DNA from: an uncultured Gemmatimonadales bacterium
GTDB taxonomy: Bacteria; Gemmatimonadota; Gemmatimonadetes; Gemmatimonadales; GWC2-71-9
DNA length: 64,000 nucleotides
Direction of reading: 5' to 3'
Assembly: GCA_963748815.1 (NCBI GenBank)
Contig: CAVVKJ010000010.1
Location: forward strand, 992,001-1,056,000
This document shows positions 1-64,000 of the stretch, piece by piece. The stretch's first letter is position 1; the number at the start of each line of letters is the position of its first letter. The translations under genes and the position numbers were made by a program. The notes under the pieces were generated by a model, which saw nothing but the letters and a program-made list of their open reading frames with translations, had not been told where the DNA came from and searched no databases.

Positions 1-290
1 GCGGCGGGAGAACCCTGATCCTCGGCGCGAAGCGCCGAGAGCGCCTCCACCGTGTATTTCTGCTTCAGGAAGGCGTAGTCGCCGTCGCTGAGCTTGCCGG
101 TCTCCCGGTCGAACTCGATTTCCTTGAGCGCCGCGAGCGCGACCCCGCTCCGGGTGTCCTCAAGGTCCTCCAGCGCGTCGAGGTCGATGACATCCACCGG
201 CCGCGCGCCGTGCGCGGTAAACACCGGCTCGAACACCAGCCAGAGGAGCGACAGTCCCACGAAGGCGGCAGCCACCGCTTCGATCCACAT
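1..290 (-). CDS. CcmI/CycH N-terminal-like membrane protein (partial, runs off the window edge)
   Basis: Not in the ORF track. ATG at 290 overlaps the ccmH stop (ATGA). Translation MWIEAVAAAFVGLSLLWLVFEP...ALAALKEIEFDRETGKLSDGDYAFLKQKY has a TM helix plus the 'E.E.D...G.L...Y...K' pattern of CcmI N-termini. Confidence 0.6.
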   Translation of the reverse strand, partial: MWIEAVAAAFVGLSLLWLVFEPVFTAHGARPVDVIDLDALEDLEDTRSGVALAALKEIEFDRETGKLSDGDYAFLKQKYTVEALSALRAEDQGSPA

Positions 291-916
291 CAGTCCTTCA
301 CCTCGGAGAGGGCGCGCTGCAGGCGCTCGAGCTCCTCGGACGTGGCGCCCGAGACGGCGGCGATGTCGATCGCCTCCGTGGGGGCCAGCGAAGGCACCGC
401 GGCAATCTGGCGCTGGCGCCGCAGGATCCACATCGAGAGGATGCCGATGCCGGCCAGCATCAGGAGACCGGGAACGAAGTACCCGGCCAGGTTGAACCCT
501 TCCGCCTTCGGCGCCATGAGCGCCTGCTCGCCGTACTCGCTGACGAAGGCCTCGCGGATCTGGTCCGCGGTCCGGTTGTCGTCCCAGAGGGCCACGATCT
601 CGCGATGGAGCGCCGGGGAGGTGGTGCAGGTGAAGTCGGTGGTCCGGCAGGTGTAGATGTCGAGGTTGCACCCGCACTGGCACTTGAGGGTCTTCTCGAG
701 TTCCATGATCTGGGCGTCGTTGTCGGCGCCGACGGTCGGGGTGCGCTGCTGGACCGCGTTGGGGTTGTAGAGCCGCCCCGCGTCGCCGCTGCCCGGGGCT
801 CCCTGCGCCGCATCCTGCGCGCGAAGCGCCCCCGCCCCAGCGAGCGCGAGCCCGCCGAGCGCCACCTGCCGGAGAAAGTCCCGCCGTTCGCTGCCAGGCG
901 TCGTCATCTCAGGCAT
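290..916 (-). CDS. ccmH: Cytochrome c biogenesis protein CcmH/CcmL family, atypical Cys motif, twin-arginine signal
   Basis: LEKTLKCQCGC...IREAFVSEYGEQALMAP followed by a TM helix; directly downstream of ccmF; N-terminal ERRDFLR. Confidence 0.8.
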   Translation of the reverse strand: MPEMTTPGSERRDFLRQVALGGLALAGAGALRAQDAAQGAPGSGDAGRLYNPNAVQQRTPTVGADNDAQIMELEKTLKCQCGCNLDIYTCRTTDFTCTTSPALHREIVALWDDNRTADQIREAFVSEYGEQALMAPKAEGFNLAGYFVPGLLMLAGIGILSMWILRRQRQIAAVPSLAPTEAIDIAAVSGATSEELERLQRALSEVKD

Positions 917-2939
917 TCTCCGCGCCCACGAGGGTCGCCTCGTAGCCGGCCTGGGTGCGCCGGGTCTCGGCGATCCCGCCGCCGCCGGGCCACATGGTCA
1001 GGATGCCGCCGACCACCAGCACCATCCCGGCAAACCAGACCCACCAGACCAGCGGATTGATGGTGAAGCGGTACACCGCCTCTTCCGTCCCGTTGACCGA
1101 GCCGGCATAGACGATATAGAGGTCCTCCCGCAGGTCGCTCCGGATGCCGACTTCGGTGGACGGCTCGAAGGTGGGGCGGCCGAAGCTGTCCACGTGCTGG
1201 CGCTTTTCGGACTTCATGACGCCGAGCGACTTGCCGTTGTAGTCGACCTGGACGGTGGCGGCCGACACCACGCGATTGAGGGCGTTGTACTGGGACACCC
1301 CGAGGTGGGTCAGCTTGTAGGTGCCGCCGTAGGGGCTCTGCATCTCGATCGATTCACCGGGCTTCAGCGTGGCTTCCTGGTCGACCCGGAAGGCCATCCC
1401 GGTGAAGGCGATGAACATCAGCAGGATGCCGACGTGCACGATGTAGCCGCCGTACCGGCGCCGGTTGCGGGCGATCAGGTTGAAGAAGGCGGTCGGGATC
1501 GACTCGCCGTGCATCCGGCGGCGGGCCCGGATGCCGCGGTAGAACTCCTGCACCACCGTCCCCATGACGAACGCGCCCAGGGCGACGGTCATGATCGGAT
1601 AGACGTCCCGCATGCCGTCGACGACCAGCGCGAGCGCCGTCACCAGCCCCACCGACACCGGGAAGATGAATTGCCGCTGCAGGTTCCGGGCGGACGCCTT
1701 GCGCCACGCGATCAACGGGCCGATGCCGGTGAGCGCCAGCAGGAAGAGCCCCAGCGGAATATTGACCCGGTTGAAGAAGGGGGGACCCACCGTGATCTTG
1801 GTGCCCCGCACCGCTTCCGAGAGGATCGGGAAGAGCGTGCCCCAGAGCACCGAGAAGGCGATGCCGACCAGCGCCAGGTTGTTGAAGAGGAACGCCGCCT
1901 CGCGGCTCAGCATCGACTCCAGCTTGGCGTCGGGCTCGAGCTCGTCCCACCGGGTGTAGAGCATCGTGAAGCTGAGGACGCCGGCCACCAGCAGGAACGC
2001 GAGGAAGAAGTAGCCGACGTTGGATTGCGTGAAGCTGTGCACGCTGGCAATGACGCCGGACCGGGTGATGAAGGTGCCGAAAATGCTGAGGAGGAAGGTC
2101 GCCACGATGAGCGAAAGGTTCCACCGCTTGAGCATGCCCCGCTTTTCCTGGATCATCACGGAATGCAGGAACGCCGTCATCGTCAGCCACGGCAAGAAGC
2201 TGGCGTTTTCGACCGGGTCCCACGCCCAGTAGCCGCCCCAGCCGAGCTCGACGTACGCCCACCACATGCCGAGGACGATGCCGATCGACAGGAAGACCCA
2301 CGAGACGAGGGTCCACTTCCGGATGGCGACGATCCACCCGCTGTCCAGCCGGCGCCGCAGGAGCGCGGCGATGGCGAACGCGAACGGAATGGTGACGCTG
2401 ATGTACCCGAGATAGAGCATCGGCGGGTGCATGACCATGCCGATGTTCTGGAGCTGCGGGTTGAGCCCGCGGCCGTCCTCGGGAATGAACGCCAGCCGCT
2501 CGAACGGGTTGGCGGCAAAGAGCATCACGATGACGAAGAACACCACCACGATGTTGGTGACGCCCGCCACGTAGGGGAGCAGGTCGGCGTAGCGACGCGA
2601 GGTGATCCACTGGGCCACGGCGGAGAACGACGCCAGCACGACCGCCCAGAAGAGGAGCGACCCCTTCTGCCCGGCCCAGAAGGCCGACACGATGTAATAG
2701 GTGGGCAGGTTCCGGGAAGTGTAGGCCGCCACGTACTCGATGTTGAAGTCGTGGGCGAAGAGTCCCTTCCACAGCGACAGCGCCGCCACCAGGAGCGCGG
2801 CCGCGAGCGCGTAGGACGACCGGATGACGGTCCGTTCAAGGTCGGGGCGGTCCTGCCACTTGCCCGAAAAGGAGAGGACCGCGCCGAAGGTACCGATCAG
2901 GAATGCGACCCACAGCGAGAATTGCCCGAGGAGTGTCAT
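909..2939 (-). CDS. ccmF: Heme lyase CcmF/NrfE family
   Basis: WGGYWAWDPVENASF (WWD motif), GLNPQLQ..MVMHPP, ITRSGVIASVHSF, many TM helices; 676 aa. Confidence 0.97.
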   Translation of the reverse strand: MTLLGQFSLWVAFLIGTFGAVLSFSGKWQDRPDLERTVIRSSYALAAALLVAALSLWKGLFAHDFNIEYVAAYTSRNLPTYYIVSAFWAGQKGSLLFWAVVLASFSAVAQWITSRRYADLLPYVAGVTNIVVVFFVIVMLFAANPFERLAFIPEDGRGLNPQLQNIGMVMHPPMLYLGYISVTIPFAFAIAALLRRRLDSGWIVAIRKWTLVSWVFLSIGIVLGMWWAYVELGWGGYWAWDPVENASFLPWLTMTAFLHSVMIQEKRGMLKRWNLSLIVATFLLSIFGTFITRSGVIASVHSFTQSNVGYFFLAFLLVAGVLSFTMLYTRWDELEPDAKLESMLSREAAFLFNNLALVGIAFSVLWGTLFPILSEAVRGTKITVGPPFFNRVNIPLGLFLLALTGIGPLIAWRKASARNLQRQFIFPVSVGLVTALALVVDGMRDVYPIMTVALGAFVMGTVVQEFYRGIRARRRMHGESIPTAFFNLIARNRRRYGGYIVHVGILLMFIAFTGMAFRVDQEATLKPGESIEMQSPYGGTYKLTHLGVSQYNALNRVVSAATVQVDYNGKSLGVMKSEKRQHVDSFGRPTFEPSTEVGIRSDLREDLYIVYAGSVNGTEEAVYRFTINPLVWWVWFAGMVLVVGGILTMWPGGGGIAETRRTQAGYEATLVGAENA

Positions 2940-2945
2940 CGGGCG

Positions 2946-3365
2946 TCAGGCTGCGGGTGCTTCAGGCGTGGCCTCATAGCGCGAACCGCACTTGGCCAGC
3001 ACGTCGGTGGCGTGGAACACGCCATCGGCGCCGAGACGTCCCTCGACCACCACTTCGATGTCACTGGCGTCGGTGAAGGTGTCCGGCACGAGGCCCCGGT
3101 AGGTCACCGGGTAGACCTGCGTGCCGTCGGTCACCTGGAAGTCCACCGTCTGGGTGGCGGCGTCGCGCACGACCGACCCCGGCACCACGCGGGCGCCCAT
3201 CTTTACGCCGACGTTGTGGAAGGTGGGATCCGCGGAGGCCTTGGAGGCCAGCTCCGTCGGGGTGAGGAAGTAGACGCCCGTCTCCTTGACCCCCTGGAAC
3301 ATCAGGAGCCCGACGCTGCCGACGATCAGCACGGCGCCGAAGAGGAACTTGTGGCCAGGCTTCAT
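2946..3365 (-). CDS. ccmE: Heme chaperone CcmE, CxxxY variant
   Basis: N-terminal TM, YFLTPTEL, Y.G.VPDTF, VVEG, and LAKCGSRY in place of LAKHDExY. Start taken as ATG 3365. Confidence 0.93.
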   Translation of the reverse strand: MKPGHKFLFGAVLIVGSVGLLMFQGVKETGVYFLTPTELASKASADPTFHNVGVKMGARVVPGSVVRDAATQTVDFQVTDGTQVYPVTYRGLVPDTFTDASDIEVVVEGRLGADGVFHATDVLAKCGSRYEATPEAPAA

Positions 3366-3482
3366 GGTCCCGCTCCCTGCGAATAGTTGGATTCCGACTG
3401 GACTCCTCAACAATCGGCGGGCGGCCCCGCGGGAGCAAGCCCCGAACGGCCGCCTAAGGACTTCTTCACGCCGGCTTTACCC

Positions 3483-4286
3483 TCACTGCCCCGAGGTGGC
3501 CGCCTGCTGGAAATCGGTCATCATGCGCTCGTGGTCGCCGTACTCGGACCGCCCCTTCTTCATCTCTGCATCGTAATGTGACAGGAACGCCTTGTAGGCC
3601 TTCTGCAAGGCAGCATCGTCCTTGTTCCAGCGCGCCACCGTGCCCTGGATCACATACCCGAAGAGGTGCCCCGGATCCTTGGCCAGGAGGGTGTCGGCGA
3701 TGGCGCTCGCCCCGGCCACGTCGCCGCCGTGGAGCTTCAGGGTCGCGAGGTGAAACCGGGCGTCGGCATCGACCGCATCGAGCTGCTCGTAGGCCATCAG
3801 CGCCATCGGCGTGAAGGTCGTCACCGTCTGCTGGTCACCCGACTCCGAGGCCCGCATGATCCGGTTGTAGAGGGCGTCGAATCGTTGCCGCGGGGTCATG
3901 TTGCTGATGTCAGGCGGCGTGCCGCCGCCTGCCCCGCCCGCGAAGGGAGCCGCCGACCCACTCGCGCCGACCGCGCCGGCCGCCTCGGCGGGACCCTGAT
4001 TTCCCTTGACCACCAGCGCGAGGACCGCGACCAGGAGGACGGCCGAGATGGCAGCGGCCATCGCCCAGGCCTTCCGCTCCCCCTGAGGGCTCCCGGCGCC
4101 CCCGGCGCCCGCGCCGGCTCCCGGCACGCTCGGTGTCCCGCACTGGGTGCAGAACTTGGCGCCGGCGGCCAGCGGGGCCTGACAGGAGCTGCAGTTCCGC
4201 GGGCCGAGGCTGGCACCACAGTGACGACAGAACTTCCCTTCGGCATCGGCACCGCATGAGGGACAACGGGTGGTCTTGGAGGCCAT
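3483..4286 (-). CDS. Double zinc-ribbon membrane protein with C-terminal helical/TPR-like region
   Basis: CPSCG, CRHCG, CSSCQ, CTQCG; one TM helix; then a helical domain (ARFHLATLKL...LLAKDPGHLFG). Confidence 0.7.
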   Translation of the reverse strand: MASKTTRCPSCGADAEGKFCRHCGASLGPRNCSSCQAPLAAGAKFCTQCGTPSVPGAGAGAGGAGSPQGERKAWAMAAAISAVLLVAVLALVVKGNQGPAEAAGAVGASGSAAPFAGGAGGGTPPDISNMTPRQRFDALYNRIMRASESGDQQTVTTFTPMALMAYEQLDAVDADARFHLATLKLHGGDVAGASAIADTLLAKDPGHLFGYVIQGTVARWNKDDAALQKAYKAFLSHYDAEMKKGRSEYGDHERMMTDFQQAATSGQ

Positions 4287-4376
4287 CGGGCAGAATCCAT
4301 GGTATGAGGGTGGAAGGCGGTCGGCACCAATCTAGCCAGACCGCCGCAATTGCGGGACCGGAATACTACTGATGGG

Positions 4377-5436
4377 TCAGCAGATGCGGGGGAGCTGGTC
4401 TCCCGGCAGCATATCGACGATGCGGGTGCCCCCGAGCCCCGTCCGGAGGACCACCATCCCCGGGTGTTCGGCGACCGCCGTCCCGGCGATGACCGCCTGC
4501 GCGCCGAGCGGGTGGCTGCGGAGCGCCGTGAGGGCGGCGTCCGCCGCAGCCTGGCTCGACGAACGCCACGAGCACCCCCTCATTCGCCACGTACATCACG
4601 TCCAGGCCGAGGAGATCGCAGACCGAGGCGACCGGCCCGGGGACGGGGAGGACGCCGTCCTCCAGCACCACGCCGACCTTCGAGGCGGCGGCAATTTCAT
4701 TCAGGGCGCTGGCCAGTCCACCCCGGGTCGGATCGCGCAGCACGTGGACCGACGACCCCACCGACACGCGGAGCAACTCCACGAGCGGCAGGAGGGTGGC
4801 GGCATCGCTCTCGATGGCGGCCTCGAAGGCAATCCCCTCGCGGGCTGCCATGATTGCCGTACCATGCGAACCGATCGGCCCGCTTACGAGCACGGCGTCC
4901 CCGGCACGCGCGCGGTCGGGACCGGGCCGGAAGGAGGGGTGTAACGTTCCGATACCGGTCGTATTGATATAGAGCTGGTCGGCCTTGCCCCGTTCCACGA
5001 CCTTGGTGTCTCCCGACACCACCGGGACCCCTGCCGCCCCTGCCGCCGCGGCCATCGAGGCGAGCACCCGATCGAGGAGGGCAAGGTCGAGACCCTCTTC
5101 CAGCACGAAGCCGACCGTCAGGCAGACGGGCCTCGCCCCGACCATGGCGAGGTCGTTCAGGGTGCCATGCACCGACAACGATCCGATGTTGCCGCCGGGA
5201 AACTCGACCGGGCTCACCACGAACGTGTCCGTGGAGACGGCGACCTGCTGCCCGTTGAGGTTGAGGACCGCCGCGTCGCCCAGTTGCTCGAGGATCGGGT
5301 TGCGGAGGTGCGGAAGAAAGCGCTCCTGCAGCAGCGCCGCGCTGAGCTTGCCGCCGGAACCGTGCCCGAGCTGGACGCGGTCGGTGGCCACGATGGGCAC
5401 CGGACAGGCGGGACCGCTCCCGATGGTGATGGTCAT
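4377..5436 (-). CDS. hypE: Hydrogenase maturation protein HypE (+1 frameshift near 4551)
   Basis: LGHGSGGK, STDTFVV, SGDTKVV, RDPTRGG, YVANEG. The conserved C-terminus GDQLPRIC lies in the adjacent frame (4377..4583). Confidence 0.95.
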
Positions 5437-5437
5437 T

Positions 5438-6547
5438 TCATCCCCCCGGGGCAACGGCCGCCCGATGGCGTCCGAAATTGTAGTACGCGGCGCACGCCCC
5501 TTCCGAGGAGACCATCGGGGCCCCGAGGGGACGCTCTGGGGTGCAAAGTGTGCCGAACGCCGGACACTCGTACGGCTTCAGCGTGCCGCGAAGCACTTCG
5601 CCGGCCCGGCACTCCGCCGGCTCGTCCACCTCGATGTCCTCCAGCCCGAACCGCAGCTCGGCGTCGAAGTCCGAGAACTCGGGCCGCAGGACCAGCCCGC
5701 TCTTCGGGATGGTGCCGACGCCGCGCCATTTCCGGTCGGCCAGCTCGAAGACCTGGCGCACCAGGTCCTGCGCCGGCGGCGTCCCGATCCGGCGGACGGC
5801 GCGGACATACTGGTTCTCCACCTCGTGCCGCCCCTCCTCGAGCTGGCGCACCGCGAGGGCAATCCCTTCCAGGATGTCGACCGGCTCGAACCCGGTGACG
5901 ACGATCGGCACCTTGAACCGCGCGGCGATGGGCTCGTACTCCTTCCATCCCATCACGCTGCAGACGTGACCCGCCGCCAGGAAGCCCTGCACCCGGTTCT
6001 CGGGGGAATCGAGGATGGCCACCATCGCGGGGGGCACCGTCACGTGCGACACGAGCACGCTGAAGTTGGGCACCCCGAGCTCCTTCGCGCGGAACACCGC
6101 CATGGCGTTGGCCGGCGCCGTCGTCTCGAAGCCCACCGCGAAGAACACCACCTGCTTGTCGGGATGCTTGACGGCCAGCTCGAGGGCGTCGAGGGGGGAG
6201 TACACCACCCGCACATTCCCGCCCCGCGCCCGGACCTGCTGGAGATCGCACTCGCTGCCGGGGACGCGGAGCATGTCGCCGAAGGAGGTGAACAGCACGT
6301 CGGGCCGCGCCGCGAGGGTCAGCGCCTTGTCGATTTGCTCCAGCGACGTGACGCAGACCGGGCAGCCGGGGCCGTGAATCATCTCGACGGCCGGGGCGAG
6401 AATTTCATCGAGCCCCTGCTTGACGATGGTATGGGTCTGGCCGCCGCACACCTCCATCAGGACCCAGCGCCGCGTGGCGGAATCGAGAATCTGGCGGACG
6501 AGGGCCCGCGCCAGGGCGGGATCCCGGTACTCGTTGAGGTATCTCAT
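5438..6547 (-). CDS. hypD: Hydrogenase maturation protein HypD
   Basis: [37 protein letters not shown]. Confidence 0.98.
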
Positions 6548-6798
6548 GGCGCCGCTCCCAGCTCCCCCTCGAGGAGGCTCATCTCGCGGAGCATTTCGTA
6601 CGTCCGCTTCGCTTCCTCCTCGTCCACGCGGGAAATCGCGAAGCCGACATGAACCACCACGTAGTCCCCCGCCTTCACCTCATCGGCCACGTAGGCCAGG
6701 CAGACGTCGCGGCGCACGCCCCCGAAGTCCACGGTGCCCATCGGCAGGCCGCGATCGCCGCGGATGTCCACGATCTGTCCAGGTATGCCGAGACACAT
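6544..6798 (-). CDS. hypC: Hydrogenase maturation chaperone HypC
   Basis: MCLGIPG...[13 protein letters not shown]. Confidence 0.98.
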
Positions 6799-6824
6799 GG
6801 AACGCCTCCTTCAGGTTCAGTCGG

Positions 6825-9111
6825 TCAACGCGCCAGCCGGGCGGCAGCCACCGCGGCCTGTCCAAAGCTGATGCCACCATCATTGGGGCTGAGGCGTCGC
6901 GGCCAGAGCACCGTCATCCCGAATCCCTGCAGCCGGCCCACGAGGGAGGTCAGCAGCCGCGCGTTCTGGAAGGTACCGCCGCCCAGGGTGACGGTGCGGA
7001 TGCCACTCTCCTCTGACACTCGTCGGATCACTTCGGCGGCGGCCCACGCGACGCTGGCGTGAAAATCGGCCGCGAGGTCGGCGATGTCGTCGCCGCGCTG
7101 ACGCCGTGAGCCAAGCACCGCCAGGAGATGCAAAGGATCGATGACCCAGGCCCCCTCGTCGGAGCGCTCCAGTCCCACCCGGATTTCGGAGGCGACCCGC
7201 CGCCCGGCGAGCGATTCAAGTTCCATCGCGGCCTGCCCCTCGTAGTCCGCCTTGAGGCGCAGCCCGAGCACGGCGGCCGCCGCATCGAAGAGCCGGCCCA
7301 TCGACGAGGCCCACGGCGCGTTGACGCCGCGGGTCGCCTGCAGCTCAGCCACCGCGCGTTCCGCCTCCTGGATGCCGTCGAGCGCCAGGGTGAACGCCGG
7401 CCCGAGGTGCGGATCGAGCATCAGGTAGCCGAGGGCGGCGCGCCAGGGGTTGCGGGCCGCGAGGTCGCCGCCCGGAAGCGGGGCAGGGCGCAGGTGGCCG
7501 ACGCGACGGAAGCCGAGCAGGTCGGCCTGCAGCACTTCCCCGCCCCAGACACCGCCATCGGCCCCGTAGCCCACGCCGTCGAAGGCGAGCGCGAGGACCG
7601 GGTCGGTGCGTCCGTGCTCCGCCATGACGGCGGCGGCGTGCGCGTGGTGGTGCTGGACCGGTTCGAGGACCCGAAGTCCCATTTCCTGCGCAATGCGGGT
7701 CGAGAAATATCCCGGATGCAGATCGTGGACGACGGCCTCGGGCGCCAGGCGGAAGAGCGCCTGGAACCGGGCGAGCGCCGACCGAAAGTGTTCGAGCGTC
7801 TCCAGGTTCTCGAGATCGCCGATGTGCTGACTGACCCAGGCCCGCGAGCCGTGCACGAGGGTGAAGGTGTTCTTCAGGTGCGGCCCGACCGCCAGGAACG
7901 GCAACGGGCTCGCGACCGGCAGGTCGAGGGGGAGGGGCGCGTACCCGCGCGCACGCCGCAACAGGATCGGGCCGATCTCGGTGGACCGCACGACCGAATC
8001 GTCGTACCGGGCCACGATCTCGCGGTCGTGGAGGAGAAAGCCGTCGGCGATCCCCTCCAGCCGGGCCAGCGCCTCCGCATTGCCGGTGGCGATCGGTTCC
8101 TCGCTCACGTTGCCGCTGGTCATCACGAGCGGGCGCCGCACCCGGTCGAGGAGGAGGTTATGCAGCGGCGTGGTCGGGAGCATGACGCCCACCCACGCGA
8201 GCCCGGGGGCGACGCCCTCTGCCAGCGGATCCCGATCGCCCCGCTCGAGGAGGACGATCGGACGCCTGGGTGAACGGAGCAGGATCGCCTCGTCCCGGCC
8301 CACGACCCCGAGCTTCCCCGCCTCGTCCAGCGTTCGGACCATGACGGCGAGCGGCTTCGCCTCGCGCCGCTTCCGCCGCCGGAGCTGGGCCACCGCCGAG
8401 CTGTTGGTGGCATCCACCGCGAGCTGGAAGCCGCCGACGCCCTTCAGCGCGACGACACCGCCCTTGAACAGTGTCAGCGCCGCCGCGGAGAGCGCCTCCT
8501 CCGACCCGGCGGTGTGGGAAACCCCGTCCGATTGGGCGTACCAGAGGCGCGGACCGCAGGCGGGGCAGCTGTTCGTCTCCGAGTGGTGCCGCCGGTCGCC
8601 GGGCGAGTCGTACTCGCGCTGGCAGGCGGCGCACTGCGTGAAGGCCGCCATGCTGGTGCGCGCACGATCGTACGGCATCGATTCGATGACGGTGAAGCGC
8701 GGGCCGCAGTCGGTGCAGGTGATGAACGGGTAGCCGTACCGGCGGTCGGCCGGATCCTTCAATTCTGCCTCGCAGGCCGCGCAGACCGCCACGTCGGGCG
8801 AGACCGGCTGCCGGCGGTCGGGCTGGTCCCGGCTGACCTCGATCGAAAACCCCGAGCAGCCCGTCACGGCGCGTGGCTCGACCGCGATCCGTTCGATCTG
8901 CGCGAGAGGTGGCGCCTCGAGCTCGAGCGCGGCCAGGAACTCCTGCAGCGCACCGGGAGCACCCTCGACCTCGATCAGAACTTCCCCGGAGGCGTTGAGG
9001 ACCCAGCCGTCGAGTTGGTGGCGCACGGCCAGCCGATGCACAAAGGGGCGGAAACCCACCCCCTGTACAACGCCAGTGACTCGGACGCGCGCGCCCCTCC
9101 CGGTCGTTCAG
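6825..9111 (-). CDS. hypF: Carbamoyltransferase HypF (probable CTG start with a +1 frameshift at 9094-9097)
   Basis: Acylphosphatase motif RVTGVVQGVGFRPFV, zinc fingers C..C/CTDCGPR, KGVGGF, QHHHAH, NDGGISFGQ. The motif extends upstream of the GTG at 9059. Confidence 0.95.
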
Positions 9112-9779
9112 ACCGATACGGGGCGCCGCGCCAGCTGCCGGAGAAAGTTGAACCACGTGTCGAGCCCCTCACCGGTAAGGGCGGAGGTCCGGAAGAACTC
9201 CAGCTCCGGATTCACCTCGCGCGCGAAGCCCAGCGCCTGCTCCACGTCGAACGGCACGTACGGGAGCAGGTCGACCTTGGTCAGGACGGCGTACCGGGCC
9301 TGCCGGAACACCTTGGGATACTTGAGCGGCTTGTCCTCGCCTTCGGTGACCGAGAAGAGCACCACCTTGGCGTCCTCCCCGAGGTCCCAGCTCGCGGGGC
9401 ACACCAGGTTGCCGACATTTTCCACGAAGAGCAGGTCGGTGGCGGCCAGGTCGATGGCCTCCAGGGCGGTGTCCACTTGTTTGGCGTCGAGGTGGCAGGC
9501 GCCGCCGGTCACCACCGCCTGCACCAGGCGCGTCGTGTGGCGGGCCAGGCGGTCGGCGTCGTTCTGGGTCTGGACATCGCCGGTGACCACGGCCATCCGG
9601 AGCTCCTCGCCGAGGGCGGCAAGGGTGCGCTCGAGGAGGAGCGTCTTTCCGGAGCCGGGGGAGGAGACGAAGTTGAGCGCTGGCACGCCGGCCGCGGCGA
9701 GCCGCGCCCGGACCGTCTCGGCGATCTCGTTGTTGCGAGCCATGACCGGCTCTCGGAGTTCAATGGTCCTGACGGTCAT
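9108..9779 (-). CDS. hypB: Nickel-insertion GTPase HypB
   Basis: SSPGSGKT, GACHLDA, ENVGNLVCPA, EGEDKPLKYP, TKVD. Confidence 0.97.
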   Translation of the reverse strand: MTVRTIELREPVMARNNEIAETVRARLAAAGVPALNFVSSPGSGKTLLLERTLAALGEELRMAVVTGDVQTQNDADRLARHTTRLVQAVVTGGACHLDAKQVDTALEAIDLAATDLLFVENVGNLVCPASWDLGEDAKVVLFSVTEGEDKPLKYPKVFRQARYAVLTKVDLLPYVPFDVEQALGFAREVNPELEFFRTSALTGEGLDTWFNFLRQLARRPVSV

Positions 9780-10020
9780 CGTCCAGCTCCAGGTAAGTGA
9801 CGCGGAGGACATCGCCCGCGCAGCGAGTCATCTCCGGACGCGCCTTGTGGAACGGCGGCGCCGCGAGGAGCGCCTCGAGGCAGAAGAGGAGATTGTCGGG
9901 CTCGAGGCCGGAGTCGTCGCCGACATCGAGCCCGACGGTGATGAGCTGCGGAAGTTCTGCCGGGGAGAGCCGCGCCTCCGCCAGGCGGCAGACCTCCACC
10001 GCCACGCTCATTTCATGCAT
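9760..10020 (-). CDS. hypA: Nickel metallochaperone HypA, short form lacking CxxC zinc motifs
   Basis: N-terminal MHEMS, VG..SGLEP..L.FC, C-terminal GDVLRVTYLEL; 86 aa; located before hypB. Confidence 0.85.
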   Translation of the reverse strand: MHEMSVAVEVCRLAEARLSPAELPQLITVGLDVGDDSGLEPDNLLFCLEALLAAPPFHKARPEMTRCAGDVLRVTYLELDDDRQDH

Positions 10021-10522
10021 GGGCCGGCGCGCGCGGCGAGACCCGGATGCCCCAATCCCTGAGTTGACCCGCCATCCGCTCCGGCAGGCGGTGCGTCCCC
10101 CGCTCCACCGCCGGTGTCATGTCGGACCGCATCTCGATCGTGACCGGCTCGACGCCGAGCGCCACGGTCATCTGCGGGAGGGTGCCCCGCACTTGCGCGA
10201 GGGTCAACACGTCGACGATATCGACCTGGTGCGCCGAGAGCTTCTGCCCCAGCACCCTGGGCAGGTCGGGTCCGTCCACGAAGACGTCCGCGCCGGGCGC
10301 GAGCCCGGCACGGATGGCATCGACCAGCAGCAGCTTCCCGGCGGACTCGATGTACGGGAGGAGGTTCATCCCCCAGGTTCCCCCGTCCATGAGCTCGACG
10401 CCCTCGCCCACCTCGAACTGGTCACGGAATCGCTCCAGCGCGATGATGCCGACGCCGTCGTCACCCATGATCGGGTTGCCGAGGCCCAGCACGAGGACCG
10501 GCCGGACACTACTCGTCCACAT
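10013..10522 (-). CDS. HyaD/HybD-family hydrogenase maturation endopeptidase
   Basis: VLGLGNPIMGDDGVG, DGGTWG, VDA, LSAHQ. Confidence 0.95.
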   Translation of the reverse strand: MWTSSVRPVLVLGLGNPIMGDDGVGIIALERFRDQFEVGEGVELMDGGTWGMNLLPYIESAGKLLLVDAIRAGLAPGADVFVDGPDLPRVLGQKLSAHQVDIVDVLTLAQVRGTLPQMTVALGVEPVTIEMRSDMTPAVERGTHRLPERMAGQLRDWGIRVSPRAPAHA

Positions 10523-11276
10523 AGTCGTGGTCGGCGCGAACGTAGTGACCACCGCTGACGATCCCCGACAGCCCGCCGCCGTGCTCGGTGATTTCCTTCC
10601 GCATCACGAGATAGATGTGGATGATGGGGAAGATGATGAACCACCAGACGCAGAGATGGTGCACGAGCCGGACCATCTGGATGCCGCCGACGGCGTTGAT
10701 CATCGGCTGCGTGAGGGAGTACCAGAATCCGCCAGGACTGGCCTGGCCGTACATCGAGAATCCGGTGACCACCACGACCACCGACACGACGTAGGTGAAG
10801 GTGTAGCTCAATTGCTGCAGCGGATTGTGCCCGATGTAGTGCACGCCCTCGCCCTCGCCGATCATCAGGTAGTACTTCACCTGCTTCCACAGGTTGACCC
10901 AGTCCCGCACGCGGATCGGGAAGAGCGCGGGCAGCCGCTCGAACTGGTTGCCCGCGAAGAGCCAGTACACCCGCACGAGGCCGGTCATCACAAACACGCC
11001 AGCGGCGATGTAGTGCGCCAGGCGGATGTAGCCCATCAGGTACTGCGGCGGCCCCCCGGTGGTCAGGAAATAGGGGCGGCCGATGTAGAGGCCGGTCACG
11101 ATCAGGACGACGATCGCGAGGGCCGCGATCCAGTGCATGGCGCGGAGCGGGGCGCCCCACGGTTCCACCCAACGGTAGTTTCCACTGGGGGGCGCGAACC
11201 GCGCCCCGAGGGGGAAGAGCGGCGAGTCGGCCATTGGCGGCGGCGCGGGGCCGTGCCGCGGAGTGGATGTCGTCAT
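10509..11276 (-). CDS. cybH: Ni/Fe-hydrogenase b-type cytochrome subunit (HyaC/HupC type)
   Basis: RAMHW, RLAHY, GHNPLQQLSY, RLVHH, IHIY; four TM helices. Confidence 0.93.
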   Translation of the reverse strand: MTTSTPRHGPAPPPMADSPLFPLGARFAPPSGNYRWVEPWGAPLRAMHWIAALAIVVLIVTGLYIGRPYFLTTGGPPQYLMGYIRLAHYIAAGVFVMTGLVRVYWLFAGNQFERLPALFPIRVRDWVNLWKQVKYYLMIGEGEGVHYIGHNPLQQLSYTFTYVVSVVVVVTGFSMYGQASPGGFWYSLTQPMINAVGGIQMVRLVHHLCVWWFIIFPIIHIYLVMRKEITEHGGGLSGIVSGGHYVRADHDYVDE

Positions 11277-12988
11277 TGGACCTTGACCTCCACGACCGGA
11301 TGTCCGTCGGCATCGAGCACGTGCACGCCGCACGACATGCAGGGATCAAAGGAGTGAATGGTGCGCAGGATCTCGAGTGGTTGCTCCGGCCGCACCAAGG
11401 GGTGGTGGTCCATGAGCGCCGCCTCGTACGGGCCGGGCACGCCCTGCTCGTCCCTCGGCGAGCAGTTCCAGGTGCTCGGCACGACGCACTGATACCGCGA
11501 AATCTTGCCGTCCTCGATCTGGACCCAGTGGCCGAGGGCGCCACGCGCGGCGTCGAGGTAGCCGTAACCCTGGGCCGACTTCGGCCAGGTTTCCGGATCC
11601 CACTTGTCGCCGTTGAAGGTGCGGGTGTCGCCGTTCTTGATGCGGTTCACCAGCTGGCCGTACCAGTTCTGCATCTGGTTGGCCAGCAGGACCGTCTCCA
11701 TGCAGCGGGCGCCGACGCGGCCGAGCGTGGAGAAGAGGGCGGCAGGTGGCACATCGAGCCGGGTCAGGAGTTCGGTGACGATTTCCTTGATGTCCTGCTG
11801 CCCGGCGGCGTAGCCGACCAGCATCCGCGAGAGAGGACCGACCTCCATGGGGCGCCCGTCGTACCGCGGCGACTTCATCCAGGTGTACTTCTTCTCGTCC
11901 TGCAGGTAGGTCCACGGCGTCGGCGGGCCGGTGTACTTCGGCACCGTCTCCCCTTCCCACGGGTGGAGCGAAGCGGCGTCGCCGCCGGAGTACTCGTACC
12001 AGGAACTGGTGATGCCTTCCGTCACCAGCGTGTGGTCGTAGGGGTAGACCTTCGAGAGGTCCCGGTTCAGGACGATCCCGCGCGGGAAGTAGAGCGAATC
12101 GAGGTCGTTGCTGTCCACCGAGGCGTACTCGCCCACGGTCAGGTAGTTGCCGGTGCCGCCGCCGATGGCGCCCCAGTCCTTGTAGAACCCGGCGATGGCC
12201 TGCACGTCGGGCCAGTACACCTCGTCGACGAAGCGCTTGGCGCGGGTGATCATCGCCTGCACATCGGCGAGCCGCGCCGCGTTGATGGTGGCGGTGTCGT
12301 TGAGGTTGATGGCGCTGGCCATGCCGCCGACGAGGAAATTCGGGTGCGGATTCTTGCCGCCGAAGATGGTGTGGAGCCGGATGACGTCCTTCTGCCAGTC
12401 GAGCGCCTCGAGGTAATGCGCCACCGCCAGCAGGTTGACCTCCGGCGGGAGCTTGTAGGCGGGGTGGCCCCAGTACCCGTTGGTGAAGATGCCGAGCTGG
12501 CCGCCGGCGGCGAAGGTCTTGATCCGGTTCTGCACTTCCGCGAAGTAGGTGGCGGAGTTGTTCGGCCAGGGGGAGATGCTCTTGGCGATGGCGGCGGTCT
12601 TGGCCGGATCGGCGCTGAGCGAGCTGATGATGTCCACCCAGTCGAGCGCGTGCAGGTGGTAGAAGTGGATGACGTGGTCCTGGATGGTCTGCATCCCGTG
12701 GACCAGGTTGCGGATGAGGGTGGCGTTGGGCGGGATGGTGATGCCCAGCGCGTCCTCCACCGCACGACAGGAGGCCACGGCGTGCACGACCGTGCAGACG
12801 CCACAGATGCGCTGGGTGAAGGCCCAGGCGTCGCGCGGGTCGCGCCCCGTCATGATGGTCTCGATGCCGCGGAACTGCGTGGACGATGCCCAGGCCGTGG
12901 AGATCATCCCGTTCTCGGCCTGCGCCTCGATCCGGAGGTGTCCCTCGATCCGGGTGATGGGGTCTACGACCACTTTAGTCCTGGCCAT
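11273..12988 (-). CDS. Group 1 [NiFe]-hydrogenase large subunit
   Basis: DPITRIEGHL, L1 QRICGVCTVVH, L2 SFDPCMSCGVH plus a cleavable tail VLDADGHPVVEVKVQ. Start ATG 12988 after an AGGGAGG RBS. Confidence 0.97.
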   Translation of the reverse strand: MARTKVVVDPITRIEGHLRIEAQAENGMISTAWASSTQFRGIETIMTGRDPRDAWAFTQRICGVCTVVHAVASCRAVEDALGITIPPNATLIRNLVHGMQTIQDHVIHFYHLHALDWVDIISSLSADPAKTAAIAKSISPWPNNSATYFAEVQNRIKTFAAGGQLGIFTNGYWGHPAYKLPPEVNLLAVAHYLEALDWQKDVIRLHTIFGGKNPHPNFLVGGMASAINLNDTATINAARLADVQAMITRAKRFVDEVYWPDVQAIAGFYKDWGAIGGGTGNYLTVGEYASVDSNDLDSLYFPRGIVLNRDLSKVYPYDHTLVTEGITSSWYEYSGGDAASLHPWEGETVPKYTGPPTPWTYLQDEKKYTWMKSPRYDGRPMEVGPLSRMLVGYAAGQQDIKEIVTELLTRLDVPPAALFSTLGRVGARCMETVLLANQMQNWYGQLVNRIKNGDTRTFNGDKWDPETWPKSAQGYGYLDAARGALGHWVQIEDGKISRYQCVVPSTWNCSPRDEQGVPGPYEAALMDHHPLVRPEQPLEILRTIHSFDPCMSCGVHVLDADGHPVVEVKVQ

Positions 12989-14111
12989 CGTGACCTCCCT
13001 CCGCCGCCGCAGCCGCCTTCTTGCGCGAGCGAATCTGGTGTACGGTTGTGGCGGCGGCATGGGCGGCCACGCCGGCAATGGCACCGGCGGCCAACGCGGC
13101 GCCGATGGTGTCCGCCGTCTGCTCGATGCCGATTCCGGCCACGTTGGGGAGCCGGGTGTAGAACGGGGTCATCGTGTCCCAGAACCCGCGCTCGGTGCAT
13201 CCGATGCAGGGATGCCCGGCGCCGATGGGCCAACTGGTCTTCATGTTCCACATGAAGATCGGACAGGGGCTGAAGGTCGCCGGACCCTTGCACCCCACCT
13301 TATACAGGCACCACCCCTTGCGGGCGGCTTCGTCGTCAAACTCCTCCACGTACTGGCCGGCGTCGAAGTTGGCGCGGCGCGGGCACTGGTCGTGAATCCG
13401 CGCGCCGTAGGCGAAGAGCGGACGACCGTCGGCGTCGAGTTCCGGGAGCCCGCCGAAGGTCAGGTAGTGCACCAGCGTCGCGGTCACCGTCTCGGCGATC
13501 GGGGGGCACCCGGTCAGGTGGACCACCGGCTTGTCCTTGATGATCTCGGCGATGCCCACCGCCCCGGTGGGGTTCGGCTTGGCGGCCTGGACGCTGCCCC
13601 AATGGGCGCAGGCGCCCACGCCGATGACGGCCTTGGCGCCCGCGGCGGCCTCGATCAGCACCTCCTTGGCGGTCCGGCCACCGATCACGGTATAGATGCC
13701 GTCCTCCGCCAGCGGCACCGATCCGGTCACCACCAGGAGGTACTCCCCCATGTTGGCCTTCATCGAGGCGTGCAGCGCATCCTCCGCCGCCGTGCCCGAT
13801 GCCGCCATGAGGGTGTGGGAGTAGTCGAGGGAGACGATGTTGAGGATCAGCTCGCCGATGGAGGGATCGGCGCTGCGCAGGACACTCTCGACGCAGCCGG
13901 TGCATTCCTGCAGCTGGATCCAGATGACCACCGGCCGTTTGACGCCTTCCAGCGCGGCGGCCACGCGCGGGGCGGCCATTTCGGTCAGGCCGAGGAGGAC
14001 GGCCATCTGGCCGCAGAACTCGAGGAACTCGCGGCGCGACACGCCGCTCGCCTCGAGATGCTCTCCAAGGGTCTGGTCCTTGGCCCAGGGGAACTGCGTC
14101 GGAAAGAACAT
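12975..14111 (-). CDS. Group 1 [NiFe]-hydrogenase small subunit with Tat signal and C-terminal anchor
   Basis: SRREFLEFC Tat motif, ECTGC, GCPP, HDQCPRR, CLYKVGCKGP, GHPCIGC, C-terminal TM with His. Confidence 0.97.
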   Translation of the reverse strand: MFFPTQFPWAKDQTLGEHLEASGVSRREFLEFCGQMAVLLGLTEMAAPRVAAALEGVKRPVVIWIQLQECTGCVESVLRSADPSIGELILNIVSLDYSHTLMAASGTAAEDALHASMKANMGEYLLVVTGSVPLAEDGIYTVIGGRTAKEVLIEAAAGAKAVIGVGACAHWGSVQAAKPNPTGAVGIAEIIKDKPVVHLTGCPPIAETVTATLVHYLTFGGLPELDADGRPLFAYGARIHDQCPRRANFDAGQYVEEFDDEAARKGWCLYKVGCKGPATFSPCPIFMWNMKTSWPIGAGHPCIGCTERGFWDTMTPFYTRLPNVAGIGIEQTADTIGAALAAGAIAGVAAHAAATTVHQIRSRKKAAAAAEGGHDGQD

Positions 14112-14496
14112 CGTGTCGACCTCCGGTCCACTGGTGCGGGATGGACCGGCGGCGGGAGGAGCCCGCCGTCGGGGGGAATCCAACTGCCGCAACATCTGTG
14201 GCGGCCGATAAATGCGGTCTGAATAGTTTCTGAAGATGCGTTCAGTATTTCTACGTACTGACACGAAGGAGTTCCGGGCCCATCACCAGGAGTCGCCTCT
14301 TGAAGAGCTCATCAAAGTGGTCGCGTGGCGCTGCGGATCCGGTGATTGCCGTGCCCGAACCCAAGATTCTCCAAAGAGTTAGTGAAGGAACCATGAACTT
14401 TGTAACGAGACCCCCGTATTGCCACGGAGACCCATTGCGCGAAAGCCCGGATAGGGGAAAATTGCCTGCGTCCTCCCTCACTCAAGGGTCATTCTT
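14112..14496. promoter_or_regulatory. Divergent promoter region between the hydrogenase and multiheme cytochrome operons
   Basis: 385-bp region, visibly more AT-rich, between head-to-head operons; contains the near-palindrome TTGAAGAGCTCATCAA (14300-14315). Confidence 0.7.
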
Positions 14497-16180
14497 ATGA
14501 CGTCTCGCACCGTTCGCTCCCGCTCCTTCGCCGCCATCCTCGGCACCCTGGCGCTCTTCGTACTGGCCGGCTGCACCGAGACCAACACCGAGTATGTCGA
14601 GCGGCCGCAGTTCAACCCGCCGCCGGACTCGGTCAACGGCTACATGGGCTACTACAACGCCGCGACGAAGCAGACCACCTGCGGCAACTGCCACTCGGGG
14701 TATCAGGGCGAGTGGGTCACGACCGCGCACGCCGACGCATACGACGGGCTGGTCAACTCCGGCCACGCCCAGTCGTACTGCTTCGGCTGTCATACCGTGA
14801 GCGACCTCGGCAACACCGGCTCCGCCTCGGGCGAGCCGGGCGGGTGGGGCGTCGTCGAGAGCCCGGCCTATCACGACGTGCAGTGCGAGAGCTGCCACGG
14901 CCCGGGCTACGACCACGTGTCGAACCCGACCGACGACAACCATCCGCTCGCGCGCGCCGGCCTCAAGGACACCGTGGCCAGCTGCGGCGGTTGCCACAGC
15001 GGCGAGCACGAGCCCTTCACGGAGCAGTGGTCGCAGACCGGCCACGCCGACTCCACGGCCAACGCCAGCCCGGCCGGCAACGCGGCCGGCGGGTGCACGG
15101 CCTGCCACGAAGGTCGGACCGCCATGGCCCGATTCAACGGCGGCAAGCCGAGCACCTACATTGAGCTCGATTCTGTCGGCGAGATCACCACGCTGCCGCC
15201 GGCCACCTGCGCCGTCTGCCACGACCCGCACGGGAGCCCCTACCAGGCACAGCTGCGGCTGCCGGTGGATGCCCCCGACCTCACCGCCAACCTCTGCATG
15301 AACTGCCACAACCGGGGCACGGCGCCGCCGAACAACTTCTCCAATTCGACCGCGACCAGCACCAAGCGCGGCGCGCACGCGTCGCAGGGGCCGATCGTGC
15401 TCGGGCAGGGCGCCGGATACATCCCACGGTACTTCTCCTACGACACCGTCCGGGCGTACACGTCGCACGCCTCCATCAACAACCCGCGGCTTTGCGCCGG
15501 CTGCCACGTCAACTCCTTCGAAGTGACCGACGCGAACGGGTTCGTGTTCCAGTCGGTCGGACACCTCTTCTCGCCCGATCCCTGCCTCGACGCCAGTGGC
15601 GTCCCGACTACCGACAACAGCTTGCGCCTACCTGCCCAGTACCACCCGCAACTGGACCGGCTGTCTCGCCGCCGGCTGCCATGCCAGCGCCGACGTGGCG
15701 GCCACCGCGCTCACCAACAGCCGAAACCTGGTGGCCAGCCTCGCCGACCAGCTCTGGAACGACGTGAACCCGACGCTCAACAACGGCGGTGAGCCGTACA
15801 TGGATGCGGGGGACACTGGCGCGCTGGTTTACCTGCTCTTCACAGCCGGCAATCCGTATACGATGATCAATGCCACGGATAGCGTGCAGGCCTTCAACGC
15901 CAATGACAACATCGTCTCCCCGGCGGAAGGCGCCCTCTTCAACATCATGATGTTCGCCGAGGACCTGTACGATCACAACGACGGCTCCTACGGCGTCCAC
16001 AATCCCTTCTACTACCAGTCGCTGCTCGCGGCCAGCATCGCCGAAGTCAACGACGTCTACAATGCGTTCCTCCCGAGTCCGCCGAGCCCCGCCATCAAGG
16101 CGCTCATGGACAAGGCGCTGAGCCGCCCGGGGGTCACCTACAATCCACCGTCACGCACGAAGTTGAGCGCCGCACGTTAG
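14497..16180 (+). CDS. Multiheme c-type cytochrome lipoprotein, 9 heme motifs (+1 frameshift at 15622/15623)
   Basis: Lipobox VLAG-C; 8 CxxCH in 14497..15620; CLAAGCH and DGSYGVHNPFY in the next frame (15596..16180). Removing one T joins the two into about 560 aa. Confidence 0.88.
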
Positions 16181-16184
16181 CCGC

Positions 16185-18185
16185 GTGATCGCCCAGACAC
16201 TGCACTCGCTCTATCCGACCATGGCTCCCGGCACCACGCCGGGAGCCATGGTCGATTCTTTGCAGGCCGCCCAGGCCGACAGCGGACTGGTGCCCACGCC
16301 GCTGCCGGACCCGGTGGTCAACCTGGTCCAGTGGATCTTCCAGCGCCCGGGCTGGGTCATGGTCTCGGGGATCGTGATTGGCGCCGTCGTCGGCGTCGTG
16401 GCCGCCTGGTTCCTCTGGAAGCACCGCAGGGACATCTGGACCTGGCTCGCCACCCGGAGCCGCGGCACCAAGCTCCTGATGGTCTCGACCGCGGGTGTGT
16501 TCCTCCTCGCCGCCGGCACGGTGGGCTACAAGGTCAACCACTACATGGAACACGACAACGACTTCTGTCGCGGTTGCCATGTGTTCATTCCGTACGGCCA
16601 GCCGTTCGTCCGGCCCGATACCGGCACCTACCTGATCGTCAACCAGCTCGAGGGGAAGCACGACACCCTCGAGTGCCACGACTGCCACCTCCCCGACAAG
16701 ATCGCCCAGGCGCAGGAGCTGATCCTGTGGATGGTGGACCGGCCCGACAAGGTGCCGGAACACGCCAAGGTGCCGCCCACGGTCTGCAAGAGCTGCCACG
16801 AATCGGGGGAGGCCAAGGAAACCTGGCAGGAAATCGTCACCACCGCAGGGCACCGGGTCCACTTCGAGTCTGATTCGCTGAAGGACAAGAATCTGGAGTG
16901 CCTGACTTGCCACGCGCGGTCGGCGCACCGCTTCGAACCGGTGGACTCCACCTGCGCCCAGCAGGGATGTCACCTGACCGACGAGGTGACCATCAAGCTC
17001 GGCAAGATGACCGACGCGGTGGGGCTCCACTGTGCCGTCTGCCACGAGTTCACCGCCGCAGTGCCCAGACTGGCCACTGTTGATTCAGCCTCCGGGACCC
17101 TGGTCCCCGGGGACAACCAGTGCTTCAGCTGCCACGAAATGCAGCAGCGGCTCCAGGACTTCGACCCGACGCATGACCCGCATAACGGGAAGTGCGGGAT
17201 GTGCCACAACCCGCACACCAACGTCCAGCCGGACGACGCCCTCAAGAGCTGCGCGACAGCCGCCTGCCACGGCGACTGGCGCAAGGTCGAGTTCCACACC
17301 GGGGCGGCGCACCGCAAGGGGATCGAGGACTGCGAAACGTGCCACACGCCGCATGCCGCACGGGTGGACGCCAGCGCCTGCGCCAGTTGCCACGAACGGG
17401 TGCGCGGATCGGCCACCGGAAAGGCGGCGGGACGAAAGCCTCCCCTGCCCTTCGACACCACCAAGGCGCTCCGGTCGAGTTCGGCGCAGCCAGACCCGAC
17501 CAGCCCCCACGGAAAGGGCGATGCGCCGCCGGATGACGACCCTCCGGCGGCGTTGGTCTCTCAGGCCCCCGCCGACAGCTTCGAGCACGCCCGGCACAAG
17601 GACCTGAGCTGCATCACCTGCCACACGACCTCCAACCCGACCTCGACCCTGAACTTTGCCGCGCCGCGCGGGTGCCAGATCTGTCATCACACCGCCACCG
17701 CGAAGCGCGATTGCGCCGTCTGTCACACCCCCGCCGAGCAGGGCCCCGAGACGGTGCGCGTCACGGTCACCGTGCCGGAACATGCCCCCCGGCCCCGGGA
17801 GGTGTCGTTCGAGCACGCCAAGCACACCGAGGTGGCGTGCAAGGAGTGCCACGCCACGCCGGTGACGCTCGCCCCCGAGGCGCCGGTCAAGGGGTGCATC
17901 TCCTGCCACGACCAGCACCACACCGAGGCGAAGGACTGCGCCGCCTGTCACGCCGGCGGCGACATCGACACCCCCCATGCGCCCCCCGCCGTCGCCCATG
18001 AAGGGTGCGACGCCTGTCATACTCCGGCGCGTATCGCGCAGCTGACGCCGTCGCGGCCGTTCTGCCTGACCTGCCACCAGCCGCAGCGAGCCGATCACTA
18101 CCCGACGAAGGAGTGCACGCCGTGCCACCTCGACGCGACGCCGGCCGAATGGCGGTCGCGACTGGTGGGTGGGAGGGGCATGTGA
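16185..18185 (+). CDS. Membrane-anchored 20-heme cytochrome with NapC/NirT-like N-terminal domain
   Basis: Two N-terminal hydrophobic helices, then YMEHDNDFCRGCH; 18 CxxCH plus 2 Cx4CH counted. Confidence 0.88.
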   Translation: MIAQTLHSLYPTMAPGTTPGAMVDSLQAAQADSGLVPTPLPDPVVNLVQWIFQRPGWVMVSGIVIGAVVGVVAAWFLWKHRRDIWTWLATRSRGTKLLMVSTAGVFLLAAGTVGYKVNHYMEHDNDFCRGCHVFIPYGQPFVRPDTGTYLIVNQLEGKHDTLECHDCHLPDKIAQAQELILWMVDRPDKVPEHAKVPPTVCKSCHESGEAKETWQEIVTTAGHRVHFESDSLKDKNLECLTCHARSAHRFEPVDSTCAQQGCHLTDEVTIKLGKMTDAVGLHCAVCHEFTAAVPRLATVDSASGTLVPGDNQCFSCHEMQQRLQDFDPTHDPHNGKCGMCHNPHTNVQPDDALKSCATAACHGDWRKVEFHTGAAHRKGIEDCETCHTPHAARVDASACASCHERVRGSATGKAAGRKPPLPFDTTKALRSSSAQPDPTSPHGKGDAPPDDDPPAALVSQAPADSFEHARHKDLSCITCHTTSNPTSTLNFAAPRGCQICHHTATAKRDCAVCHTPAEQGPETVRVTVTVPEHAPRPREVSFEHAKHTEVACKECHATPVTLAPEAPVKGCISCHDQHHTEAKDCAACHAGGDIDTPHAPPAVAHEGCDACHTPARIAQLTPSRPFCLTCHQPQRADHYPTKECTPCHLDATPAEWRSRLVGGRGM

Positions 18186-19672
18186 ACCTGCGGAGCGCCG
18201 CCGCCGCGGTCGTGCTGGTGGTTTTCCTCCCGGCCGCCGGTTCGGCCCAGGGCTACAACCTTCGCCTCACGGGCGGCATCCAGGGGGTGAGCTTCCGCGG
18301 CTACACCGCGGACAGCATCCCCATCGACAGCGTGGTCACCACCGGCAACGGAAGCCTCGAGACCCCCACCGGCTACGCCGTGTCCTGCACCTCGGGCGTG
18401 GCCTACTGCAACTACTGGGTCCCGGGTCCCATCAACACCACTGCCCCCGCCGTGGCGCAGGCCGCGCTGACGATGTGGGGCCTCGGCCTCCCCGGCCTGC
18501 GCGTGCAGGTCAACGGCTACGCCACCACCGACTTCAACACCGCCGCCTCCTGGCCGGGCACCTCGCCCAACTTCCAGCTCATCGAGGGCTACGCCGAATA
18601 CGCCGCCCCCGCCTGGACGCTCGTCGCCGGGCGCAAGCTCATTGCCGGGCGCCTGGGGGCGTACGGCTTCGACGGCGGGCAACTCACGGGACGGCTCCCG
18701 AGTGCCGGGCTGGCGCTCTCGGGCTATGTCGGCTGGGGGCTGGCGCAGGGCTCGAACCTCCTCTTCACCTCCAGCGAGGCGAATCCCCAGGAGGACTACC
18801 AGCCGGCGGAGAGCCCGATCGTTGCCGGCTTGATCGGCACCTGGAATTCGCCGCACGCTGAACTGAGCGCCGAATACCGGAGGGAAGTGGACCAGACCAC
18901 CGACTACTTCGGGTCCGAGCGGATCGCCGCGTCGGCGACCCTCCGACCCTACGGAAGCTGGAGTCTGGTCGGCGGCGCGATTTACGACATGGCCAGCGGG
19001 CTGTGGGGCAGCGCAGACGCCGCTCTCCGCTTCGCCACCCCCAAGCTTGGCGTGGTGGCCGGGTATCGGCGCTACGCCCCGTTCTATGAGCTCTGGACCG
19101 TCTGGGGCGCCTTCAGTCCCGTACCGTACAACGCCCTCTACGGGTCCGTGTCGTACCAGGCCACGAAGCGGCTCCAGCTCCGGCTCCGCGGGGAGACCTA
19201 CCAGTTCGAGGATTCCGAGACCCTGACGCCGCTGGTTTCCATCGGCGACTCGGGATGGCGGTATTCGCTCGGTGGGACCTACCAGATTTCGAACGCCTGG
19301 CAGGCCCAACTCGGGTATGAGAACGAGTTCGGCACCGGCGCCTCGTCGAGCGGCTGGGACGGCAACGTCACCTTCTCGCCCAACGGCAAGTACTCCATCA
19401 TGGTGTACGGGAATTCGCTGTCACGACCGCTGGAATACCGCTGGGACCAGTCGGTGGTCCTCGTGTACGGGATGCAGGCCTCCGTGGTGGCGCGGGACAA
19501 CGTGAGCGTCGCCTTCACGATGGCCCGGTACGATGAAAACCGGGAACGTCCCGACGCCGCATCGTTCGAGTGGGACCAGATCCGCTTCGGGGCCAAGGTC
19601 GTCATGACCTTCAGCTCGGCCGACCGGCTGCCCCTCCCCAAGGCCATCACCAACCGACCGGCGGGGTACTGA
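18182..19672 (+). CDS. Putative outer-membrane beta-barrel (porin of a porin-cytochrome complex)
   Basis: GTG 18182 overlaps the previous stop (GTGA); signal peptide ending AGSA-Q; amphipathic strands rich in Tyr/Trp/Gly; no heme motifs; 496 aa; lies between two cytochromes. Confidence 0.75.
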   Translation: MNLRSAAAAVVLVVFLPAAGSAQGYNLRLTGGIQGVSFRGYTADSIPIDSVVTTGNGSLETPTGYAVSCTSGVAYCNYWVPGPINTTAPAVAQAALTMWGLGLPGLRVQVNGYATTDFNTAASWPGTSPNFQLIEGYAEYAAPAWTLVAGRKLIAGRLGAYGFDGGQLTGRLPSAGLALSGYVGWGLAQGSNLLFTSSEANPQEDYQPAESPIVAGLIGTWNSPHAELSAEYRREVDQTTDYFGSERIAASATLRPYGSWSLVGGAIYDMASGLWGSADAALRFATPKLGVVAGYRRYAPFYELWTVWGAFSPVPYNALYGSVSYQATKRLQLRLRGETYQFEDSETLTPLVSIGDSGWRYSLGGTYQISNAWQAQLGYENEFGTGASSSGWDGNVTFSPNGKYSIMVYGNSLSRPLEYRWDQSVVLVYGMQASVVARDNVSVAFTMARYDENRERPDAASFEWDQIRFGAKVVMTFSSADRLPLPKAITNRPAGY

Positions 19673-19673
19673 A

Positions 19674-21113
19674 ATGCGTCGCGTACTCCTGCCCCTGATA
19701 CTGGCGCTCGCCGCGCTCTCGGCCCCCGCGGCCGCGCAGCAGGGTGACCATTTCGACCACCCGCAGCACGCCAAGGTCTTCCCGACCTGCACCGCCTGTC
19801 ATGCCGGCGCTCTCAATCCCTCCCGGCCGCTCCTCCCCTCCGGGCAATCGTGCGCCAGCTGCCACGACGGCACCATCGAGCGCCGGGTGGACTGGAAGGC
19901 GCCCGCGCCGACGGGAACCAACCTTCGATTCACGCACGCCGAGCACAGGCAGGAGGTGCTCGCCAAGGCAGGAGGCGACTCCACGCTCACCTGCCAGGCC
20001 TGCCACATTCCCGAGGGCAGCGCCTGGATGACGGTGGAGCCGGCGGTCATGCCGCAGTGCCTGGCCTGTCACGGCGTCAAGGCGGCGCACCTCGCCGCCC
20101 CCGACACCGCGTGCGCCACCTGCCACCTCACGCTGGCGCAGGCGACCACGCTGACCTCGGCGCAGGTGAAGGAGTTCCCGGCACCGCCGTCGCATGAGGC
20201 GGCCGGGTTCATGGGCGCCGACGGGCACGGCGCGCAGGCGCAGGCCGGCACCGGGCCGACGACCTACCTCGTGGCACCAAGCTGCGCCACCTGCCACGCG
20301 CAGGAGTTCTGCATTACCTGTCACGTGAACGCCCCGGAAACACCGACCATCCAGGCGCTGGCCCAGGACCCCCGATCGCTCGCCATTCCGGCGCGTCTCG
20401 AGGAACCCGCCACGCACGAGCAGCCCAATTTCGTGACGACCCACGGCAAGTCGGCGCGCAAGAGTGCCGCCGCCTGCCAGACCTGTCACACCCAGGAGAG
20501 CTGCCTCTCCTGTCACATCACGCCGCCGCGGTCGGTCGCCACGCTCTACGCGAGCGGTCCCGGTCGGGGGGCGGGCGCCCAGGTGGAGCGGAGCCGTCCG
20601 GCCAGCCACATGGCCGACTTCAGCACCATCCACTCGCCAGTGGCCAACAGCAACCCGCAGTCGTGCGAGGGGTGCCACGCGCGCCCGCAGTGCCTCGATT
20701 GCCATCGCGGGACGCCCGACCGCACGCCGCAGTACCACCCGCAGACCTTCCTCGAGCGGCATCCGGCGGCGGCGTACGCGCGCGAGACCAACTGCAGCGA
20801 CTGCCACAACCCCGGCGCCTTCTGCCAGACCTGTCACGTACAGTCGGGCCTCGGCAGCCCCAAGGGAGCGCTCCAGGCGGGCTACCATGACGCCTACCCG
20901 GCCTTCCTGCTCAACCACGGCCAGGCGGCCCGCCAGAGCCTCGAAAGCTGCACCTCGTGTCACGTCGAGAAGGACTGCCTGAGCTGCCACTCGGCGCTCT
21001 ACGGCCGCGGCTTCAACCCGCACGGCCCCGGGTTCGACCCCGAGCAGCTCCGCTCCAAGAACCCGCAGATGTGCACTGTATGTCACGGACAGCGGGTGCC
21101 GAGTTCGAAGTGA
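19674..21113 (+). CDS. Periplasmic 16-heme c-type cytochrome
   Basis: Sec signal ending AAA-Q; 16 CxxCH; repeated H...F...H...CxxCH-x4/5-CxxCH modules. Confidence 0.9.
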   Translation: MRRVLLPLILALAALSAPAAAQQGDHFDHPQHAKVFPTCTACHAGALNPSRPLLPSGQSCASCHDGTIERRVDWKAPAPTGTNLRFTHAEHRQEVLAKAGGDSTLTCQACHIPEGSAWMTVEPAVMPQCLACHGVKAAHLAAPDTACATCHLTLAQATTLTSAQVKEFPAPPSHEAAGFMGADGHGAQAQAGTGPTTYLVAPSCATCHAQEFCITCHVNAPETPTIQALAQDPRSLAIPARLEEPATHEQPNFVTTHGKSARKSAAACQTCHTQESCLSCHITPPRSVATLYASGPGRGAGAQVERSRPASHMADFSTIHSPVANSNPQSCEGCHARPQCLDCHRGTPDRTPQYHPQTFLERHPAAAYARETNCSDCHNPGAFCQTCHVQSGLGSPKGALQAGYHDAYPAFLLNHGQAARQSLESCTSCHVEKDCLSCHSALYGRGFNPHGPGFDPEQLRSKNPQMCTVCHGQRVPSSK

Positions 21114-21160
21114 GGGAAGCGGGGAAGCGGGGAAGCGGGGAAGCGGGGAAGCGGGGAAGG
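21114..21160 (+). repeat. 8-bp tandem repeat (GGGGAAGC), about 6 copies
   Basis: Read directly after the stop codon at 21113. Confidence 0.95.
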
Positions 21161-21205
21161 AAGATGCGAATGGAAGGCGAGCGCGCAAGGTCCAGCCAGC
21201 AGAAT

Positions 21206-21231
21206 GGCCCCGGGTAGAATCACCCGGGGCC
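21206..21231. terminator. Hairpin between convergent genes, probable bidirectional terminator
   Basis: GGCCCCGGGT-agaatc-ACCCGGGGCC followed by GTTTGT. Confidence 0.75.
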
Positions 21232-21250
21232 GTTTGTCCGTCAGGACATG

Positions 21251-21703
21251 CTACTTGATCAGAATCTTGCTGGTGACCGCCGACGGCACCTTCGGCAGAT
21301 GCACGAGCAGCACTCCATCCTGATAGGTTGCCGTGACGTTCTCCGCCATTGCGGGCGCGGGAAGCCGGATCATGCGGTGGAACTCGCCCCACTCCCGCTC
21401 GGCGTGCAGGTAGCGCTCGGTCGGTTCCGCCCCCGGGAATTCACGGCGACCGCTCAGCGTCAGCAGGGTCCCGACCAGCGTGATGTCGAGATTTTCCCGG
21501 TGGGCGCCGGGCACGTCGAGGCGGACGAGGTACTCCGCGTCGGTCTCGAGCAGATCGAAGGGAGGGAGCCACGCCGCAGGCTCCGCCTCACGGGTCCGCA
21601 GCAGGGCCTCGGGGGCGAAGGTGTTGTGGAAAAGCCGGTCGAACACCTGGTCGATGTCGTTGCGCACCTTGGCCATGACGGGTGCGGCCTTCACGATTCT
21701 CAT
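21251..21703 (-). CDS. Hsp20/alpha-crystallin small heat shock protein
   Basis: P.FDLLET, DVPG, ER.WGEF.R.IRLP, ATYQDGVL.V.LPK; AGGAGG RBS before ATG 21703. Confidence 0.95.
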   Translation of the reverse strand: MRIVKAAPVMAKVRNDIDQVFDRLFHNTFAPEALLRTREAEPAAWLPPFDLLETDAEYLVRLDVPGAHRENLDITLVGTLLTLSGRREFPGAEPTERYLHAEREWGEFHRMIRLPAPAMAENVTATYQDGVLLVHLPKVPSAVTSKILIK

Positions 21704-21731
21704 GATTCCTCCTGATAGAGACCGTGCCACC

Positions 21732-21775
21732 ACGATAGCATCCCGGCGCTGAAGCCGGTGTGAAGCGGGGTTGAA
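21732..21775 (-). promoter_or_regulatory. Triple TTCA direct repeat (11-bp period) plus extended -10, upstream of the first Hsp20
   Basis: Minus strand TTCAAC-N5-TTCACA-N5-TTCAGC-N7-TGCTATCGT; same layout at 22721-22764. Confidence 0.65.
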
Positions 21776-21778
21776 ACC

Positions 21779-22690
21779 ATGGCCACGAAGTTCGCGCAGG
21801 GGTTCTGGCGGCTCGCCGATCCGAAGATTTCGCTCGCCTCCGCCGCCGGCATGCTGCTGGGAGCCTCCTCCGCGGCCGCTGCCGGACCGATCGCGATCGG
21901 CTGGCTCCTGCTCACGGTGCTGGGGATCTTCGCGGTGGAGGTGGCAAAGAACGCCTCTGGAGAAGTGTACGACTGGGACTCCGGCACCGACCTCAAGGTG
22001 CGGGACGAGGACCGCAGCCCATTCTCAGGGGGCAAGCGCGTGCTCGTGGACGAATTGCTCACGCGAGGCCAGACCTGGGGAATCGCCCTCGGCGGCTACC
22101 TGATCGGCGCGGCGGCGGGGCTGGTGATCGTGGGATGGAGGGAGCCCACGGTGCTCTGGTTCGGGATGGCGGGAATGGCCATCGCCTTCTGCTATCACGC
22201 CCCGCCCTTCCGATTCAGCTATCGCGGCCTCGGGGAACTCGCGGTGGCCATCAGCTACGGACCGCTGGTCTGCGTCGGTACCTACCTGGTGCAGCGCGGG
22301 GCAATGCCGATAGAAATCATCCTGCTTTCGCTCCCGCTCGGCATCCTGATCGCCGCTTTCCTCTGGATCAACGAGTTTCCTGACTACTCCGCCGATGCCC
22401 TCTCCGGCAAGCGTACGCTGGTGGTGCGCCTCGGCCGCGCCCGGGCCGCCCGGGGGTTTGCGTGGCTCGGCGTGACGGCCGCCCTGATCCTGGTGTTCCT
22501 GCCGGCCGCGGGCGTTCCAGCGACGGTCTGGCTCGGCGGCGTCGCCGCGCTGCGCTACATCCCGGCCGCACGGATCCTGCTGGCCACTCCGGAGGACACC
22601 TCCCGAGTTATTCCCGCCCAGGCGATGGCGCTGCAGGCCTTCCTGCTCTACGCCGCCGGCGCCTCGGTCGGGATGCTCATCGGGCGGTGA
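21779..22690 (+). CDS. menA: UbiA-family prenyltransferase, MenA-like (DHNA polyprenyltransferase)
   Basis: EVYDWDSGTD, FSGG, YRGLGE, INEFPDYSADALSGKRTLVVRLG; multiple TM helices. Confidence 0.8.
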   Translation: MATKFAQGFWRLADPKISLASAAGMLLGASSAAAAGPIAIGWLLLTVLGIFAVEVAKNASGEVYDWDSGTDLKVRDEDRSPFSGGKRVLVDELLTRGQTWGIALGGYLIGAAAGLVIVGWREPTVLWFGMAGMAIAFCYHAPPFRFSYRGLGELAVAISYGPLVCVGTYLVQRGAMPIEIILLSLPLGILIAAFLWINEFPDYSADALSGKRTLVVRLGRARAARGFAWLGVTAALILVFLPAAGVPATVWLGGVAALRYIPAARILLATPEDTSRVIPAQAMALQAFLLYAAGASVGMLIGR

Positions 22691-22720
22691 GCGTTGCCGC
22701 GCTCCACGAAGCAAGGAAAT

Positions 22721-22764
22721 TTCGCCGGCGGTTCACAGTCGTTTCACCCCCTGCGTGCCATCTT
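22721..22764 (+). promoter_or_regulatory. Triple TTCA direct repeat plus extended -10, upstream of the second Hsp20
   Basis: TTCGCC-N5-TTCACA-N5-TTCACC-N7-TGCCATCTT. Confidence 0.65.
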
Positions 22765-22792
22765 GGAGTCGCACCATTCACCAGGGGGCTTT

Positions 22793-23233
22793 ATGAAACT
22801 CGCCAAGCTCAACCCGATCCTCGGCAACGTGGAGAAGATCGATCGCCTGTTTGATCCCTTCCTCACGGGGCCGCTCTTCCCCGAACTCGCGACCAGGGGA
22901 TTCGAAGGCGCCTGGGTACCGACACTGGACCTCGCCGAGAACGACAAGGCGTACATGGTCCGGCTCGAAGTCCCGGGCATGCCGAAGGAAAACCTGGACG
23001 TGAAACTGACCGGTGAAGTGCTGACCATCACCGGCCATCGCGAGGCCGTCAAGGAAGTTCCCGGCGAGAACTTCCTGTACAGGGAGCGGGAGACCGGCAA
23101 GTTCGTCCGGACGATCCGCCTGCCGGCCGCCGTGATCGAGGGGAAGATCGAGGCGCACTACACCGACGGCGTGCTCAACGTGACGCTGCCGAAGGCCGCA
23201 CCGGAAGTGCGGAGCAAGATCACCATCAAGTAG
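22793..23233 (+). CDS. Hsp20/alpha-crystallin small heat shock protein
   Basis: WVPTLDLAEND, EVPGM, RERETGKFVRTIRLP, AHYTDGVLNVTLPK. Confidence 0.95.
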   Translation: MKLAKLNPILGNVEKIDRLFDPFLTGPLFPELATRGFEGAWVPTLDLAENDKAYMVRLEVPGMPKENLDVKLTGEVLTITGHREAVKEVPGENFLYRERETGKFVRTIRLPAAVIEGKIEAHYTDGVLNVTLPKAAPEVRSKITIK

Positions 23234-23253
23234 GTGATCGCGCCTCGAACGGC

Positions 23254-23286
23254 GAAGGGCCCCGGGCAGAGTGCCCGGGGCCCTTC
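23254..23286. terminator. 15-bp perfect hairpin between convergent Hsp20 and glpK
   Basis: GAAGGGCCCCGGGCA-gag-TGCCCGGGGCCCTTC. Confidence 0.8.
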
Positions 23287-23329
23287 TGCGATTCTGTCAT
23301 TGCAAGGCCACGCAGTGGCCGAAGCCATC

Positions 23330-24811
23330 TCACCCCTCAAACCGCGCCCATGCCAGGGTGGCATGCACCGCCCGCTCCCAGCCGGCACGCCAGGCGTTTC
23401 GGTCCGCCGGAGTCGAGACGGGCTCGAACCGGGTAAACCGCCTCCCCTCCAGAAACTGGTCGGAATCCCTCCAGAGCCCAAGGGTGATCCCCGCCAGCCC
23501 GGCGGCACCGAGCGCCGTCGTTTCGAACATGTCGGGCCGTTCGACCGGCGAGCCCAGGACGTCGGCCAGGAACTGCATGAGCCAGCCGTTGGCGCTGGCG
23601 CCGCCGTCCACCCGCAGGGCCCCCGCCGCGAGGCCCGCATCCGCCCGCATCGTCTCGACCAGTTCGGCGCTGCTGAACGCCATCGCCTCCAGGGCGGCGC
23701 GCACGAGGTGCGCCCTGGTCGTGCCCCGCGTGAGTCCGGTGACGGTTCCGCGCGCCTCCGCCTCCCAGTGCGGCGACCCCAGCCCGACGAACGCAGGGAC
23801 GAAGTGCACCCCGCCGGTGTCCGGCACGCTCCGGGCCAGCGCCTCCGATTCGTCGGCCCGGGCCACGAGCCCGAGCCCGTCCCGAAGCCACTGCACCGCG
23901 GCGCCCGCAATGAAGACGCTCCCCTCGAGGGCATAGGCCGGCTCCCCGCGAGGTCCGCAGGCGGCGGTGGCCAGGAGCCCGTGCGCGGAGTGCGGCCGCT
24001 TCGCGCCGGCGTGCATCAGGAGGAAAGTTCCCGTCCCATAGGTGTTCTTGGCGCTGCCGGCCGTCACGCACCCCTGCCCGAAGAGGGCGGCCTGCTGGTC
24101 GCCGGCAATCCCGGCGATCGGCATCGCGACGCCAAAATGGTCGGGACGGCATTCCCCGCACACCGAGCCGGAGGTCACGATCCGAGGCAGCAGCGTCGGA
24201 GGCACCTGGAAGAGCGTGAGGAGCTCCGGATCCCAGCCGCGCTCCTCCAGCCCGTAGAGCATGGTCCGCGAGGCGTTGGTGTGGTCGGTGACGTGGCTCG
24301 CACCGTCGGTGAGCCGCGCCACGAGCCAGCTGTCCACGGTGCCCGCCGCCAGCTCACCCTGCTCGGCCCGCCGCCGCACCTCGGGATCGGTGAGCATCCA
24401 CTCCAGCTTGGTCGCCGAAAAATAGGGATCGGGCACCAGCCCGGTCCGTTCCCGCAGCATCTCCGCGAGCCCAAGGGCGCGGAGCTCGGCGCAGCGCGGC
24501 GCGGTCCGGCGATCCTGCCAGACGATGGCCCGTCCGAGGGGCGCGAGCGTCTTCCGATCCCAGAGGAGGATCGTCTCGCGCTGGTTGGTGATGCCGAGGC
24601 CCTCGGGCCGCTCACCGGATTGCGCGATCGCCTCACGGCCGGCCTCCAGCGCGCCCTGCCAGATGTCGCGCGGATCGTGCTCGACCCACCCCGGCCGGGG
24701 AAAGTGCTGCGGCAGCTCCCGATAGCCGCGACCGAGCACGGTGCCGTCCTGGTGGATGACCAAGGCCGTCGTGCCGGTGGTGCCTGAGTCGATGGAGAGG
24801 ATGGAGGACAT
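23330..24811 (-). CDS. glpK: Glycerol kinase
   Basis: IDSGTTGT, GWVEHDP, ITNQRET, WQDRRT, YFSATK, GDQQAALFGQ, KNTYGTG, LRVDGG. Confidence 0.97.
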   Translation of the reverse strand: MSSILSIDSGTTGTTALVIHQDGTVLGRGYRELPQHFPRPGWVEHDPRDIWQGALEAGREAIAQSGERPEGLGITNQRETILLWDRKTLAPLGRAIVWQDRRTAPRCAELRALGLAEMLRERTGLVPDPYFSATKLEWMLTDPEVRRRAEQGELAAGTVDSWLVARLTDGASHVTDHTNASRTMLYGLEERGWDPELLTLFQVPPTLLPRIVTSGSVCGECRPDHFGVAMPIAGIAGDQQAALFGQGCVTAGSAKNTYGTGTFLLMHAGAKRPHSAHGLLATAACGPRGEPAYALEGSVFIAGAAVQWLRDGLGLVARADESEALARSVPDTGGVHFVPAFVGLGSPHWEAEARGTVTGLTRGTTRAHLVRAALEAMAFSSAELVETMRADAGLAAGALRVDGGASANGWLMQFLADVLGSPVERPDMFETTALGAAGLAGITLGLWRDSDQFLEGRRFTRFEPVSTPADRNAWRAGWERAVHATLAWARFEG

Positions 24812-24820
24812 AAGCGTCGG

Positions 24821-24847
24821 CGGGGAAGCGGGGAAGCGGGGACGCGG
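24821..24847 (+). repeat. Second GGGGAAGC array (about 3 copies)
   Basis: cggggaagcggggaagcggggacgcgg in the DMT-glpK spacer. Confidence 0.85.
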
Positions 24848-24848
24848 C

Positions 24849-25766
24849 TCAGCGCGTCGGCGCGGGGACGGGGCGGGCCGGCGGTGATGTTCTCCGCGAC
24901 AGCAGCACCCCAGTGACGATGAGCACGGCGCCTCCGATCTGGATGGGACGCGGATGTTCGCCCAGCAGCGGCCAGGCCACGAGCATGGCGATGAGCGGGA
25001 TCATCGAATTGAATATGGCGGTGCGGCCGCTGCCGACGACGCGGACCGCGTTGTTCCACAGGAGGTAGGCGACGACGATGGCGAGGAGGGTCGCGTACCA
25101 GACACCAGACCAGGCGCGCACACTCAACCCGCCCCAGTCGAGTCCGATGAGGCCCGGCCCCCCCAGCAGGAGCAGTCCGGGGGCGCCGGTCGCCATGGTC
25201 CACGCCGTGAGCCGCAGCGTCGAGATCCGGAGGCGCATCGCCCGGACCCCCAGCGTGAAGAAGGCCCAGCAGAGCGTGGCGCCGAAGATGGCGAGGTCGC
25301 CCGTCAGCCGGCCGACACCGAGCTCCACGCCCTTCCCTGCCAGGATGAGCGCGACGCCGGCGAAGCCGAGCACCCCCCCGGTCACCACCGGCCGGCGGAG
25401 CGCCTCGATGCCGGTAACGGCGCCGAGGAGCGCCACGATCAGAGGCGTGGTGGCGATGATCAAGGAGGCGTTGGCCACCGAGGTGTGGGTGAGCCCGTAC
25501 ATGAAGAAGACCTGGTAGAGCGTGTTGCTGAGGACGCCCATCCAGACGAGGGTCCACCACGCCTCCCGGGGCAGCGCGATCGACCCTTCCCGCCACCGCA
25601 GCACGGCGAGGAGGATCACCGCGGCCAGGGAGAACCGCAGCCCGGCGAAGCTCATCCCCGACATTTCGGCGAGTGCCATCTTCATGAAGGAGAAGTTGGC
25701 GCCCCAGATGAGGACCACGACCACCATCGCCAGCTCGGCGCGCGCGGCCTGGCGGGTCTCGCTCAC
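24849..25766 (-). CDS. DMT/EamA family transporter
   Basis: IWGANF, LRF, about 10 TM helices in two repeats, LLGE...Q..G. Confidence 0.9.
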   Translation of the reverse strand: MSETRQAARAELAMVVVVLIWGANFSFMKMALAEMSGMSFAGLRFSLAAVILLAVLRWREGSIALPREAWWTLVWMGVLSNTLYQVFFMYGLTHTSVANASLIIATTPLIVALLGAVTGIEALRRPVVTGGVLGFAGVALILAGKGVELGVGRLTGDLAIFGATLCWAFFTLGVRAMRLRISTLRLTAWTMATGAPGLLLLGGPGLIGLDWGGLSVRAWSGVWYATLLAIVVAYLLWNNAVRVVGSGRTAIFNSMIPLIAMLVAWPLLGEHPRPIQIGGAVLIVTGVLLSRRTSPPARPVPAPTR

Positions 25767-25887
25767 GCGGACGCCTGATCGCGTCGGGGGCTGCGGGATT
25801 CCGCTCGGACGGGCACGCGAGGCGTCATGGCATTAAAATGCTCTCGTTCCGGACCGTTGGCCACCGCCCTCCAACCCCACCCCACCC

Positions 25888-26670
25888 ATGTCCTACGAAA
25901 CGCTGCTCCTCGACGTGCGCGACGGCATCGGATTCCTCACCGTCAACCGCCCCGACAAGCTCAACGCGCTCAACGACGCCGTCATCGCCGACCTGGACCG
26001 GGCAGTCACGCAGATCGAGGGAGACGACGCCATCAAGGGGGTCATCCTGACCGGCGCCGGGCCGAAGGCATTCGTGGCGGGCGCCGACATCGGCGAACTG
26101 TCAAAGCAGAACCAGATCACCGGGAAGGCCCGCGCCATGCGCGGGCAAGCGGTCTTCCGCCGGCTGGAACAGTGCGGCAAGCCGGTCGTGGCCGCGGTGA
26201 ATGGCTTCGCGCTCGGCGGCGGCTGCGAGCTGGCCATGGCCTGCCACCTCCGCGTCGCCAGCGAGAGCGCCAAGTTCGGGCAGCCGGAAGTGAAGCTCGG
26301 TATCGGCCCTGGCTACGGCGGCACCGTGCGGCTTCCGCGCCTGGTGGGCAAGGGGCGCGCGCTGGACCTGCTCATGACGGCACGCATGGTCGGCGCCGAG
26401 GAGGCGCTGCAGATGGGGCTCGTCAACCGGGTCGTCCCCGCGGACCAACTGATGGCCGAAGCGGAGCAGCTCCTCCGTGGCATCCTGGCCAACGGCCCGC
26501 TCGCCGTCGGGCTCTGCATCGAGGCGGTGGATGCCGGGCTGGAGATGAGCCTCGACCAGGCGCTGCTGCTGGAGGCCAACCACTTCGGCCTGCTGGCGTC
26601 GACCGACGACATGCGCGAGGGCATGAGCGCTTTCCTCGAGAAGCGCCCGGCGTCGTTCCGCGGCAGCTGA
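25888..26670 (+). CDS. Enoyl-CoA hydratase/crotonase
   Basis: NRPDKLNAL, FVAGADI, ALGGGCELAMAC, FGQPEVKLG. Confidence 0.95.
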   Translation: MSYETLLLDVRDGIGFLTVNRPDKLNALNDAVIADLDRAVTQIEGDDAIKGVILTGAGPKAFVAGADIGELSKQNQITGKARAMRGQAVFRRLEQCGKPVVAAVNGFALGGGCELAMACHLRVASESAKFGQPEVKLGIGPGYGGTVRLPRLVGKGRALDLLMTARMVGAEEALQMGLVNRVVPADQLMAEAEQLLRGILANGPLAVGLCIEAVDAGLEMSLDQALLLEANHFGLLASTDDMREGMSAFLEKRPASFRGS

Positions 26671-26676
26671 GCCGAC

Positions 26677-27759
26677 GTGCATCTCGACCGCATCGTCCTG
26701 CGGGGGTTCCGTAACCTCCGCGATCTCGACCACCCCCTTCCCCCGGAGGGGGTGGTGCTCCTGGGTCCCAACGCGCAGGGGAAGACCAATTTCCTCGAGG
26801 CAATCGGATACCCGGTGCTCTTCCGAGCGGTGCGCGGAGCGACCGACGCGGAAGTGGCCGGGTTCGGTGGCCCCGGATTTCGCCTTGAGGCGGCATTTCA
26901 CGACGGGGATCGGGACCGCACCGCCGAGGTGACCTACACCGCCGGGAACCGCCGGAAGCGCATCCTGCTGGACGGCGCGCCGGTGGCGCGGCTTTCGGAG
27001 GCGGTAGGCGCCTGGGTCGGGGTCGCCTTCCTCCCGAGAGACGTGGCGCTCGCGGGGGGACCGGCCACGGAACGACGGCAGTACCTCGACCGGATGCTTT
27101 CGCTGGCCTCCGCCGACTACCTCCGTGCGCTCGCGCGGTACCGGGCGGCGCTCGCGCAGCGGAACGCGGCGCTGCGGCAGGGGCAGGAGACGCTGGCGCG
27201 GGCGTTCGATGCCCCCATGGCGGCGGCCGGAAGCGAAGTCACCGCGCTGCGGCTCCGCTGGGTGGCCGGTGCCGCGACCCGGTTCGCGGAAGGGTTCGCC
27301 TCGCTGGGAGAACAGGGGCCGACCGCCCTCTCCTACCGCACCGACGCCGTGCTCGCGGATCCGGCGGGTTGGGTGGACGCGCTGCATCGGGCTCGGAGTC
27401 GTGATCTTGGAAGGGGCATGACCACCATCGGACCGCACCGGGACGACCTGATCATGACCGTCGACGGCCGGTCGCTTCGCGACTTCGGTTCGACGGGACA
27501 ACTGCGCAGCGCCGCGGTGGCGCTCCGGCTCCTCGAACTCGCCACCATCCAGGAGGCGCGCGGAGTCCCCCCGGCGCTCCTCCTCGACGACGTCTTTGCG
27601 GAGCTCGATTCCGACCGCCAGGCTCGGCTGGCCGACCGGCTGCTGGCCCAGCGGGTGGGGCAGGTGTTCATCACCGCGCCGCGGCGCGATGAACTCCCGG
27701 CCGGATTGAACTTGCCGGTCTGGTCGGTCCACCAGGGCGTCGTGACGGAGGCCGCGTGA
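26677..27759 (+). CDS. recF: DNA replication/repair protein RecF
   Basis: FRN, GPNAQGKTN, QRNAAL, GPHRDD, GSTGQ, LLLDDVFAELD. Confidence 0.96.
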   Translation: MHLDRIVLRGFRNLRDLDHPLPPEGVVLLGPNAQGKTNFLEAIGYPVLFRAVRGATDAEVAGFGGPGFRLEAAFHDGDRDRTAEVTYTAGNRRKRILLDGAPVARLSEAVGAWVGVAFLPRDVALAGGPATERRQYLDRMLSLASADYLRALARYRAALAQRNAALRQGQETLARAFDAPMAAAGSEVTALRLRWVAGAATRFAEGFASLGEQGPTALSYRTDAVLADPAGWVDALHRARSRDLGRGMTTIGPHRDDLIMTVDGRSLRDFGSTGQLRSAAVALRLLELATIQEARGVPPALLLDDVFAELDSDRQARLADRLLAQRVGQVFITAPRRDELPAGLNLPVWSVHQGVVTEAA

Positions 27760-28094
27760 GCAGGCGACCAGATCCGGAGGGGAAGAAGCGCCCGCTCGCC
27801 CCGCTGGCGCAGGTGCTGGAGGAGTATCTCACCTCGTCAGGACTCGGGAAGGGTGTGGAACGCGCCGAGGTGGTGCAGCGCTGGCCGGAGCTGGTCGGGC
27901 CGCAGATTGCGGCGGTGACGCAGGCGGAATCGGTGTCGGAGGACGGGGTGCTCCGGGTGCGCGTCGCGACGGCGCCATGGGCAACGGAATTGAGCCTGAT
28001 GACGCCGCGGATCCTCGCGAAGATCAACGCAGGACGGAAGGGACGGATCAACTCCGTCCGCTGGATTGCGGGGCCGCTGGAGCGGCGGGACTGA
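27756..28094 (+). CDS. DUF721/DciA family protein
   Basis: WPELVGPQIA...GVLRV...WATEL; overlaps the recF stop. Confidence 0.88.
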   Translation: MSRRPDPEGKKRPLAPLAQVLEEYLTSSGLGKGVERAEVVQRWPELVGPQIAAVTQAESVSEDGVLRVRVATAPWATELSLMTPRILAKINAGRKGRINSVRWIAGPLERRD

Positions 28095-28122
28095 AGAGCC
28101 GGTCGGGCAAGTGCCCTCGGCG

Positions 28123-28524
28123 CTACGCCGCCGCGCCCGTCCCGTAAATCCCGCCAACCACCGCGCCGTACACCATGTGCCCGATCAGGCTTCCCATCCA
28201 GCCGGCGAAGATCCCCATTCCCATCATCGGCATGACCACCAGCATCGCCATGAGCCACGGCGCGAGCCCGAAGATGGCGCCACGCATCGGTGCCGGGCCG
28301 GGGAGCCTGCCCGCCACGACCGCGTAGCCTACGGCGAGCACCACACCGATCATCAGGTGCGCCATCCAGCCGGCCAGGATTATCCCGCCCATCTGCATCG
28401 CCAGCATGTCCGCCGGGTTCATCGGCGGCATCCCCATCATCGGGGCCACAAATAGACCGACGCCCGTCATCACCAGCGTACCCACGATACCGGCCAGGAT
28501 GGCCTTGCCCCAATTGATCTGCAT
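28123..28524 (-). CDS. Met-rich four-TM membrane protein with two intramembrane His
   Basis: MQINWGKAILAG..., WMAHLMIG, SLIGHMVYG; GGAGGAG RBS. Confidence 0.75.
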   Translation of the reverse strand: MQINWGKAILAGIVGTLVMTGVGLFVAPMMGMPPMNPADMLAMQMGGIILAGWMAHLMIGVVLAVGYAVVAGRLPGPAPMRGAIFGLAPWLMAMLVVMPMMGMGIFAGWMGSLIGHMVYGAVVGGIYGTGAAA

Positions 28525-28584
28525 GAAATCTCCTCCGGGAGGATGAAGTGACTCGTGTCTCCCTACCAAGCCGGCCCGGCTCGG

Positions 28585-28641
28585 AATAGTTCCCGAGGCT
28601 GAAGCCACCGGCACGGGAACTATTGTGGGACGCTGGGTGTT
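28585..28641. promoter_or_regulatory. Inverted repeat, probable back-to-back ECF sigma promoters
   Basis: AATAGTTCCCG (28585-95) and CGGGAACTATT (28614-24); plus strand GGAAC-N18-GTT. Confidence 0.6.
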
Positions 28642-28699
28642 TCTTTCTGCATGGCGGGTGAGGCGACGACGTACGAGACCATTTTCGAGGGCGGACGGC

Positions 28700-29080
28700 G
28701 TGACGATTCAGCAGCTAGGTGATCCGGATGTCCCGCCCTGGCCGGAGGTGCTCCGCTCCGCACCGCTGCTTGTGTTGTATAAGCACAGTCCCATCTGCAT
28801 GACGTCGTCCGTGGCGCGGTCGGAGATTCGGACCCTCCACAAGGCGCGCCCGACCCTCCCCATCTACCAGGTCGACGTCATTCGCGAGCGCGGGCTGGCG
28901 CACCGGATGGCTGCCGACCTCCAGGTGCGACATGAGTCGCCCCAGGTGCTCGTGATTCTTGAGGGCCGGGTCGTCTGGCATACCTCTCATTTTGCCATCA
29001 AGGCGGGCACGCTGCTCGCCCAGATCGACCGTGTTCAGCAGCGGGACGAAGCCCCGGCCTCCGAGGCAGTCTCCCGCTGA
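28700..29080 (+). CDS. ytxJ: YtxJ/BrxC (DUF2847) monothiol bacilliredoxin-like protein
   Basis: LYKHSPICMTS, VRHESPQVL, WHTSHFAI; start position uncertain. Confidence 0.85.
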   Translation: MTIQQLGDPDVPPWPEVLRSAPLLVLYKHSPICMTSSVARSEIRTLHKARPTLPIYQVDVIRERGLAHRMAADLQVRHESPQVLVILEGRVVWHTSHFAIKAGTLLAQIDRVQQRDEAPASEAVSR

Positions 29081-29661
29081 TGCACGGCTCCGAGCGAGAT
29101 GCCCAGTTCCGCGCCGAGGCCCTCCCCTGCTTCGAGGACGTGGCGCGCTATGCGCTTTCCCTCACCCAGGACCGGGACGAGGCGGACGATCTGACGCAGG
29201 AGACCTACCTGCGGGCGTTCCGGGCGTGGCATCAATACACGCCGGGCACCGGGTGTCGGCGCTGGCTCTTCACGATCTGTCGCAACCATTTCCTCCGGAG
29301 AGAGGAACGGGGGAAGCGGGTGGTGTCGTTTGACGACCCAGAGGTCGAGGCGTTGGCTGCCGCCTCCGTGCACGCCTCGGCGGTGCAGTCGGGTTGGGTG
29401 GACGTGTTCGATCGCGTGGACCTCCGCGACGCCCTGACGAAGGCGCTGGCCACCTTGGCAGAGCCGTTCCGCGAAGCGGTGGTGAGCGTCGACCACCTGG
29501 ACCTCTCCTATGAGGCGGCGTCGGAGCTCCTGGGCGTCCCGATTGGCACCGTGCGCTCCCGGCTCTTCCGCGGTCGGCGCCTGTTGCAGGAACAGCTGTT
29601 GACCTTCGCACGAGACGCCGGCCTGGCCATGGAGCGGCGGGAACAGGGAGAGGGCTCATGA
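29080..29661 (+). CDS. ECF RNA polymerase sigma factor (SigR/SigH-like)
   Basis: ADDLTQETYLRAF, WLFTICRN, LSYE.ASELLGVPIGTVRSRLFRGR. Confidence 0.93.
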   Translation: MHGSERDAQFRAEALPCFEDVARYALSLTQDRDEADDLTQETYLRAFRAWHQYTPGTGCRRWLFTICRNHFLRREERGKRVVSFDDPEVEALAAASVHASAVQSGWVDVFDRVDLRDALTKALATLAEPFREAVVSVDHLDLSYEAASELLGVPIGTVRSRLFRGRRLLQEQLLTFARDAGLAMERREQGEGS

Positions 29662-29923
29662 TGCCGATGGACGGAATGCTCGACTGTGACGCCGTGATGC
29701 GACAGCTCTGGGACTATCTCGATGAGGAGCTGACTCCGGAGCGGATGAAGCAGATCGGCGCCCACCTGGCAGTCTGCCAGCGCTGTTTTCCGCAATACCA
29801 GTTCGAGCGGAGTTTTCTGGACGTCCTGGCCACCGCCAGGCCCGACCACCCGGCGCTGGAACCACTGCGCCAGCGGGTCCTCGCCGCCTTGGAGGCGGAG
29901 GGGTTGTCAGGCGACCTAATGGC

Positions 29924-29927
<4 letters not shown>
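29658..29927 (+). CDS. Zinc-finger (zf-HC2/ZAS) anti-sigma factor, RsrA-like
   Basis: DC..V...LWDYLDEEL...HLAVCQRC; soluble, 89 aa; overlaps the sigma gene stop. Confidence 0.9.
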
Positions 29928-33178
<3,251 letters not shown>

Positions 33179-33310
33179 GGCGGGAAAAGGTGCCCGTGAC
33201 ATGCAACGAATGCACCACCGTGACGTCACGGATCGGTCACTTCGCCCCAGCGTGCCCCCTGACACGATTGATACACATACGTCGCGGGGCTGTCGCCGGC
33301 CCAGAAGACG

Positions 33311-34231
33311 TTGGGGTGTGCCCGAGCCGAACATGCCTTCGACCCTGGAGCCCTAGTGCGAAGCCCGAGCGGAATTACCCGCGTGCTCGTCGTAATTCTG
33401 GACGGACTGCGAGCGGACGCCATCCCGCTCTTTCCCCTCCCCCACCTGCGCCGACTCGCCGAACAGGGTGCATACACGCTCGCGGGTCAGACGGTCCGGC
33501 CGAGCATCACGCCCTCGGCGCTGACCTCGCTCCTCACCGGGGTGCCGCCCCGCATCCACGGCGTGGAAAGCGACCGCATCACGATCAACCGCGCACGCGG
33601 TCCCATGCTCTCCCTTCCCGCGCTCCTTCGCCGCCACGATGTACCGGTACGCGCCTTTCGGGGTCGGCTGCCCCCGCTCACGCGCGGCGTGGCCGCCCGG
33701 GTGACGGCGCGGCTGGGGATCGATGCGTCCTTCCGGGGGCATACCGCCGACGAGATCCTGGAGGCGGCGCTGCCTTCGCTCCAGGCCCACACACCGGGGG
33801 TGACCATCCTGCACTGGCTCGACGCCGACCGGGCGGGCCACGCCCAGGGCTGGGGTTCCCGCGGGTATGTCCGTGCCGCGCACCAGCTCGACGCCGCCAT
33901 GCACCGCCTGGTCCAAACCCTCGCCGTGGCGAATGACCCGTCGACCCTGCTCATCGCTTTCGCCGACCACGGCGGTGGCGGAGCCATGGCACACGACCAC
34001 AACAGCACACACCAACTCGACACCACGATTCCGATCATCCTCGCCGGTGGACAAGTCCTCCCGCAAGTTCTCGGATACGGCGCCTCCCTCCTCGATATTC
34101 CGGCCACAATCGCCTGGGCGCTGGGCGTGCACCCGCCGGCCCTGTGGACGGGACGGCCCCTGACCGAGGCAGTGCGGCTGCCAAAGCCGCTGCCGATGGT
34201 GCCGACCAGCGGGATCAGGGTCGCCGCGTGA
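33311..34231 (+). CDS. Alkaline phosphatase superfamily (NPP-like) protein
   Basis: ILDGLRAD, PSITP..TSLLTG.PP..HG, DADRAGH..GW, ADHGG; start uncertain. Confidence 0.85.
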   Translation: MGCARAEHAFDPGALVRSPSGITRVLVVILDGLRADAIPLFPLPHLRRLAEQGAYTLAGQTVRPSITPSALTSLLTGVPPRIHGVESDRITINRARGPMLSLPALLRRHDVPVRAFRGRLPPLTRGVAARVTARLGIDASFRGHTADEILEAALPSLQAHTPGVTILHWLDADRAGHAQGWGSRGYVRAAHQLDAAMHRLVQTLAVANDPSTLLIAFADHGGGGAMAHDHNSTHQLDTTIPIILAGGQVLPQVLGYGASLLDIPATIAWALGVHPPALWTGRPLTEAVRLPKPLPMVPTSGIRVAA

Positions 34232-34746
34232 CGCGCGTCCTCCGCCTGATCGGACACTTGTCGGAACGGGACCGGGGGCTCTACCGGCGCTGGTCGCTGT
34301 CGGAAGATTCTACCCGCGTGGTTCGCGAGATGTGGATTCTGATTACGCACGCCGGTGGTTCAACGGCGTCCATCGCTGCTGTCGCGCTCCCCCTCTGGCT
34401 GCGGCCCTGGGATCGCTCGGTTACGTGGAGTGCCGCTGCAAGCCTGGTCGTCTCTCACCTGATCGTGCAGGTCATCAAGCGCACCGTCGGCCGGCCGCGC
34501 CCGGACAAGCCGGTGGGCATCGGTCATCCCGATCGATTTTCCTTCCCCTCCGGGCACGCCACCTCGAGCCTCGCCGTCACGCTCGCATATGCGGTCGCAT
34601 TCCCGCACCTGACCGTCCCCCTCGTGGGGTTCGGCCTGCTGGTGGGGTGGAGCCGAGTGGTCCTCGGGGTACACTACCCCGGCGATGTCCTCGCCGGCCA
34701 GGTGATCGCGTCGGCCACGGTGCTCGGCGTCAGCCTGCTCGGCTGA
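34228..34746 (+). CDS. PAP2-family membrane phosphatase
   Basis: KRTVGRPRP, SFPSGH, SRVVLGVHYPGDV; GTG overlaps the upstream stop. Confidence 0.93.
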   Translation: MTRVLRLIGHLSERDRGLYRRWSLSEDSTRVVREMWILITHAGGSTASIAAVALPLWLRPWDRSVTWSAAASLVVSHLIVQVIKRTVGRPRPDKPVGIGHPDRFSFPSGHATSSLAVTLAYAVAFPHLTVPLVGFGLLVGWSRVVLGVHYPGDVLAGQVIASATVLGVSLLG

Positions 34747-34764
34747 CGCCGGCGAAGCGCGGCC

Positions 34765-35202
34765 TCACACCCGCAGAAAGTCCCCCCGCCACTCCTTCAC
34801 CATCGCCTTGATCGCCTTCGGGTCCTCGACCCGCTCGTCGAGGACCCGCCTGGCCAGCGCGGGCAGCTCGGCGTCGGAGGCGAACCGGAGCGCCACCAGC
34901 TGCCCCGGCGAGAACTCCGGGATGCGCGCCTGTAGTTCGGCGGAGAGCAGCGCCGCCATCCGCAGCCGCTCCTCGAGGCGGATGACCCGGTCCTGCACCG
35001 TTACCGCGAACACCCGCATGTACCAGTACATGAGGATGAGCGCCACCGCCAGGATGAGGCCGAGCGCCGTGCCCGTGCTCGGACGGATGGCCAGGTAGTA
35101 GAGCTGCCAGCCCAGGATCGCCAACAGCAGCGCCGAGAGGAGGAAGTGATACCCCGGCACGTAGCGGGCGTGATTGGACATGTTCTGCGGTGCGACGGCC
35201 AT
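34765..35202 (-). CDS. Small conserved membrane protein (DUF6526-like)
   Basis: QN..NH.R..P.YH, two TM helices, QDRVIRLEERLR, QLVALRFASDAEL. Confidence 0.75.
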   Translation of the reverse strand: MAVAPQNMSNHARYVPGYHFLLSALLLAILGWQLYYLAIRPSTGTALGLILAVALILMYWYMRVFAVTVQDRVIRLEERLRMAALLSAELQARIPEFSPGQLVALRFASDAELPALARRVLDERVEDPKAIKAMVKEWRGDFLRV

Positions 35203-35243
35203 GGCGACCTCGAATGGTGGGTTGATCGGTTCCAGCTCCAGCG

Positions 35244-36569
35244 CTACAAGACTTCTACGCCCTGCACAGTGATTCGATGGGACACGAGCGGGCGCGGTGC
35301 CGGGGCGCTGCCCCCGACCTCGATCGCGTCCGAGAGCGCCGCCTCGCCCGTGCGCAGGCCCGCGGGGTCCGCGGCATGGATCGTGGCGAGCGGCTGCCCT
35401 GTCGCGACGTGGTCGCCGGGGCGCACGGTGATCACGAACCCGACGGCGGGATCGACCCGGTCCTCCACCTTGCTCCGGCCACCACCCATCGCATTCACGC
35501 CGAGCCCAACGGCCTTCGGGTGGACCGCCGTGACTCTCCCGGTGGATGGCGCGGTGTACACGGCCGAGCAGGCCGCCTGCGGAAGCGCCGCCGGGTCGTC
35601 GACGATGGCAGGATTTCCGCCCTGCGCCTCGATGATCTCGGCAAACTTGCGCAGCGCCGCGCCGGAGGTGATCGTCGCCTGCAGGCGCCGCCGGGCCGCG
35701 GCATCGTCGCCCTCCACGCCCGACGCCTTCAGCATTTCCACCCCCAGCGCGAGCGTGACCTCCAGGAGGTCGCCTGGCCCCTCACCCCGAAGGGCGAGGA
35801 GAGATTCTTCCACCTCCAGGGCGTTGCCGCAGGCGTTGCCCAGGGGACGGTCCATTGCCGTCACGAGCGCCACGGTGCGTACTCCACTCGACTCTCCCAG
35901 GGCGATCATCGTGTGAGCCAGCCGGAGGGCGTCTCCCTCGTCGGGGAGGAACGCCCCGCTCCCCGCCTTCACGTCGAGCACCAGCGCGTTGAGTCCTTCG
36001 GCGAGCTTCTTCGACATGATGCTCGCGGCGATGAGCGGCACCGAGGGCACCGTTCCGGTCACGTCGCGAAGGGCGTAGAGCCGGCGGTCCACCGGGGCGA
36101 TCTCCGGCGTCTGGCCGAACAGGGCGCAGCCGAGCCGGCGAACCTGCGCCAGGGCATCCGGCAGCGTCAACTGGGTCGAGAAGCCGGGAATCGACTCCAG
36201 TTTGTCGAGCGTCCCCCCGGTGTGGCCGAGTCCCCGGCCCGACATCATCGGCACCGACACGCCGCAGCAGGCGAGCATCGGAGCCAGGAGGAGCGAGGTC
36301 TTGTCGCCCACCCCACCGGTGGAGTGCTTGTCGACGCGCGGCGCGTCCCCCTCGTCGAACCGGAGCCGGGCCCCCGAGGCCAGCATGGCGGCGGTGAGCT
36401 CCGCCAGCTCGGCGGTGGTCAGACCCCGCCAGACCACCGCCATCAGCAGCGCCGACATCTGGTAGTCGGGAATCTCCTCCGCGGCGTAGGCGCGGACGAT
36501 GGCCGACCAGGTGCCCGGCGGGAGCTCGGCCCCGTCTCGCTTGCATTCGATGAGCGATGGAATCACCAT
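35244..36569 (-). CDS. Thymidine/pyrimidine-nucleoside phosphorylase
   Basis: DKHSTGGVGDK, SGRGLGHTGGTLDKLE, SIMSKKLA. Confidence 0.96.
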   Translation of the reverse strand: MVIPSLIECKRDGAELPPGTWSAIVRAYAAEEIPDYQMSALLMAVVWRGLTTAELAELTAAMLASGARLRFDEGDAPRVDKHSTGGVGDKTSLLLAPMLACCGVSVPMMSGRGLGHTGGTLDKLESIPGFSTQLTLPDALAQVRRLGCALFGQTPEIAPVDRRLYALRDVTGTVPSVPLIAASIMSKKLAEGLNALVLDVKAGSGAFLPDEGDALRLAHTMIALGESSGVRTVALVTAMDRPLGNACGNALEVEESLLALRGEGPGDLLEVTLALGVEMLKASGVEGDDAAARRRLQATITSGAALRKFAEIIEAQGGNPAIVDDPAALPQAACSAVYTAPSTGRVTAVHPKAVGLGVNAMGGGRSKVEDRVDPAVGFVITVRPGDHVATGQPLATIHAADPAGLRTGEAALSDAIEVGGSAPAPRPLVSHRITVQGVEVL

Positions 36570-36615
36570 TAAGGACATCCTCCCGAACCGATGGACCCCC
36601 ACACCCGGAGCCGAA

Positions 36616-37392
36616 GTGCGCCTGCTGCCCGCCGTCCTCTTCGCGGCACTCCTCGCCGCCCCGGCAGCCGCCCAGACGGTCCCGGACCTGGTGGCGGCCG
36701 GCGTGACGGCGATGGACGCCCGGAACCCGGTGGCGGCGCTGGCGGACTACCAGCGGGCCATGGCACTCGATTCGACGAGTTACGAGGCCAACTGGCGGGG
36801 TTCGATCGCCGCGGTGGACATCGGCAAGCAGACACCGGACAGCATCCCCGACCCGACCCGCGACTCGCTGTACCGACTGGCCGAAAGGTACGCCAGCCGG
36901 GCCGTCGCGGCGAACCCCGAGGGGGCCGACGGCTGGTTCGCGCTGGCCAACGCCATCGGTCGCACGTCGCTCACCCTGGGGAAGAAGGAACGGGTTCAGC
37001 GCGCCGCGGAAATCCGCGAGGCGGCGCTCCGGGCCATCGAGCTCAACCCCAGGCAGGATGGCGCCTTCCATGTCATGGGACGGTGGAACGCCGAGATCAT
37101 GCGACTCTCCGGGTTGCAGCGGTTCTTCGCCAAGAACTTCCTGGGCGGGGCGGTGTTCAGCGAGGCGTCGTGGGACAACGCGGTGGCGTATATGAAGCGT
37201 GCCATTCAGCTTCGGCCCGAGTTCATCTATCACCATTACGACCTGGCGCTGATCTACATCGATACCAAGCAGTGGTCCCTCGCCCGCGAGCAGCTGCAGG
37301 CCATTCCACCCCTGCCGCTGATCGACGTCATGGATCCGGTCTGGAAGAACGAGGCCGCCAGCCTCCTCCAGTCCCTCGCGAACAAGAAATAA
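36616..37392 (+). CDS. Secreted TPR-repeat protein
   Basis: Signal peptide ending AAA-Q; TPR-like helices (RAIELNP, RAIQLRP). Confidence 0.75.
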   Translation: MRLLPAVLFAALLAAPAAAQTVPDLVAAGVTAMDARNPVAALADYQRAMALDSTSYEANWRGSIAAVDIGKQTPDSIPDPTRDSLYRLAERYASRAVAANPEGADGWFALANAIGRTSLTLGKKERVQRAAEIREAALRAIELNPRQDGAFHVMGRWNAEIMRLSGLQRFFAKNFLGGAVFSEASWDNAVAYMKRAIQLRPEFIYHHYDLALIYIDTKQWSLAREQLQAIPPLPLIDVMDPVWKNEAASLLQSLANKK

Positions 37393-37406
37393 CAGGACGG
37401 CCTCTC

Positions 37407-40195
<2,789 letters not shown>

Positions 40196-40216
40196 TCTTC
40201 CGGCGAGGAGATACCC

Positions 40217-40780
40217 ATGACGAGCCCTGCCCCGTTTTCCCAGTACCAGTGCCTCGGCCTCGGCCGCCGCGCCCTGCACCAGCTCCGCGCCAGCCTCGAC
40301 CGCGATCGCGGCGTGCAGACCGCGGCGCTGCTCCAGGAAGCCGGCGTGGCCGGCGGCGAAGGGCTCTTCAGCGCCTTCAGCGCCTGGCTCCAGACCGCCT
40401 ACGGGGTGGTCCAGCCGGGCGACCTCGACGCCGCCTACCTGCCGGAGGCGCTGCGCGGTTTTTTCGGGGATTATGGATGGGGAACGCTGACGGTCAGCGA
40501 ACTCGCGCCGGCAGTGATGGCGCTCGACAGTGACGACTGGGCGGAGGCCGCCCCCGACCAGGGCAGCTCCTACCCCGCCTGCCACCTCACCAGCGGGATG
40601 CTGGCCGATTTCCTCGGCCGGATGGCCGAGAGCCAGGTCGCGGTCATGGAAGTCGAGTGCCGGACGCGCGGCGACGACAAGTGCCGGTTCCTCGTCGGCG
40701 CGCCGGACTCCCTCTCGGTGCTCTACGACCGGATGTCGAGAGGGTTGACGTACGTCGAGGCGCTGGGACCGGCCACGTAG
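40217..40780 (+). CDS. Stand-alone V4R domain protein
   Basis: GWG, ACHLTSGML, EVECRTRGDDKCRF. Confidence 0.85.
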   Translation: MTSPAPFSQYQCLGLGRRALHQLRASLDRDRGVQTAALLQEAGVAGGEGLFSAFSAWLQTAYGVVQPGDLDAAYLPEALRGFFGDYGWGTLTVSELAPAVMALDSDDWAEAAPDQGSSYPACHLTSGMLADFLGRMAESQVAVMEVECRTRGDDKCRFLVGAPDSLSVLYDRMSRGLTYVEALGPAT

Positions 40781-40819
40781 CGCGCCCCCCCCGGCCTGGG
40801 AGCGCGCCGCGGGGCGCCC

Positions 40820-41872
40820 TTACGGCTGCTGCTTGAGCACCACGTCGCCCGACGCGGTGTCGATCGAAATCCTTCCCTGACCGTCGCCAATCGTCCCCAC
40901 CAGTCCGTCCCGGCCCTTCCGCGTCACCTGCAACGGGAACTCCGTCGTGATGTCCCCGCTGCTGGTCTCGATTTCCACCGACGCGCCCAGCGACTTCGGC
41001 GCCGACACTTCCACATCGCCGGATCCGGTGTCGACCGAGAGGTGGTCGACGTCGACGGTCAGGCCGATCCGGATGTCGCCGCTGCCGGTGTCGATCTCCA
41101 CGCTCTTCACCGCCGCTCCCGACACAATCACGTTGCCGGAGCCGGTGTCCACCGAGAGCGCATCGGCGGTGAGGCCGTCGACGTGCACATCGCCGGAGCC
41201 GGTATCCACCGAGAGCTCGTCGCCCTCGATCGAACTGAGAACGATGTTGCCCGAGCCGGTGTCGATGGAGAGGGAGCCGTCGTGCCCGGAGAGGGTCACG
41301 TCGCCGGAGCCGGTGTCGATCGAGAGGGCGCCCGCCGTGCCGGTGGCGGCAACGTCGCCACTGGCCGTCTCCACGTCGATGGTCCCATTCACGTTGGCCA
41401 GCGTCACCTTGCCGACGCCGATATTCACATCAATGCGCGTTCCCTTGGGGAGCCGCAGTCGGATATCCGCCCACGCCGTGAGGCTGCCGTCGCGAGCGGT
41501 AATCTTCACCTTCCGCCCCGCGTTCTCGTGACGACCATCGTCGTTGAAGGTGCCGTCCTCCCGGACCCGCATCGACGTCTCGGAGTTGTTGCCCATCGCG
41601 GGATAGCTGAACGACGTGCCGGGGTAGAGTACGGTCAATTTCCCGGCGGTGTTCTGGATGGTGAGCCTGGCCCCGTCCTTTCCGCCGCGGGACACCTCCG
41701 CGACCACCGCGTTGCCGGAGGAGGGCTCGATCTGAAGGGTCCCGATGAGGTTATACAGCTCGGGGTGGGATCCGGAGAGTTCGAAGCGCTCGGCCTGCTG
41801 GGCCGCGAGGGCCGCGAGGGGGGCCGCGGTCAGCAGGACCGAAGCGACGACGAGTCGGACAGGATGGGTCAC
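40820..41872 (-). CDS. DUF4097 beta-strand repeat (adhesin-like) secreted protein
   Basis: Signal peptide; nine [SED][IV][DE]T.SG[DN][VI] repeats. Confidence 0.85.
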   Translation of the reverse strand: MTHPVRLVVASVLLTAAPLAALAAQQAERFELSGSHPELYNLIGTLQIEPSSGNAVVAEVSRGGKDGARLTIQNTAGKLTVLYPGTSFSYPAMGNNSETSMRVREDGTFNDDGRHENAGRKVKITARDGSLTAWADIRLRLPKGTRIDVNIGVGKVTLANVNGTIDVETASGDVAATGTAGALSIDTGSGDVTLSGHDGSLSIDTGSGNIVLSSIEGDELSVDTGSGDVHVDGLTADALSVDTGSGNVIVSGAAVKSVEIDTGSGDIRIGLTVDVDHLSVDTGSGDVEVSAPKSLGASVEIETSSGDITTEFPLQVTRKGRDGLVGTIGDGQGRISIDTASGDVVLKQQP

Positions 41873-41907
41873 GGTGCGAGCTCCTGAGGGAGGGTATCAG
41901 GAGGTTG

Positions 41908-41934
41908 GACGGGGGGATTTGAAAAAAGGTTGCA
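41908..41934 (-). promoter_or_regulatory. Putative ECF sigma promoter for the DUF4097 gene
   Basis: Minus strand TGCAAC-N17-CGTC. Confidence 0.45.
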
Positions 41935-41940
41935 ACCGGC

Positions 41941-43236
41941 CTATCTCGGCGCGACCGAGACCCCGTCCAGGAGGATGGGCGGCATGGCGAGGCTCCCCCG
42001 CCATTCGACGTCGCGGCCAAGCCCGCCGAGGCGGCCCAGGAGTTCAAAGGCGTTGCCGGCCACCGCGGCATCCCTGACCCGACCCACGACCTCCCCGCCC
42101 GTGACGCGGTAGGCGAGCGCCACGGGATGGGAGAACGCCCCGCCGATGACGTTTCCCTGTCCCACGCCGATCAGTTCGTCGACGATGAGCCCGTCCGGAA
42201 TTTTCGCGACGAGCTCATCCCACGTCAGGTCACCGGGAGCCACGACCAGGTTCGAGTAGGAAGCCTGCGGCTTGCCGAAGGTCGGTCGCCGGGCGTGGCC
42301 GGTCGCCGGCACGCCGGCACGGGCCGCCGTTTCCAGGTCGTAGATGAAGCCGGCGACGATGCCATCCTTGATCAGCGGGAGGCGACGGGTCACCACGCCT
42401 TCATCGTCGATGGCGCGGGAACCCGGCGCCCCGGCGGCCCACGGATCGTCGGTCAGGGACAGCGAGGGATCGAAGACACGGTCGCCGACCCGGTTCGCAA
42501 GCGGTGAGATTCCGTGCAGCACGGCCTTCCCCTGGAAGGCCTGCCGGAGCGGAAGCAGGAGCGCGGCGGCACCCGCCGCCGTGAAGAGGACAGGCAGCTC
42601 CCCGCGCGGGGGCGGGGCGGCGCGCTCCGCCCAGCGCGCCCGGCGCCGGATCGACTCGGCGAGGGCGGCGACGACGGGCTCAGCGGGGAGGTCCGCGGCC
42701 GCGTGGTAGTCGCCGACGATCAGGATATCGTCGCCGGCGACCCGGGTGATCTCCGCCGCCAGCGACACCGCCGTCACGTCGTAGCTCGCCTCCACGCCCC
42801 GGGTATTCGCGACCCGCACCGAACCGGCACTCCGCTCCACCGTCACGTTCACCTGCCACCCGTCGTGCGAGAGCCGCTCGACCAGCCCCTGCCCCACGGC
42901 GGCGAGATCCGCCACCGACGCGACGGCGGCGCCCGGCGAATGCGTTCGGACGGGGGGGAGTGACGCAGGAACCGGCAGGTGGAAATCCACGGTATCACCG
43001 AGTTCGGCGGAGGCCAGGGCGGCCTCGACGACCCCATCCGGGTGGGCCGCGGTCGTGCCCGCGACGCCCAGCCGTCCCCCCGCGAAGACGCGCAGGTTGA
43101 CGCCCTGCTCCTGCGACCAGGAGGTGCTCTTGAGCCGTCCCGATTCGAAGAGCAGGGTGACGGTCTCGTCGGTCTTGAGCGTCGCGTCGGCGGCTTCGGC
43201 GCGGGCGAGCGCCTGTTCGAGGAGGCGGACGATCAT
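41941..43236 (-). CDS. pmbA: TldE/PmbA family protein
   Basis: DDEGV, TGHA.R, SNL, GAFS, VAGN; no HExxxH; paired with tldD. Confidence 0.85.
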   Translation of the reverse strand: MIVRLLEQALARAEAADATLKTDETVTLLFESGRLKSTSWSQEQGVNLRVFAGGRLGVAGTTAAHPDGVVEAALASAELGDTVDFHLPVPASLPPVRTHSPGAAVASVADLAAVGQGLVERLSHDGWQVNVTVERSAGSVRVANTRGVEASYDVTAVSLAAEITRVAGDDILIVGDYHAAADLPAEPVVAALAESIRRRARWAERAAPPPRGELPVLFTAAGAAALLLPLRQAFQGKAVLHGISPLANRVGDRVFDPSLSLTDDPWAAGAPGSRAIDDEGVVTRRLPLIKDGIVAGFIYDLETAARAGVPATGHARRPTFGKPQASYSNLVVAPGDLTWDELVAKIPDGLIVDELIGVGQGNVIGGAFSHPVALAYRVTGGEVVGRVRDAAVAGNAFELLGRLGGLGRDVEWRGSLAMPPILLDGVSVAPR

Positions 43237-44609
43237 GCGACGCTCCCGCCGACCAGGGCCTCGCTGATCCGGACGTGCGGCGCCCCCTCGGAGACCGGCA
43301 GCGGCGCCTGGCCCCCCTTGCCGCAGCCGCCGCCGAGTTCGTTCCACTGGAAATCGCCGGCGATGCGGTCGATGCGGTCCATCGTCTGGAAGAGGTTGCC
43401 CGCGATGACGACGTCCTTGACGAGCTCGGCGAGCTGGCCGTCGCGAATCATGTAGCCGTGGCCCGCGGTGAAGGAGAAGTCCTCGAGGTGGGTCTGTCCG
43501 CCCTGGGCGTCGCAGGCGTAGATCCCCAGGGGGATGTCCCGGATGAGGTCGTCGCGCGTCCCGCTCCCGTTGGCGATGTAGGTGTTGGTCATCCGGACGA
43601 TCGGCGGGTGGCGGAAGGAGAGGGCCCGCGCGTTGCCGGTCGGGGCCTCGCCCATCCGGGCGGCGGTCTCGCGGGAGTGAAGCCGGCCGACGAGGACGCC
43701 GTTCTGGATCAGCACCGTGTTCCGGGTCGGCGTCCCCTCGTCGTCGTAGGGGAGCGTGCCGCGGAGGGCGGCGGCGCTCCCGTCGTCGCCGATGGTCAGC
43801 TCCGGCCCGCCGAAGCGCCGGCCGAGGGTCATCATCTCGCGCGCCTGCGCGTTCTCGTAGATGAAGTCGGCCTCGCTCAGGTGCCCGAACGCCTCGTGGA
43901 CGAAGACACCGGCGAGCTTCGGGTCCAGGACGACGGGATAGGTGCCGCCGCGCACCCGCGGCGCGTCGAGCAGGGCCACCGCGCGATCGGCCGCGGCGAG
44001 GAACTGGTCCTCGCGGTGCTGGACGGCATCCCAGCCGGCGCGCCGCCCAAGCGACTCGAGCGCCCGCTCGATGGTCCCCCGGTCGCGCGCCACCGCCACG
44101 GCAGACAGGGTGACCTCAGGCCGGACTTCCGAGAGCAGCGTGCCGTCGGAATTGGCGTACCAGTACTCGACGACCTCATCGCGATAGGCGGCCTGGGTGT
44201 CGACGATCCGCCGGTCCCGCCCGCGCATCAGCGCGTTGAGCGACTCGAGGTGCCGCTTCTTGACGTCGAGGGGAATGCCGCGCACATCGCCGCCGAGCGG
44301 GAGGGCGATATCGGCCTCCCGCACCGGCACCTCTGCCAGCCGGATCGGGGCGTCGAGCCGCACGGCGAGCGAGAGCTCGTGGGCCCGCGCCACCATGGCG
44401 GGGAGGTTGTCGAGGGAGGTGAAGCTCGCCATGCCCCAGCCGAAGCCGCGATTGAGGCAGCGCACGAACCCGCCCTCGTCGCTGCTCACCATGGCCCCCT
44501 CCAGGCGGGGGCCGCGGAAGGTCACCGCGGAGGTGGTGCTGCGCTCGAGGCGGATTTCGGTGTAGTCAGCCCGGGAGGACTGAATGGCGTCACGGAGCCG
44601 GTTCTTCAC
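43233..44609 (-). CDS. tldD: TldD family metalloprotease
   Basis: HEAFGHLSEAD, YDDEG, TGNAR, RMTNT, GCGKGGQ. Confidence 0.93.
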   Translation of the reverse strand: MKNRLRDAIQSSRADYTEIRLERSTTSAVTFRGPRLEGAMVSSDEGGFVRCLNRGFGWGMASFTSLDNLPAMVARAHELSLAVRLDAPIRLAEVPVREADIALPLGGDVRGIPLDVKKRHLESLNALMRGRDRRIVDTQAAYRDEVVEYWYANSDGTLLSEVRPEVTLSAVAVARDRGTIERALESLGRRAGWDAVQHREDQFLAAADRAVALLDAPRVRGGTYPVVLDPKLAGVFVHEAFGHLSEADFIYENAQAREMMTLGRRFGGPELTIGDDGSAAALRGTLPYDDEGTPTRNTVLIQNGVLVGRLHSRETAARMGEAPTGNARALSFRHPPIVRMTNTYIANGSGTRDDLIRDIPLGIYACDAQGGQTHLEDFSFTAGHGYMIRDGQLAELVKDVVIAGNLFQTMDRIDRIAGDFQWNELGGGCGKGGQAPLPVSEGAPHVRISEALVGGSVA

Positions 44610-45112
44610 GGACGTCGGGCGGCGTACTCGGGATGGGGAACCAGCTCGCCGTCGACCACGATTTCGCGGTCCCAGGGGAGGATGATGAACTTGTCGGTCT
44701 CGAAGGCGTGGAAGTCGGGCTGGTAGGGACCGGTCTTGAAGGAGACAGCGGTCCGGACCTCCGCCGGCTGGAGCAGGCGGACCTCGCTCAGCGCCACCTT
44801 CATCGTGCTGCCCGACTCACAGGTCTCGTCCACCACGAGGACGCGCCGCCCGCGGATCGTCGCCGGGGGGCCCGCCACCAGCACCGGTTCCTTGCGCGCG
44901 CTCTGCCGGGACACCACCATGGAGGCGAATTCCCGCTGGAGGATCGACGCGACGACCACGCCGGGCATGACGCCGGCCTTGGCGATGCCGAGGACGACCT
45001 CGGGATCGAACTCGCGGGCGACCTTCAGGGCCAGCGCTCGACAGACCTCCCCGAAGAAGGCCCAGTCGATTTCCATCACGTCGCGGGTGTCGGGAATCGC
45101 GGCTTTCGGCAT
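44606..45112 (-). CDS. Type I phosphoribosyltransferase family protein
   Basis: GIAKAG, VLVVDETCESGST, IILPW. Confidence 0.85.
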   Translation of the reverse strand: MPKAAIPDTRDVMEIDWAFFGEVCRALALKVAREFDPEVVLGIAKAGVMPGVVVASILQREFASMVVSRQSARKEPVLVAGPPATIRGRRVLVVDETCESGSTMKVALSEVRLLQPAEVRTAVSFKTGPYQPDFHAFETDKFIILPWDREIVVDGELVPHPEYAARRP

Positions 45113-45237
45113 GCTGGAAGCTACCCCCGCGCGACGGGGGGAGCAACCACGTTGCGACCCCCTGAAATCCGGGCTATCTTGCGAGGACACCACGACTTGA
45201 GTCCCTTCTCACCCCGCGTCAAGGATCCGTCGACCGT

Positions 45238-45681
45238 ATGAGCTTCTGGCGTCGGTTGCTCGGCAAGGGCCAGTCCTCCACGCTGCGGCCGCAGCGCCTC
45301 GATTACCTGAACGAGGCGCTCGCGCTCGAACGGCAGGGAGACTTCGAGGCGGCGCTCACCTCCTACCGGCTGGCGCTGCGCGACAACGCGCAGGATACCC
45401 GGATCCTCCAGAACATGGCCATCGCCTTCACCAAGACGGGCCAGCCCGACGAGGCGATCCGCCACTACCGGCGCGCCATCGAGCTGGACCCCACCCTGGT
45501 CGGGGCGCACTACGGCGTGGCGTTCCTGCTGCTGAAGCGTGGCGACGCGGGCCAGGCGACGGAACATCTCCGCGCCTTCCTGGCGCGGCCGCCCAAGGGA
45601 CCGGACGCCGACCGCTGGATCAAGCACGCCGAGGCCGCGCTCGACGAGGCGGAACGCGGCGGCGCAGGAGGCCCCGAGTGA
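45238..45681 (+). CDS. TPR protein
   Basis: Three TPR-like units (EAIRHYRRAIELDP). Confidence 0.8.
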   Translation: MSFWRRLLGKGQSSTLRPQRLDYLNEALALERQGDFEAALTSYRLALRDNAQDTRILQNMAIAFTKTGQPDEAIRHYRRAIELDPTLVGAHYGVAFLLLKRGDAGQATEHLRAFLARPPKGPDADRWIKHAEAALDEAERGGAGGPE

Positions 45682-46385
45682 GGCTGCGGGCGGCGGTCCT
45701 GGTGGTCGTGGCGGTCGCGGCCTGCAGCGACATCAGCTCGAGCGACGACACGGTCATCGCCCTGCAGGTGACGGCGCCCCCGGGCGCGATCGTCGATGTG
45801 GGCGACACCGTGACCTACTCCGCCGTGGCCCTCAACCGAAACGGCGACGTCCTCCCGGTGGCCATCACCTGGTACACCCCCGACACGGCCACCATCGCCG
45901 TCGACAGCACCACCGGCGTGGTCCTCGGCAAGGCCCCCGGCCAGGGACGGGTGCGGGCCACCACCAGCGATCTCGTCTCCTCGTTGAACATCCTGACCGT
46001 CATCGCGTCGCCGGACACCCTGATCCTGGTCCCGCCGGACACCATCGTGATCGACACGCTGACGGCCACCGCCGCGCCCCTGCTGGCCCGGCTGGAATCG
46101 TTCAATCCCGTCGGGCCGATCGCCGGCCGGCTCATCGTGTACGACCTCATCGAGCCCCTGTTTGCCGACACCGCCAGCGCCACGGTGGTGTTCGGCAACG
46201 GCCAGCTCAGTGACAGCGGCGTCACCGGCAGCAACGGCGAGCCGACGGACACCGTGTTCCTGACGCGGAAGCCCACGCTGGCGGCTCCGGACAGCGTCAT
46301 CGTGGAAATCCGCGCGACTCGATACAAGGACAACCAGCCGGTGCCCGGATCGGGGCAGCGCTGGATCATTCGGTTCGGCCCATAG
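45678..46385 (+). CDS. Lipoprotein with Ig-like (Big_2-like) domain
   Basis: Lipobox VAAC; VGDTV...W...D...VD..GVV.G..PG pattern. Confidence 0.7.
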   Translation: MRLRAAVLVVVAVAACSDISSSDDTVIALQVTAPPGAIVDVGDTVTYSAVALNRNGDVLPVAITWYTPDTATIAVDSTTGVVLGKAPGQGRVRATTSDLVSSLNILTVIASPDTLILVPPDTIVIDTLTATAAPLLARLESFNPVGPIAGRLIVYDLIEPLFADTASATVVFGNGQLSDSGVTGSNGEPTDTVFLTRKPTLAAPDSVIVEIRATRYKDNQPVPGSGQRWIIRFGP

Positions 46386-46406
46386 TCCAGCGCAATCGGA
46401 GGTCAC

Positions 46407-48224
46407 GTGAACACCGCCCCTCGCACCCTCACTGAACTCTTTTTCGGGGCCATGGAGCGCTCGGCCTCGCGCCCGGTCGCCCTGCGCGTCAAGCGGGACG
46501 GCACGTGGACGGACCTGAGCTTTGCCGACCTGCTCGGCCGGGTCCACGCCTTCAGTGTCGGCCTGCTGGAGCTCGGGGTCCGCCCGGGGGACCGGGTGGC
46601 GATCCTCTCGGAAAACCGGCCGGAATGGGCCATCACCGACTTCGCCTGTCTCGCCGCCCGCTGCGCGGACGTCCCGGTCTACCCCACGCTGCCCGCCCAC
46701 CAGATCGAGTACATCCTCCGCGACTCCGGCGCCGTGGCGGTCTGCTGCTCGTCCGCCGCGCAGCTCGGCAAGATTCTCGACATCCGGGAAAACCTCCCGG
46801 CCCTCAAGAGTGTCATCGTGTTCGACACGGAAGCGGCCACCTCCGGGGCGCTCTCCTTCGAGTCGGTCGTCGCGAAGGGCCAGGGGGCGCTCTCCAAGTA
46901 CCCCGCGTGGCGCACCGAGGCGCTGGCCGTGAAACCGGACGACCTGGCCACGCTCATCTATACCTCCGGCACCACCGGCGACCCCAAGGGGGTCATGCTC
47001 ACCCACGGGAACATCACGTCGGACGTGATGGCCGGCCTCGACGTCCTCGACCTCCGGCAGACCGACGAGTGCCTCTCCTTCCTCCCGCTCTCCCACATCT
47101 TCGAGCGGATGGCCGGCCACTACTGCATGACGCAGATGGGCGCCATCATCAACTACGCCACCAGCATCGAGAGCGTCCCCGTCGAGATGGGCGAACTCCG
47201 GCCGACCGTGGTCTGTTCGGTGCCGAGGCTCTACGAGAAGATCTACGCCCGGGTCCTCGAGAACGCGATGGCGGGATCGCCCCTCAAGCAGAAGATCTTC
47301 CTCTGGGCCAAGCGGATCGGTGAGGCGTGGGCCGAGCTGCACATCGAGGGCAAGTCGGTCCCCGTGGGGCTCGGCCTGCAGTACGCGGTGGCGCACAAGC
47401 TCGTCTTCTCGAAGCTGGTGGCGCGGGTCGGGGGCCGGCTCCGGTTCTTCGTGTCGGGCGGCGCGCCGCTCTCGGCCGACATCGCGCGGTTCTTCTACGC
47501 GGCCGGGCTGCCGATCATGGAAGGCTACGGGCTCACCGAGACGTCGCCGGTCATCACCGTCAACGGCTTCGGGCGCTCGCGGTTCGGCACTGTCGGCAAG
47601 GTGGTGCCGGGCGTGGAGGTGAAGATCGCGGCCGACGGGGAGATCCTGACGCGCGGCCCCAATGTGATGAAGGGGTACTACAACAAGCCGGACGCCACCG
47701 CAGAAGTGCTCAGCGCCGATGGCTGGTTCAGCACCGGCGACATCGGGGAAATCGACGCCGACGGGTACTTGAAGATCACCGACCGGAAGAAGGACATCAT
47801 CGTCACCGCGGGCGGCAAGAACATCGCGCCCCAGCCGATCGAGAACCTCGTCAAGACGAACCCGATGGTGCTGAGCGCCGTGATGATCGGCGACAAGCGC
47901 AAGTACCCGATCATGCTCGTCGTGCCCAACATGGATGTGGTGCGGAAATGGGCGGAGTCGGAGGGGATGGCGGGGCGCACCGACCAGGCGCTGCTGAGCG
48001 ACATCGTGGTGCACAACAAGCTGACCGGGGAAATCAAGAAGACGCTGCGCGACCTGGCGCAGTACGAGATGCCCAAGAAGTTCCTCATCCTCGACCGGGA
48101 CTTCAGCATCGAAGCCGGCGAACTGACCCCCACGCTGAAGGTGAAGCGCCGGGTGGTCGAGAAGCTCCACCAGGAACGGATCGAGGAGCTCTTCGCGGCG
48201 GGCGGCGTGGAAACCGTGTATTAG
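46407..48224 (+). CDS. Long-chain fatty acid-CoA ligase
   Basis: YTSGTTGDPKG, EGYGLTE, GWFSTGDIG, DRKKD, LTPTLK. Confidence 0.95.
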   Translation: MNTAPRTLTELFFGAMERSASRPVALRVKRDGTWTDLSFADLLGRVHAFSVGLLELGVRPGDRVAILSENRPEWAITDFACLAARCADVPVYPTLPAHQIEYILRDSGAVAVCCSSAAQLGKILDIRENLPALKSVIVFDTEAATSGALSFESVVAKGQGALSKYPAWRTEALAVKPDDLATLIYTSGTTGDPKGVMLTHGNITSDVMAGLDVLDLRQTDECLSFLPLSHIFERMAGHYCMTQMGAIINYATSIESVPVEMGELRPTVVCSVPRLYEKIYARVLENAMAGSPLKQKIFLWAKRIGEAWAELHIEGKSVPVGLGLQYAVAHKLVFSKLVARVGGRLRFFVSGGAPLSADIARFFYAAGLPIMEGYGLTETSPVITVNGFGRSRFGTVGKVVPGVEVKIAADGEILTRGPNVMKGYYNKPDATAEVLSADGWFSTGDIGEIDADGYLKITDRKKDIIVTAGGKNIAPQPIENLVKTNPMVLSAVMIGDKRKYPIMLVVPNMDVVRKWAESEGMAGRTDQALLSDIVVHNKLTGEIKKTLRDLAQYEMPKKFLILDRDFSIEAGELTPTLKVKRRVVEKLHQERIEELFAAGGVETVY

Positions 48225-48811
48225 ACGGGTCGCGTCCGCGCCACCCAGACCCCGTCCGCGCTGGCGAGCACCTCGAGCTCGGGCGCCGACGGGGTCTCGC
48301 TTTCTCCCACGACCCGCAATCCCGGCAGCAGGCAGCGCACCGCCTCCCGCACCCAGCCGGTCTCCGACGCGAATCCGGGCCCCAGCACCACCCCCCGCAG
48401 GTGGCGGTCCTTGACCGGGAGTCCCGACGCCTGCGCCAGGCTCACGCCGCGGCCACCCGGGACGCCCGGCGGGGGATTCACGCCGAGCACGTGGATGCCC
48501 TCCGCCTCCGCCGCGAAGGCCGACCACCCCTCCACCGCCCCTCCGACCATCGCCACGTAGCCCCCCGGACCCCCGAGCCCCAGCAGGGCGGCCATCGCGG
48601 GACCGGTCAGGCGTGCAGACCGCGTCACGGTCGCCGGCGCGCCGACGAACTCGGCCACCCCCTCGCGAACGGGATACACCCGGCCGCACTCCATGCACCC
48701 GAGCTGTCCGGTCCGGACCTGGCGATCGACCACGCCGTCCGGCAGGAGCACGAGGACGTTCTGCTCGTGATCCGCGGGGCAGCGCAGGATGTCGGTGAGT
48801 TCGATGAACAT
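48221..48811 (-). CDS. Protein with Trm112-like N-terminal domain
   Basis: DILRCP...LGCMECGRVYPVREGVAEF. Confidence 0.6.
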   Translation of the reverse strand: MFIELTDILRCPADHEQNVLVLLPDGVVDRQVRTGQLGCMECGRVYPVREGVAEFVGAPATVTRSARLTGPAMAALLGLGGPGGYVAMVGGAVEGWSAFAAEAEGIHVLGVNPPPGVPGGRGVSLAQASGLPVKDRHLRGVVLGPGFASETGWVREAVRCLLPGLRVVGESETPSAPELEVLASADGVWVARTRPV

Positions 48812-48813
48812 CG

Positions 48814-50376
48814 CTACGGTCGGAAGACCACCCAGGTCAGCTTGCCTTCCTCGACGGTGACCGTACGGAAGACTTTGCGTCCGCCGATCTCGGTCCCGAC
48901 GAGGTAGGTGCCCGGTGGCACGTCGCCCACGGCAAAGTTTTCGCCGTAGAGCGGATGGGAGTGGTTCCGTGGGCCGTAGGTCTCGGCGAACGAGTAGGGC
49001 GTCTCCGCCGGCTCCGGCTTGATGATGCCGTAGATTCGCGCCTGCTCGACGAGACGCCCGTCGTCGTCGAGGACCTGCCCCGCCACGATGCCGGTCCCGG
49101 GAAGCGGCTGGATCCACAGTTCCGGGTTGGTCGTGTACTGCGGGTAGCGCTGCAGCGAATCCACGATCAACTGCACATCCTCCACCGGGGAGACGTGCAC
49201 CTCGAGATGGAGATGGTCGTTCGTGGCCCGGCCGGTGTTCCCGACCTCGCTGATGATCTCGCCGGCCGCCACCCGCTGCCCCAGCGAGACCTTCAGCGCG
49301 GAATTATGGTAGTACACCGAGTAGAGGAACTTCGTTCCGTCCGCCTTGAGCAGCGAATCGTGCCGGATGGCCACCGTCAGCGCGCCGGCCTCGGCGGGCC
49401 CGGCATACACCACCACACCACTGCCGATGGCGTGCACGGGGGTGCCGTCGGGATTGTTGAACTCGACCCCCTGGTGCGGCTGGAAGTTGCCACCCATCGT
49501 CGAGCCGTACCGGTAGGTCTGGTCGATGTAGCTGTTGTCGGCCAGCGAAATCGGACGCTCGAACCAGGTGCTCTTCGGGGCGGCGGGCGCCTCCGCGGGG
49601 CGGGCCAGGCGGCCGGCGCGCTCGTAGCAGGGGGTCGTATCGCTCACCTCGCGAATGCCGCAGAGCGTTCCCTTCCAGTTGTCGAGACGTGCGAGGGGCG
49701 GGAACCCGGCGTAGCCACGCTGGCTGATCGAGATGGTGCCGTCGGCGCTCACCGACAAGGCCACCGAGCCGGCGAGCGTCGAGAGGAGGATCCCGGTGCG
49801 GGAACGGGTGATCCGGCGGATATACTCGTTCGGAAGGACCGTGAGTGCGCTGTCGGCCGGCCCGCGCGCCGCCGGGCCGGTGGCGTCCACGTAGGCGGTC
49901 CAGTGTTCCCCGACGTCGCGGGTCATCTGGAGTCCGTCCGCGGTGCCGACCCACACCGTCTCGCCCCGCACCACGATGCCGGCCGGGGCGACGTACTGCC
50001 ACTCGGGGCCGAGTTCGCGCAGGGTCCAGTTGCGCCAGCTCCGGCCCCCATCCTTCGAGACGCCCCAGCCGTTCCCAACCGTCCCGTACCAGACCTCGCC
50101 GCGCGCGCCGAACGCAATCGACGCCACGAAGTCCCACGAGAGCGACTCGGGCGTGGTGTCGCTGCGGATCTGCTCCCAGGCGACCCCGCCGGCCGGCAGG
50201 ACGTAGATGCCCCGCCCGTAGGTCCCCGCCCAGATGCCGCCGGACGGATCGCGGGCCAGGGTGAGGACGTGGACGCCCCACCCCGTCGTGTCGGGGAGCG
50301 GAGGGAGCGAGGACTGCGCGGCGAGGGACGCCGGCGCGAGGGCGAGGCTGAGCACCATCCAACGACCGAGCTTCAT
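48814..50376 (-). CDS. Secreted beta-propeller + M23 peptidase domain protein
   Basis: Signal peptide, Asp-box SKDGGRSW, HQGVEF, GTPVHA, YYH, VGNTG.ATNDHLHLEV. Confidence 0.85.
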   Translation of the reverse strand: MKLGRWMVLSLALAPASLAAQSSLPPLPDTTGWGVHVLTLARDPSGGIWAGTYGRGIYVLPAGGVAWEQIRSDTTPESLSWDFVASIAFGARGEVWYGTVGNGWGVSKDGGRSWRNWTLRELGPEWQYVAPAGIVVRGETVWVGTADGLQMTRDVGEHWTAYVDATGPAARGPADSALTVLPNEYIRRITRSRTGILLSTLAGSVALSVSADGTISISQRGYAGFPPLARLDNWKGTLCGIREVSDTTPCYERAGRLARPAEAPAAPKSTWFERPISLADNSYIDQTYRYGSTMGGNFQPHQGVEFNNPDGTPVHAIGSGVVVYAGPAEAGALTVAIRHDSLLKADGTKFLYSVYYHNSALKVSLGQRVAAGEIISEVGNTGRATNDHLHLEVHVSPVEDVQLIVDSLQRYPQYTTNPELWIQPLPGTGIVAGQVLDDDGRLVEQARIYGIIKPEPAETPYSFAETYGPRNHSHPLYGENFAVGDVPPGTYLVGTEIGGRKVFRTVTVEEGKLTWVVFRP

Positions 50377-50411
50377 GGCGCGCACCAGGGTGGAGGGGAC
50401 AGGAAAACGTG

Positions 50412-51107
50412 TCATGCCGGGCCGAGCCGGAGCCAGTCCACCTGCACGTGGGGCGGCCGAGTGGCGGCGAAGACGATGGCGGCCGCGACGTCTCCGGGGC
50501 GGAGCATCCTGGCGCGCGGGGTGAACCCCTCGCGCGAGTCGGGGTCGACGGCGTCCCAGGCCGCCGTATCGGTGGGCCCTGGCGAGACCAGCGTGAAGCG
50601 GACACCGGTGCCGCGGTGCTCGGCGAGCAGGGTCTCGTGCAGCCCGCGGACGCCGTACTTGGCCGCGGCATAGGCGGCGTTCCCCGGGAACCCGTTGTGG
50701 TCGGCGATGGAGCCGACCGTCACCACGAGCCCGCCGGCGCCCTTCCGCATCATCGGCACGAACGCCCTGGCCACCAGCCAGGGGCCGCGAAGGTTGGCGG
50801 CCAGCTGGGCGTCGAAGTCCGCGATGGAGGTCTCTTCGAAGGGCGCCAGGTGGAAGGCGCCCGCGTTGTTCACGACGATGTCGGGCGCGCCCCATTCCGT
50901 GTGGACCAGGTCGGCGGTCGCCTGCACCTGCGCCGCGTCGGTCACGTCGCACCGCAGGTCGAGGGCGTCCTTGCCGTGGCGGGGGACAAGGGTGCGCGAC
51001 ATCCGCACCACCCGTGCGCCCTCCCCGGCGAGGAGGTCGGCCGTGGCGGCACCGATGCCTCGCGAGGCCCCGGTCACCACCGCGATCCGGCCCCGAAGCG
51101 CGCTCAC
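50412..51107 (-). CDS. SDR family oxidoreductase
   Basis: [21 protein letters not shown] overlaps the folE stop. Confidence 0.92.
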
Positions 51108-51694
51108 TCCGATTCCGCCCCGGTCCCGTGCGCCAGCCGGAGGAATTCGGCGCGGGTCTTCGAGTCGCTGGTGAAGATCCCGCGGAGCGCGCTCGTGACG
51201 GTGCGCGAGCGCTGCTTCTCGACGCCCCGCATCATCATGCAGAGATGGGACGCCTCGATCACGACCCCGACGCCCCGCGGGGCGACGACTTCCATGATGG
51301 CGTTCGCGACCTGGTCGGTGAGCCGCTCCTGGACCTGGAGCCGGCGCGCGAAGACGTCGACGATCCGGGGGAGCTTCGACAGGCCGAGGATCCGACCGTC
51401 GGGAATGTACGCCACGTGGGCGACGCCGAAGAAGGGCAGCAGGTGGTGCTCGCAGAGCGAATAGAACTCGATGTCGCGCACCAGGATCATGCTGTCGTGC
51501 TCCTCCTCGAAGAGCGCGTCGCCGACGGCGTCCTGGACCGTGAGCTGGTAGCCCCGCGTGAGCCATCGCAGCGATGCCTCGACCCGCTCCGGGGTCTTGA
51601 CGAGCCCCTGGCGCTCGGGGTCCTCGCCGAGCCCGGCGAGCAGCTCCCGGACGAGCGGGGCGAGTGGTGTCTCAGCCACCGGTGTACTCGACAT
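51104..51694 (-). CDS. folE: GTP cyclohydrolase I
   Basis: [37 protein letters not shown]. Confidence 0.98.
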
Positions 51695-52085
51695 AATTCC
51701 TCGGGGTTTCCCAGAGCCGGATCCGGTGCAGCGTCGCGGCGGGGAGGACGGGGGCGATGGCCTCCCAGCAGAACACCGCGATGTTCTCCGCGGACGGGAT
51801 GTGGTCGCGAAAGTACGGCACGTCGAGGTTCAGGTTGCGATGGTCGAGCACGGCATGGACATGCCGGTCCACGAGTTCCTTCAGGACGGCGATGTCGAGC
51901 ACGTAGCCGGTCTTCGGGTCGATCGGCCCCGCGACCGTCACCTCAAGCTCGTAATTGTGCCCGTGATAGTTGGGGTTGTTGCACGGGCCGAAGGTGGCGC
52001 GGTTCCACGCGTCCGATTCGGCGGGGTTGTGCAGGCGGTGGGCCGCATTGAAATGGACCCGCCGGGTCACGGCGCAAGACGGCAT
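51672..52085 (-). CDS. 6-pyruvoyl-tetrahydropterin synthase family, Cx5HGH (PTPS-II-like)
   Basis: [37 protein letters not shown]. Confidence 0.9.
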
Positions 52086-52112
52086 CGGGAGCCCCGATTG
52101 GAGAAGCACAAA

Positions 52113-52135
52113 GCGCCGACGAGTCGCGTCGGCGC
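52113..52135 (-). terminator. Intrinsic terminator downstream of the 6S RNA
   Basis: 9-bp stem GCGCCGACG/CGTCGGCGC followed on the minus strand by TTTGTGCTT. Confidence 0.65.
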
Positions 52136-52141
52136 CAGGAA

Positions 52142-52301
52142 TCGGACGGTGGTGGAGAGGGTGTCTTGAAGCCCGAAAGAAAGTTGCGGTATCCTCGCCC
52201 TGGCGTCTGTCTTCCCCCGAGGGGCATGGCATCAGCCCGAGTATGCGGACCCTATCTACGGACCTGTTGGCTCAAGCACATGGTTCCCCACCACCGCCCG
52301 A
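52142..52301 (-). ncRNA. ssrS: 6S RNA
   Basis: Ends pair (TCGG.CGGTGGTGG / CCACCACCG.CCGA); 6S-like segments CTTGAGCCAACA, ATAGGG, CATGCCC..GGGAAG, GGCTTCAAG; has its own promoter and terminator. Confidence 0.85.
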
Positions 52302-52308
52302 CACTGCT

Positions 52309-52337
52309 AAGATACGGAACGGTTCCAACCCCGTCAA
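52309..52337 (-). promoter_or_regulatory. Sigma70 promoter of the 6S RNA
   Basis: Minus strand TTGACG-N17-TATCTT ending about 7 nt before the RNA 5' end. Confidence 0.7.
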
Positions 52338-52358
52338 CAACGACGCCGGAGCGCGCCC

Positions 52359-52525
52359 ATGTCGTCCCGTATCTCGCTGGTGCTGGCCCTCGCGGCCTTC
52401 CTGCTCTGGTACGTCCTGCTGATCCCGGTCGGCGTCCAGGCGGGGGCGGTCCACCTGCTCCTGGCGACCGGGGTCGTGCTGCTGGTGCGCTGGTGGGCGC
52501 TCAGGCCAGAGGCCGACCAGACTAG
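52359..52525 (+). CDS. Possible small two-TM membrane protein (3' end uncertain)
   Basis: First ~50 codons are hydrophobic (LVLALAAFLLWYVLL...VHLLLATGVVLLVRWW); the frame then runs antisense into the GNAT gene; the TAG at 52523 is out of frame. Confidence 0.4.
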
Positions 52526-52577
52526 CTCACGGGAAGGCGCGAAGACAGCAGGGGCTCACACGGACCGGCAAGTAAAT

Positions 52578-53528
52578 TCAGATTTCCCAATTGGAAAAGA
52601 GCACTCCCGAGACCGGCGGCTCGGGAAACCCGCCCAGCGTCATCCGCAGGTCGGTCCAGTGGGCCTGCCAGCCCGCGCTGACCAGCGACTGATACGCCTC
52701 CCCCTGCCCCGCCTGACAGCGAACGGTGACCCGCTCCACCCCCTCCTCCTCTGCCACCGACTCCACCCCGGCGAGGACGGACTGCATCGCCGGCACATCC
52801 GCCGCCACCAGTTTCAGCACCCGCAAGTCCTCCCGCGGCCGCCCTTCGGCGAGCGGGGCGGCGTGCCAGAGGGCGTACGCCGCCAGCGCGCCGTCGCGGC
52901 GAAAGAGGGTGGTATCGCCGACGCCCAATTCTTCGGTGAGGCGGATCTCCCGCTCGAAATCCAGGCCGGCGGCCACCGACCCGGTCAGGGCGGCACACTC
53001 CGCGACGGCGTCTGCCGCCCCGTCACGTGAGAGCCGGGTGCAGCCGATGGTCGGGCCCGCTTCCGGCGGGCGCGCCAGCGTGATCGTCAGCGGGCCAGGC
53101 AGGAAACCCAGCCGGCTGTAGAAACCGATGTTCTCGACGGTGCGAGGCATCGTCTCCAGCCCGATGGTCCGCGCCGACTGCGACTTGAGCCAGTCCACGC
53201 CGGCGAGGACGAGGACCTTGCCGAGGCCCTCACCCTGGCGGTCGGGACGGACCGCGAGCGGCCCCATCCACCCCTCGGTGCCGGAGCGGTGCGCGAGATT
53301 GAATCCCACGATGTCCCCGGCGCGGTCGCGCCAGAGCATGGCGCCCTTTCCGGCCGACTCGAGGGCGAAGCGCCAGACATCCTGGTTCAGAAACGGGACC
53401 CGCACCCCCGGCATACCGTCTCGGCGGTACCGGTCGGTGAAGGCGTTGGAGAAGATGCGGTTGAGGGGCTCGATATCGTCGAGGGTGGGTCGTTCCGGTC
53501 CGCGCACCCCCTTGTCACGCCGCCACAT
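52578..53528 (-). CDS. Tandem GNAT N-acetyltransferase
   Basis: GPLAVRPDRQGEGLGK, NIGFYSRLGF; second degenerate GNAT half. Confidence 0.85.
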   Translation of the reverse strand: MWRRDKGVRGPERPTLDDIEPLNRIFSNAFTDRYRRDGMPGVRVPFLNQDVWRFALESAGKGAMLWRDRAGDIVGFNLAHRSGTEGWMGPLAVRPDRQGEGLGKVLVLAGVDWLKSQSARTIGLETMPRTVENIGFYSRLGFLPGPLTITLARPPEAGPTIGCTRLSRDGAADAVAECAALTGSVAAGLDFEREIRLTEELGVGDTTLFRRDGALAAYALWHAAPLAEGRPREDLRVLKLVAADVPAMQSVLAGVESVAEEEGVERVTVRCQAGQGEAYQSLVSAGWQAHWTDLRMTLGGFPEPPVSGVLFSNWEI

Positions 53529-55941
53529 CGCGGCCTCCACCCTCCAGCAACTCCTCGTGGACCACCGCGACCCGGCGCGCCGGGTCGCGCTCGACGCGGA
53601 TGATCCGGTCGAACCCCTCCCGGACCGCCTCGATGTGGGTAATAAGGATGACCTGCGGGAACCGGTCGGCCAGGCTCCGGAGCAGGTCCATCACCGCCGC
53701 GCGCCGTTCCTCGTCCAGGGAACCGAAAATCTCGTCCAGCACCAGGAGCGAGAGCGGCTGCCCCGCCCGCTCGGCGATCATCTGGCTGATGGCGAGGCGG
53801 AGCGCGAGGTACGCCACATCTTCCTCGCCGCCGGAAATCACCGGCTTCGCCTCCCCCTCGTCCACGAGGGTCGGCATGTAGCTCTCGTCGAGTTCGAGGT
53901 CGGAATACCGCCCGTTGGTCAGGTCGCGGAGGAAGGCGGAGGCGAGCTCGGACAGATCGGGCCGGAGCTGCGCATTCAAGTCGGTGCGCAGGTCGGTCAG
54001 CGCCCGGTCGAGTTCCTGGGTGACCAGCGCGCGCCGCTCGACTCCCCGGACCTCTTCCTCGCGCGCCTGGCGCTCGGCGCGTCGCTGCGCCGCGGCGCGC
54101 GCCGCCTCCTCCGCGGTGGCCCGCTCTCCCCTCGCCTCGACCACCTGCAACTCCGCCCGCTGCCGCTCCTCCTCCGCCGCGGCCACCAGCGACCGCACCT
54201 CCTCGAACTCCGGTTCCGAAAACCCGAGTTCCTGCCGCTGGTGCCGGAGTGCGGTCAGCACCTCCTCGCGGACGCTCACCGCCTGCTCGGCGGCCAGCAA
54301 TTCCGGCGCAAGGCGGGCGGCGCGTTCCGCGAGCCCGCGGTACCGCTCGGCCTCCAGCGCCTTGGCCTCCAGCGCCTTCAGCTCCTGCTGGACGACCTTG
54401 TGGCGCTCGGGGTCGTACGTCCCTTCCGCCCCCTTCAGGGACGCCTGCAGCTCGACCATGGTCCGTTCCTGGACCGCGCGCTTCTCCCGAAGCGCCGGCG
54501 CCTCCCTGAGGGGCGCCTCCAGGCGACCGACGGCGGCCGCCGCCGCCTCCGCCGCCGCTTCCGCCTTGACCCGCTGCGCCTCCAGCTCGCGAACGTCGGC
54601 GGGCTCCGGCTCGAGCTGGGCCACCCGCTTCTTGTAGAAGTTGCCGTTGAACTTCACTTCCTCCACCTGGCGGCTGAGGACCTCGCGCACCGACTCGAAA
54701 TCGGTCCCGAGCGGCCGGGAGCAGGTCGGGCAGGCGCCGTCCTGCCCCGCCTCCGTGATCCGGTCGAACTGCTCCTGCAGGTCGCGGTACTGATCGCGCA
54801 ACGCCAGCAGCTTGGTCCGCGCATCCTGGAGGTCGCGCACCCACGCCGTGTGCTTCTCTTCCGCCTGCTCCGCGGCGCCGAGCGACGCCGCGCGGGCTGC
54901 GGCCGCCGCCGCGCGCGCCGCCTCCAGCTGCTCTGCCGTGGGGAGCGCGGCGAGCCGCTGGTCGAGATCGGCCAGGGTGGCGCGCGCGCCCTCGATCTTC
55001 GCGGACAGCGCCGCCCGGTGCGACGACGCCGCGTAGCGCTGCTGCAGCGCCTCGTGCTCGGCGCGCAGCGCCGGCAGGGGCGCCAGCTCCTCGCCGAGAC
55101 TGGCGAGATGGCTGTGCGCCTGGAGGGCATCGGCAATTTGCCGGTCGAGATCGCGAGTCCGCTCCTGTGAGGTCGTCACCTGGTGCTCGGCGACGCGAAT
55201 GTCGCCCTCGAGCGACTGTACCCGCGTGCGGAGCTGCTGCATGGTATCCCAGCGGGGACTCACCTCCGCCAGGCGCGCCGCCGCGGTGCGCACCGCCTCC
55301 TGCGCCTTGCCGTCGCGTTCGCTGGCCGCCGCGGCCAGGCCGGCCACCCGCAGCTCCTCGACGTCAAGCGCCCCGGCGTCCACCAGCCCCGCCTGCAGCG
55401 CCTGCAGCCGTGCCCGGAGTTCGCTCCGCGTTTCCTTGAGGTGTTCCTGCGCGACGCGCAACCGCTCGAATCCGAGCACCCGCGCGAGGAACTGCGCCCG
55501 CTCCGGGGCGCTCATCCGGGCCATGACCATCAGGTCCTTTTGCCCGGTGAAATAGGTGTTGAAGAATTCGGCGCGGGTCATTCCGAGGAGATGCGACAGC
55601 TTTTCGGTCACGGTGCCGAGGCTGTTGGCGATCGGCGCGGGATCACCGTCCTGGAAGAGCTCGGCCTGGCTGAGGCTCCGCACCACCCGGAACTCGTGCG
55701 CGCCGAGCGCAAAGTCGAGCTCCACGCGGACCGGCGAGCGGGGCGGCGCGCCGCGGCGACGGATGGAGTCGCGGGTGCCGCGTGCCGCCGGCGTCCCGTA
55801 CATCGCGAAGGCGATGGCCTCGAGCAGCGTGGACTTGCCCGAGCCGTTCGCGCCGACGATGCCGGTCAGGCCGGCGCCGAGGACCAGTTCGGAGTCCTCG
55901 TGCTGACGAAAATTGACGAGACGGAGGCGGTGGATCTGCAT
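53515..55941 (-). CDS. sbcC: SbcC/Rad50-family SMC ATPase
   Basis: NFRQH, GANGSGKS, coiled coil with zinc hook CPTC, SGGE, LDEIFGSLD, ITH. Confidence 0.93.
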   Translation of the reverse strand: MQIHRLRLVNFRQHEDSELVLGAGLTGIVGANGSGKSTLLEAIAFAMYGTPAARGTRDSIRRRGAPPRSPVRVELDFALGAHEFRVVRSLSQAELFQDGDPAPIANSLGTVTEKLSHLLGMTRAEFFNTYFTGQKDLMVMARMSAPERAQFLARVLGFERLRVAQEHLKETRSELRARLQALQAGLVDAGALDVEELRVAGLAAAASERDGKAQEAVRTAAARLAEVSPRWDTMQQLRTRVQSLEGDIRVAEHQVTTSQERTRDLDRQIADALQAHSHLASLGEELAPLPALRAEHEALQQRYAASSHRAALSAKIEGARATLADLDQRLAALPTAEQLEAARAAAAAARAASLGAAEQAEEKHTAWVRDLQDARTKLLALRDQYRDLQEQFDRITEAGQDGACPTCSRPLGTDFESVREVLSRQVEEVKFNGNFYKKRVAQLEPEPADVRELEAQRVKAEAAAEAAAAAVGRLEAPLREAPALREKRAVQERTMVELQASLKGAEGTYDPERHKVVQQELKALEAKALEAERYRGLAERAARLAPELLAAEQAVSVREEVLTALRHQRQELGFSEPEFEEVRSLVAAAEEERQRAELQVVEARGERATAEEAARAAAQRRAERQAREEEVRGVERRALVTQELDRALTDLRTDLNAQLRPDLSELASAFLRDLTNGRYSDLELDESYMPTLVDEGEAKPVISGGEEDVAYLALRLAISQMIAERAGQPLSLLVLDEIFGSLDEERRAAVMDLLRSLADRFPQVILITHIEAVREGFDRIIRVERDPARRVAVVHEELLEGGGRDVAA

Positions 55942-57119
55942 CAGTCCTCCGCCAACTCGCGCTCGGCGGAAGCCACCAGGTCGACGCCCTCGCTCACGAA
56001 CGCCACCCGGTCGATCCCTGCCGGCAACGGGCGACGACTGAGATAGTCCTGCACAATGTCCGGGAGCGTCTGTCGCCGGCCAGGTGCACCGACGCCGGTG
56101 CTTCGGCTCGGCTCCGGCCGCCGCAGGTCGAGCTGGAAATGCAGCGCCTCGGATTTCCAGCCCCGCAGCGCGGCGTGGTCGAGCTGCCGACCGACGTGCC
56201 GGGGCACGCCGGTCACGACGAGGCGGACCACCTGATCCTCGATGCCGCCCGGCACCCCGGCGACCCGCGCGGTGATCGCCGCCTGCAACTCATCGGGGGC
56301 CATGTCGGTGCCGTCGAGCCGGGGCAGGTCGAGGACGCGCCGGGCCGGAACGATCGGCTGCGGCGCCGCGACCCCCGTATCAAGGTCCACCAGCAGCCAT
56401 CCCTTCCCCGCCACCCCCTTTTCCGCCTCGTCCCGCAACTCTCCCCAGGGATTGGTGCTCACGTACTCCAGCGCGCCGCAGTACCAGGCCCGTGCACCGA
56501 GCGGCGTCTGGACGTGGTAGTGGCCGAAGGCGACGTAGCTCCATTCGCCGGGGCCGAATTCGTCGGGCCGCACCACGGCCCCGCCGTACTCGACGGCGGA
56601 ACGATCCGACGGGAAGATGCCATCCACTTCGCCGTGGGCGACGAGCACCTCGTAGCGGGCACTCCCATCGGGCCGCAATACCGGTCGCTGCGGCTGCACC
56701 AGCGCCTCGTGCGGAACGGCCAGGACGCTCAGGTCGAGCTGCGGATAGCTGAACCGCCGCGCCTCGTGGGTGGCGACGTCCACGCCCAGCTCATCGAAGA
56801 GGCGGAGGATGCTGCCGGTCTCGGTGGAGCGCGGCGTGTCGTGGTTCCCGGCGATCAGGACGATCGGCGCATCGGGCAGCTCGGCGCGGAGGCGCTGGAA
56901 CTGCTGAAAGGCAAAGACGATGGCGGCGTTGGTGGGCCGGACGGAATGGAAGAGATCGCCCGCCACGATGACGACGTCAGGGCGCGCGGCCACCACGCCG
57001 TCCACGGCCTGGCGGAACGCCATGGCGGTGTCGGCCTCCCGCTGGTTGATGCCGGCGGGCGTCTGCCGATGGTATTGCCGGAACCCGAGGTGGAGGTCGG
57101 CGAGATGGGCGAGTTTCAC
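55941..57119 (-). CDS. sbcD: SbcD/Mre11-family nuclease
   Basis: ADLHLG, AGDLF, AGNHD, AHG, FGHYH. Confidence 0.93.
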   Translation of the reverse strand: MKLAHLADLHLGFRQYHRQTPAGINQREADTAMAFRQAVDGVVAARPDVVIVAGDLFHSVRPTNAAIVFAFQQFQRLRAELPDAPIVLIAGNHDTPRSTETGSILRLFDELGVDVATHEARRFSYPQLDLSVLAVPHEALVQPQRPVLRPDGSARYEVLVAHGEVDGIFPSDRSAVEYGGAVVRPDEFGPGEWSYVAFGHYHVQTPLGARAWYCGALEYVSTNPWGELRDEAEKGVAGKGWLLVDLDTGVAAPQPIVPARRVLDLPRLDGTDMAPDELQAAITARVAGVPGGIEDQVVRLVVTGVPRHVGRQLDHAALRGWKSEALHFQLDLRRPEPSRSTGVGAPGRRQTLPDIVQDYLSRRPLPAGIDRVAFVSEGVDLVASAERELAED

Positions 57120-57173
57120 AGGTAGGAGAATGCGCCGCCCGGGGGCCGGGGGCAAGGCAGGGCGGAGCCCGCG

Positions 57174-59100
57174 CTACGACGAATATGGATCCGGCGTCCC
57201 GCGCAGGGGCAGCACCCCGCTCCGGCGGGTGACCAACTCCGGTTCAACCCGCCGCCCCAGCGCCGCGGTGAAGTAGGCCAGGACATCGTCGGGCCGCAGC
57301 TGCCGGGTGCGGGCCAGCGCCCCCCGGACGTCGGCTTCCCGGTGCCCGTCCACGAGCGCGCGAACCTTGTCGGTGCCGATGGCGGGGTCCATCGACCGGA
57401 GTTGCCGGGCGACCGCCTCGTCGAATGGCAGGTCGGTCGCCGGCGGGAAGCGCTCCACACCATCTCGGCCGGAGAGCACGCAGGGCCGCGGGAAGCGAAG
57501 GAATACCGGCTGCGTGAAATGCGGATGCCGCACCATCAGCTCGCCCTTGGGGAGCGTCGCCAGCTTGATCTTGGTGGCCGGCGAGAGCGTGGCGTACCCG
57601 GCAGTGGCCAGTTCGTCAGGATCCATCCGCCCGTAGATGGTGGTGCCGGCGTTGCCGACCACCCGCCGGAGCACCTGGGAGCGGAACTGCTGGGCGGAGA
57701 AGAGCACCAGCCCGAGATACCGTCCCCGCTCCGAGAGGTCGAGCAGCATCTTCCGCACGTAGGTGTCCGGTGCCGTCGGCCGGAGCGTACTTGTTGAGCT
57801 CGTCCACAAATACGACCACATGGTCCACGCCCAGGTCTCTGCCGCTCAAGATGCTCGCGCAGCTTGCTCACCACGCGGGCAAAGACGAGGTCCTGGGCCA
57901 GCGGATCGACGCTCGCAACATCCACCACGTAGACGCCGCGGTCCTCGAAGGCGCCCCAGGGCAGGTCGTTGGAGGCGCCGTCGTCGGTCACCAGCCCCTT
58001 GGCGCGGGTGGTGATGTTGCCGAGGCGATTGCGGACCTTCCGGATGGTGGCGATGTGATGGGTGCGCCAGACGTCGCCCCGGTTCTTCGTTTCCAGGCTA
58101 TCGAAGATGGCGCGGAAGAACGCCTCGAGGTCGGCAAAGGTCAGGACCCGCCAGTCGGTCGGCTGCAGCTCCGGCGCGTGGAAGTCGCGCCCCGACCACC
58201 CGATCGGCCAGGAAATCGATGAAGGCGTCGGCCTTGGCGTCCAGGTCGTCGCGGTTGAGCACCACTTCGGCGTATTCCAGCACCTCGCGGAGCCCCCAGG
58301 TCAGCGGCTCCGTGTTGGCCGCCAGGTCGGGATGGGTGCGCAAGGTGTTGAGGTTGACGCCATCGGGCTTGCAGGGAGCGAAGTAGTGGACGTGCTCGAA
58401 AGGCTTGGGCTCCAGCCCGAGCCGGTCGTAGGACGCGATGTCGTCCGCGGACAGTTCGGCCGGCTGATCGAGGAAGCAGAGGTCGGGCCCCTTCACGTTG
58501 AAGCAGAGGGCGGCCACCGAGCCCTTGTGCCGCGGGAAGGTCTGGAAGATGCTGGTCAGGAAGAACTCGACCGCGCTGGTCTTCGTGGCGAGGCCGGAGA
58601 CGCCGGTGATGTTGAGGTGCGCCGCCTCGGGGCCGAGGAGGAAATCGGCGTCGAGGTAGACCGGCGCCGCCAGTCCCGCCGCGCCGTAGGTCCCCACCGG
58701 GATGCCGGTGACGCGCTCTCCCGTCGGTGAACGCGTCCATGCGCAGCGCCGACCGCACATCGTCGTCGGTCGCCATGCGCACCTCGCCGAGGGGAACCGG
58801 CTGCAGCGGCTCCTCGGGCTCCTGGCGGAGGACCGCGGCGGTGTAGAGGCGAATCTCGGTGCGGGCCGTGCGTGCGTCGGCGCCCTGCGCGGGGTCCCCG
58901 CCCGCCCCCGCGACGGCGTCGAGGGGACGCGCCAGGTCGGCGTACGCCGCCGCGTCCATCACGACACCATACACGACGCGACCGGGGGCATCGACGCGCA
59001 CGATGGCGCCGACCCCCACGGGCGATTCCCGCGCGGTCCAGAAGTGAAATTGATGGGGAGTGGAGGGCCGAAGCTCGGTGGCGACGACGCGGCCGATCAG
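57174..59100 (-). CDS. HerA-like ATPase (HAS barrel + P-loop), interrupted by four +1 frameshifts
   Basis: IGRVVATE..STPHQFHFW, HLNITGVSGLATKTS, FNVKG, VFVDELNKY, SERGRYLGLVLFSAQQ, spread across frames; breaks near 58720, 58190, 57845 and 57772; probable CTG start. Confidence 0.8.
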
Positions 59101-59597
59101 ATCGGGGCGAATGGCGGGACCTCCGTCAGCCAGAACCCGGCGAGTCGGCGCTTGTGGTCCAGCTCGACCAGCAGGTGATCCGCGACGCGCACCACCTCGA
59201 CCTCCCGGCGCCCGCCGATGCGGAGGTGCACAATCTTCTCGTCGGGCGTGGCCGAGACCGACAGGGTGGTGTCCACCTCGACGGCGGACACCGACTGCCG
59301 GGAGGCCTTGGTCGGCAGCAGCACCCGCCCGGCGCGCGCCCCGTCCGGCGGGGCCAGCCCCGGCACGGTATCCACTTCGGGCCAGACCACGACGTCGAGG
59401 CCGCAGAGCACGCCACCGGCGACGTCGAGGACGATGACCGATCCCTCCTCATCGGAGAGCTCGACGCTCCCCTCCTGCCCGCCGCCGTCCACGGCGGCCC
59501 GAAACCCGCCGGAGAGAATGTCGGTCTCGACGTCCCAGCGCCATTCAACGGAGGGAAGCCTCCCCTCGAGCGGTTCGACCCGGGTATCGACGTTCAT
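59097..59597 (-). CDS. Hypothetical protein, possibly a tandem DUF2283-like repeat
   Basis: Two similar halves (WDVETDIL..LDV.GG.L.GLDV and DEKIVHL..VELD...LAGFWL); stop overlaps the herA start. Confidence 0.55.
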   Translation of the reverse strand: MNVDTRVEPLEGRLPSVEWRWDVETDILSGGFRAAVDGGGQEGSVELSDEEGSVIVLDVAGGVLCGLDVVVWPEVDTVPGLAPPDGARAGRVLLPTKASRQSVSAVEVDTTLSVSATPDEKIVHLRIGGRREVEVVRVADHLLVELDHKRRLAGFWLTEVPPFAPI

Positions 59598-59606
59598 CGG
59601 GGGCTC

Positions 59607-60815
59607 CTAGGCGGCCTGGGCGGCGGTGAGCCGGCCGATGAACTTGAGAATGCGGTCCACGCCGGCGTCGAGTTCCTTGTCCGCTGCAGCATAGCTGAGC
59701 CGGACCCACCGGTCGTCTCCAAACGCCGCACCCGGTACCAGCGCCACGCCCTCCTCGGCCATGAGCCTCTCGCAGAAGGCGGCGCCACCACCCCCCGGCC
59801 CGGTCAACCCGTCCACCCGGAAGAAGAAGTAGAAGGCGCCGTGCGGCTCGACGAACTCGACGCCCGGCACCTCGCGGCGGAACCGCGCCACGAGCCGGTC
59901 GCGCCGCGCGCGGAAGGCGGCGACCATGCGGAGCACGTCGGCCTCGACCCGCTCGTCGCTGAAGGCCGTGGCCGAGGCCCACTGCGCCGGATGATTGGCC
60001 CCGGTCGTGGTGTGCGACTGCAGCGCGGCCATTCCCTTGAACACGTGCGTCGGCGCGAGCGCGGCGCCGATGCGCCACCCGGTCATCGCGTAGGCCTTGC
60101 TGGCGCCGGCGATGACGACCGTCCGCTCCAGCAGGTCGTCCGGCAGGTCGAGGAAGCTCGGCGCCGCCTTTGCCCCGTAGTTGATCCGCCGGTAGATCTC
60201 GTCGGCAATGATCCAGACTTCATTCTTCCTGGCCCACTCCGCGATCGCCTTCAGCTCCGGCAGGGTGTACACCGCCCCCGTCGGGTTGCACGGCGAGCAG
60301 ATGATGAGCCCCTTGGTGCGCGTGGTGGAATGGTTGTCGAGCTCCTTGGCGCCGACCTTCAGCCCCCACTCGATGTCGCCAGGCACGAGCACCGGCTCGG
60401 CGCGGCAGAGATGCACGATTTGCGGATAGGAGACCCAGGCCGGCGCCGGGATCAGTACCTGGTCGTTGGGGCCGAAGAGGGTGAAGCAGGCGTTGAAGAG
60501 GGAGTGCTTCGAGCCGGAACTGACAAGGATGTTGTCGGCGTTGACCGGCCGACCGCCACTGAGCGCGGAGAGGTTCTTCGCGATGGCGGTGCGGAGCTCC
60601 GGAATGCCCGGATTCGGCGGATAGTGAGTCATCCCCTTCTGGATGGCGGTGATGCCCGCCTGGGCCGCCACCATCGGCGTGTCGAAATCCGGCTCGCCGA
60701 GGCTGAGATCGAAGACCTCCTCGCCGGCGGCGCGGCGGCGCTTCGTTTCGGCGCTGATCGCGATCGTCTCGGAGGGCTTCAGGTGCACCAGGTTGAGCGA
60801 GAGCGGTTCGGGCAT
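59607..60815 (-). CDS. PLP-dependent class I/II aminotransferase (aspartate aminotransferase-like)
   Basis: GEPDF, SPCNPTG, DEIY, SKAYAMTGWRIG, P.GAFY, RLSYA. Confidence 0.95.
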   Translation of the reverse strand: MPEPLSLNLVHLKPSETIAISAETKRRRAAGEEVFDLSLGEPDFDTPMVAAQAGITAIQKGMTHYPPNPGIPELRTAIAKNLSALSGGRPVNADNILVSSGSKHSLFNACFTLFGPNDQVLIPAPAWVSYPQIVHLCRAEPVLVPGDIEWGLKVGAKELDNHSTTRTKGLIICSPCNPTGAVYTLPELKAIAEWARKNEVWIIADEIYRRINYGAKAAPSFLDLPDDLLERTVVIAGASKAYAMTGWRIGAALAPTHVFKGMAALQSHTTTGANHPAQWASATAFSDERVEADVLRMVAAFRARRDRLVARFRREVPGVEFVEPHGAFYFFFRVDGLTGPGGGGAAFCERLMAEEGVALVPGAAFGDDRWVRLSYAAADKELDAGVDRILKFIGRLTAAQAA

Positions 60816-60946
60816 TGCGGAGTCCGGAGGGGAGTGGGAAATGTCGAGCCGAAAGCTCCCCACGCCGCAGGGTGATGTCAACTGCGCCCGCGGTGGCATC
60901 CGGGGCGCGGTCCGCTTATTCTTGAGCCCCGGCGCGAGCCGACTAT

Positions 60947-62410
60947 TTGACAACCGAGGGTCCTGTGTCCGAGTCATTCATGTTTGCGTCCCCTGCCGAC
61001 CTCGCCGAGGCGGCCACGACCGCCGAGCGCGGCCACAACGTCGTGGCTGCCCTGCCGCCATGCGCCGCTGGCGCGGCCCCCATCCTCGCCGCACTCGGCA
61101 GGCGACTGGCGGCGGCGCCCTCGACCGGACTCCGGGTCCTCATCCTCGCCACTCCCGACACCTCATCCGACTGGACCGAAGCCGCCACGCGGGCCATGCC
61201 CTCGTGCCGCGTCCGCTCGTCCGGCAACCTGACTCGCACCACCCGGCAGCTCCGCGCCGGGCAGGTGGAGGTGCTGGTCGCGTCTCCCGCCGAGGCGCAG
61301 CAACTCGTCGAGAAATCGGTACTCAAGACCGACCAGCTGTCCGCGGTCATGCTTGCGTGGCCCGAGTCGTGGGGCGGCGCCGAGGCGCTCGCGGTGCTGA
61401 TGCACGACCTCGGCAAGGAGACCCAGCGGATCGTCTGCACCGCGCAGCCGGAGGCGGCCGCGGACGTGATCGAGCGCTACGCCCGGAAGGCGCTGACGGC
61501 AGGGTTCCCGCCGGCGGAGGCGCCTCCGATGAGCCCGCTCGGCCCCGTCCGGACGGTGAGCGTGTCGTGGAACCGGCGTGCGGTGGCGGTGGCCGAGGTG
61601 GTGGAGCTGCTCGACCCGGCCAGGGTGACGGTGTGGTGCCTGGATGCGGCCGGGGTGACCGCGGTCAAGGCGGCGATGGCGGGACACGACGCCGACGCCC
61701 TTATCACCGACGGAGACGTCGAGGCGACGGAGCTCGTGGTGGCGTACGACCTGCCCACGCCGGGCACGCTCCAGGCGCTGATGGCGGCCGGACCGGTGGT
61801 GTTGATGGTTCCGCCGGCAGGCGAGGAGTACGTCGCCCGCATTACCTCGTCACGGCGGAGCCTCAGATTGTCGGGGGCCGTGGACGCGGCGCAGGACGAA
61901 GCGTCGCGCCGACGGGCCACCATTGCGAAGATTCTTGAGGGCGGCGTGCCCGGCACCGGCTTGCTGGCCTTGGCGCCGCTTTTCGAGCGCCACGATCCAT
62001 CGGCGGTGGCGGCGGCGATGTACCAGCTGTGGACCGGCCATGCCAGTGACCCGGTGCCCACCCCGGTCGCTCGCCCGGCCGATCCACCGGCGGCGGTGGA
62101 GTCGTACCCGCCCGGTTCCACGGCGCGGATGTTCGTGAGCGTGGGGCGCCAGGACGGCACCACCGCCGCGGATTTGGTGGCGGTGCTCACCAAGGAAGTC
62201 CGGATCGACAAGTCGAAGATCGGGCGGATCGAGCTGAAGGAGGCCTACTGCCTGGTGGAGTTGCCGGCGGGAGAGGTCGAGCAGATCGTGCGGGGGATGG
62301 ACGGGCGGACGGTGCGGAACAAGAAGATCATGGCCAAGGTGGACCGTGGGCCGGCGTCGCCGGCCCCGAAGCGGCGGGCGCCTACTTCCGGCGGTTCACG
62401 AGCGCCTTGA
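60947..62410 (+). CDS. Degenerate DEAD-box-like protein with C-terminal DbpA RNA-binding domain
   Basis: LRVLIL.T, VLVASP, LVVAYDLP, YVARI; C-terminal RMFVSVGRQDG..ADLV..IGRIEL; Walker A and DEAD motifs absent. Confidence 0.75.
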   Translation: MTTEGPVSESFMFASPADLAEAATTAERGHNVVAALPPCAAGAAPILAALGRRLAAAPSTGLRVLILATPDTSSDWTEAATRAMPSCRVRSSGNLTRTTRQLRAGQVEVLVASPAEAQQLVEKSVLKTDQLSAVMLAWPESWGGAEALAVLMHDLGKETQRIVCTAQPEAAADVIERYARKALTAGFPPAEAPPMSPLGPVRTVSVSWNRRAVAVAEVVELLDPARVTVWCLDAAGVTAVKAAMAGHDADALITDGDVEATELVVAYDLPTPGTLQALMAAGPVVLMVPPAGEEYVARITSSRRSLRLSGAVDAAQDEASRRRATIAKILEGGVPGTGLLALAPLFERHDPSAVAAAMYQLWTGHASDPVPTPVARPADPPAAVESYPPGSTARMFVSVGRQDGTTAADLVAVLTKEVRIDKSKIGRIELKEAYCLVELPAGEVEQIVRGMDGRTVRNKKIMAKVDRGPASPAPKRRAPTSGGSRAP

Positions 62411-62672
62411 GGGCGCTCCCCGGCCGAAAGGCGGGCACCACCGACGCCCGGATCGGAATGGACTTCCCCGTCTTGGGGTCGCGGCCGTTCCGGGCGCCGC
62501 GCTGACGTGGCTCGAAGCTCCCGAACCCCGAAATCTGCACCGTATTTCCCTTCCGAAGCTCCCCTCCAACGATTCCATCCGTCCCGAAGAACGCATCCAC
62601 GATCTCGCTGGCCCGCGCCTTGGACGTGCCGAGCCGCTTGGCGACGGCGGCCACGAGTTCCGACTTCTTCAC
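62382..62672 (-). CDS. hup: HU family DNA-binding protein
   Basis: KKSELV, GFGSF, RNGRDPKTG, PAFRPG. Confidence 0.93.
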   Translation of the reverse strand: MKKSELVAAVAKRLGTSKARASEIVDAFFGTDGIVGGELRKGNTVQISGFGSFEPRQRGARNGRDPKTGKSIPIRASVVPAFRPGSALKALVNRRK

Positions 62673-62777
62673 GCAGGGCTCCTTCGGCGGCATCGGCGGG
62701 GGGAGGGTGCGGCGGCAATATGGTGCGGCGGATTGAGGGGGGCAAGAGTGGACAATCACCGTACCGTTGGTACGTGC

Positions 62778-62806
62778 TTGACCCCACCCCCTCCGCGCGG
62801 TAACCT
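62778..62806 (+). promoter_or_regulatory. Sigma70-type promoter for tdk-coaE
   Basis: TTGACC-N17-TAACCT. Confidence 0.55.
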
Positions 62807-62839
62807 CAGCGACACCCCCCGCACGTGGAGACCCACCGG

Positions 62840-63445
62840 ATGTTTCACGGCAGCAGACCAGGTTCCATCGAAGTCATCAGCGGGGTGATGTTCAGCGGCA
62901 AGAGCGAGGAACTCATTCGCCGGGTGCGGCGCGCCATCATCGCCCGGCGGCGGGTGGAGGTGTTCAAGTCCCACCTCGACGCCCGCTACGCCGGCCTCTA
63001 CAGCGTGAGCAGCCACGACGGCCTCGAACTCGATGCCAAGCCCGTGGACACCGCCGCCGAGATCTTCCGGCAGGTGAGCCCCGACTCCGAGATGGTGGCC
63101 ATCGACGAAGCCCAGTTCCTCGACGACGACATCGTGACGGTGTGCACCGCGCTGGCCAACCGCGGCGTGCGGGTGGTGCTGGCCGGCACCGACACCGACT
63201 TCCGCGGCGAGCCCTTCGGCCCGATGGGGTCGCTGATGGCCGTCGCCGAGCAGGTGACCAAGCTCCGCGCCATCTGCGTGGTCTGCGGCGACGAGGCGTG
63301 CCGCAACCAGCGCCTGATCGACGGCGCCCCCGCGCGCTACGACTCCCCCACCATCATGGTCGGCGGCCGCGAGAGCTACGAGGCCCGCTGCCGGCACTGC
63401 CATCGGGTGCCCCGCGCCGACGAAGACCAGCGAGCGTTGCTATGA
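62840..63445 (+). CDS. tdk: Thymidine kinase
   Basis: [36 protein letters not shown]. Confidence 0.97.
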
Positions 63446-64000
63446 TCGTCGCCCTCACCGGAAACATTGCCGCCGGGAAGTCCACCGTCGTCGCCCTCTT
63501 CAAGAGCTGGGGCGCCGGCATCGTGGACGCCGACCAGGTCGTCCGCGACCTCCAGCGCCCCGGCACCGAGGTGTTCCAGCAGATCGTGAAGCGGTTCGGC
63601 AAGGCGATCCTCACCCCCGGTGGGGAAATCGACCGCCCGGCCCTCCGCCGGCTGATCCTGGCCGACACCCGCGCCCGCTCCGACCTGAACGGCATCGTGC
63701 ACCCGGCGGTCCGCGCCCAGCGCGACACCCTGGTGGCCGCCGCCCGCGCCGCCGGCGCTCGAATCGTCATCGCCGACATCCCCCTCCTCTTCGAGGCCGC
63801 CGACCCCGCCGAATTCGACGCCGTCGTGCTGGTCGACGCCCCCGAAGCCACCCGCCTCCACCGGCTGGTGACGATGCGGGGCCTCCCGCGCGAGGACGCC
63901 GAACGGCTGATGGCGGCCCAGCAACCGAGCGCCGGGAAGCGCCCACGGAGCCAGTTTGTCATCGACAACGACGGCGACCGGGCCCAGCTCGAGCGCCGCA
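63442..64000 (+). CDS. coaE: Dephospho-CoA kinase (partial)
   Basis: Not in the ORF track. ATG 63442 gives [39 protein letters not shown]. Confidence 0.95.

Follow-up and report, generated by a model that had tools for sequence, protein, structure and literature searches.

We put at about even the chances that a [NiFe] uptake hydrogenase that faces the periplasm on a cytochrome b anchor and a four-gene porin-cytochrome set, found side by side in an uncultured Gemmatimonadales bacterium, work in series via menaquinone, in which case H2 would drive extracellular reduction. The window, i.e. the whole stretch of 64,000 nucleotides that was analysed, belongs to the lineage Bacteria; Gemmatimonadota; Gemmatimonadetes; Gemmatimonadales; GWC2-71-9 in GTDB (assembly GCA_963748815.1, contig CAVVKJ010000010.1, positions 992,001 to 1,056,000, forward strand), and the island under study occupies its positions 1..23233. 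Because the pairing of hydrogenase and conduit is kept in many relatives, it is likely, as far as genomes can tell, that these bacteria, which are common in soil and sludge, can respire extracellular solids with hydrogen.

Organization of the island

The hydrogenase operon on the minus strand and the cytochrome/porin operon on the plus strand stand head-to-head across 385 bp, as the preliminary description had stated, with the ATG of hydS at 14111 and that of the first cytochrome gene at 14497. Reading away from this region, the minus strand carries hydS, hydL, the cytochrome b gene, the HyaD-type protease gene, hypA, B, F, C, D and E, the Zn-ribbon/TPR gene, ccmE, ccmF and ccmH, and the plus strand carries the nine-heme gene, the 20-heme gene, the gene of a predicted barrel of about 500 aa and the 16-heme gene. 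The features are as follows.

290..916, minus: ccmH-like cytochrome c maturation gene (Pfam CcmH, E 8.7e-15)
909..2939, minus: ccmF, heme lyase of the CcmF/NrfE family (Pfam CcmF_C and Cytochrom_C_asm)
2946..3413, minus: ccmE heme chaperone (Pfam CcmE, E 9.6e-27)
3483..4286, minus: Zn-ribbon / one TM helix / TPR-like protein (Pfam DZR and Zn_ribbon; TPR weak)
4366..10116, minus: hypE, hypD, hypC, hypF, hypB, hypA (Pfam and NCBIfam)
10013..10552, minus: HyaD/HybD-type maturation endopeptidase (PF01750; TIGR00072, 124.5 bits, cut-off 47)
10509..11333, start probably ATG at about 11234, minus: Ni/Fe-hydrogenase b-type cytochrome subunit (TIGR02125, 170 bits against 121.5)
11273..13084, start probably at about 12980, minus: [NiFe] hydrogenase large subunit, hydL (PF00374, 767 bits)
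12975..14111, minus: [NiFe] hydrogenase small subunit, hydS (TIGR00391, 441 bits, cut-off 179.5)
14112..14496, no strand: divergent intergenic region, 385 bp (sequence)
14497..16180, plus: nine-heme lipoprotein, OcwA/OmhA-like (lipobox LAGC, heme motifs, family profile)
16185..18185, start perhaps ATG 16248, plus: membrane-anchored 20-heme cytochrome (18 CXXCH and 2 CX3-4CH)
16216..16254, plus: hairpin with a 17-bp stem, terminator- or attenuator-like, directly 3' of the nine-heme stop
18149..19672, plus: outer-membrane beta-barrel, or porin (predicted, AlphaFold2)
19674..21113, plus: Sec-exported 16-heme cytochrome (16 CXXCH)
21251..21733, minus: hsp20 gene, between the 16-heme and UbiA-family genes

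The hydrogenase

The hydrogenase resembles the membrane-bound, cytochrome b-linked uptake [NiFe] enzymes in its Tat-exported small subunit, Ni-binding motifs, HyaC-type cytochrome b, C-terminal protease and full hyp set. The small subunit has the Tat motif SRREFLEF and a C-terminal TM anchor, and its proximal-cluster motif CTGC is of the standard 4-Cys rather than the 6-Cys type, the former being typical of oxygen-sensitive respiratory enzymes. Both Ni-binding motifs, RICGVC and DPCMSCGVH, are present in the large subunit, the sole PF00374 match genome-wide and thus the genome's only [NiFe] hydrogenase; against the equivalog models of E. coli Hyd-1 and Hyd-2 it scores under both cut-offs. Its top PDB match is 3myr_B (E 3.4e-227), which we take to be the hydrogenase of Allochromatium vinosum, an enzyme with Isp-type partners in place of which the window hydrogenase has a cytochrome b. 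Among the maturation proteins, HypE reaches 346 bits with TIGR02124 (cut-off 252), HypD scores 496 bits, and HypA is short (86 aa).

Linkage in related genomes

Two genome samples within Gemmatimonadales, a family sample and an order sample, were surveyed. The porin occurs in 28 of the 29 hydrogenase-bearing genomes and in 16 of the 31 without hydrogenase in the family sample, and in 30/32 and 37/88, respectively, in the order sample, figures from which the co-occurrence test overstates the association because kin are not independent. The conduit is the commoner of the two modules, being found without hydrogenase in 16/44 genomes (family sample) and 37/67 (order sample).

In about half of the hydrogenase-bearing genomes the modules lie within 25 kb of each other, in four layouts. 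The direct divergent one, seen in 14 of the best 80 loci, is present in G016, G054, G006, G015 and G038, by coordinates in G029 and G161, and also in G138 of a second family. A divergent layout with an intervening V/A-ATPase operon is found in G032, G020, G037, G040 and G009 as well as in four of five further loci tested; G078, G165 and G175 of the second family have both modules in tandem on one strand, and G164 and G057 are convergent by coordinates. On the porin tree, direct adjacency requires at least five changes. The arrangement thus proved on checking to be conserved: hydrogenase and conduit are neighbours again within the genus, in other genera of the family and in a second family, with more than one layout. 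In the family sample the modules are unlinked in 7 of the 20 resolved genomes, with eight further genomes unresolved. The linkage is therefore real but optional.

The same survey bears on a respiratory neighbourhood without dedicated coupling, which we regard as unlikely though it deserves serious weight: the hydrogenase would feed a shared menaquinone pool for any acceptor, the conduit would serve mainly with organic donors, and proximity would stem from a common chromosomal past or from energy-metabolism cassettes that moved together. It would account for the frequent conduits without hydrogenase and for the varying slot that faces the conduit. Among the best 80 loci this slot holds a Zn-ribbon-ccm operon in 10, the operon of a molybdopterin oxidoreductase in 4-5, and otherwise citrate synthase or further genes; the V/A-ATPase is another of its occupants. 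It also fits the unlinked hydrogenases, including the orthologous ones that 3 of the 10 ccm-facing genomes carry elsewhere (one of them 195 kb off), and the housekeeping genes flanking the island; furthermore the genome encodes heme-copper oxidases, so that electrons from H2 could also go to O2. However, hardly any genome has the hydrogenase and no conduit, linkage has been rebuilt in four layouts and two families, which drift alone is not expected to maintain, and the additional cysteines that mark O2-tolerant enzymes are missing from the small subunit.

The divergent intergenic region

Two conserved elements were found between the operons. In each of the 11 loci whose hydS is at least 88% identical, the palindrome CTGAA-N6-TTCAG (14230-14245) stands at about -133 relative to that gene, and since it also precedes at least one unlinked hydrogenase (G060) it need not reflect shared regulation. 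The block GTGAAG-N11-TTTGTAAC...CCGTATTGCCACGGAG...ATTGCGCGAA (14382-14443), a single copy in the genome, is present in 12/14 direct hydrogenase-adjacent loci versus 0/39 other loci; the 385-bp region and this block gave neither an Rfam match nor covariation.

The ccm and UbiA-like genes

The ccm genes do follow hypE in the same direction, as had been described, in the form of ccmE, F and H on the minus strand, but the Zn-ribbon/TPR gene intervenes, and ccmC sits on a different contig. CcmF scores 429 bits with TIGR00353, under the cut-off of 569. In relatives the Zn-ribbon/TPR gene is always upstream of ccmE/F, and its product is probably a CcmI-like apocytochrome chaperone. A tie of ccm to the hydrogenase did not hold up: in 10 loci that have no hydrogenase, the place opposite the conduit is taken by the Zn-ribbon-ccm operon itself, therefore ccm belongs with the cytochromes, for which ccmEFH and the Zn-ribbon/TPR gene would act.

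A menA-like gene had been placed about 670 bp past the conduit and made a member of the system. A UbiA-family gene does begin 665 bp past the 16-heme gene, across a gap that holds the opposite-strand hsp20 gene, but its identity as menA is rejected, as only the UbiA superfamily is matched and every MenA model stays below its cut-off. Elsewhere the genome has genes of the futalosine pathway and of an MqnP-like prenyltransferase, and only the closest relatives have a UbiA-like gene in this position. The gene is a bystander, outside the system.

The porin-cytochrome set

In the window the first gene of the conduit falls into two reading frames, the result of a surplus base at 15620 that is missing from the short-read contigs of two public runs. 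With this base removed there is one 560-aa ORF with 8 CXXCH and 1 CX4CH, and relatives carry the gene as a single ORF. The earlier "surface cytochrome" is amended to one nine-heme lipoprotein, broken here by a one-base indel; its family is akin to OcwA and OmhA, which reduce iron oxides at the cell surface of Gram-positive bacteria. OmhA (6qvm_A, E 4.5e-17) and OcwA (6i5b_A, E 4.2e-14) are the two best PDB matches of the family profile; the matches are co-linear and include the C-terminal GVHN helix, the best matched stretches spanning about 100-200 residues and further short ones scoring weakly. The hairpin behind the gene is found at the equivalent place in nine relatives, with a sequence that differs in four genera.

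The 20-heme protein, whose heme count is kept in 11/11 relatives, has two N-terminal TM helices followed by FCRGCH. The NapC/NirT likeness formerly ascribed to it proved weak (Pfam NapC/NirT, E = 2). It is predicted to be a quinol dehydrogenase from matches that are all weak, namely the Pfam one, NrfH as top PDB match of the N-terminal profile (E 0.012) and Atlas (0.90).

The barrel gene starts in overlap with the 20-heme stop. Its AlphaFold2 model (pLDDT 81.2, pTM 0.73) has about 22-24 strands, and its Foldseek matches are outer-membrane barrels only; the Pfam search gave no family for the protein and no sequence kinship to MtrB/PioB. In the 16-heme protein all 16 CXXCH are invariant across 65 sequences, and Pfam MtrC/MtrF domain II/IV is matched at 50 bits (cut-off 30).

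The proposed chain, its direction and its acceptor

Of the chain from H2 to the cell surface that had been proposed, the hydrogenase, the 20-heme and 16-heme proteins, the predicted barrel and a nine-heme lipoprotein of a family akin to surface iron reductases are all encoded, and the menA link is dropped. The hydrogenase would oxidize H2 in the periplasm and its cytochrome b would reduce menaquinone, a step that may build proton-motive force as in Wolinella HydABC, which we use as functional model. The 20-heme protein would reoxidize menaquinol in the manner of NrfH or CymA, the 16-heme protein would lie inside the barrel or beneath it, comparable to MtrA within MtrB, and the nine-heme lipoprotein, as terminal reductase on the outer side, would pass electrons to Fe/Mn oxides, humics, electrodes or partner cells. 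Export signals comprise Tat (small subunit), TM anchors (20-heme), Sec (16-heme) and the lipobox (nine-heme). It is through menaquinone that we infer the coupling; the quinone pool is the sole point of contact between the modules, therefore each can also work alone.

Electrons might instead run inward: Fe(II), Mn(II), reduced humics, a cathode or a partner cell would donate them, the quinone pool or oxidases would receive them, and the neighbouring hydrogenase would be a second lithotrophic input. The direction of flow is not readable from sequence, homologous porin-cytochrome sets are described as functioning in Fe(II) oxidizers (PMC5566968), and the organism is a facultative aerobe judging from its oxidases. 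By their labels, the best DNA holders of the stretch are biofilter and activated-sludge metagenomes (the top one may be the source sample), no RNA run being among the sequencing runs that hold it. We nevertheless consider this quite improbable, since OcwA and OmhA, the nearest characterized relatives of the surface cytochrome, reduce iron oxides (for OcwA with electron exchange with electrodes, PMC6703420), and since uptake hydrogenase and electron-uptake conduit would compete for one acceptor and not form a chain, which makes their tight linkage harder to explain. A further alternative makes the nine-heme lipoprotein an enzyme, in the periplasm or at the surface, that acts on soluble N- or S-oxyanions (nitrite, hydroxylamine, tetrathionate), and the whole set a respiratory complex for soluble acceptors in place of a conduit to minerals. 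This would suit its membership of the NrfA/c554/HAO/MccA superfamily, the profile matches to c554, HAO and octaheme nitrite reductase (E 1.6e-5 to 2.3e-4) and the in vitro action of OcwA on nitrite and hydroxylamine (PMC6703420), yet it is very improbable, as soluble acceptors need neither an outer-membrane barrel of about 500 aa nor a 16-heme periplasmic protein, both encoded here between the inner-membrane and the lipoprotein cytochromes, and the two best profile matches are the cell-surface members of the superfamily.

Comparison with known systems

For H2-driven outward reduction, the reading preferred here, the outer protein finds its models in OcwA of Thermincola potens (6I5B) and OmhA of Carboxydothermus ferrireducens (6QVM), cell-surface terminal reductases of Gram-positive bacteria. 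Nine heme motifs are shared with OcwA, and the outermost place in the chain is common to all three, for the window protein by prediction, whereas the latter is a lipoprotein of a diderm and is encoded with an outer-membrane barrel.

MtrB has 26 strands versus about 22-24 in the barrel model; it appears among the Foldseek matches of the latter at rank 14 (TMq 0.42), and the MtrB_PioB Pfam model is not matched. The MtrC/MtrF domain II/IV model matches three of the cytochromes. With Shewanella MtrCAB (PDB 6R2Q) the set would share the plan, here predicted from genes, of a large barrel into which a periplasmic multiheme protein is inserted, with a lipoprotein cytochrome at the surface, and with CymA a TM-anchored multiheme quinol dehydrogenase upstream, the candidate in the window having 20 hemes instead of 4. 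The Geobacter porin-cytochrome (Pcc) clusters OmaB-OmbB-OmcB are also among the closest known systems (PMC4282303, PMC4245776). In comparison with the heme numbers described for Pcc, 8 and 12, those of the window are 16 and 9; its barrel has no detectable sequence family, its outer cytochrome is OcwA-like, its operon adds an inner-membrane 20-heme protein, and the cluster has a hydrogenase as its neighbour and, in relatives, a V/A-ATPase.

Gene layout and genome setting

Genes were called by third-position G+C and named from Pfam and NCBIfam, which gives the following features.

12975..14111, minus strand: hydrogenase small subunit (hydS)
11273..~12980, minus strand: hydrogenase large subunit
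minus strand: b-type cytochrome, HyaD-type protease, then hypA, B, F, C, D and E
3483..4286, minus strand: Zn-ribbon/TM/TPR gene
after the Zn-ribbon/TM/TPR gene, minus strand: ccmE, ccmF and ccmH
from 14497, plus strand: multiheme lipoprotein gene
plus strand: 20-heme gene, then a family-less gene of ~500 aa
ends 21113, plus strand: 16-heme gene
21779..22690: UbiA-family gene (superfamily model PF01040)

The four plus-strand genes from the lipoprotein to the 16-heme protein are called the conduit here. From the hydS ATG to the first cytochrome ATG there are 385 bp, precisely the head-to-head spacing reported in the preliminary description. The source is an 86%-complete MAG of 3.16 Mb in 19 contigs, in which the window lies within a 1.18-Mb contig and has a G+C of 66-73%. 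Housekeeping genes (recF, dciA, gyrB, ligA and others) fill the window from 27 to 64 kb, and recF, dciA, an ECF sigma/anti-sigma pair and gyrB are met at 26671-31946, downstream of the island; the recF/dciA/gyrB neighbourhood suggests that the island is near the chromosomal origin. The flanks are thus housekeeping genes, syntenic in relatives, and base composition is even along the whole window, so that a mobile island finds no support.

The hydrogenase

The large subunit (PF00374, 767 bits) carries both Ni-binding motifs (RICGVC, residue 92; DPCMSCGVH, residue 580) together with the C-terminal extension for the protease, and the small subunit (TIGR00391, 441 bits against a cut-off of 179.5) has the Tat motif SRREFLEF and a C-terminal TM helix. 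The cytochrome b gene reaches 170 bits with TIGR02125 (cut-off 121.5), and among solved structures the best relative of the enzyme is 3myr_B (E 3.4e-227), with Hyd-1 and Hyd-5 type enzymes ranking below it. The Ni motifs, the Tat signal, the cytochrome b and the kinship with 3myr_B together fit a periplasmic uptake enzyme that reduces quinone, and from this make-up we infer its activity. Subgroup 1d, the O2-tolerant one, has a six-cysteine proximal cluster; the small subunit lacks it, reading ECTGC and not CTCC, and we take CTCC to mark the O2-tolerant six-cysteine type and CTGC the ordinary one. No other [NiFe] hydrogenase was found in the 86%-complete MAG. The HypA homologue at 9760-10020 is short (86 aa), and since its match is limited to the first 66 of the 112 Pfam model positions, the usual C-terminal zinc site seems to be missing; the short form also occurs in relatives.

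The predicted nine-heme surface cytochrome

As assembled, the first cytochrome gene in the window ends in an arginine-rich tail and the next ORF, in another frame, has a CX4CH motif, whereas every relative that is not itself frame-broken (9 of the 11 examined) has a single ORF of ~560-600 aa. Two public short-read runs yield contigs that lack one base at 15620, and one of these contigs matches at 459 of 460 letters; when this base is removed, a 560-aa ORF with eight CXXCH and one CX4CH results, 71% identical end to end with one relative. The split likely comes from an assembly indel, because a heme-copper oxidase gene of the same assembly is also split over several frames. The short-read contigs and the intact 560-aa read-through speak for an indel, of the assembly or of the strain, and the alternative of a pseudogene was rejected for that reason. 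The oxidase gene in question, for subunit I, is matched in at least three frames at C10:962106-963319 on the window's own contig, ~30 kb before the window, and comparable breaks are seen in three close relatives with long contigs (L031, G016 and G054).

In a family profile built from 41 intact nine-heme members, the eight CXXCH and the one CX4CH are invariant in all sequences, and the Cys of the lipobox LAGC is kept in at least 90% of them. Compared with the PDB, the profile has as its two best matches 6qvm_A (E 4.5e-17) and 6i5b_A (E 4.2e-14), with co-linear segments and with the C-terminal GVHN helix aligned in both. A preprint identifies the first as the Carboxydothermus ferrireducens protein OmhA and the second as the Thermincola potens protein OcwA, both cell-surface cytochromes of Gram-positive iron reducers (10.1101/2022.02.24.481543). 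For OcwA, the available text of a further source reports iron-oxide reduction and electron exchange with electrodes, and likewise the reduction of nitrite and hydroxylamine (PMC6703420). The window protein matches OcwA and OmhA in homology, in its number of about nine hemes and in the C-terminal helices.

The 20-heme protein, the barrel and the 16-heme protein

The 20-heme protein begins with two TM helices followed by FCRGCH, and its heme count is identical in 11 of 11 relatives. The likeness to NapC/NirT that had been read into it is weak, PF03264 matching at E 2 with 8.6 bits where the cut-off is 24.1. In the PDB, the top match of an N-terminal profile is NrfH (2j7a_C), weak at E 0.012 but with the TM helix and hemes 1-3 matched co-linearly, and in Atlas language-model features a NapC/NirT/NrfH neighbour stands at rank 6 with 0.90. 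The architecture is thus compatible with a NapC/NirT/NrfH-like quinol dehydrogenase.

For the family-less protein, AlphaFold2 with 68 sequences predicts a barrel of ~22-24 strands (pLDDT 81.2, pTM 0.73), and Foldseek matches the model to outer-membrane barrels only. The highest query TM-scores, ~0.4, are those of ushers, which we take to be 24-strand barrels, and of MtrB (0.42). The structural resemblance to MtrB is generic; in sequence no MtrB_PioB match appears when E values as high as 5 are allowed. A signal peptide is present on the 16-heme protein, and all of its 16 heme motifs are invariant in 65 sequences. As in the Pcc and Mtr conduits, the barrel gene is flanked by multiheme cytochrome genes, an order kept in relatives, and the signals likewise point to one periplasmic (16-heme) and one lipoprotein (nine-heme) cytochrome.

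Directly 3' of the nine-heme stop there is a strong hairpin of 17 bp (16216-16254), whose position is kept with a different sequence in four other genera, with a T-run after it in one locus (L061). Since it recurs across genera at this place, transcription of the lipoprotein gene may be partly independent of that of the three genes downstream, and the hairpin may determine how much lipoprotein cytochrome is made relative to the remaining conduit; its position also suggests ATG 16248 as the start of the 20-heme gene. Two loci of a second family (L134:14782-18116 and L135:14897-18218) have two tandem OcwA-like paralogues in the conduit, no 20-heme gene between these and the barrel, and hypC and hypD divergent upstream.

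Conservation of the hydrogenase-conduit pairing

The family was sampled by 60 genomes besides the window's own, one per genus plus one from the window's genus. The barrel gene is found in 44, the hydrogenase in 29 and both in 28; a single genome (82% complete) has the hydrogenase without the barrel, and 16 of the 31 hydrogenase-less genomes have the barrel. Fisher's test gives p = 8e-5 for this co-occurrence, a value that is overstated because kin are not independent.

Table. Layout of hydrogenase and conduit in the 28 sampled genomes with both
Direct divergent: 6 (G016, G054, G006, G015, G038 and, by coordinates, G029)
V/A-type ATPase operon of ~9 kb between hydS and conduit, co-directional with the conduit: 5 (G032, G020, G037, G040, G009)
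Other layouts within 21 kb: 2 (G017, G057)
hydS with no conduit gene within the 7-11 kb upstream, or with one 205 kb off: 7 (G060, G028, G051, G022, G013, G039, G034)
Contigs end within 4 kb: 8 (G058, G036, G004, G011, G012, G053, G030, G045)

At the level of the order (120 genomes of three families), a barrel homologue is present in 30 of 32 hydrogenase genomes against 37 of 88 hydrogenase-less ones, and in 16 of the 30 both are within 25 kb on one contig. The second family has a tandem order in three genomes (cytochromes, barrel, 16-heme gene, ~1 kb, hydS and onward; G078, G165 and G175) and a divergent one in another (G138). A possible TPR lipoprotein ORF lies on the opposite strand in the ~1-kb gap before hydS of G078, so a single transcript is not implied. 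Barrel relatives were collected from species-representative genomes as 517 stretches, and the gene facing or preceding the conduit was tallied in the best 80 of them.

Table. Gene facing or preceding the conduit in the best 80 of 517 barrel-encoding stretches
hydS: 14 loci
Zn-ribbon-ccm: 10 loci
V/A-ATPase operon: at least 7 loci
Molybdopterin oxidoreductase operon: 4-5 loci
Various other genes: remainder

Among the loci of ATPase type that were examined further, the hydrogenase lies just past the ATPase on the same contig in 4 of 5; the ten genomes of ccm type include three with an orthologous hydrogenase elsewhere and seven with none. A quick maximum-likelihood tree built from 68 barrels requires at least five changes in direct adjacency to the hydrogenase, four of them forced by well-supported branches. 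From the layout counts and the tree, the linkage of hydrogenase and conduit is frequent, has been rebuilt in several forms and is optional. The expectation that the arrangement is conserved in relatives is thus borne out in so far as it recurs, in several layouts and in two families, but the two modules stand apart in 7 of the 20 genomes whose contigs reach far enough to show the layout, and other neighbours of the conduit are common.

The intergenic region

About 100 bp before the nine-heme gene lies a non-coding block of ~60 bp (14382-14443), GTGAAG-N11-TTTGTAAC...CCGTATTGCCACGGAG...ATTGCGCGAA, in short form GTGAAG...TTTGTAAC...ATTGCG, which is a putative promoter or protein-binding site. 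It occurs once in the window's own genome, and it is present in 12 of the 14 loci where the hydrogenase directly faces the conduit but in 0 of 39 others, which shows that the upstream region of the conduit differs where the hydrogenase adjoins; co-regulation does not follow from this. A riboswitch reading of the block finds no support, as there are no compensatory pairs among 13 sequences and no Rfam match; Rfam gave nothing credible on positions 1-24000, or on the intergenic region at a loose threshold, and a sigma-70 promoter scan of the intergenic region gave no site.

At about -133 of hydS there is a palindrome, CTGAA-N6-TTCAG, kept in all 11 close loci, and a similarly placed one precedes hydS in G060, where hydrogenase and conduit are unlinked, and in G036, whose contig ends within 4 kb. 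TGAA-N6-TTCA was considered as a shared operator and rejected, since it stands before hydS only, also in the unlinked G060, and has ~12 sites in the genome.

The menA-like gene and the ccm genes

A menA-like gene past the conduit had been counted into the electron-transfer chain. The only model above cut-off for this UbiA-family gene is the superfamily model PF01040, the MenA models falling short (at best NF004751, 105 bits against 264; TIGR00751, 70.5 against 102), and inside the 665-bp 'gap' that separates it from the conduit there is a minus-strand hsp20 gene. Only where porin identity is 70% or higher does the gene stand beside the conduit, in each case with an hsp20 gene on either side, and it is missing in L049 and G017, the hsp20 pair being adjacent in L049. 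The window's own genome has two MqnA/MqnD-family genes, and no MenB over cut-off was found in this 86%-complete MAG (best 153 bits against 343), so that menaquinone appears to be made by the futalosine route. Because of the sub-cut-off MenA scores, the intervening hsp20 gene, the limited synteny and the Mqn genes without MenB, we remove menA from the system. Over 21251-23233 the gene, for a UbiA-superfamily prenyltransferase, is flanked by two divergent hsp20 genes; an MqnP-like UbiA gene (C5:465890) and a heme O synthase are also present elsewhere in the genome.

The ccm genes do follow hypE, as had been described, with the Zn-ribbon gene coming first, but a tie to the hydrogenase is not supported: in 10 hydrogenase-less loci ccm faces the conduit, and the Zn-ribbon-ccmE/F/H genes therefore belong with the cytochromes. 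ccmE, ccmF and ccmH all have Pfam matches in the window; a ccmC-like gene on another contig (C5:310880, 156 bits) is below the cut-off of 186.

A proposed chain from H2 to an outside acceptor

The best-supported reading of the island is a chain that leads from H2 through menaquinone and the conduit to an outside acceptor, and we judge it about equally probable to be right or wrong. H2 would be oxidised by the hydrogenase and the electrons passed to cytochrome b and then to menaquinone; the 20-heme protein would take them up from menaquinone and deliver them to a complex presumed to assemble from the 16-heme protein and the barrel, from which the OcwA-like lipoprotein would hand them to the acceptor. 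Outward flow and joint use of the two modules would both be part of this reading, which draws on the gene content, the export signals, the predicted fold, the homology of the outer cytochrome and the co-occurrence and linkage of the two modules. The main rival is that hydrogenase and conduit are merely neighbours sharing a quinone pool, and in its favour are the heme-copper oxidases of the same genome and the far wider occurrence of the conduit than of the hydrogenase.

Soils, sediments and treatment plants are rich in Gemmatimonadota, but the phylum has few cultured members and is usually portrayed as one of aerobic heterotrophs, phototrophs or N2O reducers. If the linkage is functional, its roles would extend to reducing iron, manganese or humics with H2 as the driver, or to interspecies electron transfer; the pairing also points to clear enrichment conditions. 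Through the OcwA-type outer cytochrome, the Gram-positive way of transferring electrons outside the cell is linked with the Gram-negative one. That metals can be reduced with H2 is in itself well known, one example being G. sulfurreducens, with Fe(III) citrate as acceptor (PMC7894505). In the accessible parts of the literature we found no description of a hydrogenase-conduit arrangement in Gemmatimonadota, though supplementary files may list such clusters; an mtrABC-like cluster is mentioned for a Gemmatimonadetes bin (PMC4411801, available part), and the porin-cytochrome surveys found, as far as their accessible text goes, contain no hydrogenase linkage.

Other modules beside the conduit

In many relatives the V/A-type ATPase operon between hydS and the conduit is complete (subunits I, K, E, C, A, B and D; L114:1845-10523, L133:1766-10677, L023/L024, L026/L027, L115, L124 and L130), and the window's own genome has such an operon on another contig (C11:53361-61069). 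A wider idea, which we regard as doubtful, is that uptake hydrogenase, V/A-type ATPase and a conduit with an OcwA-type nine-heme cap form a modular lithotrophic unit of 'outside respiration' in Gemmatimonadales. Were it true, one of the commonest phyla of soil and sludge could live on H2 and pass the electrons to minerals, humics or partner cells, a co-transcribed ATPase would adjust the ion-motive force in such low-energy respiration, and a 'Gram-positive' terminal reductase of OcwA type would have been recruited into a diderm conduit.

In other genera the divergent operon that faces the conduit encodes a Tat-type molybdopterin oxidoreductase, a multiheme cytochrome and a 4Fe-4S protein (L051:3394-5904, L059:4362-5939, L065:1747-4560, L097:1062-5918 and L054:996-2156). 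This is another quinone-linked module that replaces the hydrogenase in the conduit-facing slot, and at L059 it includes an NrfD-like membrane protein as well.

Follow-up and report, generated by a model that had tools for sequence, protein, structure and literature searches.

An operon of four genes, conserved among Gemmatimonadota, encodes three multiheme cytochromes and a predicted outer-membrane barrel without a plug domain, which probably together form a conduit carrying electrons from menaquinol to extracellular acceptors. It lies in the 64,000-nucleotide stretch of DNA analysed here (the window), from an uncultured Gemmatimonadales bacterium. The genes are:

14497..16180, + strand: gene 1, nonaheme lipoprotein cytochrome of ~560 aa, split in the window; predicted surface terminal module
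16185..18185, + strand: gene 2, 666 aa, two membrane helices and 20 heme motifs; predicted quinol interface and periplasmic wire
18182..19672, + strand: gene 3, 496 aa, predicted outer-membrane beta-barrel of ~22 strands, no plug domain
19674..21113, + strand: gene 4, secreted 16-heme cytochrome, the constant neighbor of the barrel

The operon and its conservation

The genes follow each other in the order 1 to 4 with spacings of 4, -4 and 1 nt, and the coordinates, strand and gaps reported in an earlier note on this DNA all hold. That note had also counted four genes and 45 hemes. Gene 1, a point absent from that note, is not a single ORF in the window, and the total of 45 is reached only when three CX4CH motifs are added to the 42 canonical CxxCH. 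Shuffled versions of proteins 1, 2 and 4 (2000 shuffles each) never contained more than two CxxCH, against 8, 18 and 16 observed, so these numbers are not due to chance.

The barrel gene was found in 134 of the 301 Gemmatimonadota genomes sampled. Gene 4 lies directly behind it in 90/90 loci and gene 1 lies 5' of it in 60/62; gene 2 is present in 45/62 (type A), a larger NapC module stands in its stead in 11/62 (type B), and 6/62 have neither. No inner-membrane cytochrome partner was found near the barrel in some loci (L130, L148 and also L038). The four-gene synteny holds across families, and the suggestion of a Gemmatimonadota host is borne out by the names of the nearest genome records, 78 of 80 of which are Gemmatimonadales or related. 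A single taxon name, Ca. Eisenbacteria, was obtained among 20 distant barrels. No description of the operon was found in the literature on Gemmatimonadota and on conduits, in a search with most subscription journals outside it; an 'mto-like' system is mentioned in passing for a Gemmatimonas MAG (PMC6137239).

Properties of the four proteins

Gene 1 appears in the window as two ORFs, 14497-15792 with eight CxxCH and 15596-16180, in a different frame, with one CX4CH. An extra base at about position 15620 is missing from two Logan contigs (two runs, one study), one of which (X2) differs from the window by one letter and one gap over 460 bp and the other (X3) by 18 letters and 7 gaps over 796 bp. 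GC3 is 0.93 before this point and, after it, 0.59 in the old frame and 0.86 in the new one, and gene 1 is a single ORF in 53 of 60 related loci. The split is therefore likely an assembly error; a true pseudogene was rejected on the Logan contigs and the single ORFs in related loci. The lipobox cytochrome with nine heme motifs described in the earlier note is recovered, with eight CxxCH, one CX4CH and a lipobox-like N-terminal pattern in 49/51 nine-heme homologs, and this pattern is the basis for predicting that gene 1 is the surface terminal module. Where gene 2 is missing (loci L130, L136, L138, L148 and L038), gene 1 still stands directly before the barrel, so it tracks the barrel rather than gene 2.

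The best PDB sequence matches of the gene-1 profile are 6QVM (E 8e-16) and OcwA of Thermincola potens (6I5B, E 3e-14), the latter likewise a nonaheme protein. We take 6QVM to be OmhA of Carboxydothermus ferrireducens, from its 681-aa length, equal to that of the OmhA gene. The similarity of gene 1 to the OcwA/OmhA group covers the heme core and, weakly, the C-terminal helical stretch. Gene 1 also has a language-model feature similarity of 0.93 (193/256 features) to an automatically named OmcB cluster. By sequence it groups with OmhA and OcwA, and it apparently resembles OmcB and not MtrC.

Gene 2 is, as had been claimed, a membrane-anchored 20-heme cytochrome, with 18 CxxCH, two CX4CH and two hydrophobic helices at residues 58-76 and 97-115. 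A NapC/NrfH-like domain (~16446-16990) is followed by middle hemes and then by a C-terminal octaheme module, so that 16 further hemes are fused behind that domain. The succession of membrane helix and heme domain typical of NapC/NrfH is present, with all scores below curated cut-offs and a weak structural Z. TIGR03153 matches 45/45 gene-2 N-domains, the window protein at E 2e-7 with a score of 31 against a cut-off of 134, while PF03264 is not matched by the window protein at E 0.01. A profile of the N-domain matches the type-B NapC domain (97%, E 5e-11) and no chain among PDB sequences at E 0.01. In a structural comparison with 48,161 chains NrfH came out as the top match of the N-domain (Z 4.6, rmsd 6.5, 120 aligned). 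Such a Z lies in the range that the comparison tool rates as common, and the model of gene 2 as a whole is poor (pLDDT 54).

The proposal that gene 2 is a quinol oxidoreductase is supported as regards the domain type and weakened as regards the heme-1 methionine, the window protein having CxxCHxF, not CxxCHxM. This residue, taken here as universal in NrfH and optional in NapC/CymA, is found (as CxxCHxM) in 21/50 type-A and 11/11 type-B proteins, with 29/50 type-A proteins, the window's included, lacking it. With NrfH Lys82 and CymA Lys91 as reference positions for the quinol-site lysine, no conserved Lys was found in the helix after heme 2 of type-A proteins (at most 11/45 at any position), in an N-domain alignment that stops short of the lysine position; in type-B NapC proteins the lysine is invariant, at a position extrapolated by offset. 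Among the features that type-A proteins do conserve are the membrane helix and first hemes, along with a Glu/Gln (38/45) and an invariant Trp, and gene 2 is predicted to be a putative quinol interface and periplasmic wire.

Its replacements point the same way. Where gene 2 is replaced, its slot or a neighboring position mostly holds known quinone-interface types: a Rieske-like protein with a PetB-like cytochrome b (PF00033, 164 bits), a NapC/NirT protein with PF03264 above cut-off, or a multiheme protein with an FdnI-like cytochrome b, as in CbcL. The type-B NapC matches NrfH 2J7A (E 9e-10); Met49 falls within the alignment, and the position extrapolated for Lys82 is occupied by a Lys. The type-B cytochrome b matches ExtP below cut-off. 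Architecture labels switch 13 times on the 82-leaf barrel tree. These repeated swaps of the gene-2 slot for quinone-interface modules support a quinone-interface role.

Gene 3 had been described as a heme-free beta-strand protein with a signal peptide, and its model does fold as a plug-less barrel (~22 strands as read from the secondary-structure list, pLDDT 85, pTM 0.76), with no heme motif and with a signal-like N-terminal stretch as its sole hydrophobic segment. Over residues 1-456 it aligns with TonB-dependent receptors and with ushers in their barrel domains (Z 18.6-16, rmsd 4-5 Å, 280-380 aligned), and MtrB appears at rank 19 (Z 16.0, rmsd 4.7, 357 aligned). No curated family was found for the window protein in Pfam or NCBIfam, nor MtrB/PioB in Pfam for 36 distant homologs, and the barrel profile matched no PDB sequence at E 1. 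An outer-membrane pore is predicted from the model; a TonB-dependent transporter was rejected, the model having no plug and the protein no family match. A longer ORF starting at 18005 was also rejected, the signal-like stretch and the homolog alignments beginning at 18182. Since the barrel belongs to no curated family, MtrB-based homology screens would miss this conduit.

Gene 4 agrees with its earlier description as a secreted 16-heme cytochrome, having 16 CxxCH and, as its sole hydrophobic stretch, a signal-like N-terminus. A pentaheme N-terminal part, ActA/c3-like and dispensable in some relatives, is followed by five paired-CxxCH repeats and one terminal heme; the repeat may be OmaB-like. 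Sixteen hemes are present in 83/97 homologous ORFs, with 9- and 12-heme forms also occurring. Conserved beyond the motifs are 15 His and one Met, one residue per heme, a number that a closed wire would call for. As a single sequence gene 4 has no match among PDB sequences, and its C-terminal profile gives E > 0.06 at best. Among the best 120 of 707 matches of that profile, the named ones are Gemmatimonadota, one NC10 label or generic names, and Geobacter was not found among them.

Relationship to known conduits

The operon has a barrel gene adjoining multiheme cytochrome genes, the arrangement by which the porin-cytochrome class is recognized. Like the Pcc of Geobacter (OmbB-OmaB-OmcB, ExtABCD), it combines a porin with a periplasmic and a lipoprotein multiheme cytochrome; the ~22 strands of gene 3 lie within the 18-22 range for Pcc porins, atypical heme motifs in the outer cytochrome are noted for Pcc too (PMC4245776), and gene 1 resembles the OmcB-named cluster. 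It differs in gene order, in the 16 hemes of gene 4 (against a published periplasmic range of 5-14) and in the extra fused 20-heme NapC-type protein. In its working the operon probably resembles a Pcc complex, of which it is a candidate member.

From the sequence comparisons, it falls outside MtrCAB/MtoAB/PioAB. The search for MtrA/MtrB-type families that the earlier note had proposed gave no MtrB/PioB match, and TIGR03508, which tests for MtrA/DmsE, stayed far below its cut-off of 192 (genes 1 and 2 score 32-34, a weak MtrA-type similarity, and gene 4 has no match). MtrCAB membership was rejected on the missing MtrB/PioB match and decahemes, the heme counts of 9, 20 and 16 departing, as had been noted, from the decaheme MtrA/MtrC pattern; gene 3 has ~22 strands against 26-28 for the MtrB/PioB type, and the outer cytochrome is OcwA/OmhA-like. 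The overall logic, with a NapC-family quinol interface, is nonetheless shared with MtrCAB-CymA, Rhodoferax mtrABC-cymA-mtrH and Sideroxydans mtoABD-imoA, and in Rhodoferax (PMC6295460) and Sideroxydans (ImoA preprint) the interface is co-encoded, as the predicted one is here. Unlike CymA, a stand-alone tetraheme protein, the NapC domain here is fused to 16 more hemes. OcwA (PMC6703420) and OmhA (PMC7829351) are both cell-surface reductases, but of Gram-positive surfaces with no porin (PMC7829351), whereas gene 1 encodes a diderm lipoprotein beside a barrel and is without a conserved HH pair.

The earlier note had placed the gene for the inner-membrane quinol oxidase of such systems outside the porin-cytochrome cluster, which several published clusters do not support as a rule. 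Rhodoferax ferrireducens has cymA and mtrH beside mtrABC, and Ferrimonas, Sideroxydans and Azoarcus have cymA in a cluster with genes of the Mtr/Mto type (PMC6295460). PCC3 and PCC4 encode an inner-membrane protein (PMC5566968), and Geobacter extHIJKLMNOPQS combines a porin, a Rieske protein, a cytochrome b and 10/12-heme cytochromes (PMC5877670). This last cluster, with CbcL/ImcH, resembles the type-B relatives in bringing a porin and large cytochromes together with a Rieske protein and a cytochrome b. Neither of the latter two is encoded in the type-A operon of the window, and the phosphate-porin-like ExtI is of another kind than gene 3. PCC3/PCC4 (He et al. 2017) are likewise genome-predicted conduits with a co-encoded inner-membrane protein, but that protein has five helices and the PCC3 porins are much larger; none of the four operon proteins has more than two hydrophobic helices, and the five-helix HX13H protein was not found among them. 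A separate PCC3-like cluster lies elsewhere in the host genome. The peat systems EET1-4 (bioRxiv 10.64898/2026.05.27.727921), also genome-predicted and with OcwA-like cytochromes in porin clusters, belong to Acidobacteriota and Verrucomicrobiota and have 8-13 hemes. New here are the predicted inner-membrane wire, with 20 hemes fused in one protein, the family of the barrel and the spread through the phylum; the novelty claim of the earlier note goes too far, since co-encoded quinol oxidases were already published.

Genomic context, proposed electron path and alternatives

The operon is flanked by the following features:

912..3413, - strand: ccmE- and ccmF-like genes for cytochrome c maturation, co-directional with the hydrogenase genes and downstream of them
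4369..10552, - strand: hydrogenase maturation genes (protease, hypB, hypF, hypD, hypE)
10509..14111, - strand: divergent, membrane-bound uptake [NiFe]-hydrogenase, a candidate electron donor to menaquinone
10509-11276, - strand: hydrogenase cytochrome b
11273-12988, - strand: hydrogenase large subunit
12975-14111, - strand: hydrogenase small subunit
14112..14496: divergent intergenic region, with candidate promoters or operators
21251-21733, - strand: Hsp20 gene
21779-22690, + strand: MenA-like UbiA prenyltransferase, between the two Hsp20 genes
22694-23233, + strand: Hsp20 gene

Blocks in the intergenic region are conserved in 9/9 aligned same-genus loci. One is an inverted repeat rich in GC, another the palindrome TGAAG-N4-CTTCA, and a further block lies ~60-100 nt ahead of gene 1; a promoter scan found no sigma-70 consensus site there. 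Hydrogenase and conduit share a locus in 17/62 cases, with 11 label changes on the tree; menA linkage is confined to the host's own genus, and Hsp20 genes are often nearby more widely. The genome has two copies of the futalosine menaquinone family PF02621. It also has heme-copper oxidases and an ActA-like pentaheme gene, so metal reduction is not obligatory for the host. Among the nine ORFs with at least two CxxCH in this 86%-complete genome, none encodes a small tri- or tetraheme shuttle.

The genes present, their motifs and synteny, the exchange of modules and the relationships in sequence were observed directly. The folds are predictions, and we infer the topology, contacts, direction and acceptor of the following path. 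Catabolic dehydrogenases or, in this genus, the divergently encoded hydrogenase would reduce menaquinone, and the quinol would be oxidized by the NapC/NrfH-like domain of gene 2, whose 16 fused hemes would cross the periplasm without a soluble shuttle, as far as the octaheme module. From there electrons would pass to gene 4, with its C-terminal repeat hemes threading the barrel lumen, and the OmhA/OcwA/OmcB-like surface lipoprotein would reduce Fe(III) or Mn(IV) oxides or humic quinones.

It is possible, though we think it unlikely, that the conduit is real but gene 2 of type A has lost quinol oxidase activity and serves as an anchored wire or as a store of electrons. Another complex (alternative complex III, the hydrogenase cytochrome b or a bc-like module) would then feed it, and the operon could not work by itself. 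The missing heme-1 Met and conserved Lys would fit this, as would the ActA-like pentaheme and those loci (L141, L143, L144, L039 and L044) that keep gene 2 and add Rieske/PetB genes. CymA, however, has neither Met49 nor Asp89 and nonetheless acts as a quinol oxidase (PMC3279761), the Met is missing in several quinone-interacting proteins (ImoA preprint), and the helix, first hemes, Glu/Gln and Trp are kept. Less probable still is an inward flow, from reduced humics, Fe(II) or partner cells to menaquinone for aerobic respiration, which the host's heme-copper oxidases would permit; the best read matches to the operon come from biofilter and activated-sludge metagenomes, with no RNA data set among the matches listed, and CymA- and CbcL-type proteins are known from reducers and oxidizers alike (PMC6295460). 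Fe(II)-oxidizer clusters, though, often lack the outer lipoprotein (PMC4245776), and here gene 1 is nearly constant. The solved proteins nearest to gene 1 act as terminal reductases in Fe(III) reducers, and the linkage to an uptake hydrogenase recurs. Fe(II) is, moreover, a poor donor for low-potential menaquinone.

That genes 1 and 2 form an NrfA/NrfH-like periplasmic pair reducing or detoxifying a soluble N, S or Se compound, with the barrel as a solute channel as proposed for ExtI, seems very improbable. The fold of OcwA is indeed NrfA/HAO-like, and nitrite and hydroxylamine are among its substrates (PMC6703420), gene 1 has weaker profile matches to HAO, c554 and octaheme nitrite reductase, and its eight conserved extra His for nine hemes make an open heme site possible; ExtI, from the cluster whose ExtP the type-B cytochrome b matches below cut-off, is tied to selenite and tellurite (PMC5877670). 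But the catalytic CxxCK heme of the NrfA type was found in none of 48 gene-1 proteins, on which ground NrfA nitrite reductase was rejected, and an HH pair in just 17/48; gene 1 adjoins the barrel even without gene 2, and a channel for solutes would have no use for a partner of 9-16 hemes that is always there (90/90).

For the preferred reading, a conduit from menaquinol outward, a broader proposal can be offered tentatively, as one that may well not hold in full: a shuttle-free, phylum-wide wire in which one 20-heme polypeptide both oxidizes menaquinol and bridges the periplasm to a porin-cytochrome family not known before, an OcwA/OmhA-type surface reductase forms the cap, an exchangeable inner cassette (NapC, bc-like or CbcL-like) tunes the redox potential, and several lineages couple H2 uptake to it. 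The periplasmic crossing from CymA to MtrA is an open point (PMC3279761), to which a NapC domain fused to 16 hemes would be a direct, testable answer, and the natural cassette swaps on one barrel family allow the energy conservation of extracellular respiration to be compared from cassette to cassette. If the conduit holds, Gemmatimonadota would join iron, manganese and humic redox cycling. Soils and sediments harbor them in abundance, few have been cultured, and they are seen as aerobic heterotrophs; should the broader proposal be true, a major group of bacteria respiring minerals and humics would have been overlooked in this phylum.

The operon and its predicted barrel

The four genes lie on one strand with gaps of 4, -4 and 1 nt, coordinates and spacing alike being confirmed from the sequence:

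14497-16180, + strand: gene 1, nonaheme lipoprotein; 8 CxxCH in one ORF, 1 CX4CH in a second frame
16185-18185, + strand: gene 2, membrane-anchored cytochrome; 18 CxxCH and 2 CX4CH
18182-19672, + strand: gene 3, predicted barrel; 0 heme motifs
19674-21113, + strand: gene 4, secreted cytochrome; 16 CxxCH

The 45 hemes claimed in the earlier note are reached, though this total includes three atypical CX4CH motifs and gene 1 occupies two frames in the window. The Cys and His of all three atypical motifs are invariant across alignments, and shuffled proteins yield at most 2 heme motifs. Within its 5' end, gene 2 contains a GC-rich inverted repeat of 17 pairs (16216-16254) that was flagged as terminator-like and might influence how the transcript is processed between genes 1 and 2.

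Gene 3 has no NCBIfam match and only one, sub-threshold, in Pfam; a PDB sequence search, profile included, found none, and none of 36 distant homologues matches MtrB/PioB. Its model, built from 114 sequences, reaches a pLDDT of 85. We read its 23 strand elements as about 22 barrel strands and one long extension; published predictions in PMC4245776 give 18-22 strands for Pcc porins and 28 for MtrB. Along its full length the model superposes on the barrel domains of TonB-dependent receptors and ushers at Z 18.6-16; MtrB, at Z 16.0, is tied among many. The model has no plug domain. Barrels also make up the closest named Atlas clusters (score 0.91). The beta-barrel fold proposed earlier is supported by the model's confidence and by its match to barrels along the whole length.

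Of 41 relatives, 30 carry the barrel. A profile search of 301 genomes sampled from the phylum detected it in 134, spread over 8 of 12 families and including 88 of 125 genomes of the window's own family; in the species-representative collection, 442 barrel-bearing stretches could be confirmed. The label Ca. Eisenbacteria is attached to one distant homologue. Gene 4 follows the barrel in all 90 loci with at least 1.5 kb downstream (99 loci were examined; L087, whose barrel is fused into an upstream frame, was dropped). The N-terminal pentaheme part of gene 4 resembles ActA/c3 cytochromes. In 9- and 12-heme relatives this part is shortened or missing while the C-terminal paired-CxxCH repeats are retained, from which we infer that the repeats would be the barrel-bound part. 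The conserved extra ligand candidates, 15 His and 1 Met for 16 hemes, fit a fully ligated wire.

Gene 2 and the exchangeable slot

Two hydrophobic helices precede the hemes of gene 2. A NapC/NrfH-like first domain in this protein is supported by its sequence matches: all 45 homologues score against the NrfH model, each below cut-off, and in a profile comparison the domain matches the clear NapC/NirT domain of relatives (97%). NrfH is also the top structural match of the gene 2 model among 48,161 chains, though a weak one (Z 4.6, rmsd 6.5, 120 residues); pLDDT is 54 overall and mostly 70-95 over the first 130 residues.

Four-gene synteny extends beyond the window: among 62 loci with at least 9 kb upstream, drawn from a sample neither random nor independent (80 best matches plus 20 chosen from distant families), 45 have the window's layout (type A), 11 a larger NapC module in the gene-2 slot (type B) and 6 another arrangement. 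In type B, gene 2 gives way to a Rieske-like protein, a PetB-like cytochrome b, two multiheme proteins (one with 9 hemes, the other a 22-heme NapC protein that retains Met and Lys) and 11- or 19-heme proteins with an FdnI-like cytochrome b, as in CbcL. The architecture changes 13 times (raw count) on a FastTree of 82 barrels. Given this repeated exchange, the slot behaves, as far as gene content tells, as an exchangeable quinone interface, and the exchange is the best argument for the putative role of gene 2. The C-terminal octaheme module of gene 2 also ends the type-B NapC protein and, in L131, L141 and L143, stands as a gene of its own immediately ahead of the barrel, a recurrence that suggests a docking module. 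No quinone-interface module was seen near the operon in a few loci (L130, L148, L038). In type-B loci (e.g. L064:2695-3210) the cluster motif of the Rieske-like protein before cytochrome b is altered, and its Rieske matches all stay below threshold; L075 and L091 carry a canonical Rieske gene downstream of gene 4.

Co-encoding of a quinone interface with a conduit has been described before (passages of PMC6295460, PMC5566968, PMC5877670, PMC4245776 and PMC13264449), and given the cases in the first three, the earlier note's statement that the quinol oxidase of porin-cytochrome systems is encoded elsewhere does not hold as a rule. By analogy the operon would work like Geobacter Pcc and MtrCAB, though it falls outside MtrCAB. 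A literature search covering main texts found no description of the four-gene operon; a 2026 peat preprint describes porin clusters with OcwA-like cytochromes in other phyla (bioRxiv 10.64898/2026.05.27.727921), and in PMC6137239 a Gemmatimonas MAG is said in one passage to have an 'mto-like' system.

The predicted surface cytochrome and the genomic surroundings

An assembly error probably accounts for the break in gene 1, since the base at 15620 is absent from the contigs of sequencing runs X2 and X3 (one study), codon bias switches frame there, and gene 1 is a single ORF in 53 of 60 related loci. Runs X1 and X4 have no coverage there; the X2 contig differs from the window in one further letter in 460. 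A heme-copper oxidase subunit I gene spread over several frames (G000:C10:962106-963319, on contig C10 of the window's own genome) likewise points to indel errors in the assembly. Gene 1, the least conserved of the four, is also frameshifted, at differing places, in the same-genus assemblies L021, L026, L030, L032 and L034, with genes 2-4 intact in the first three; a possible cause is that strain diversity in a variable surface protein frustrated the polishing of these assemblies.

The lipobox pattern assigned to gene 1 recurs in 49 of 51 homologues. The best PDB matches of its profile are 6QVM (E 8e-16) and OcwA 6I5B (E 3e-14), followed by the Mtr-complex chain 6R2Q_A, c554 and HAO, and an Atlas cluster named OmcB scores 0.93 against it. 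C. ferrireducens OmhA is described in PMC7829351 as the main surface cytochrome linked to ferrihydrite. Gene 1 lies upstream of the barrel in 60 of 62 loci. It is duplicated in tandem in L038, L130, L148 and L118, the first three lacking gene 2.

The genes of a membrane-bound uptake hydrogenase and of its maturation diverge from the operon and are followed on their strand by ccmE and ccmF; a hydrogenase lies inside 17 of the 62 loci. At 912-4286 (- strand), after hyp genes, stand ccmF, ccmE and an unassigned 267-aa gene with zinc-ribbon-like Cys pairs; contig C5 has another cytochrome c assembly gene. Intergenic blocks at 14112-14496, between hydrogenase and gene 1, are conserved across 9 same-genus loci and hold a TGAAG-N4-CTTCA palindrome and, near the hydrogenase start, a GC-rich inverted repeat; they are candidates for shared regulation of the two. 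Downstream lie a menA-like gene, in the window's genus, and Hsp20 genes (21251-23233), which recur there in many loci across genera, possibly as a folding aid or by chance synteny. Rad50/SbcC-like and Mre11/SbcD-like genes with adjoining fragmented ORFs occupy 53518-58760.

The genome also encodes futalosine-family genes, heme-copper oxidases, an ActA-like gene and a second, PCC3-like cluster; among the ORFs of at least 80 aa in this genome, which is 86% complete, there is no small tri- or tetraheme shuttle. The second cluster (L150:6380-15893; contig C5, about 264400-273900) is also of the porin-cytochrome kind and contains a divergent FAD/4Fe-4S oxidoreductase, repeat cytochromes with 23 and 30 hemes, a beta-rich protein of 798 aa and a small membrane protein; L072 and L119 have similar 23- and 19-heme genes directly after the four-gene operon.

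Probable direction of electron flow

Very probably the operon encodes a heme conduit crossing the envelope, in one direction or the other. According to published figures the ten hemes of MtrA extend over about 100 A and the periplasm measures 170-235 A (PMC3279761, PMC11492766), so by arithmetic, rather than from a structural model, the 36 hemes of genes 2 and 4 could be long enough.

Gene 2 might act passively, as an anchored wire receiving its electrons from another complex. The window has Phe at the NrfH heme-1 Met position (Met in 21 of 50 homologues) and no conserved Lys follows heme 2 in the alignment of gene 2 homologues, which together argue against a simple quinol oxidase; CymA, NapC and NrfH are described as retaining the Lys. 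However, CymA likewise lacks the heme-1 Met (PMC3279761; ImoA preprint), and the slot is exchanged for quinone-interface modules; we consider a passive gene 2 unlikely. Inward electron uptake by the same conduit is less probable still. Least favoured is an NrfHA-like soluble reductase beside a solute pore: OcwA, the gene 1 relative, is a nonaheme surface reductase with an NrfA-like fold and with nitrite among its substrates (PMC6703420), but CxxCK occurs in 0 of 48 gene 1 proteins and gene 1 remains beside the barrel where gene 2 is missing.

The outward route is the likeliest reading, held with moderate confidence: menaquinol would reduce gene 2, electrons would pass along its hemes to gene 4 and through the barrel to gene 1, where, at the cell surface, Fe(III)/Mn(IV) oxides or humic quinones would accept them.
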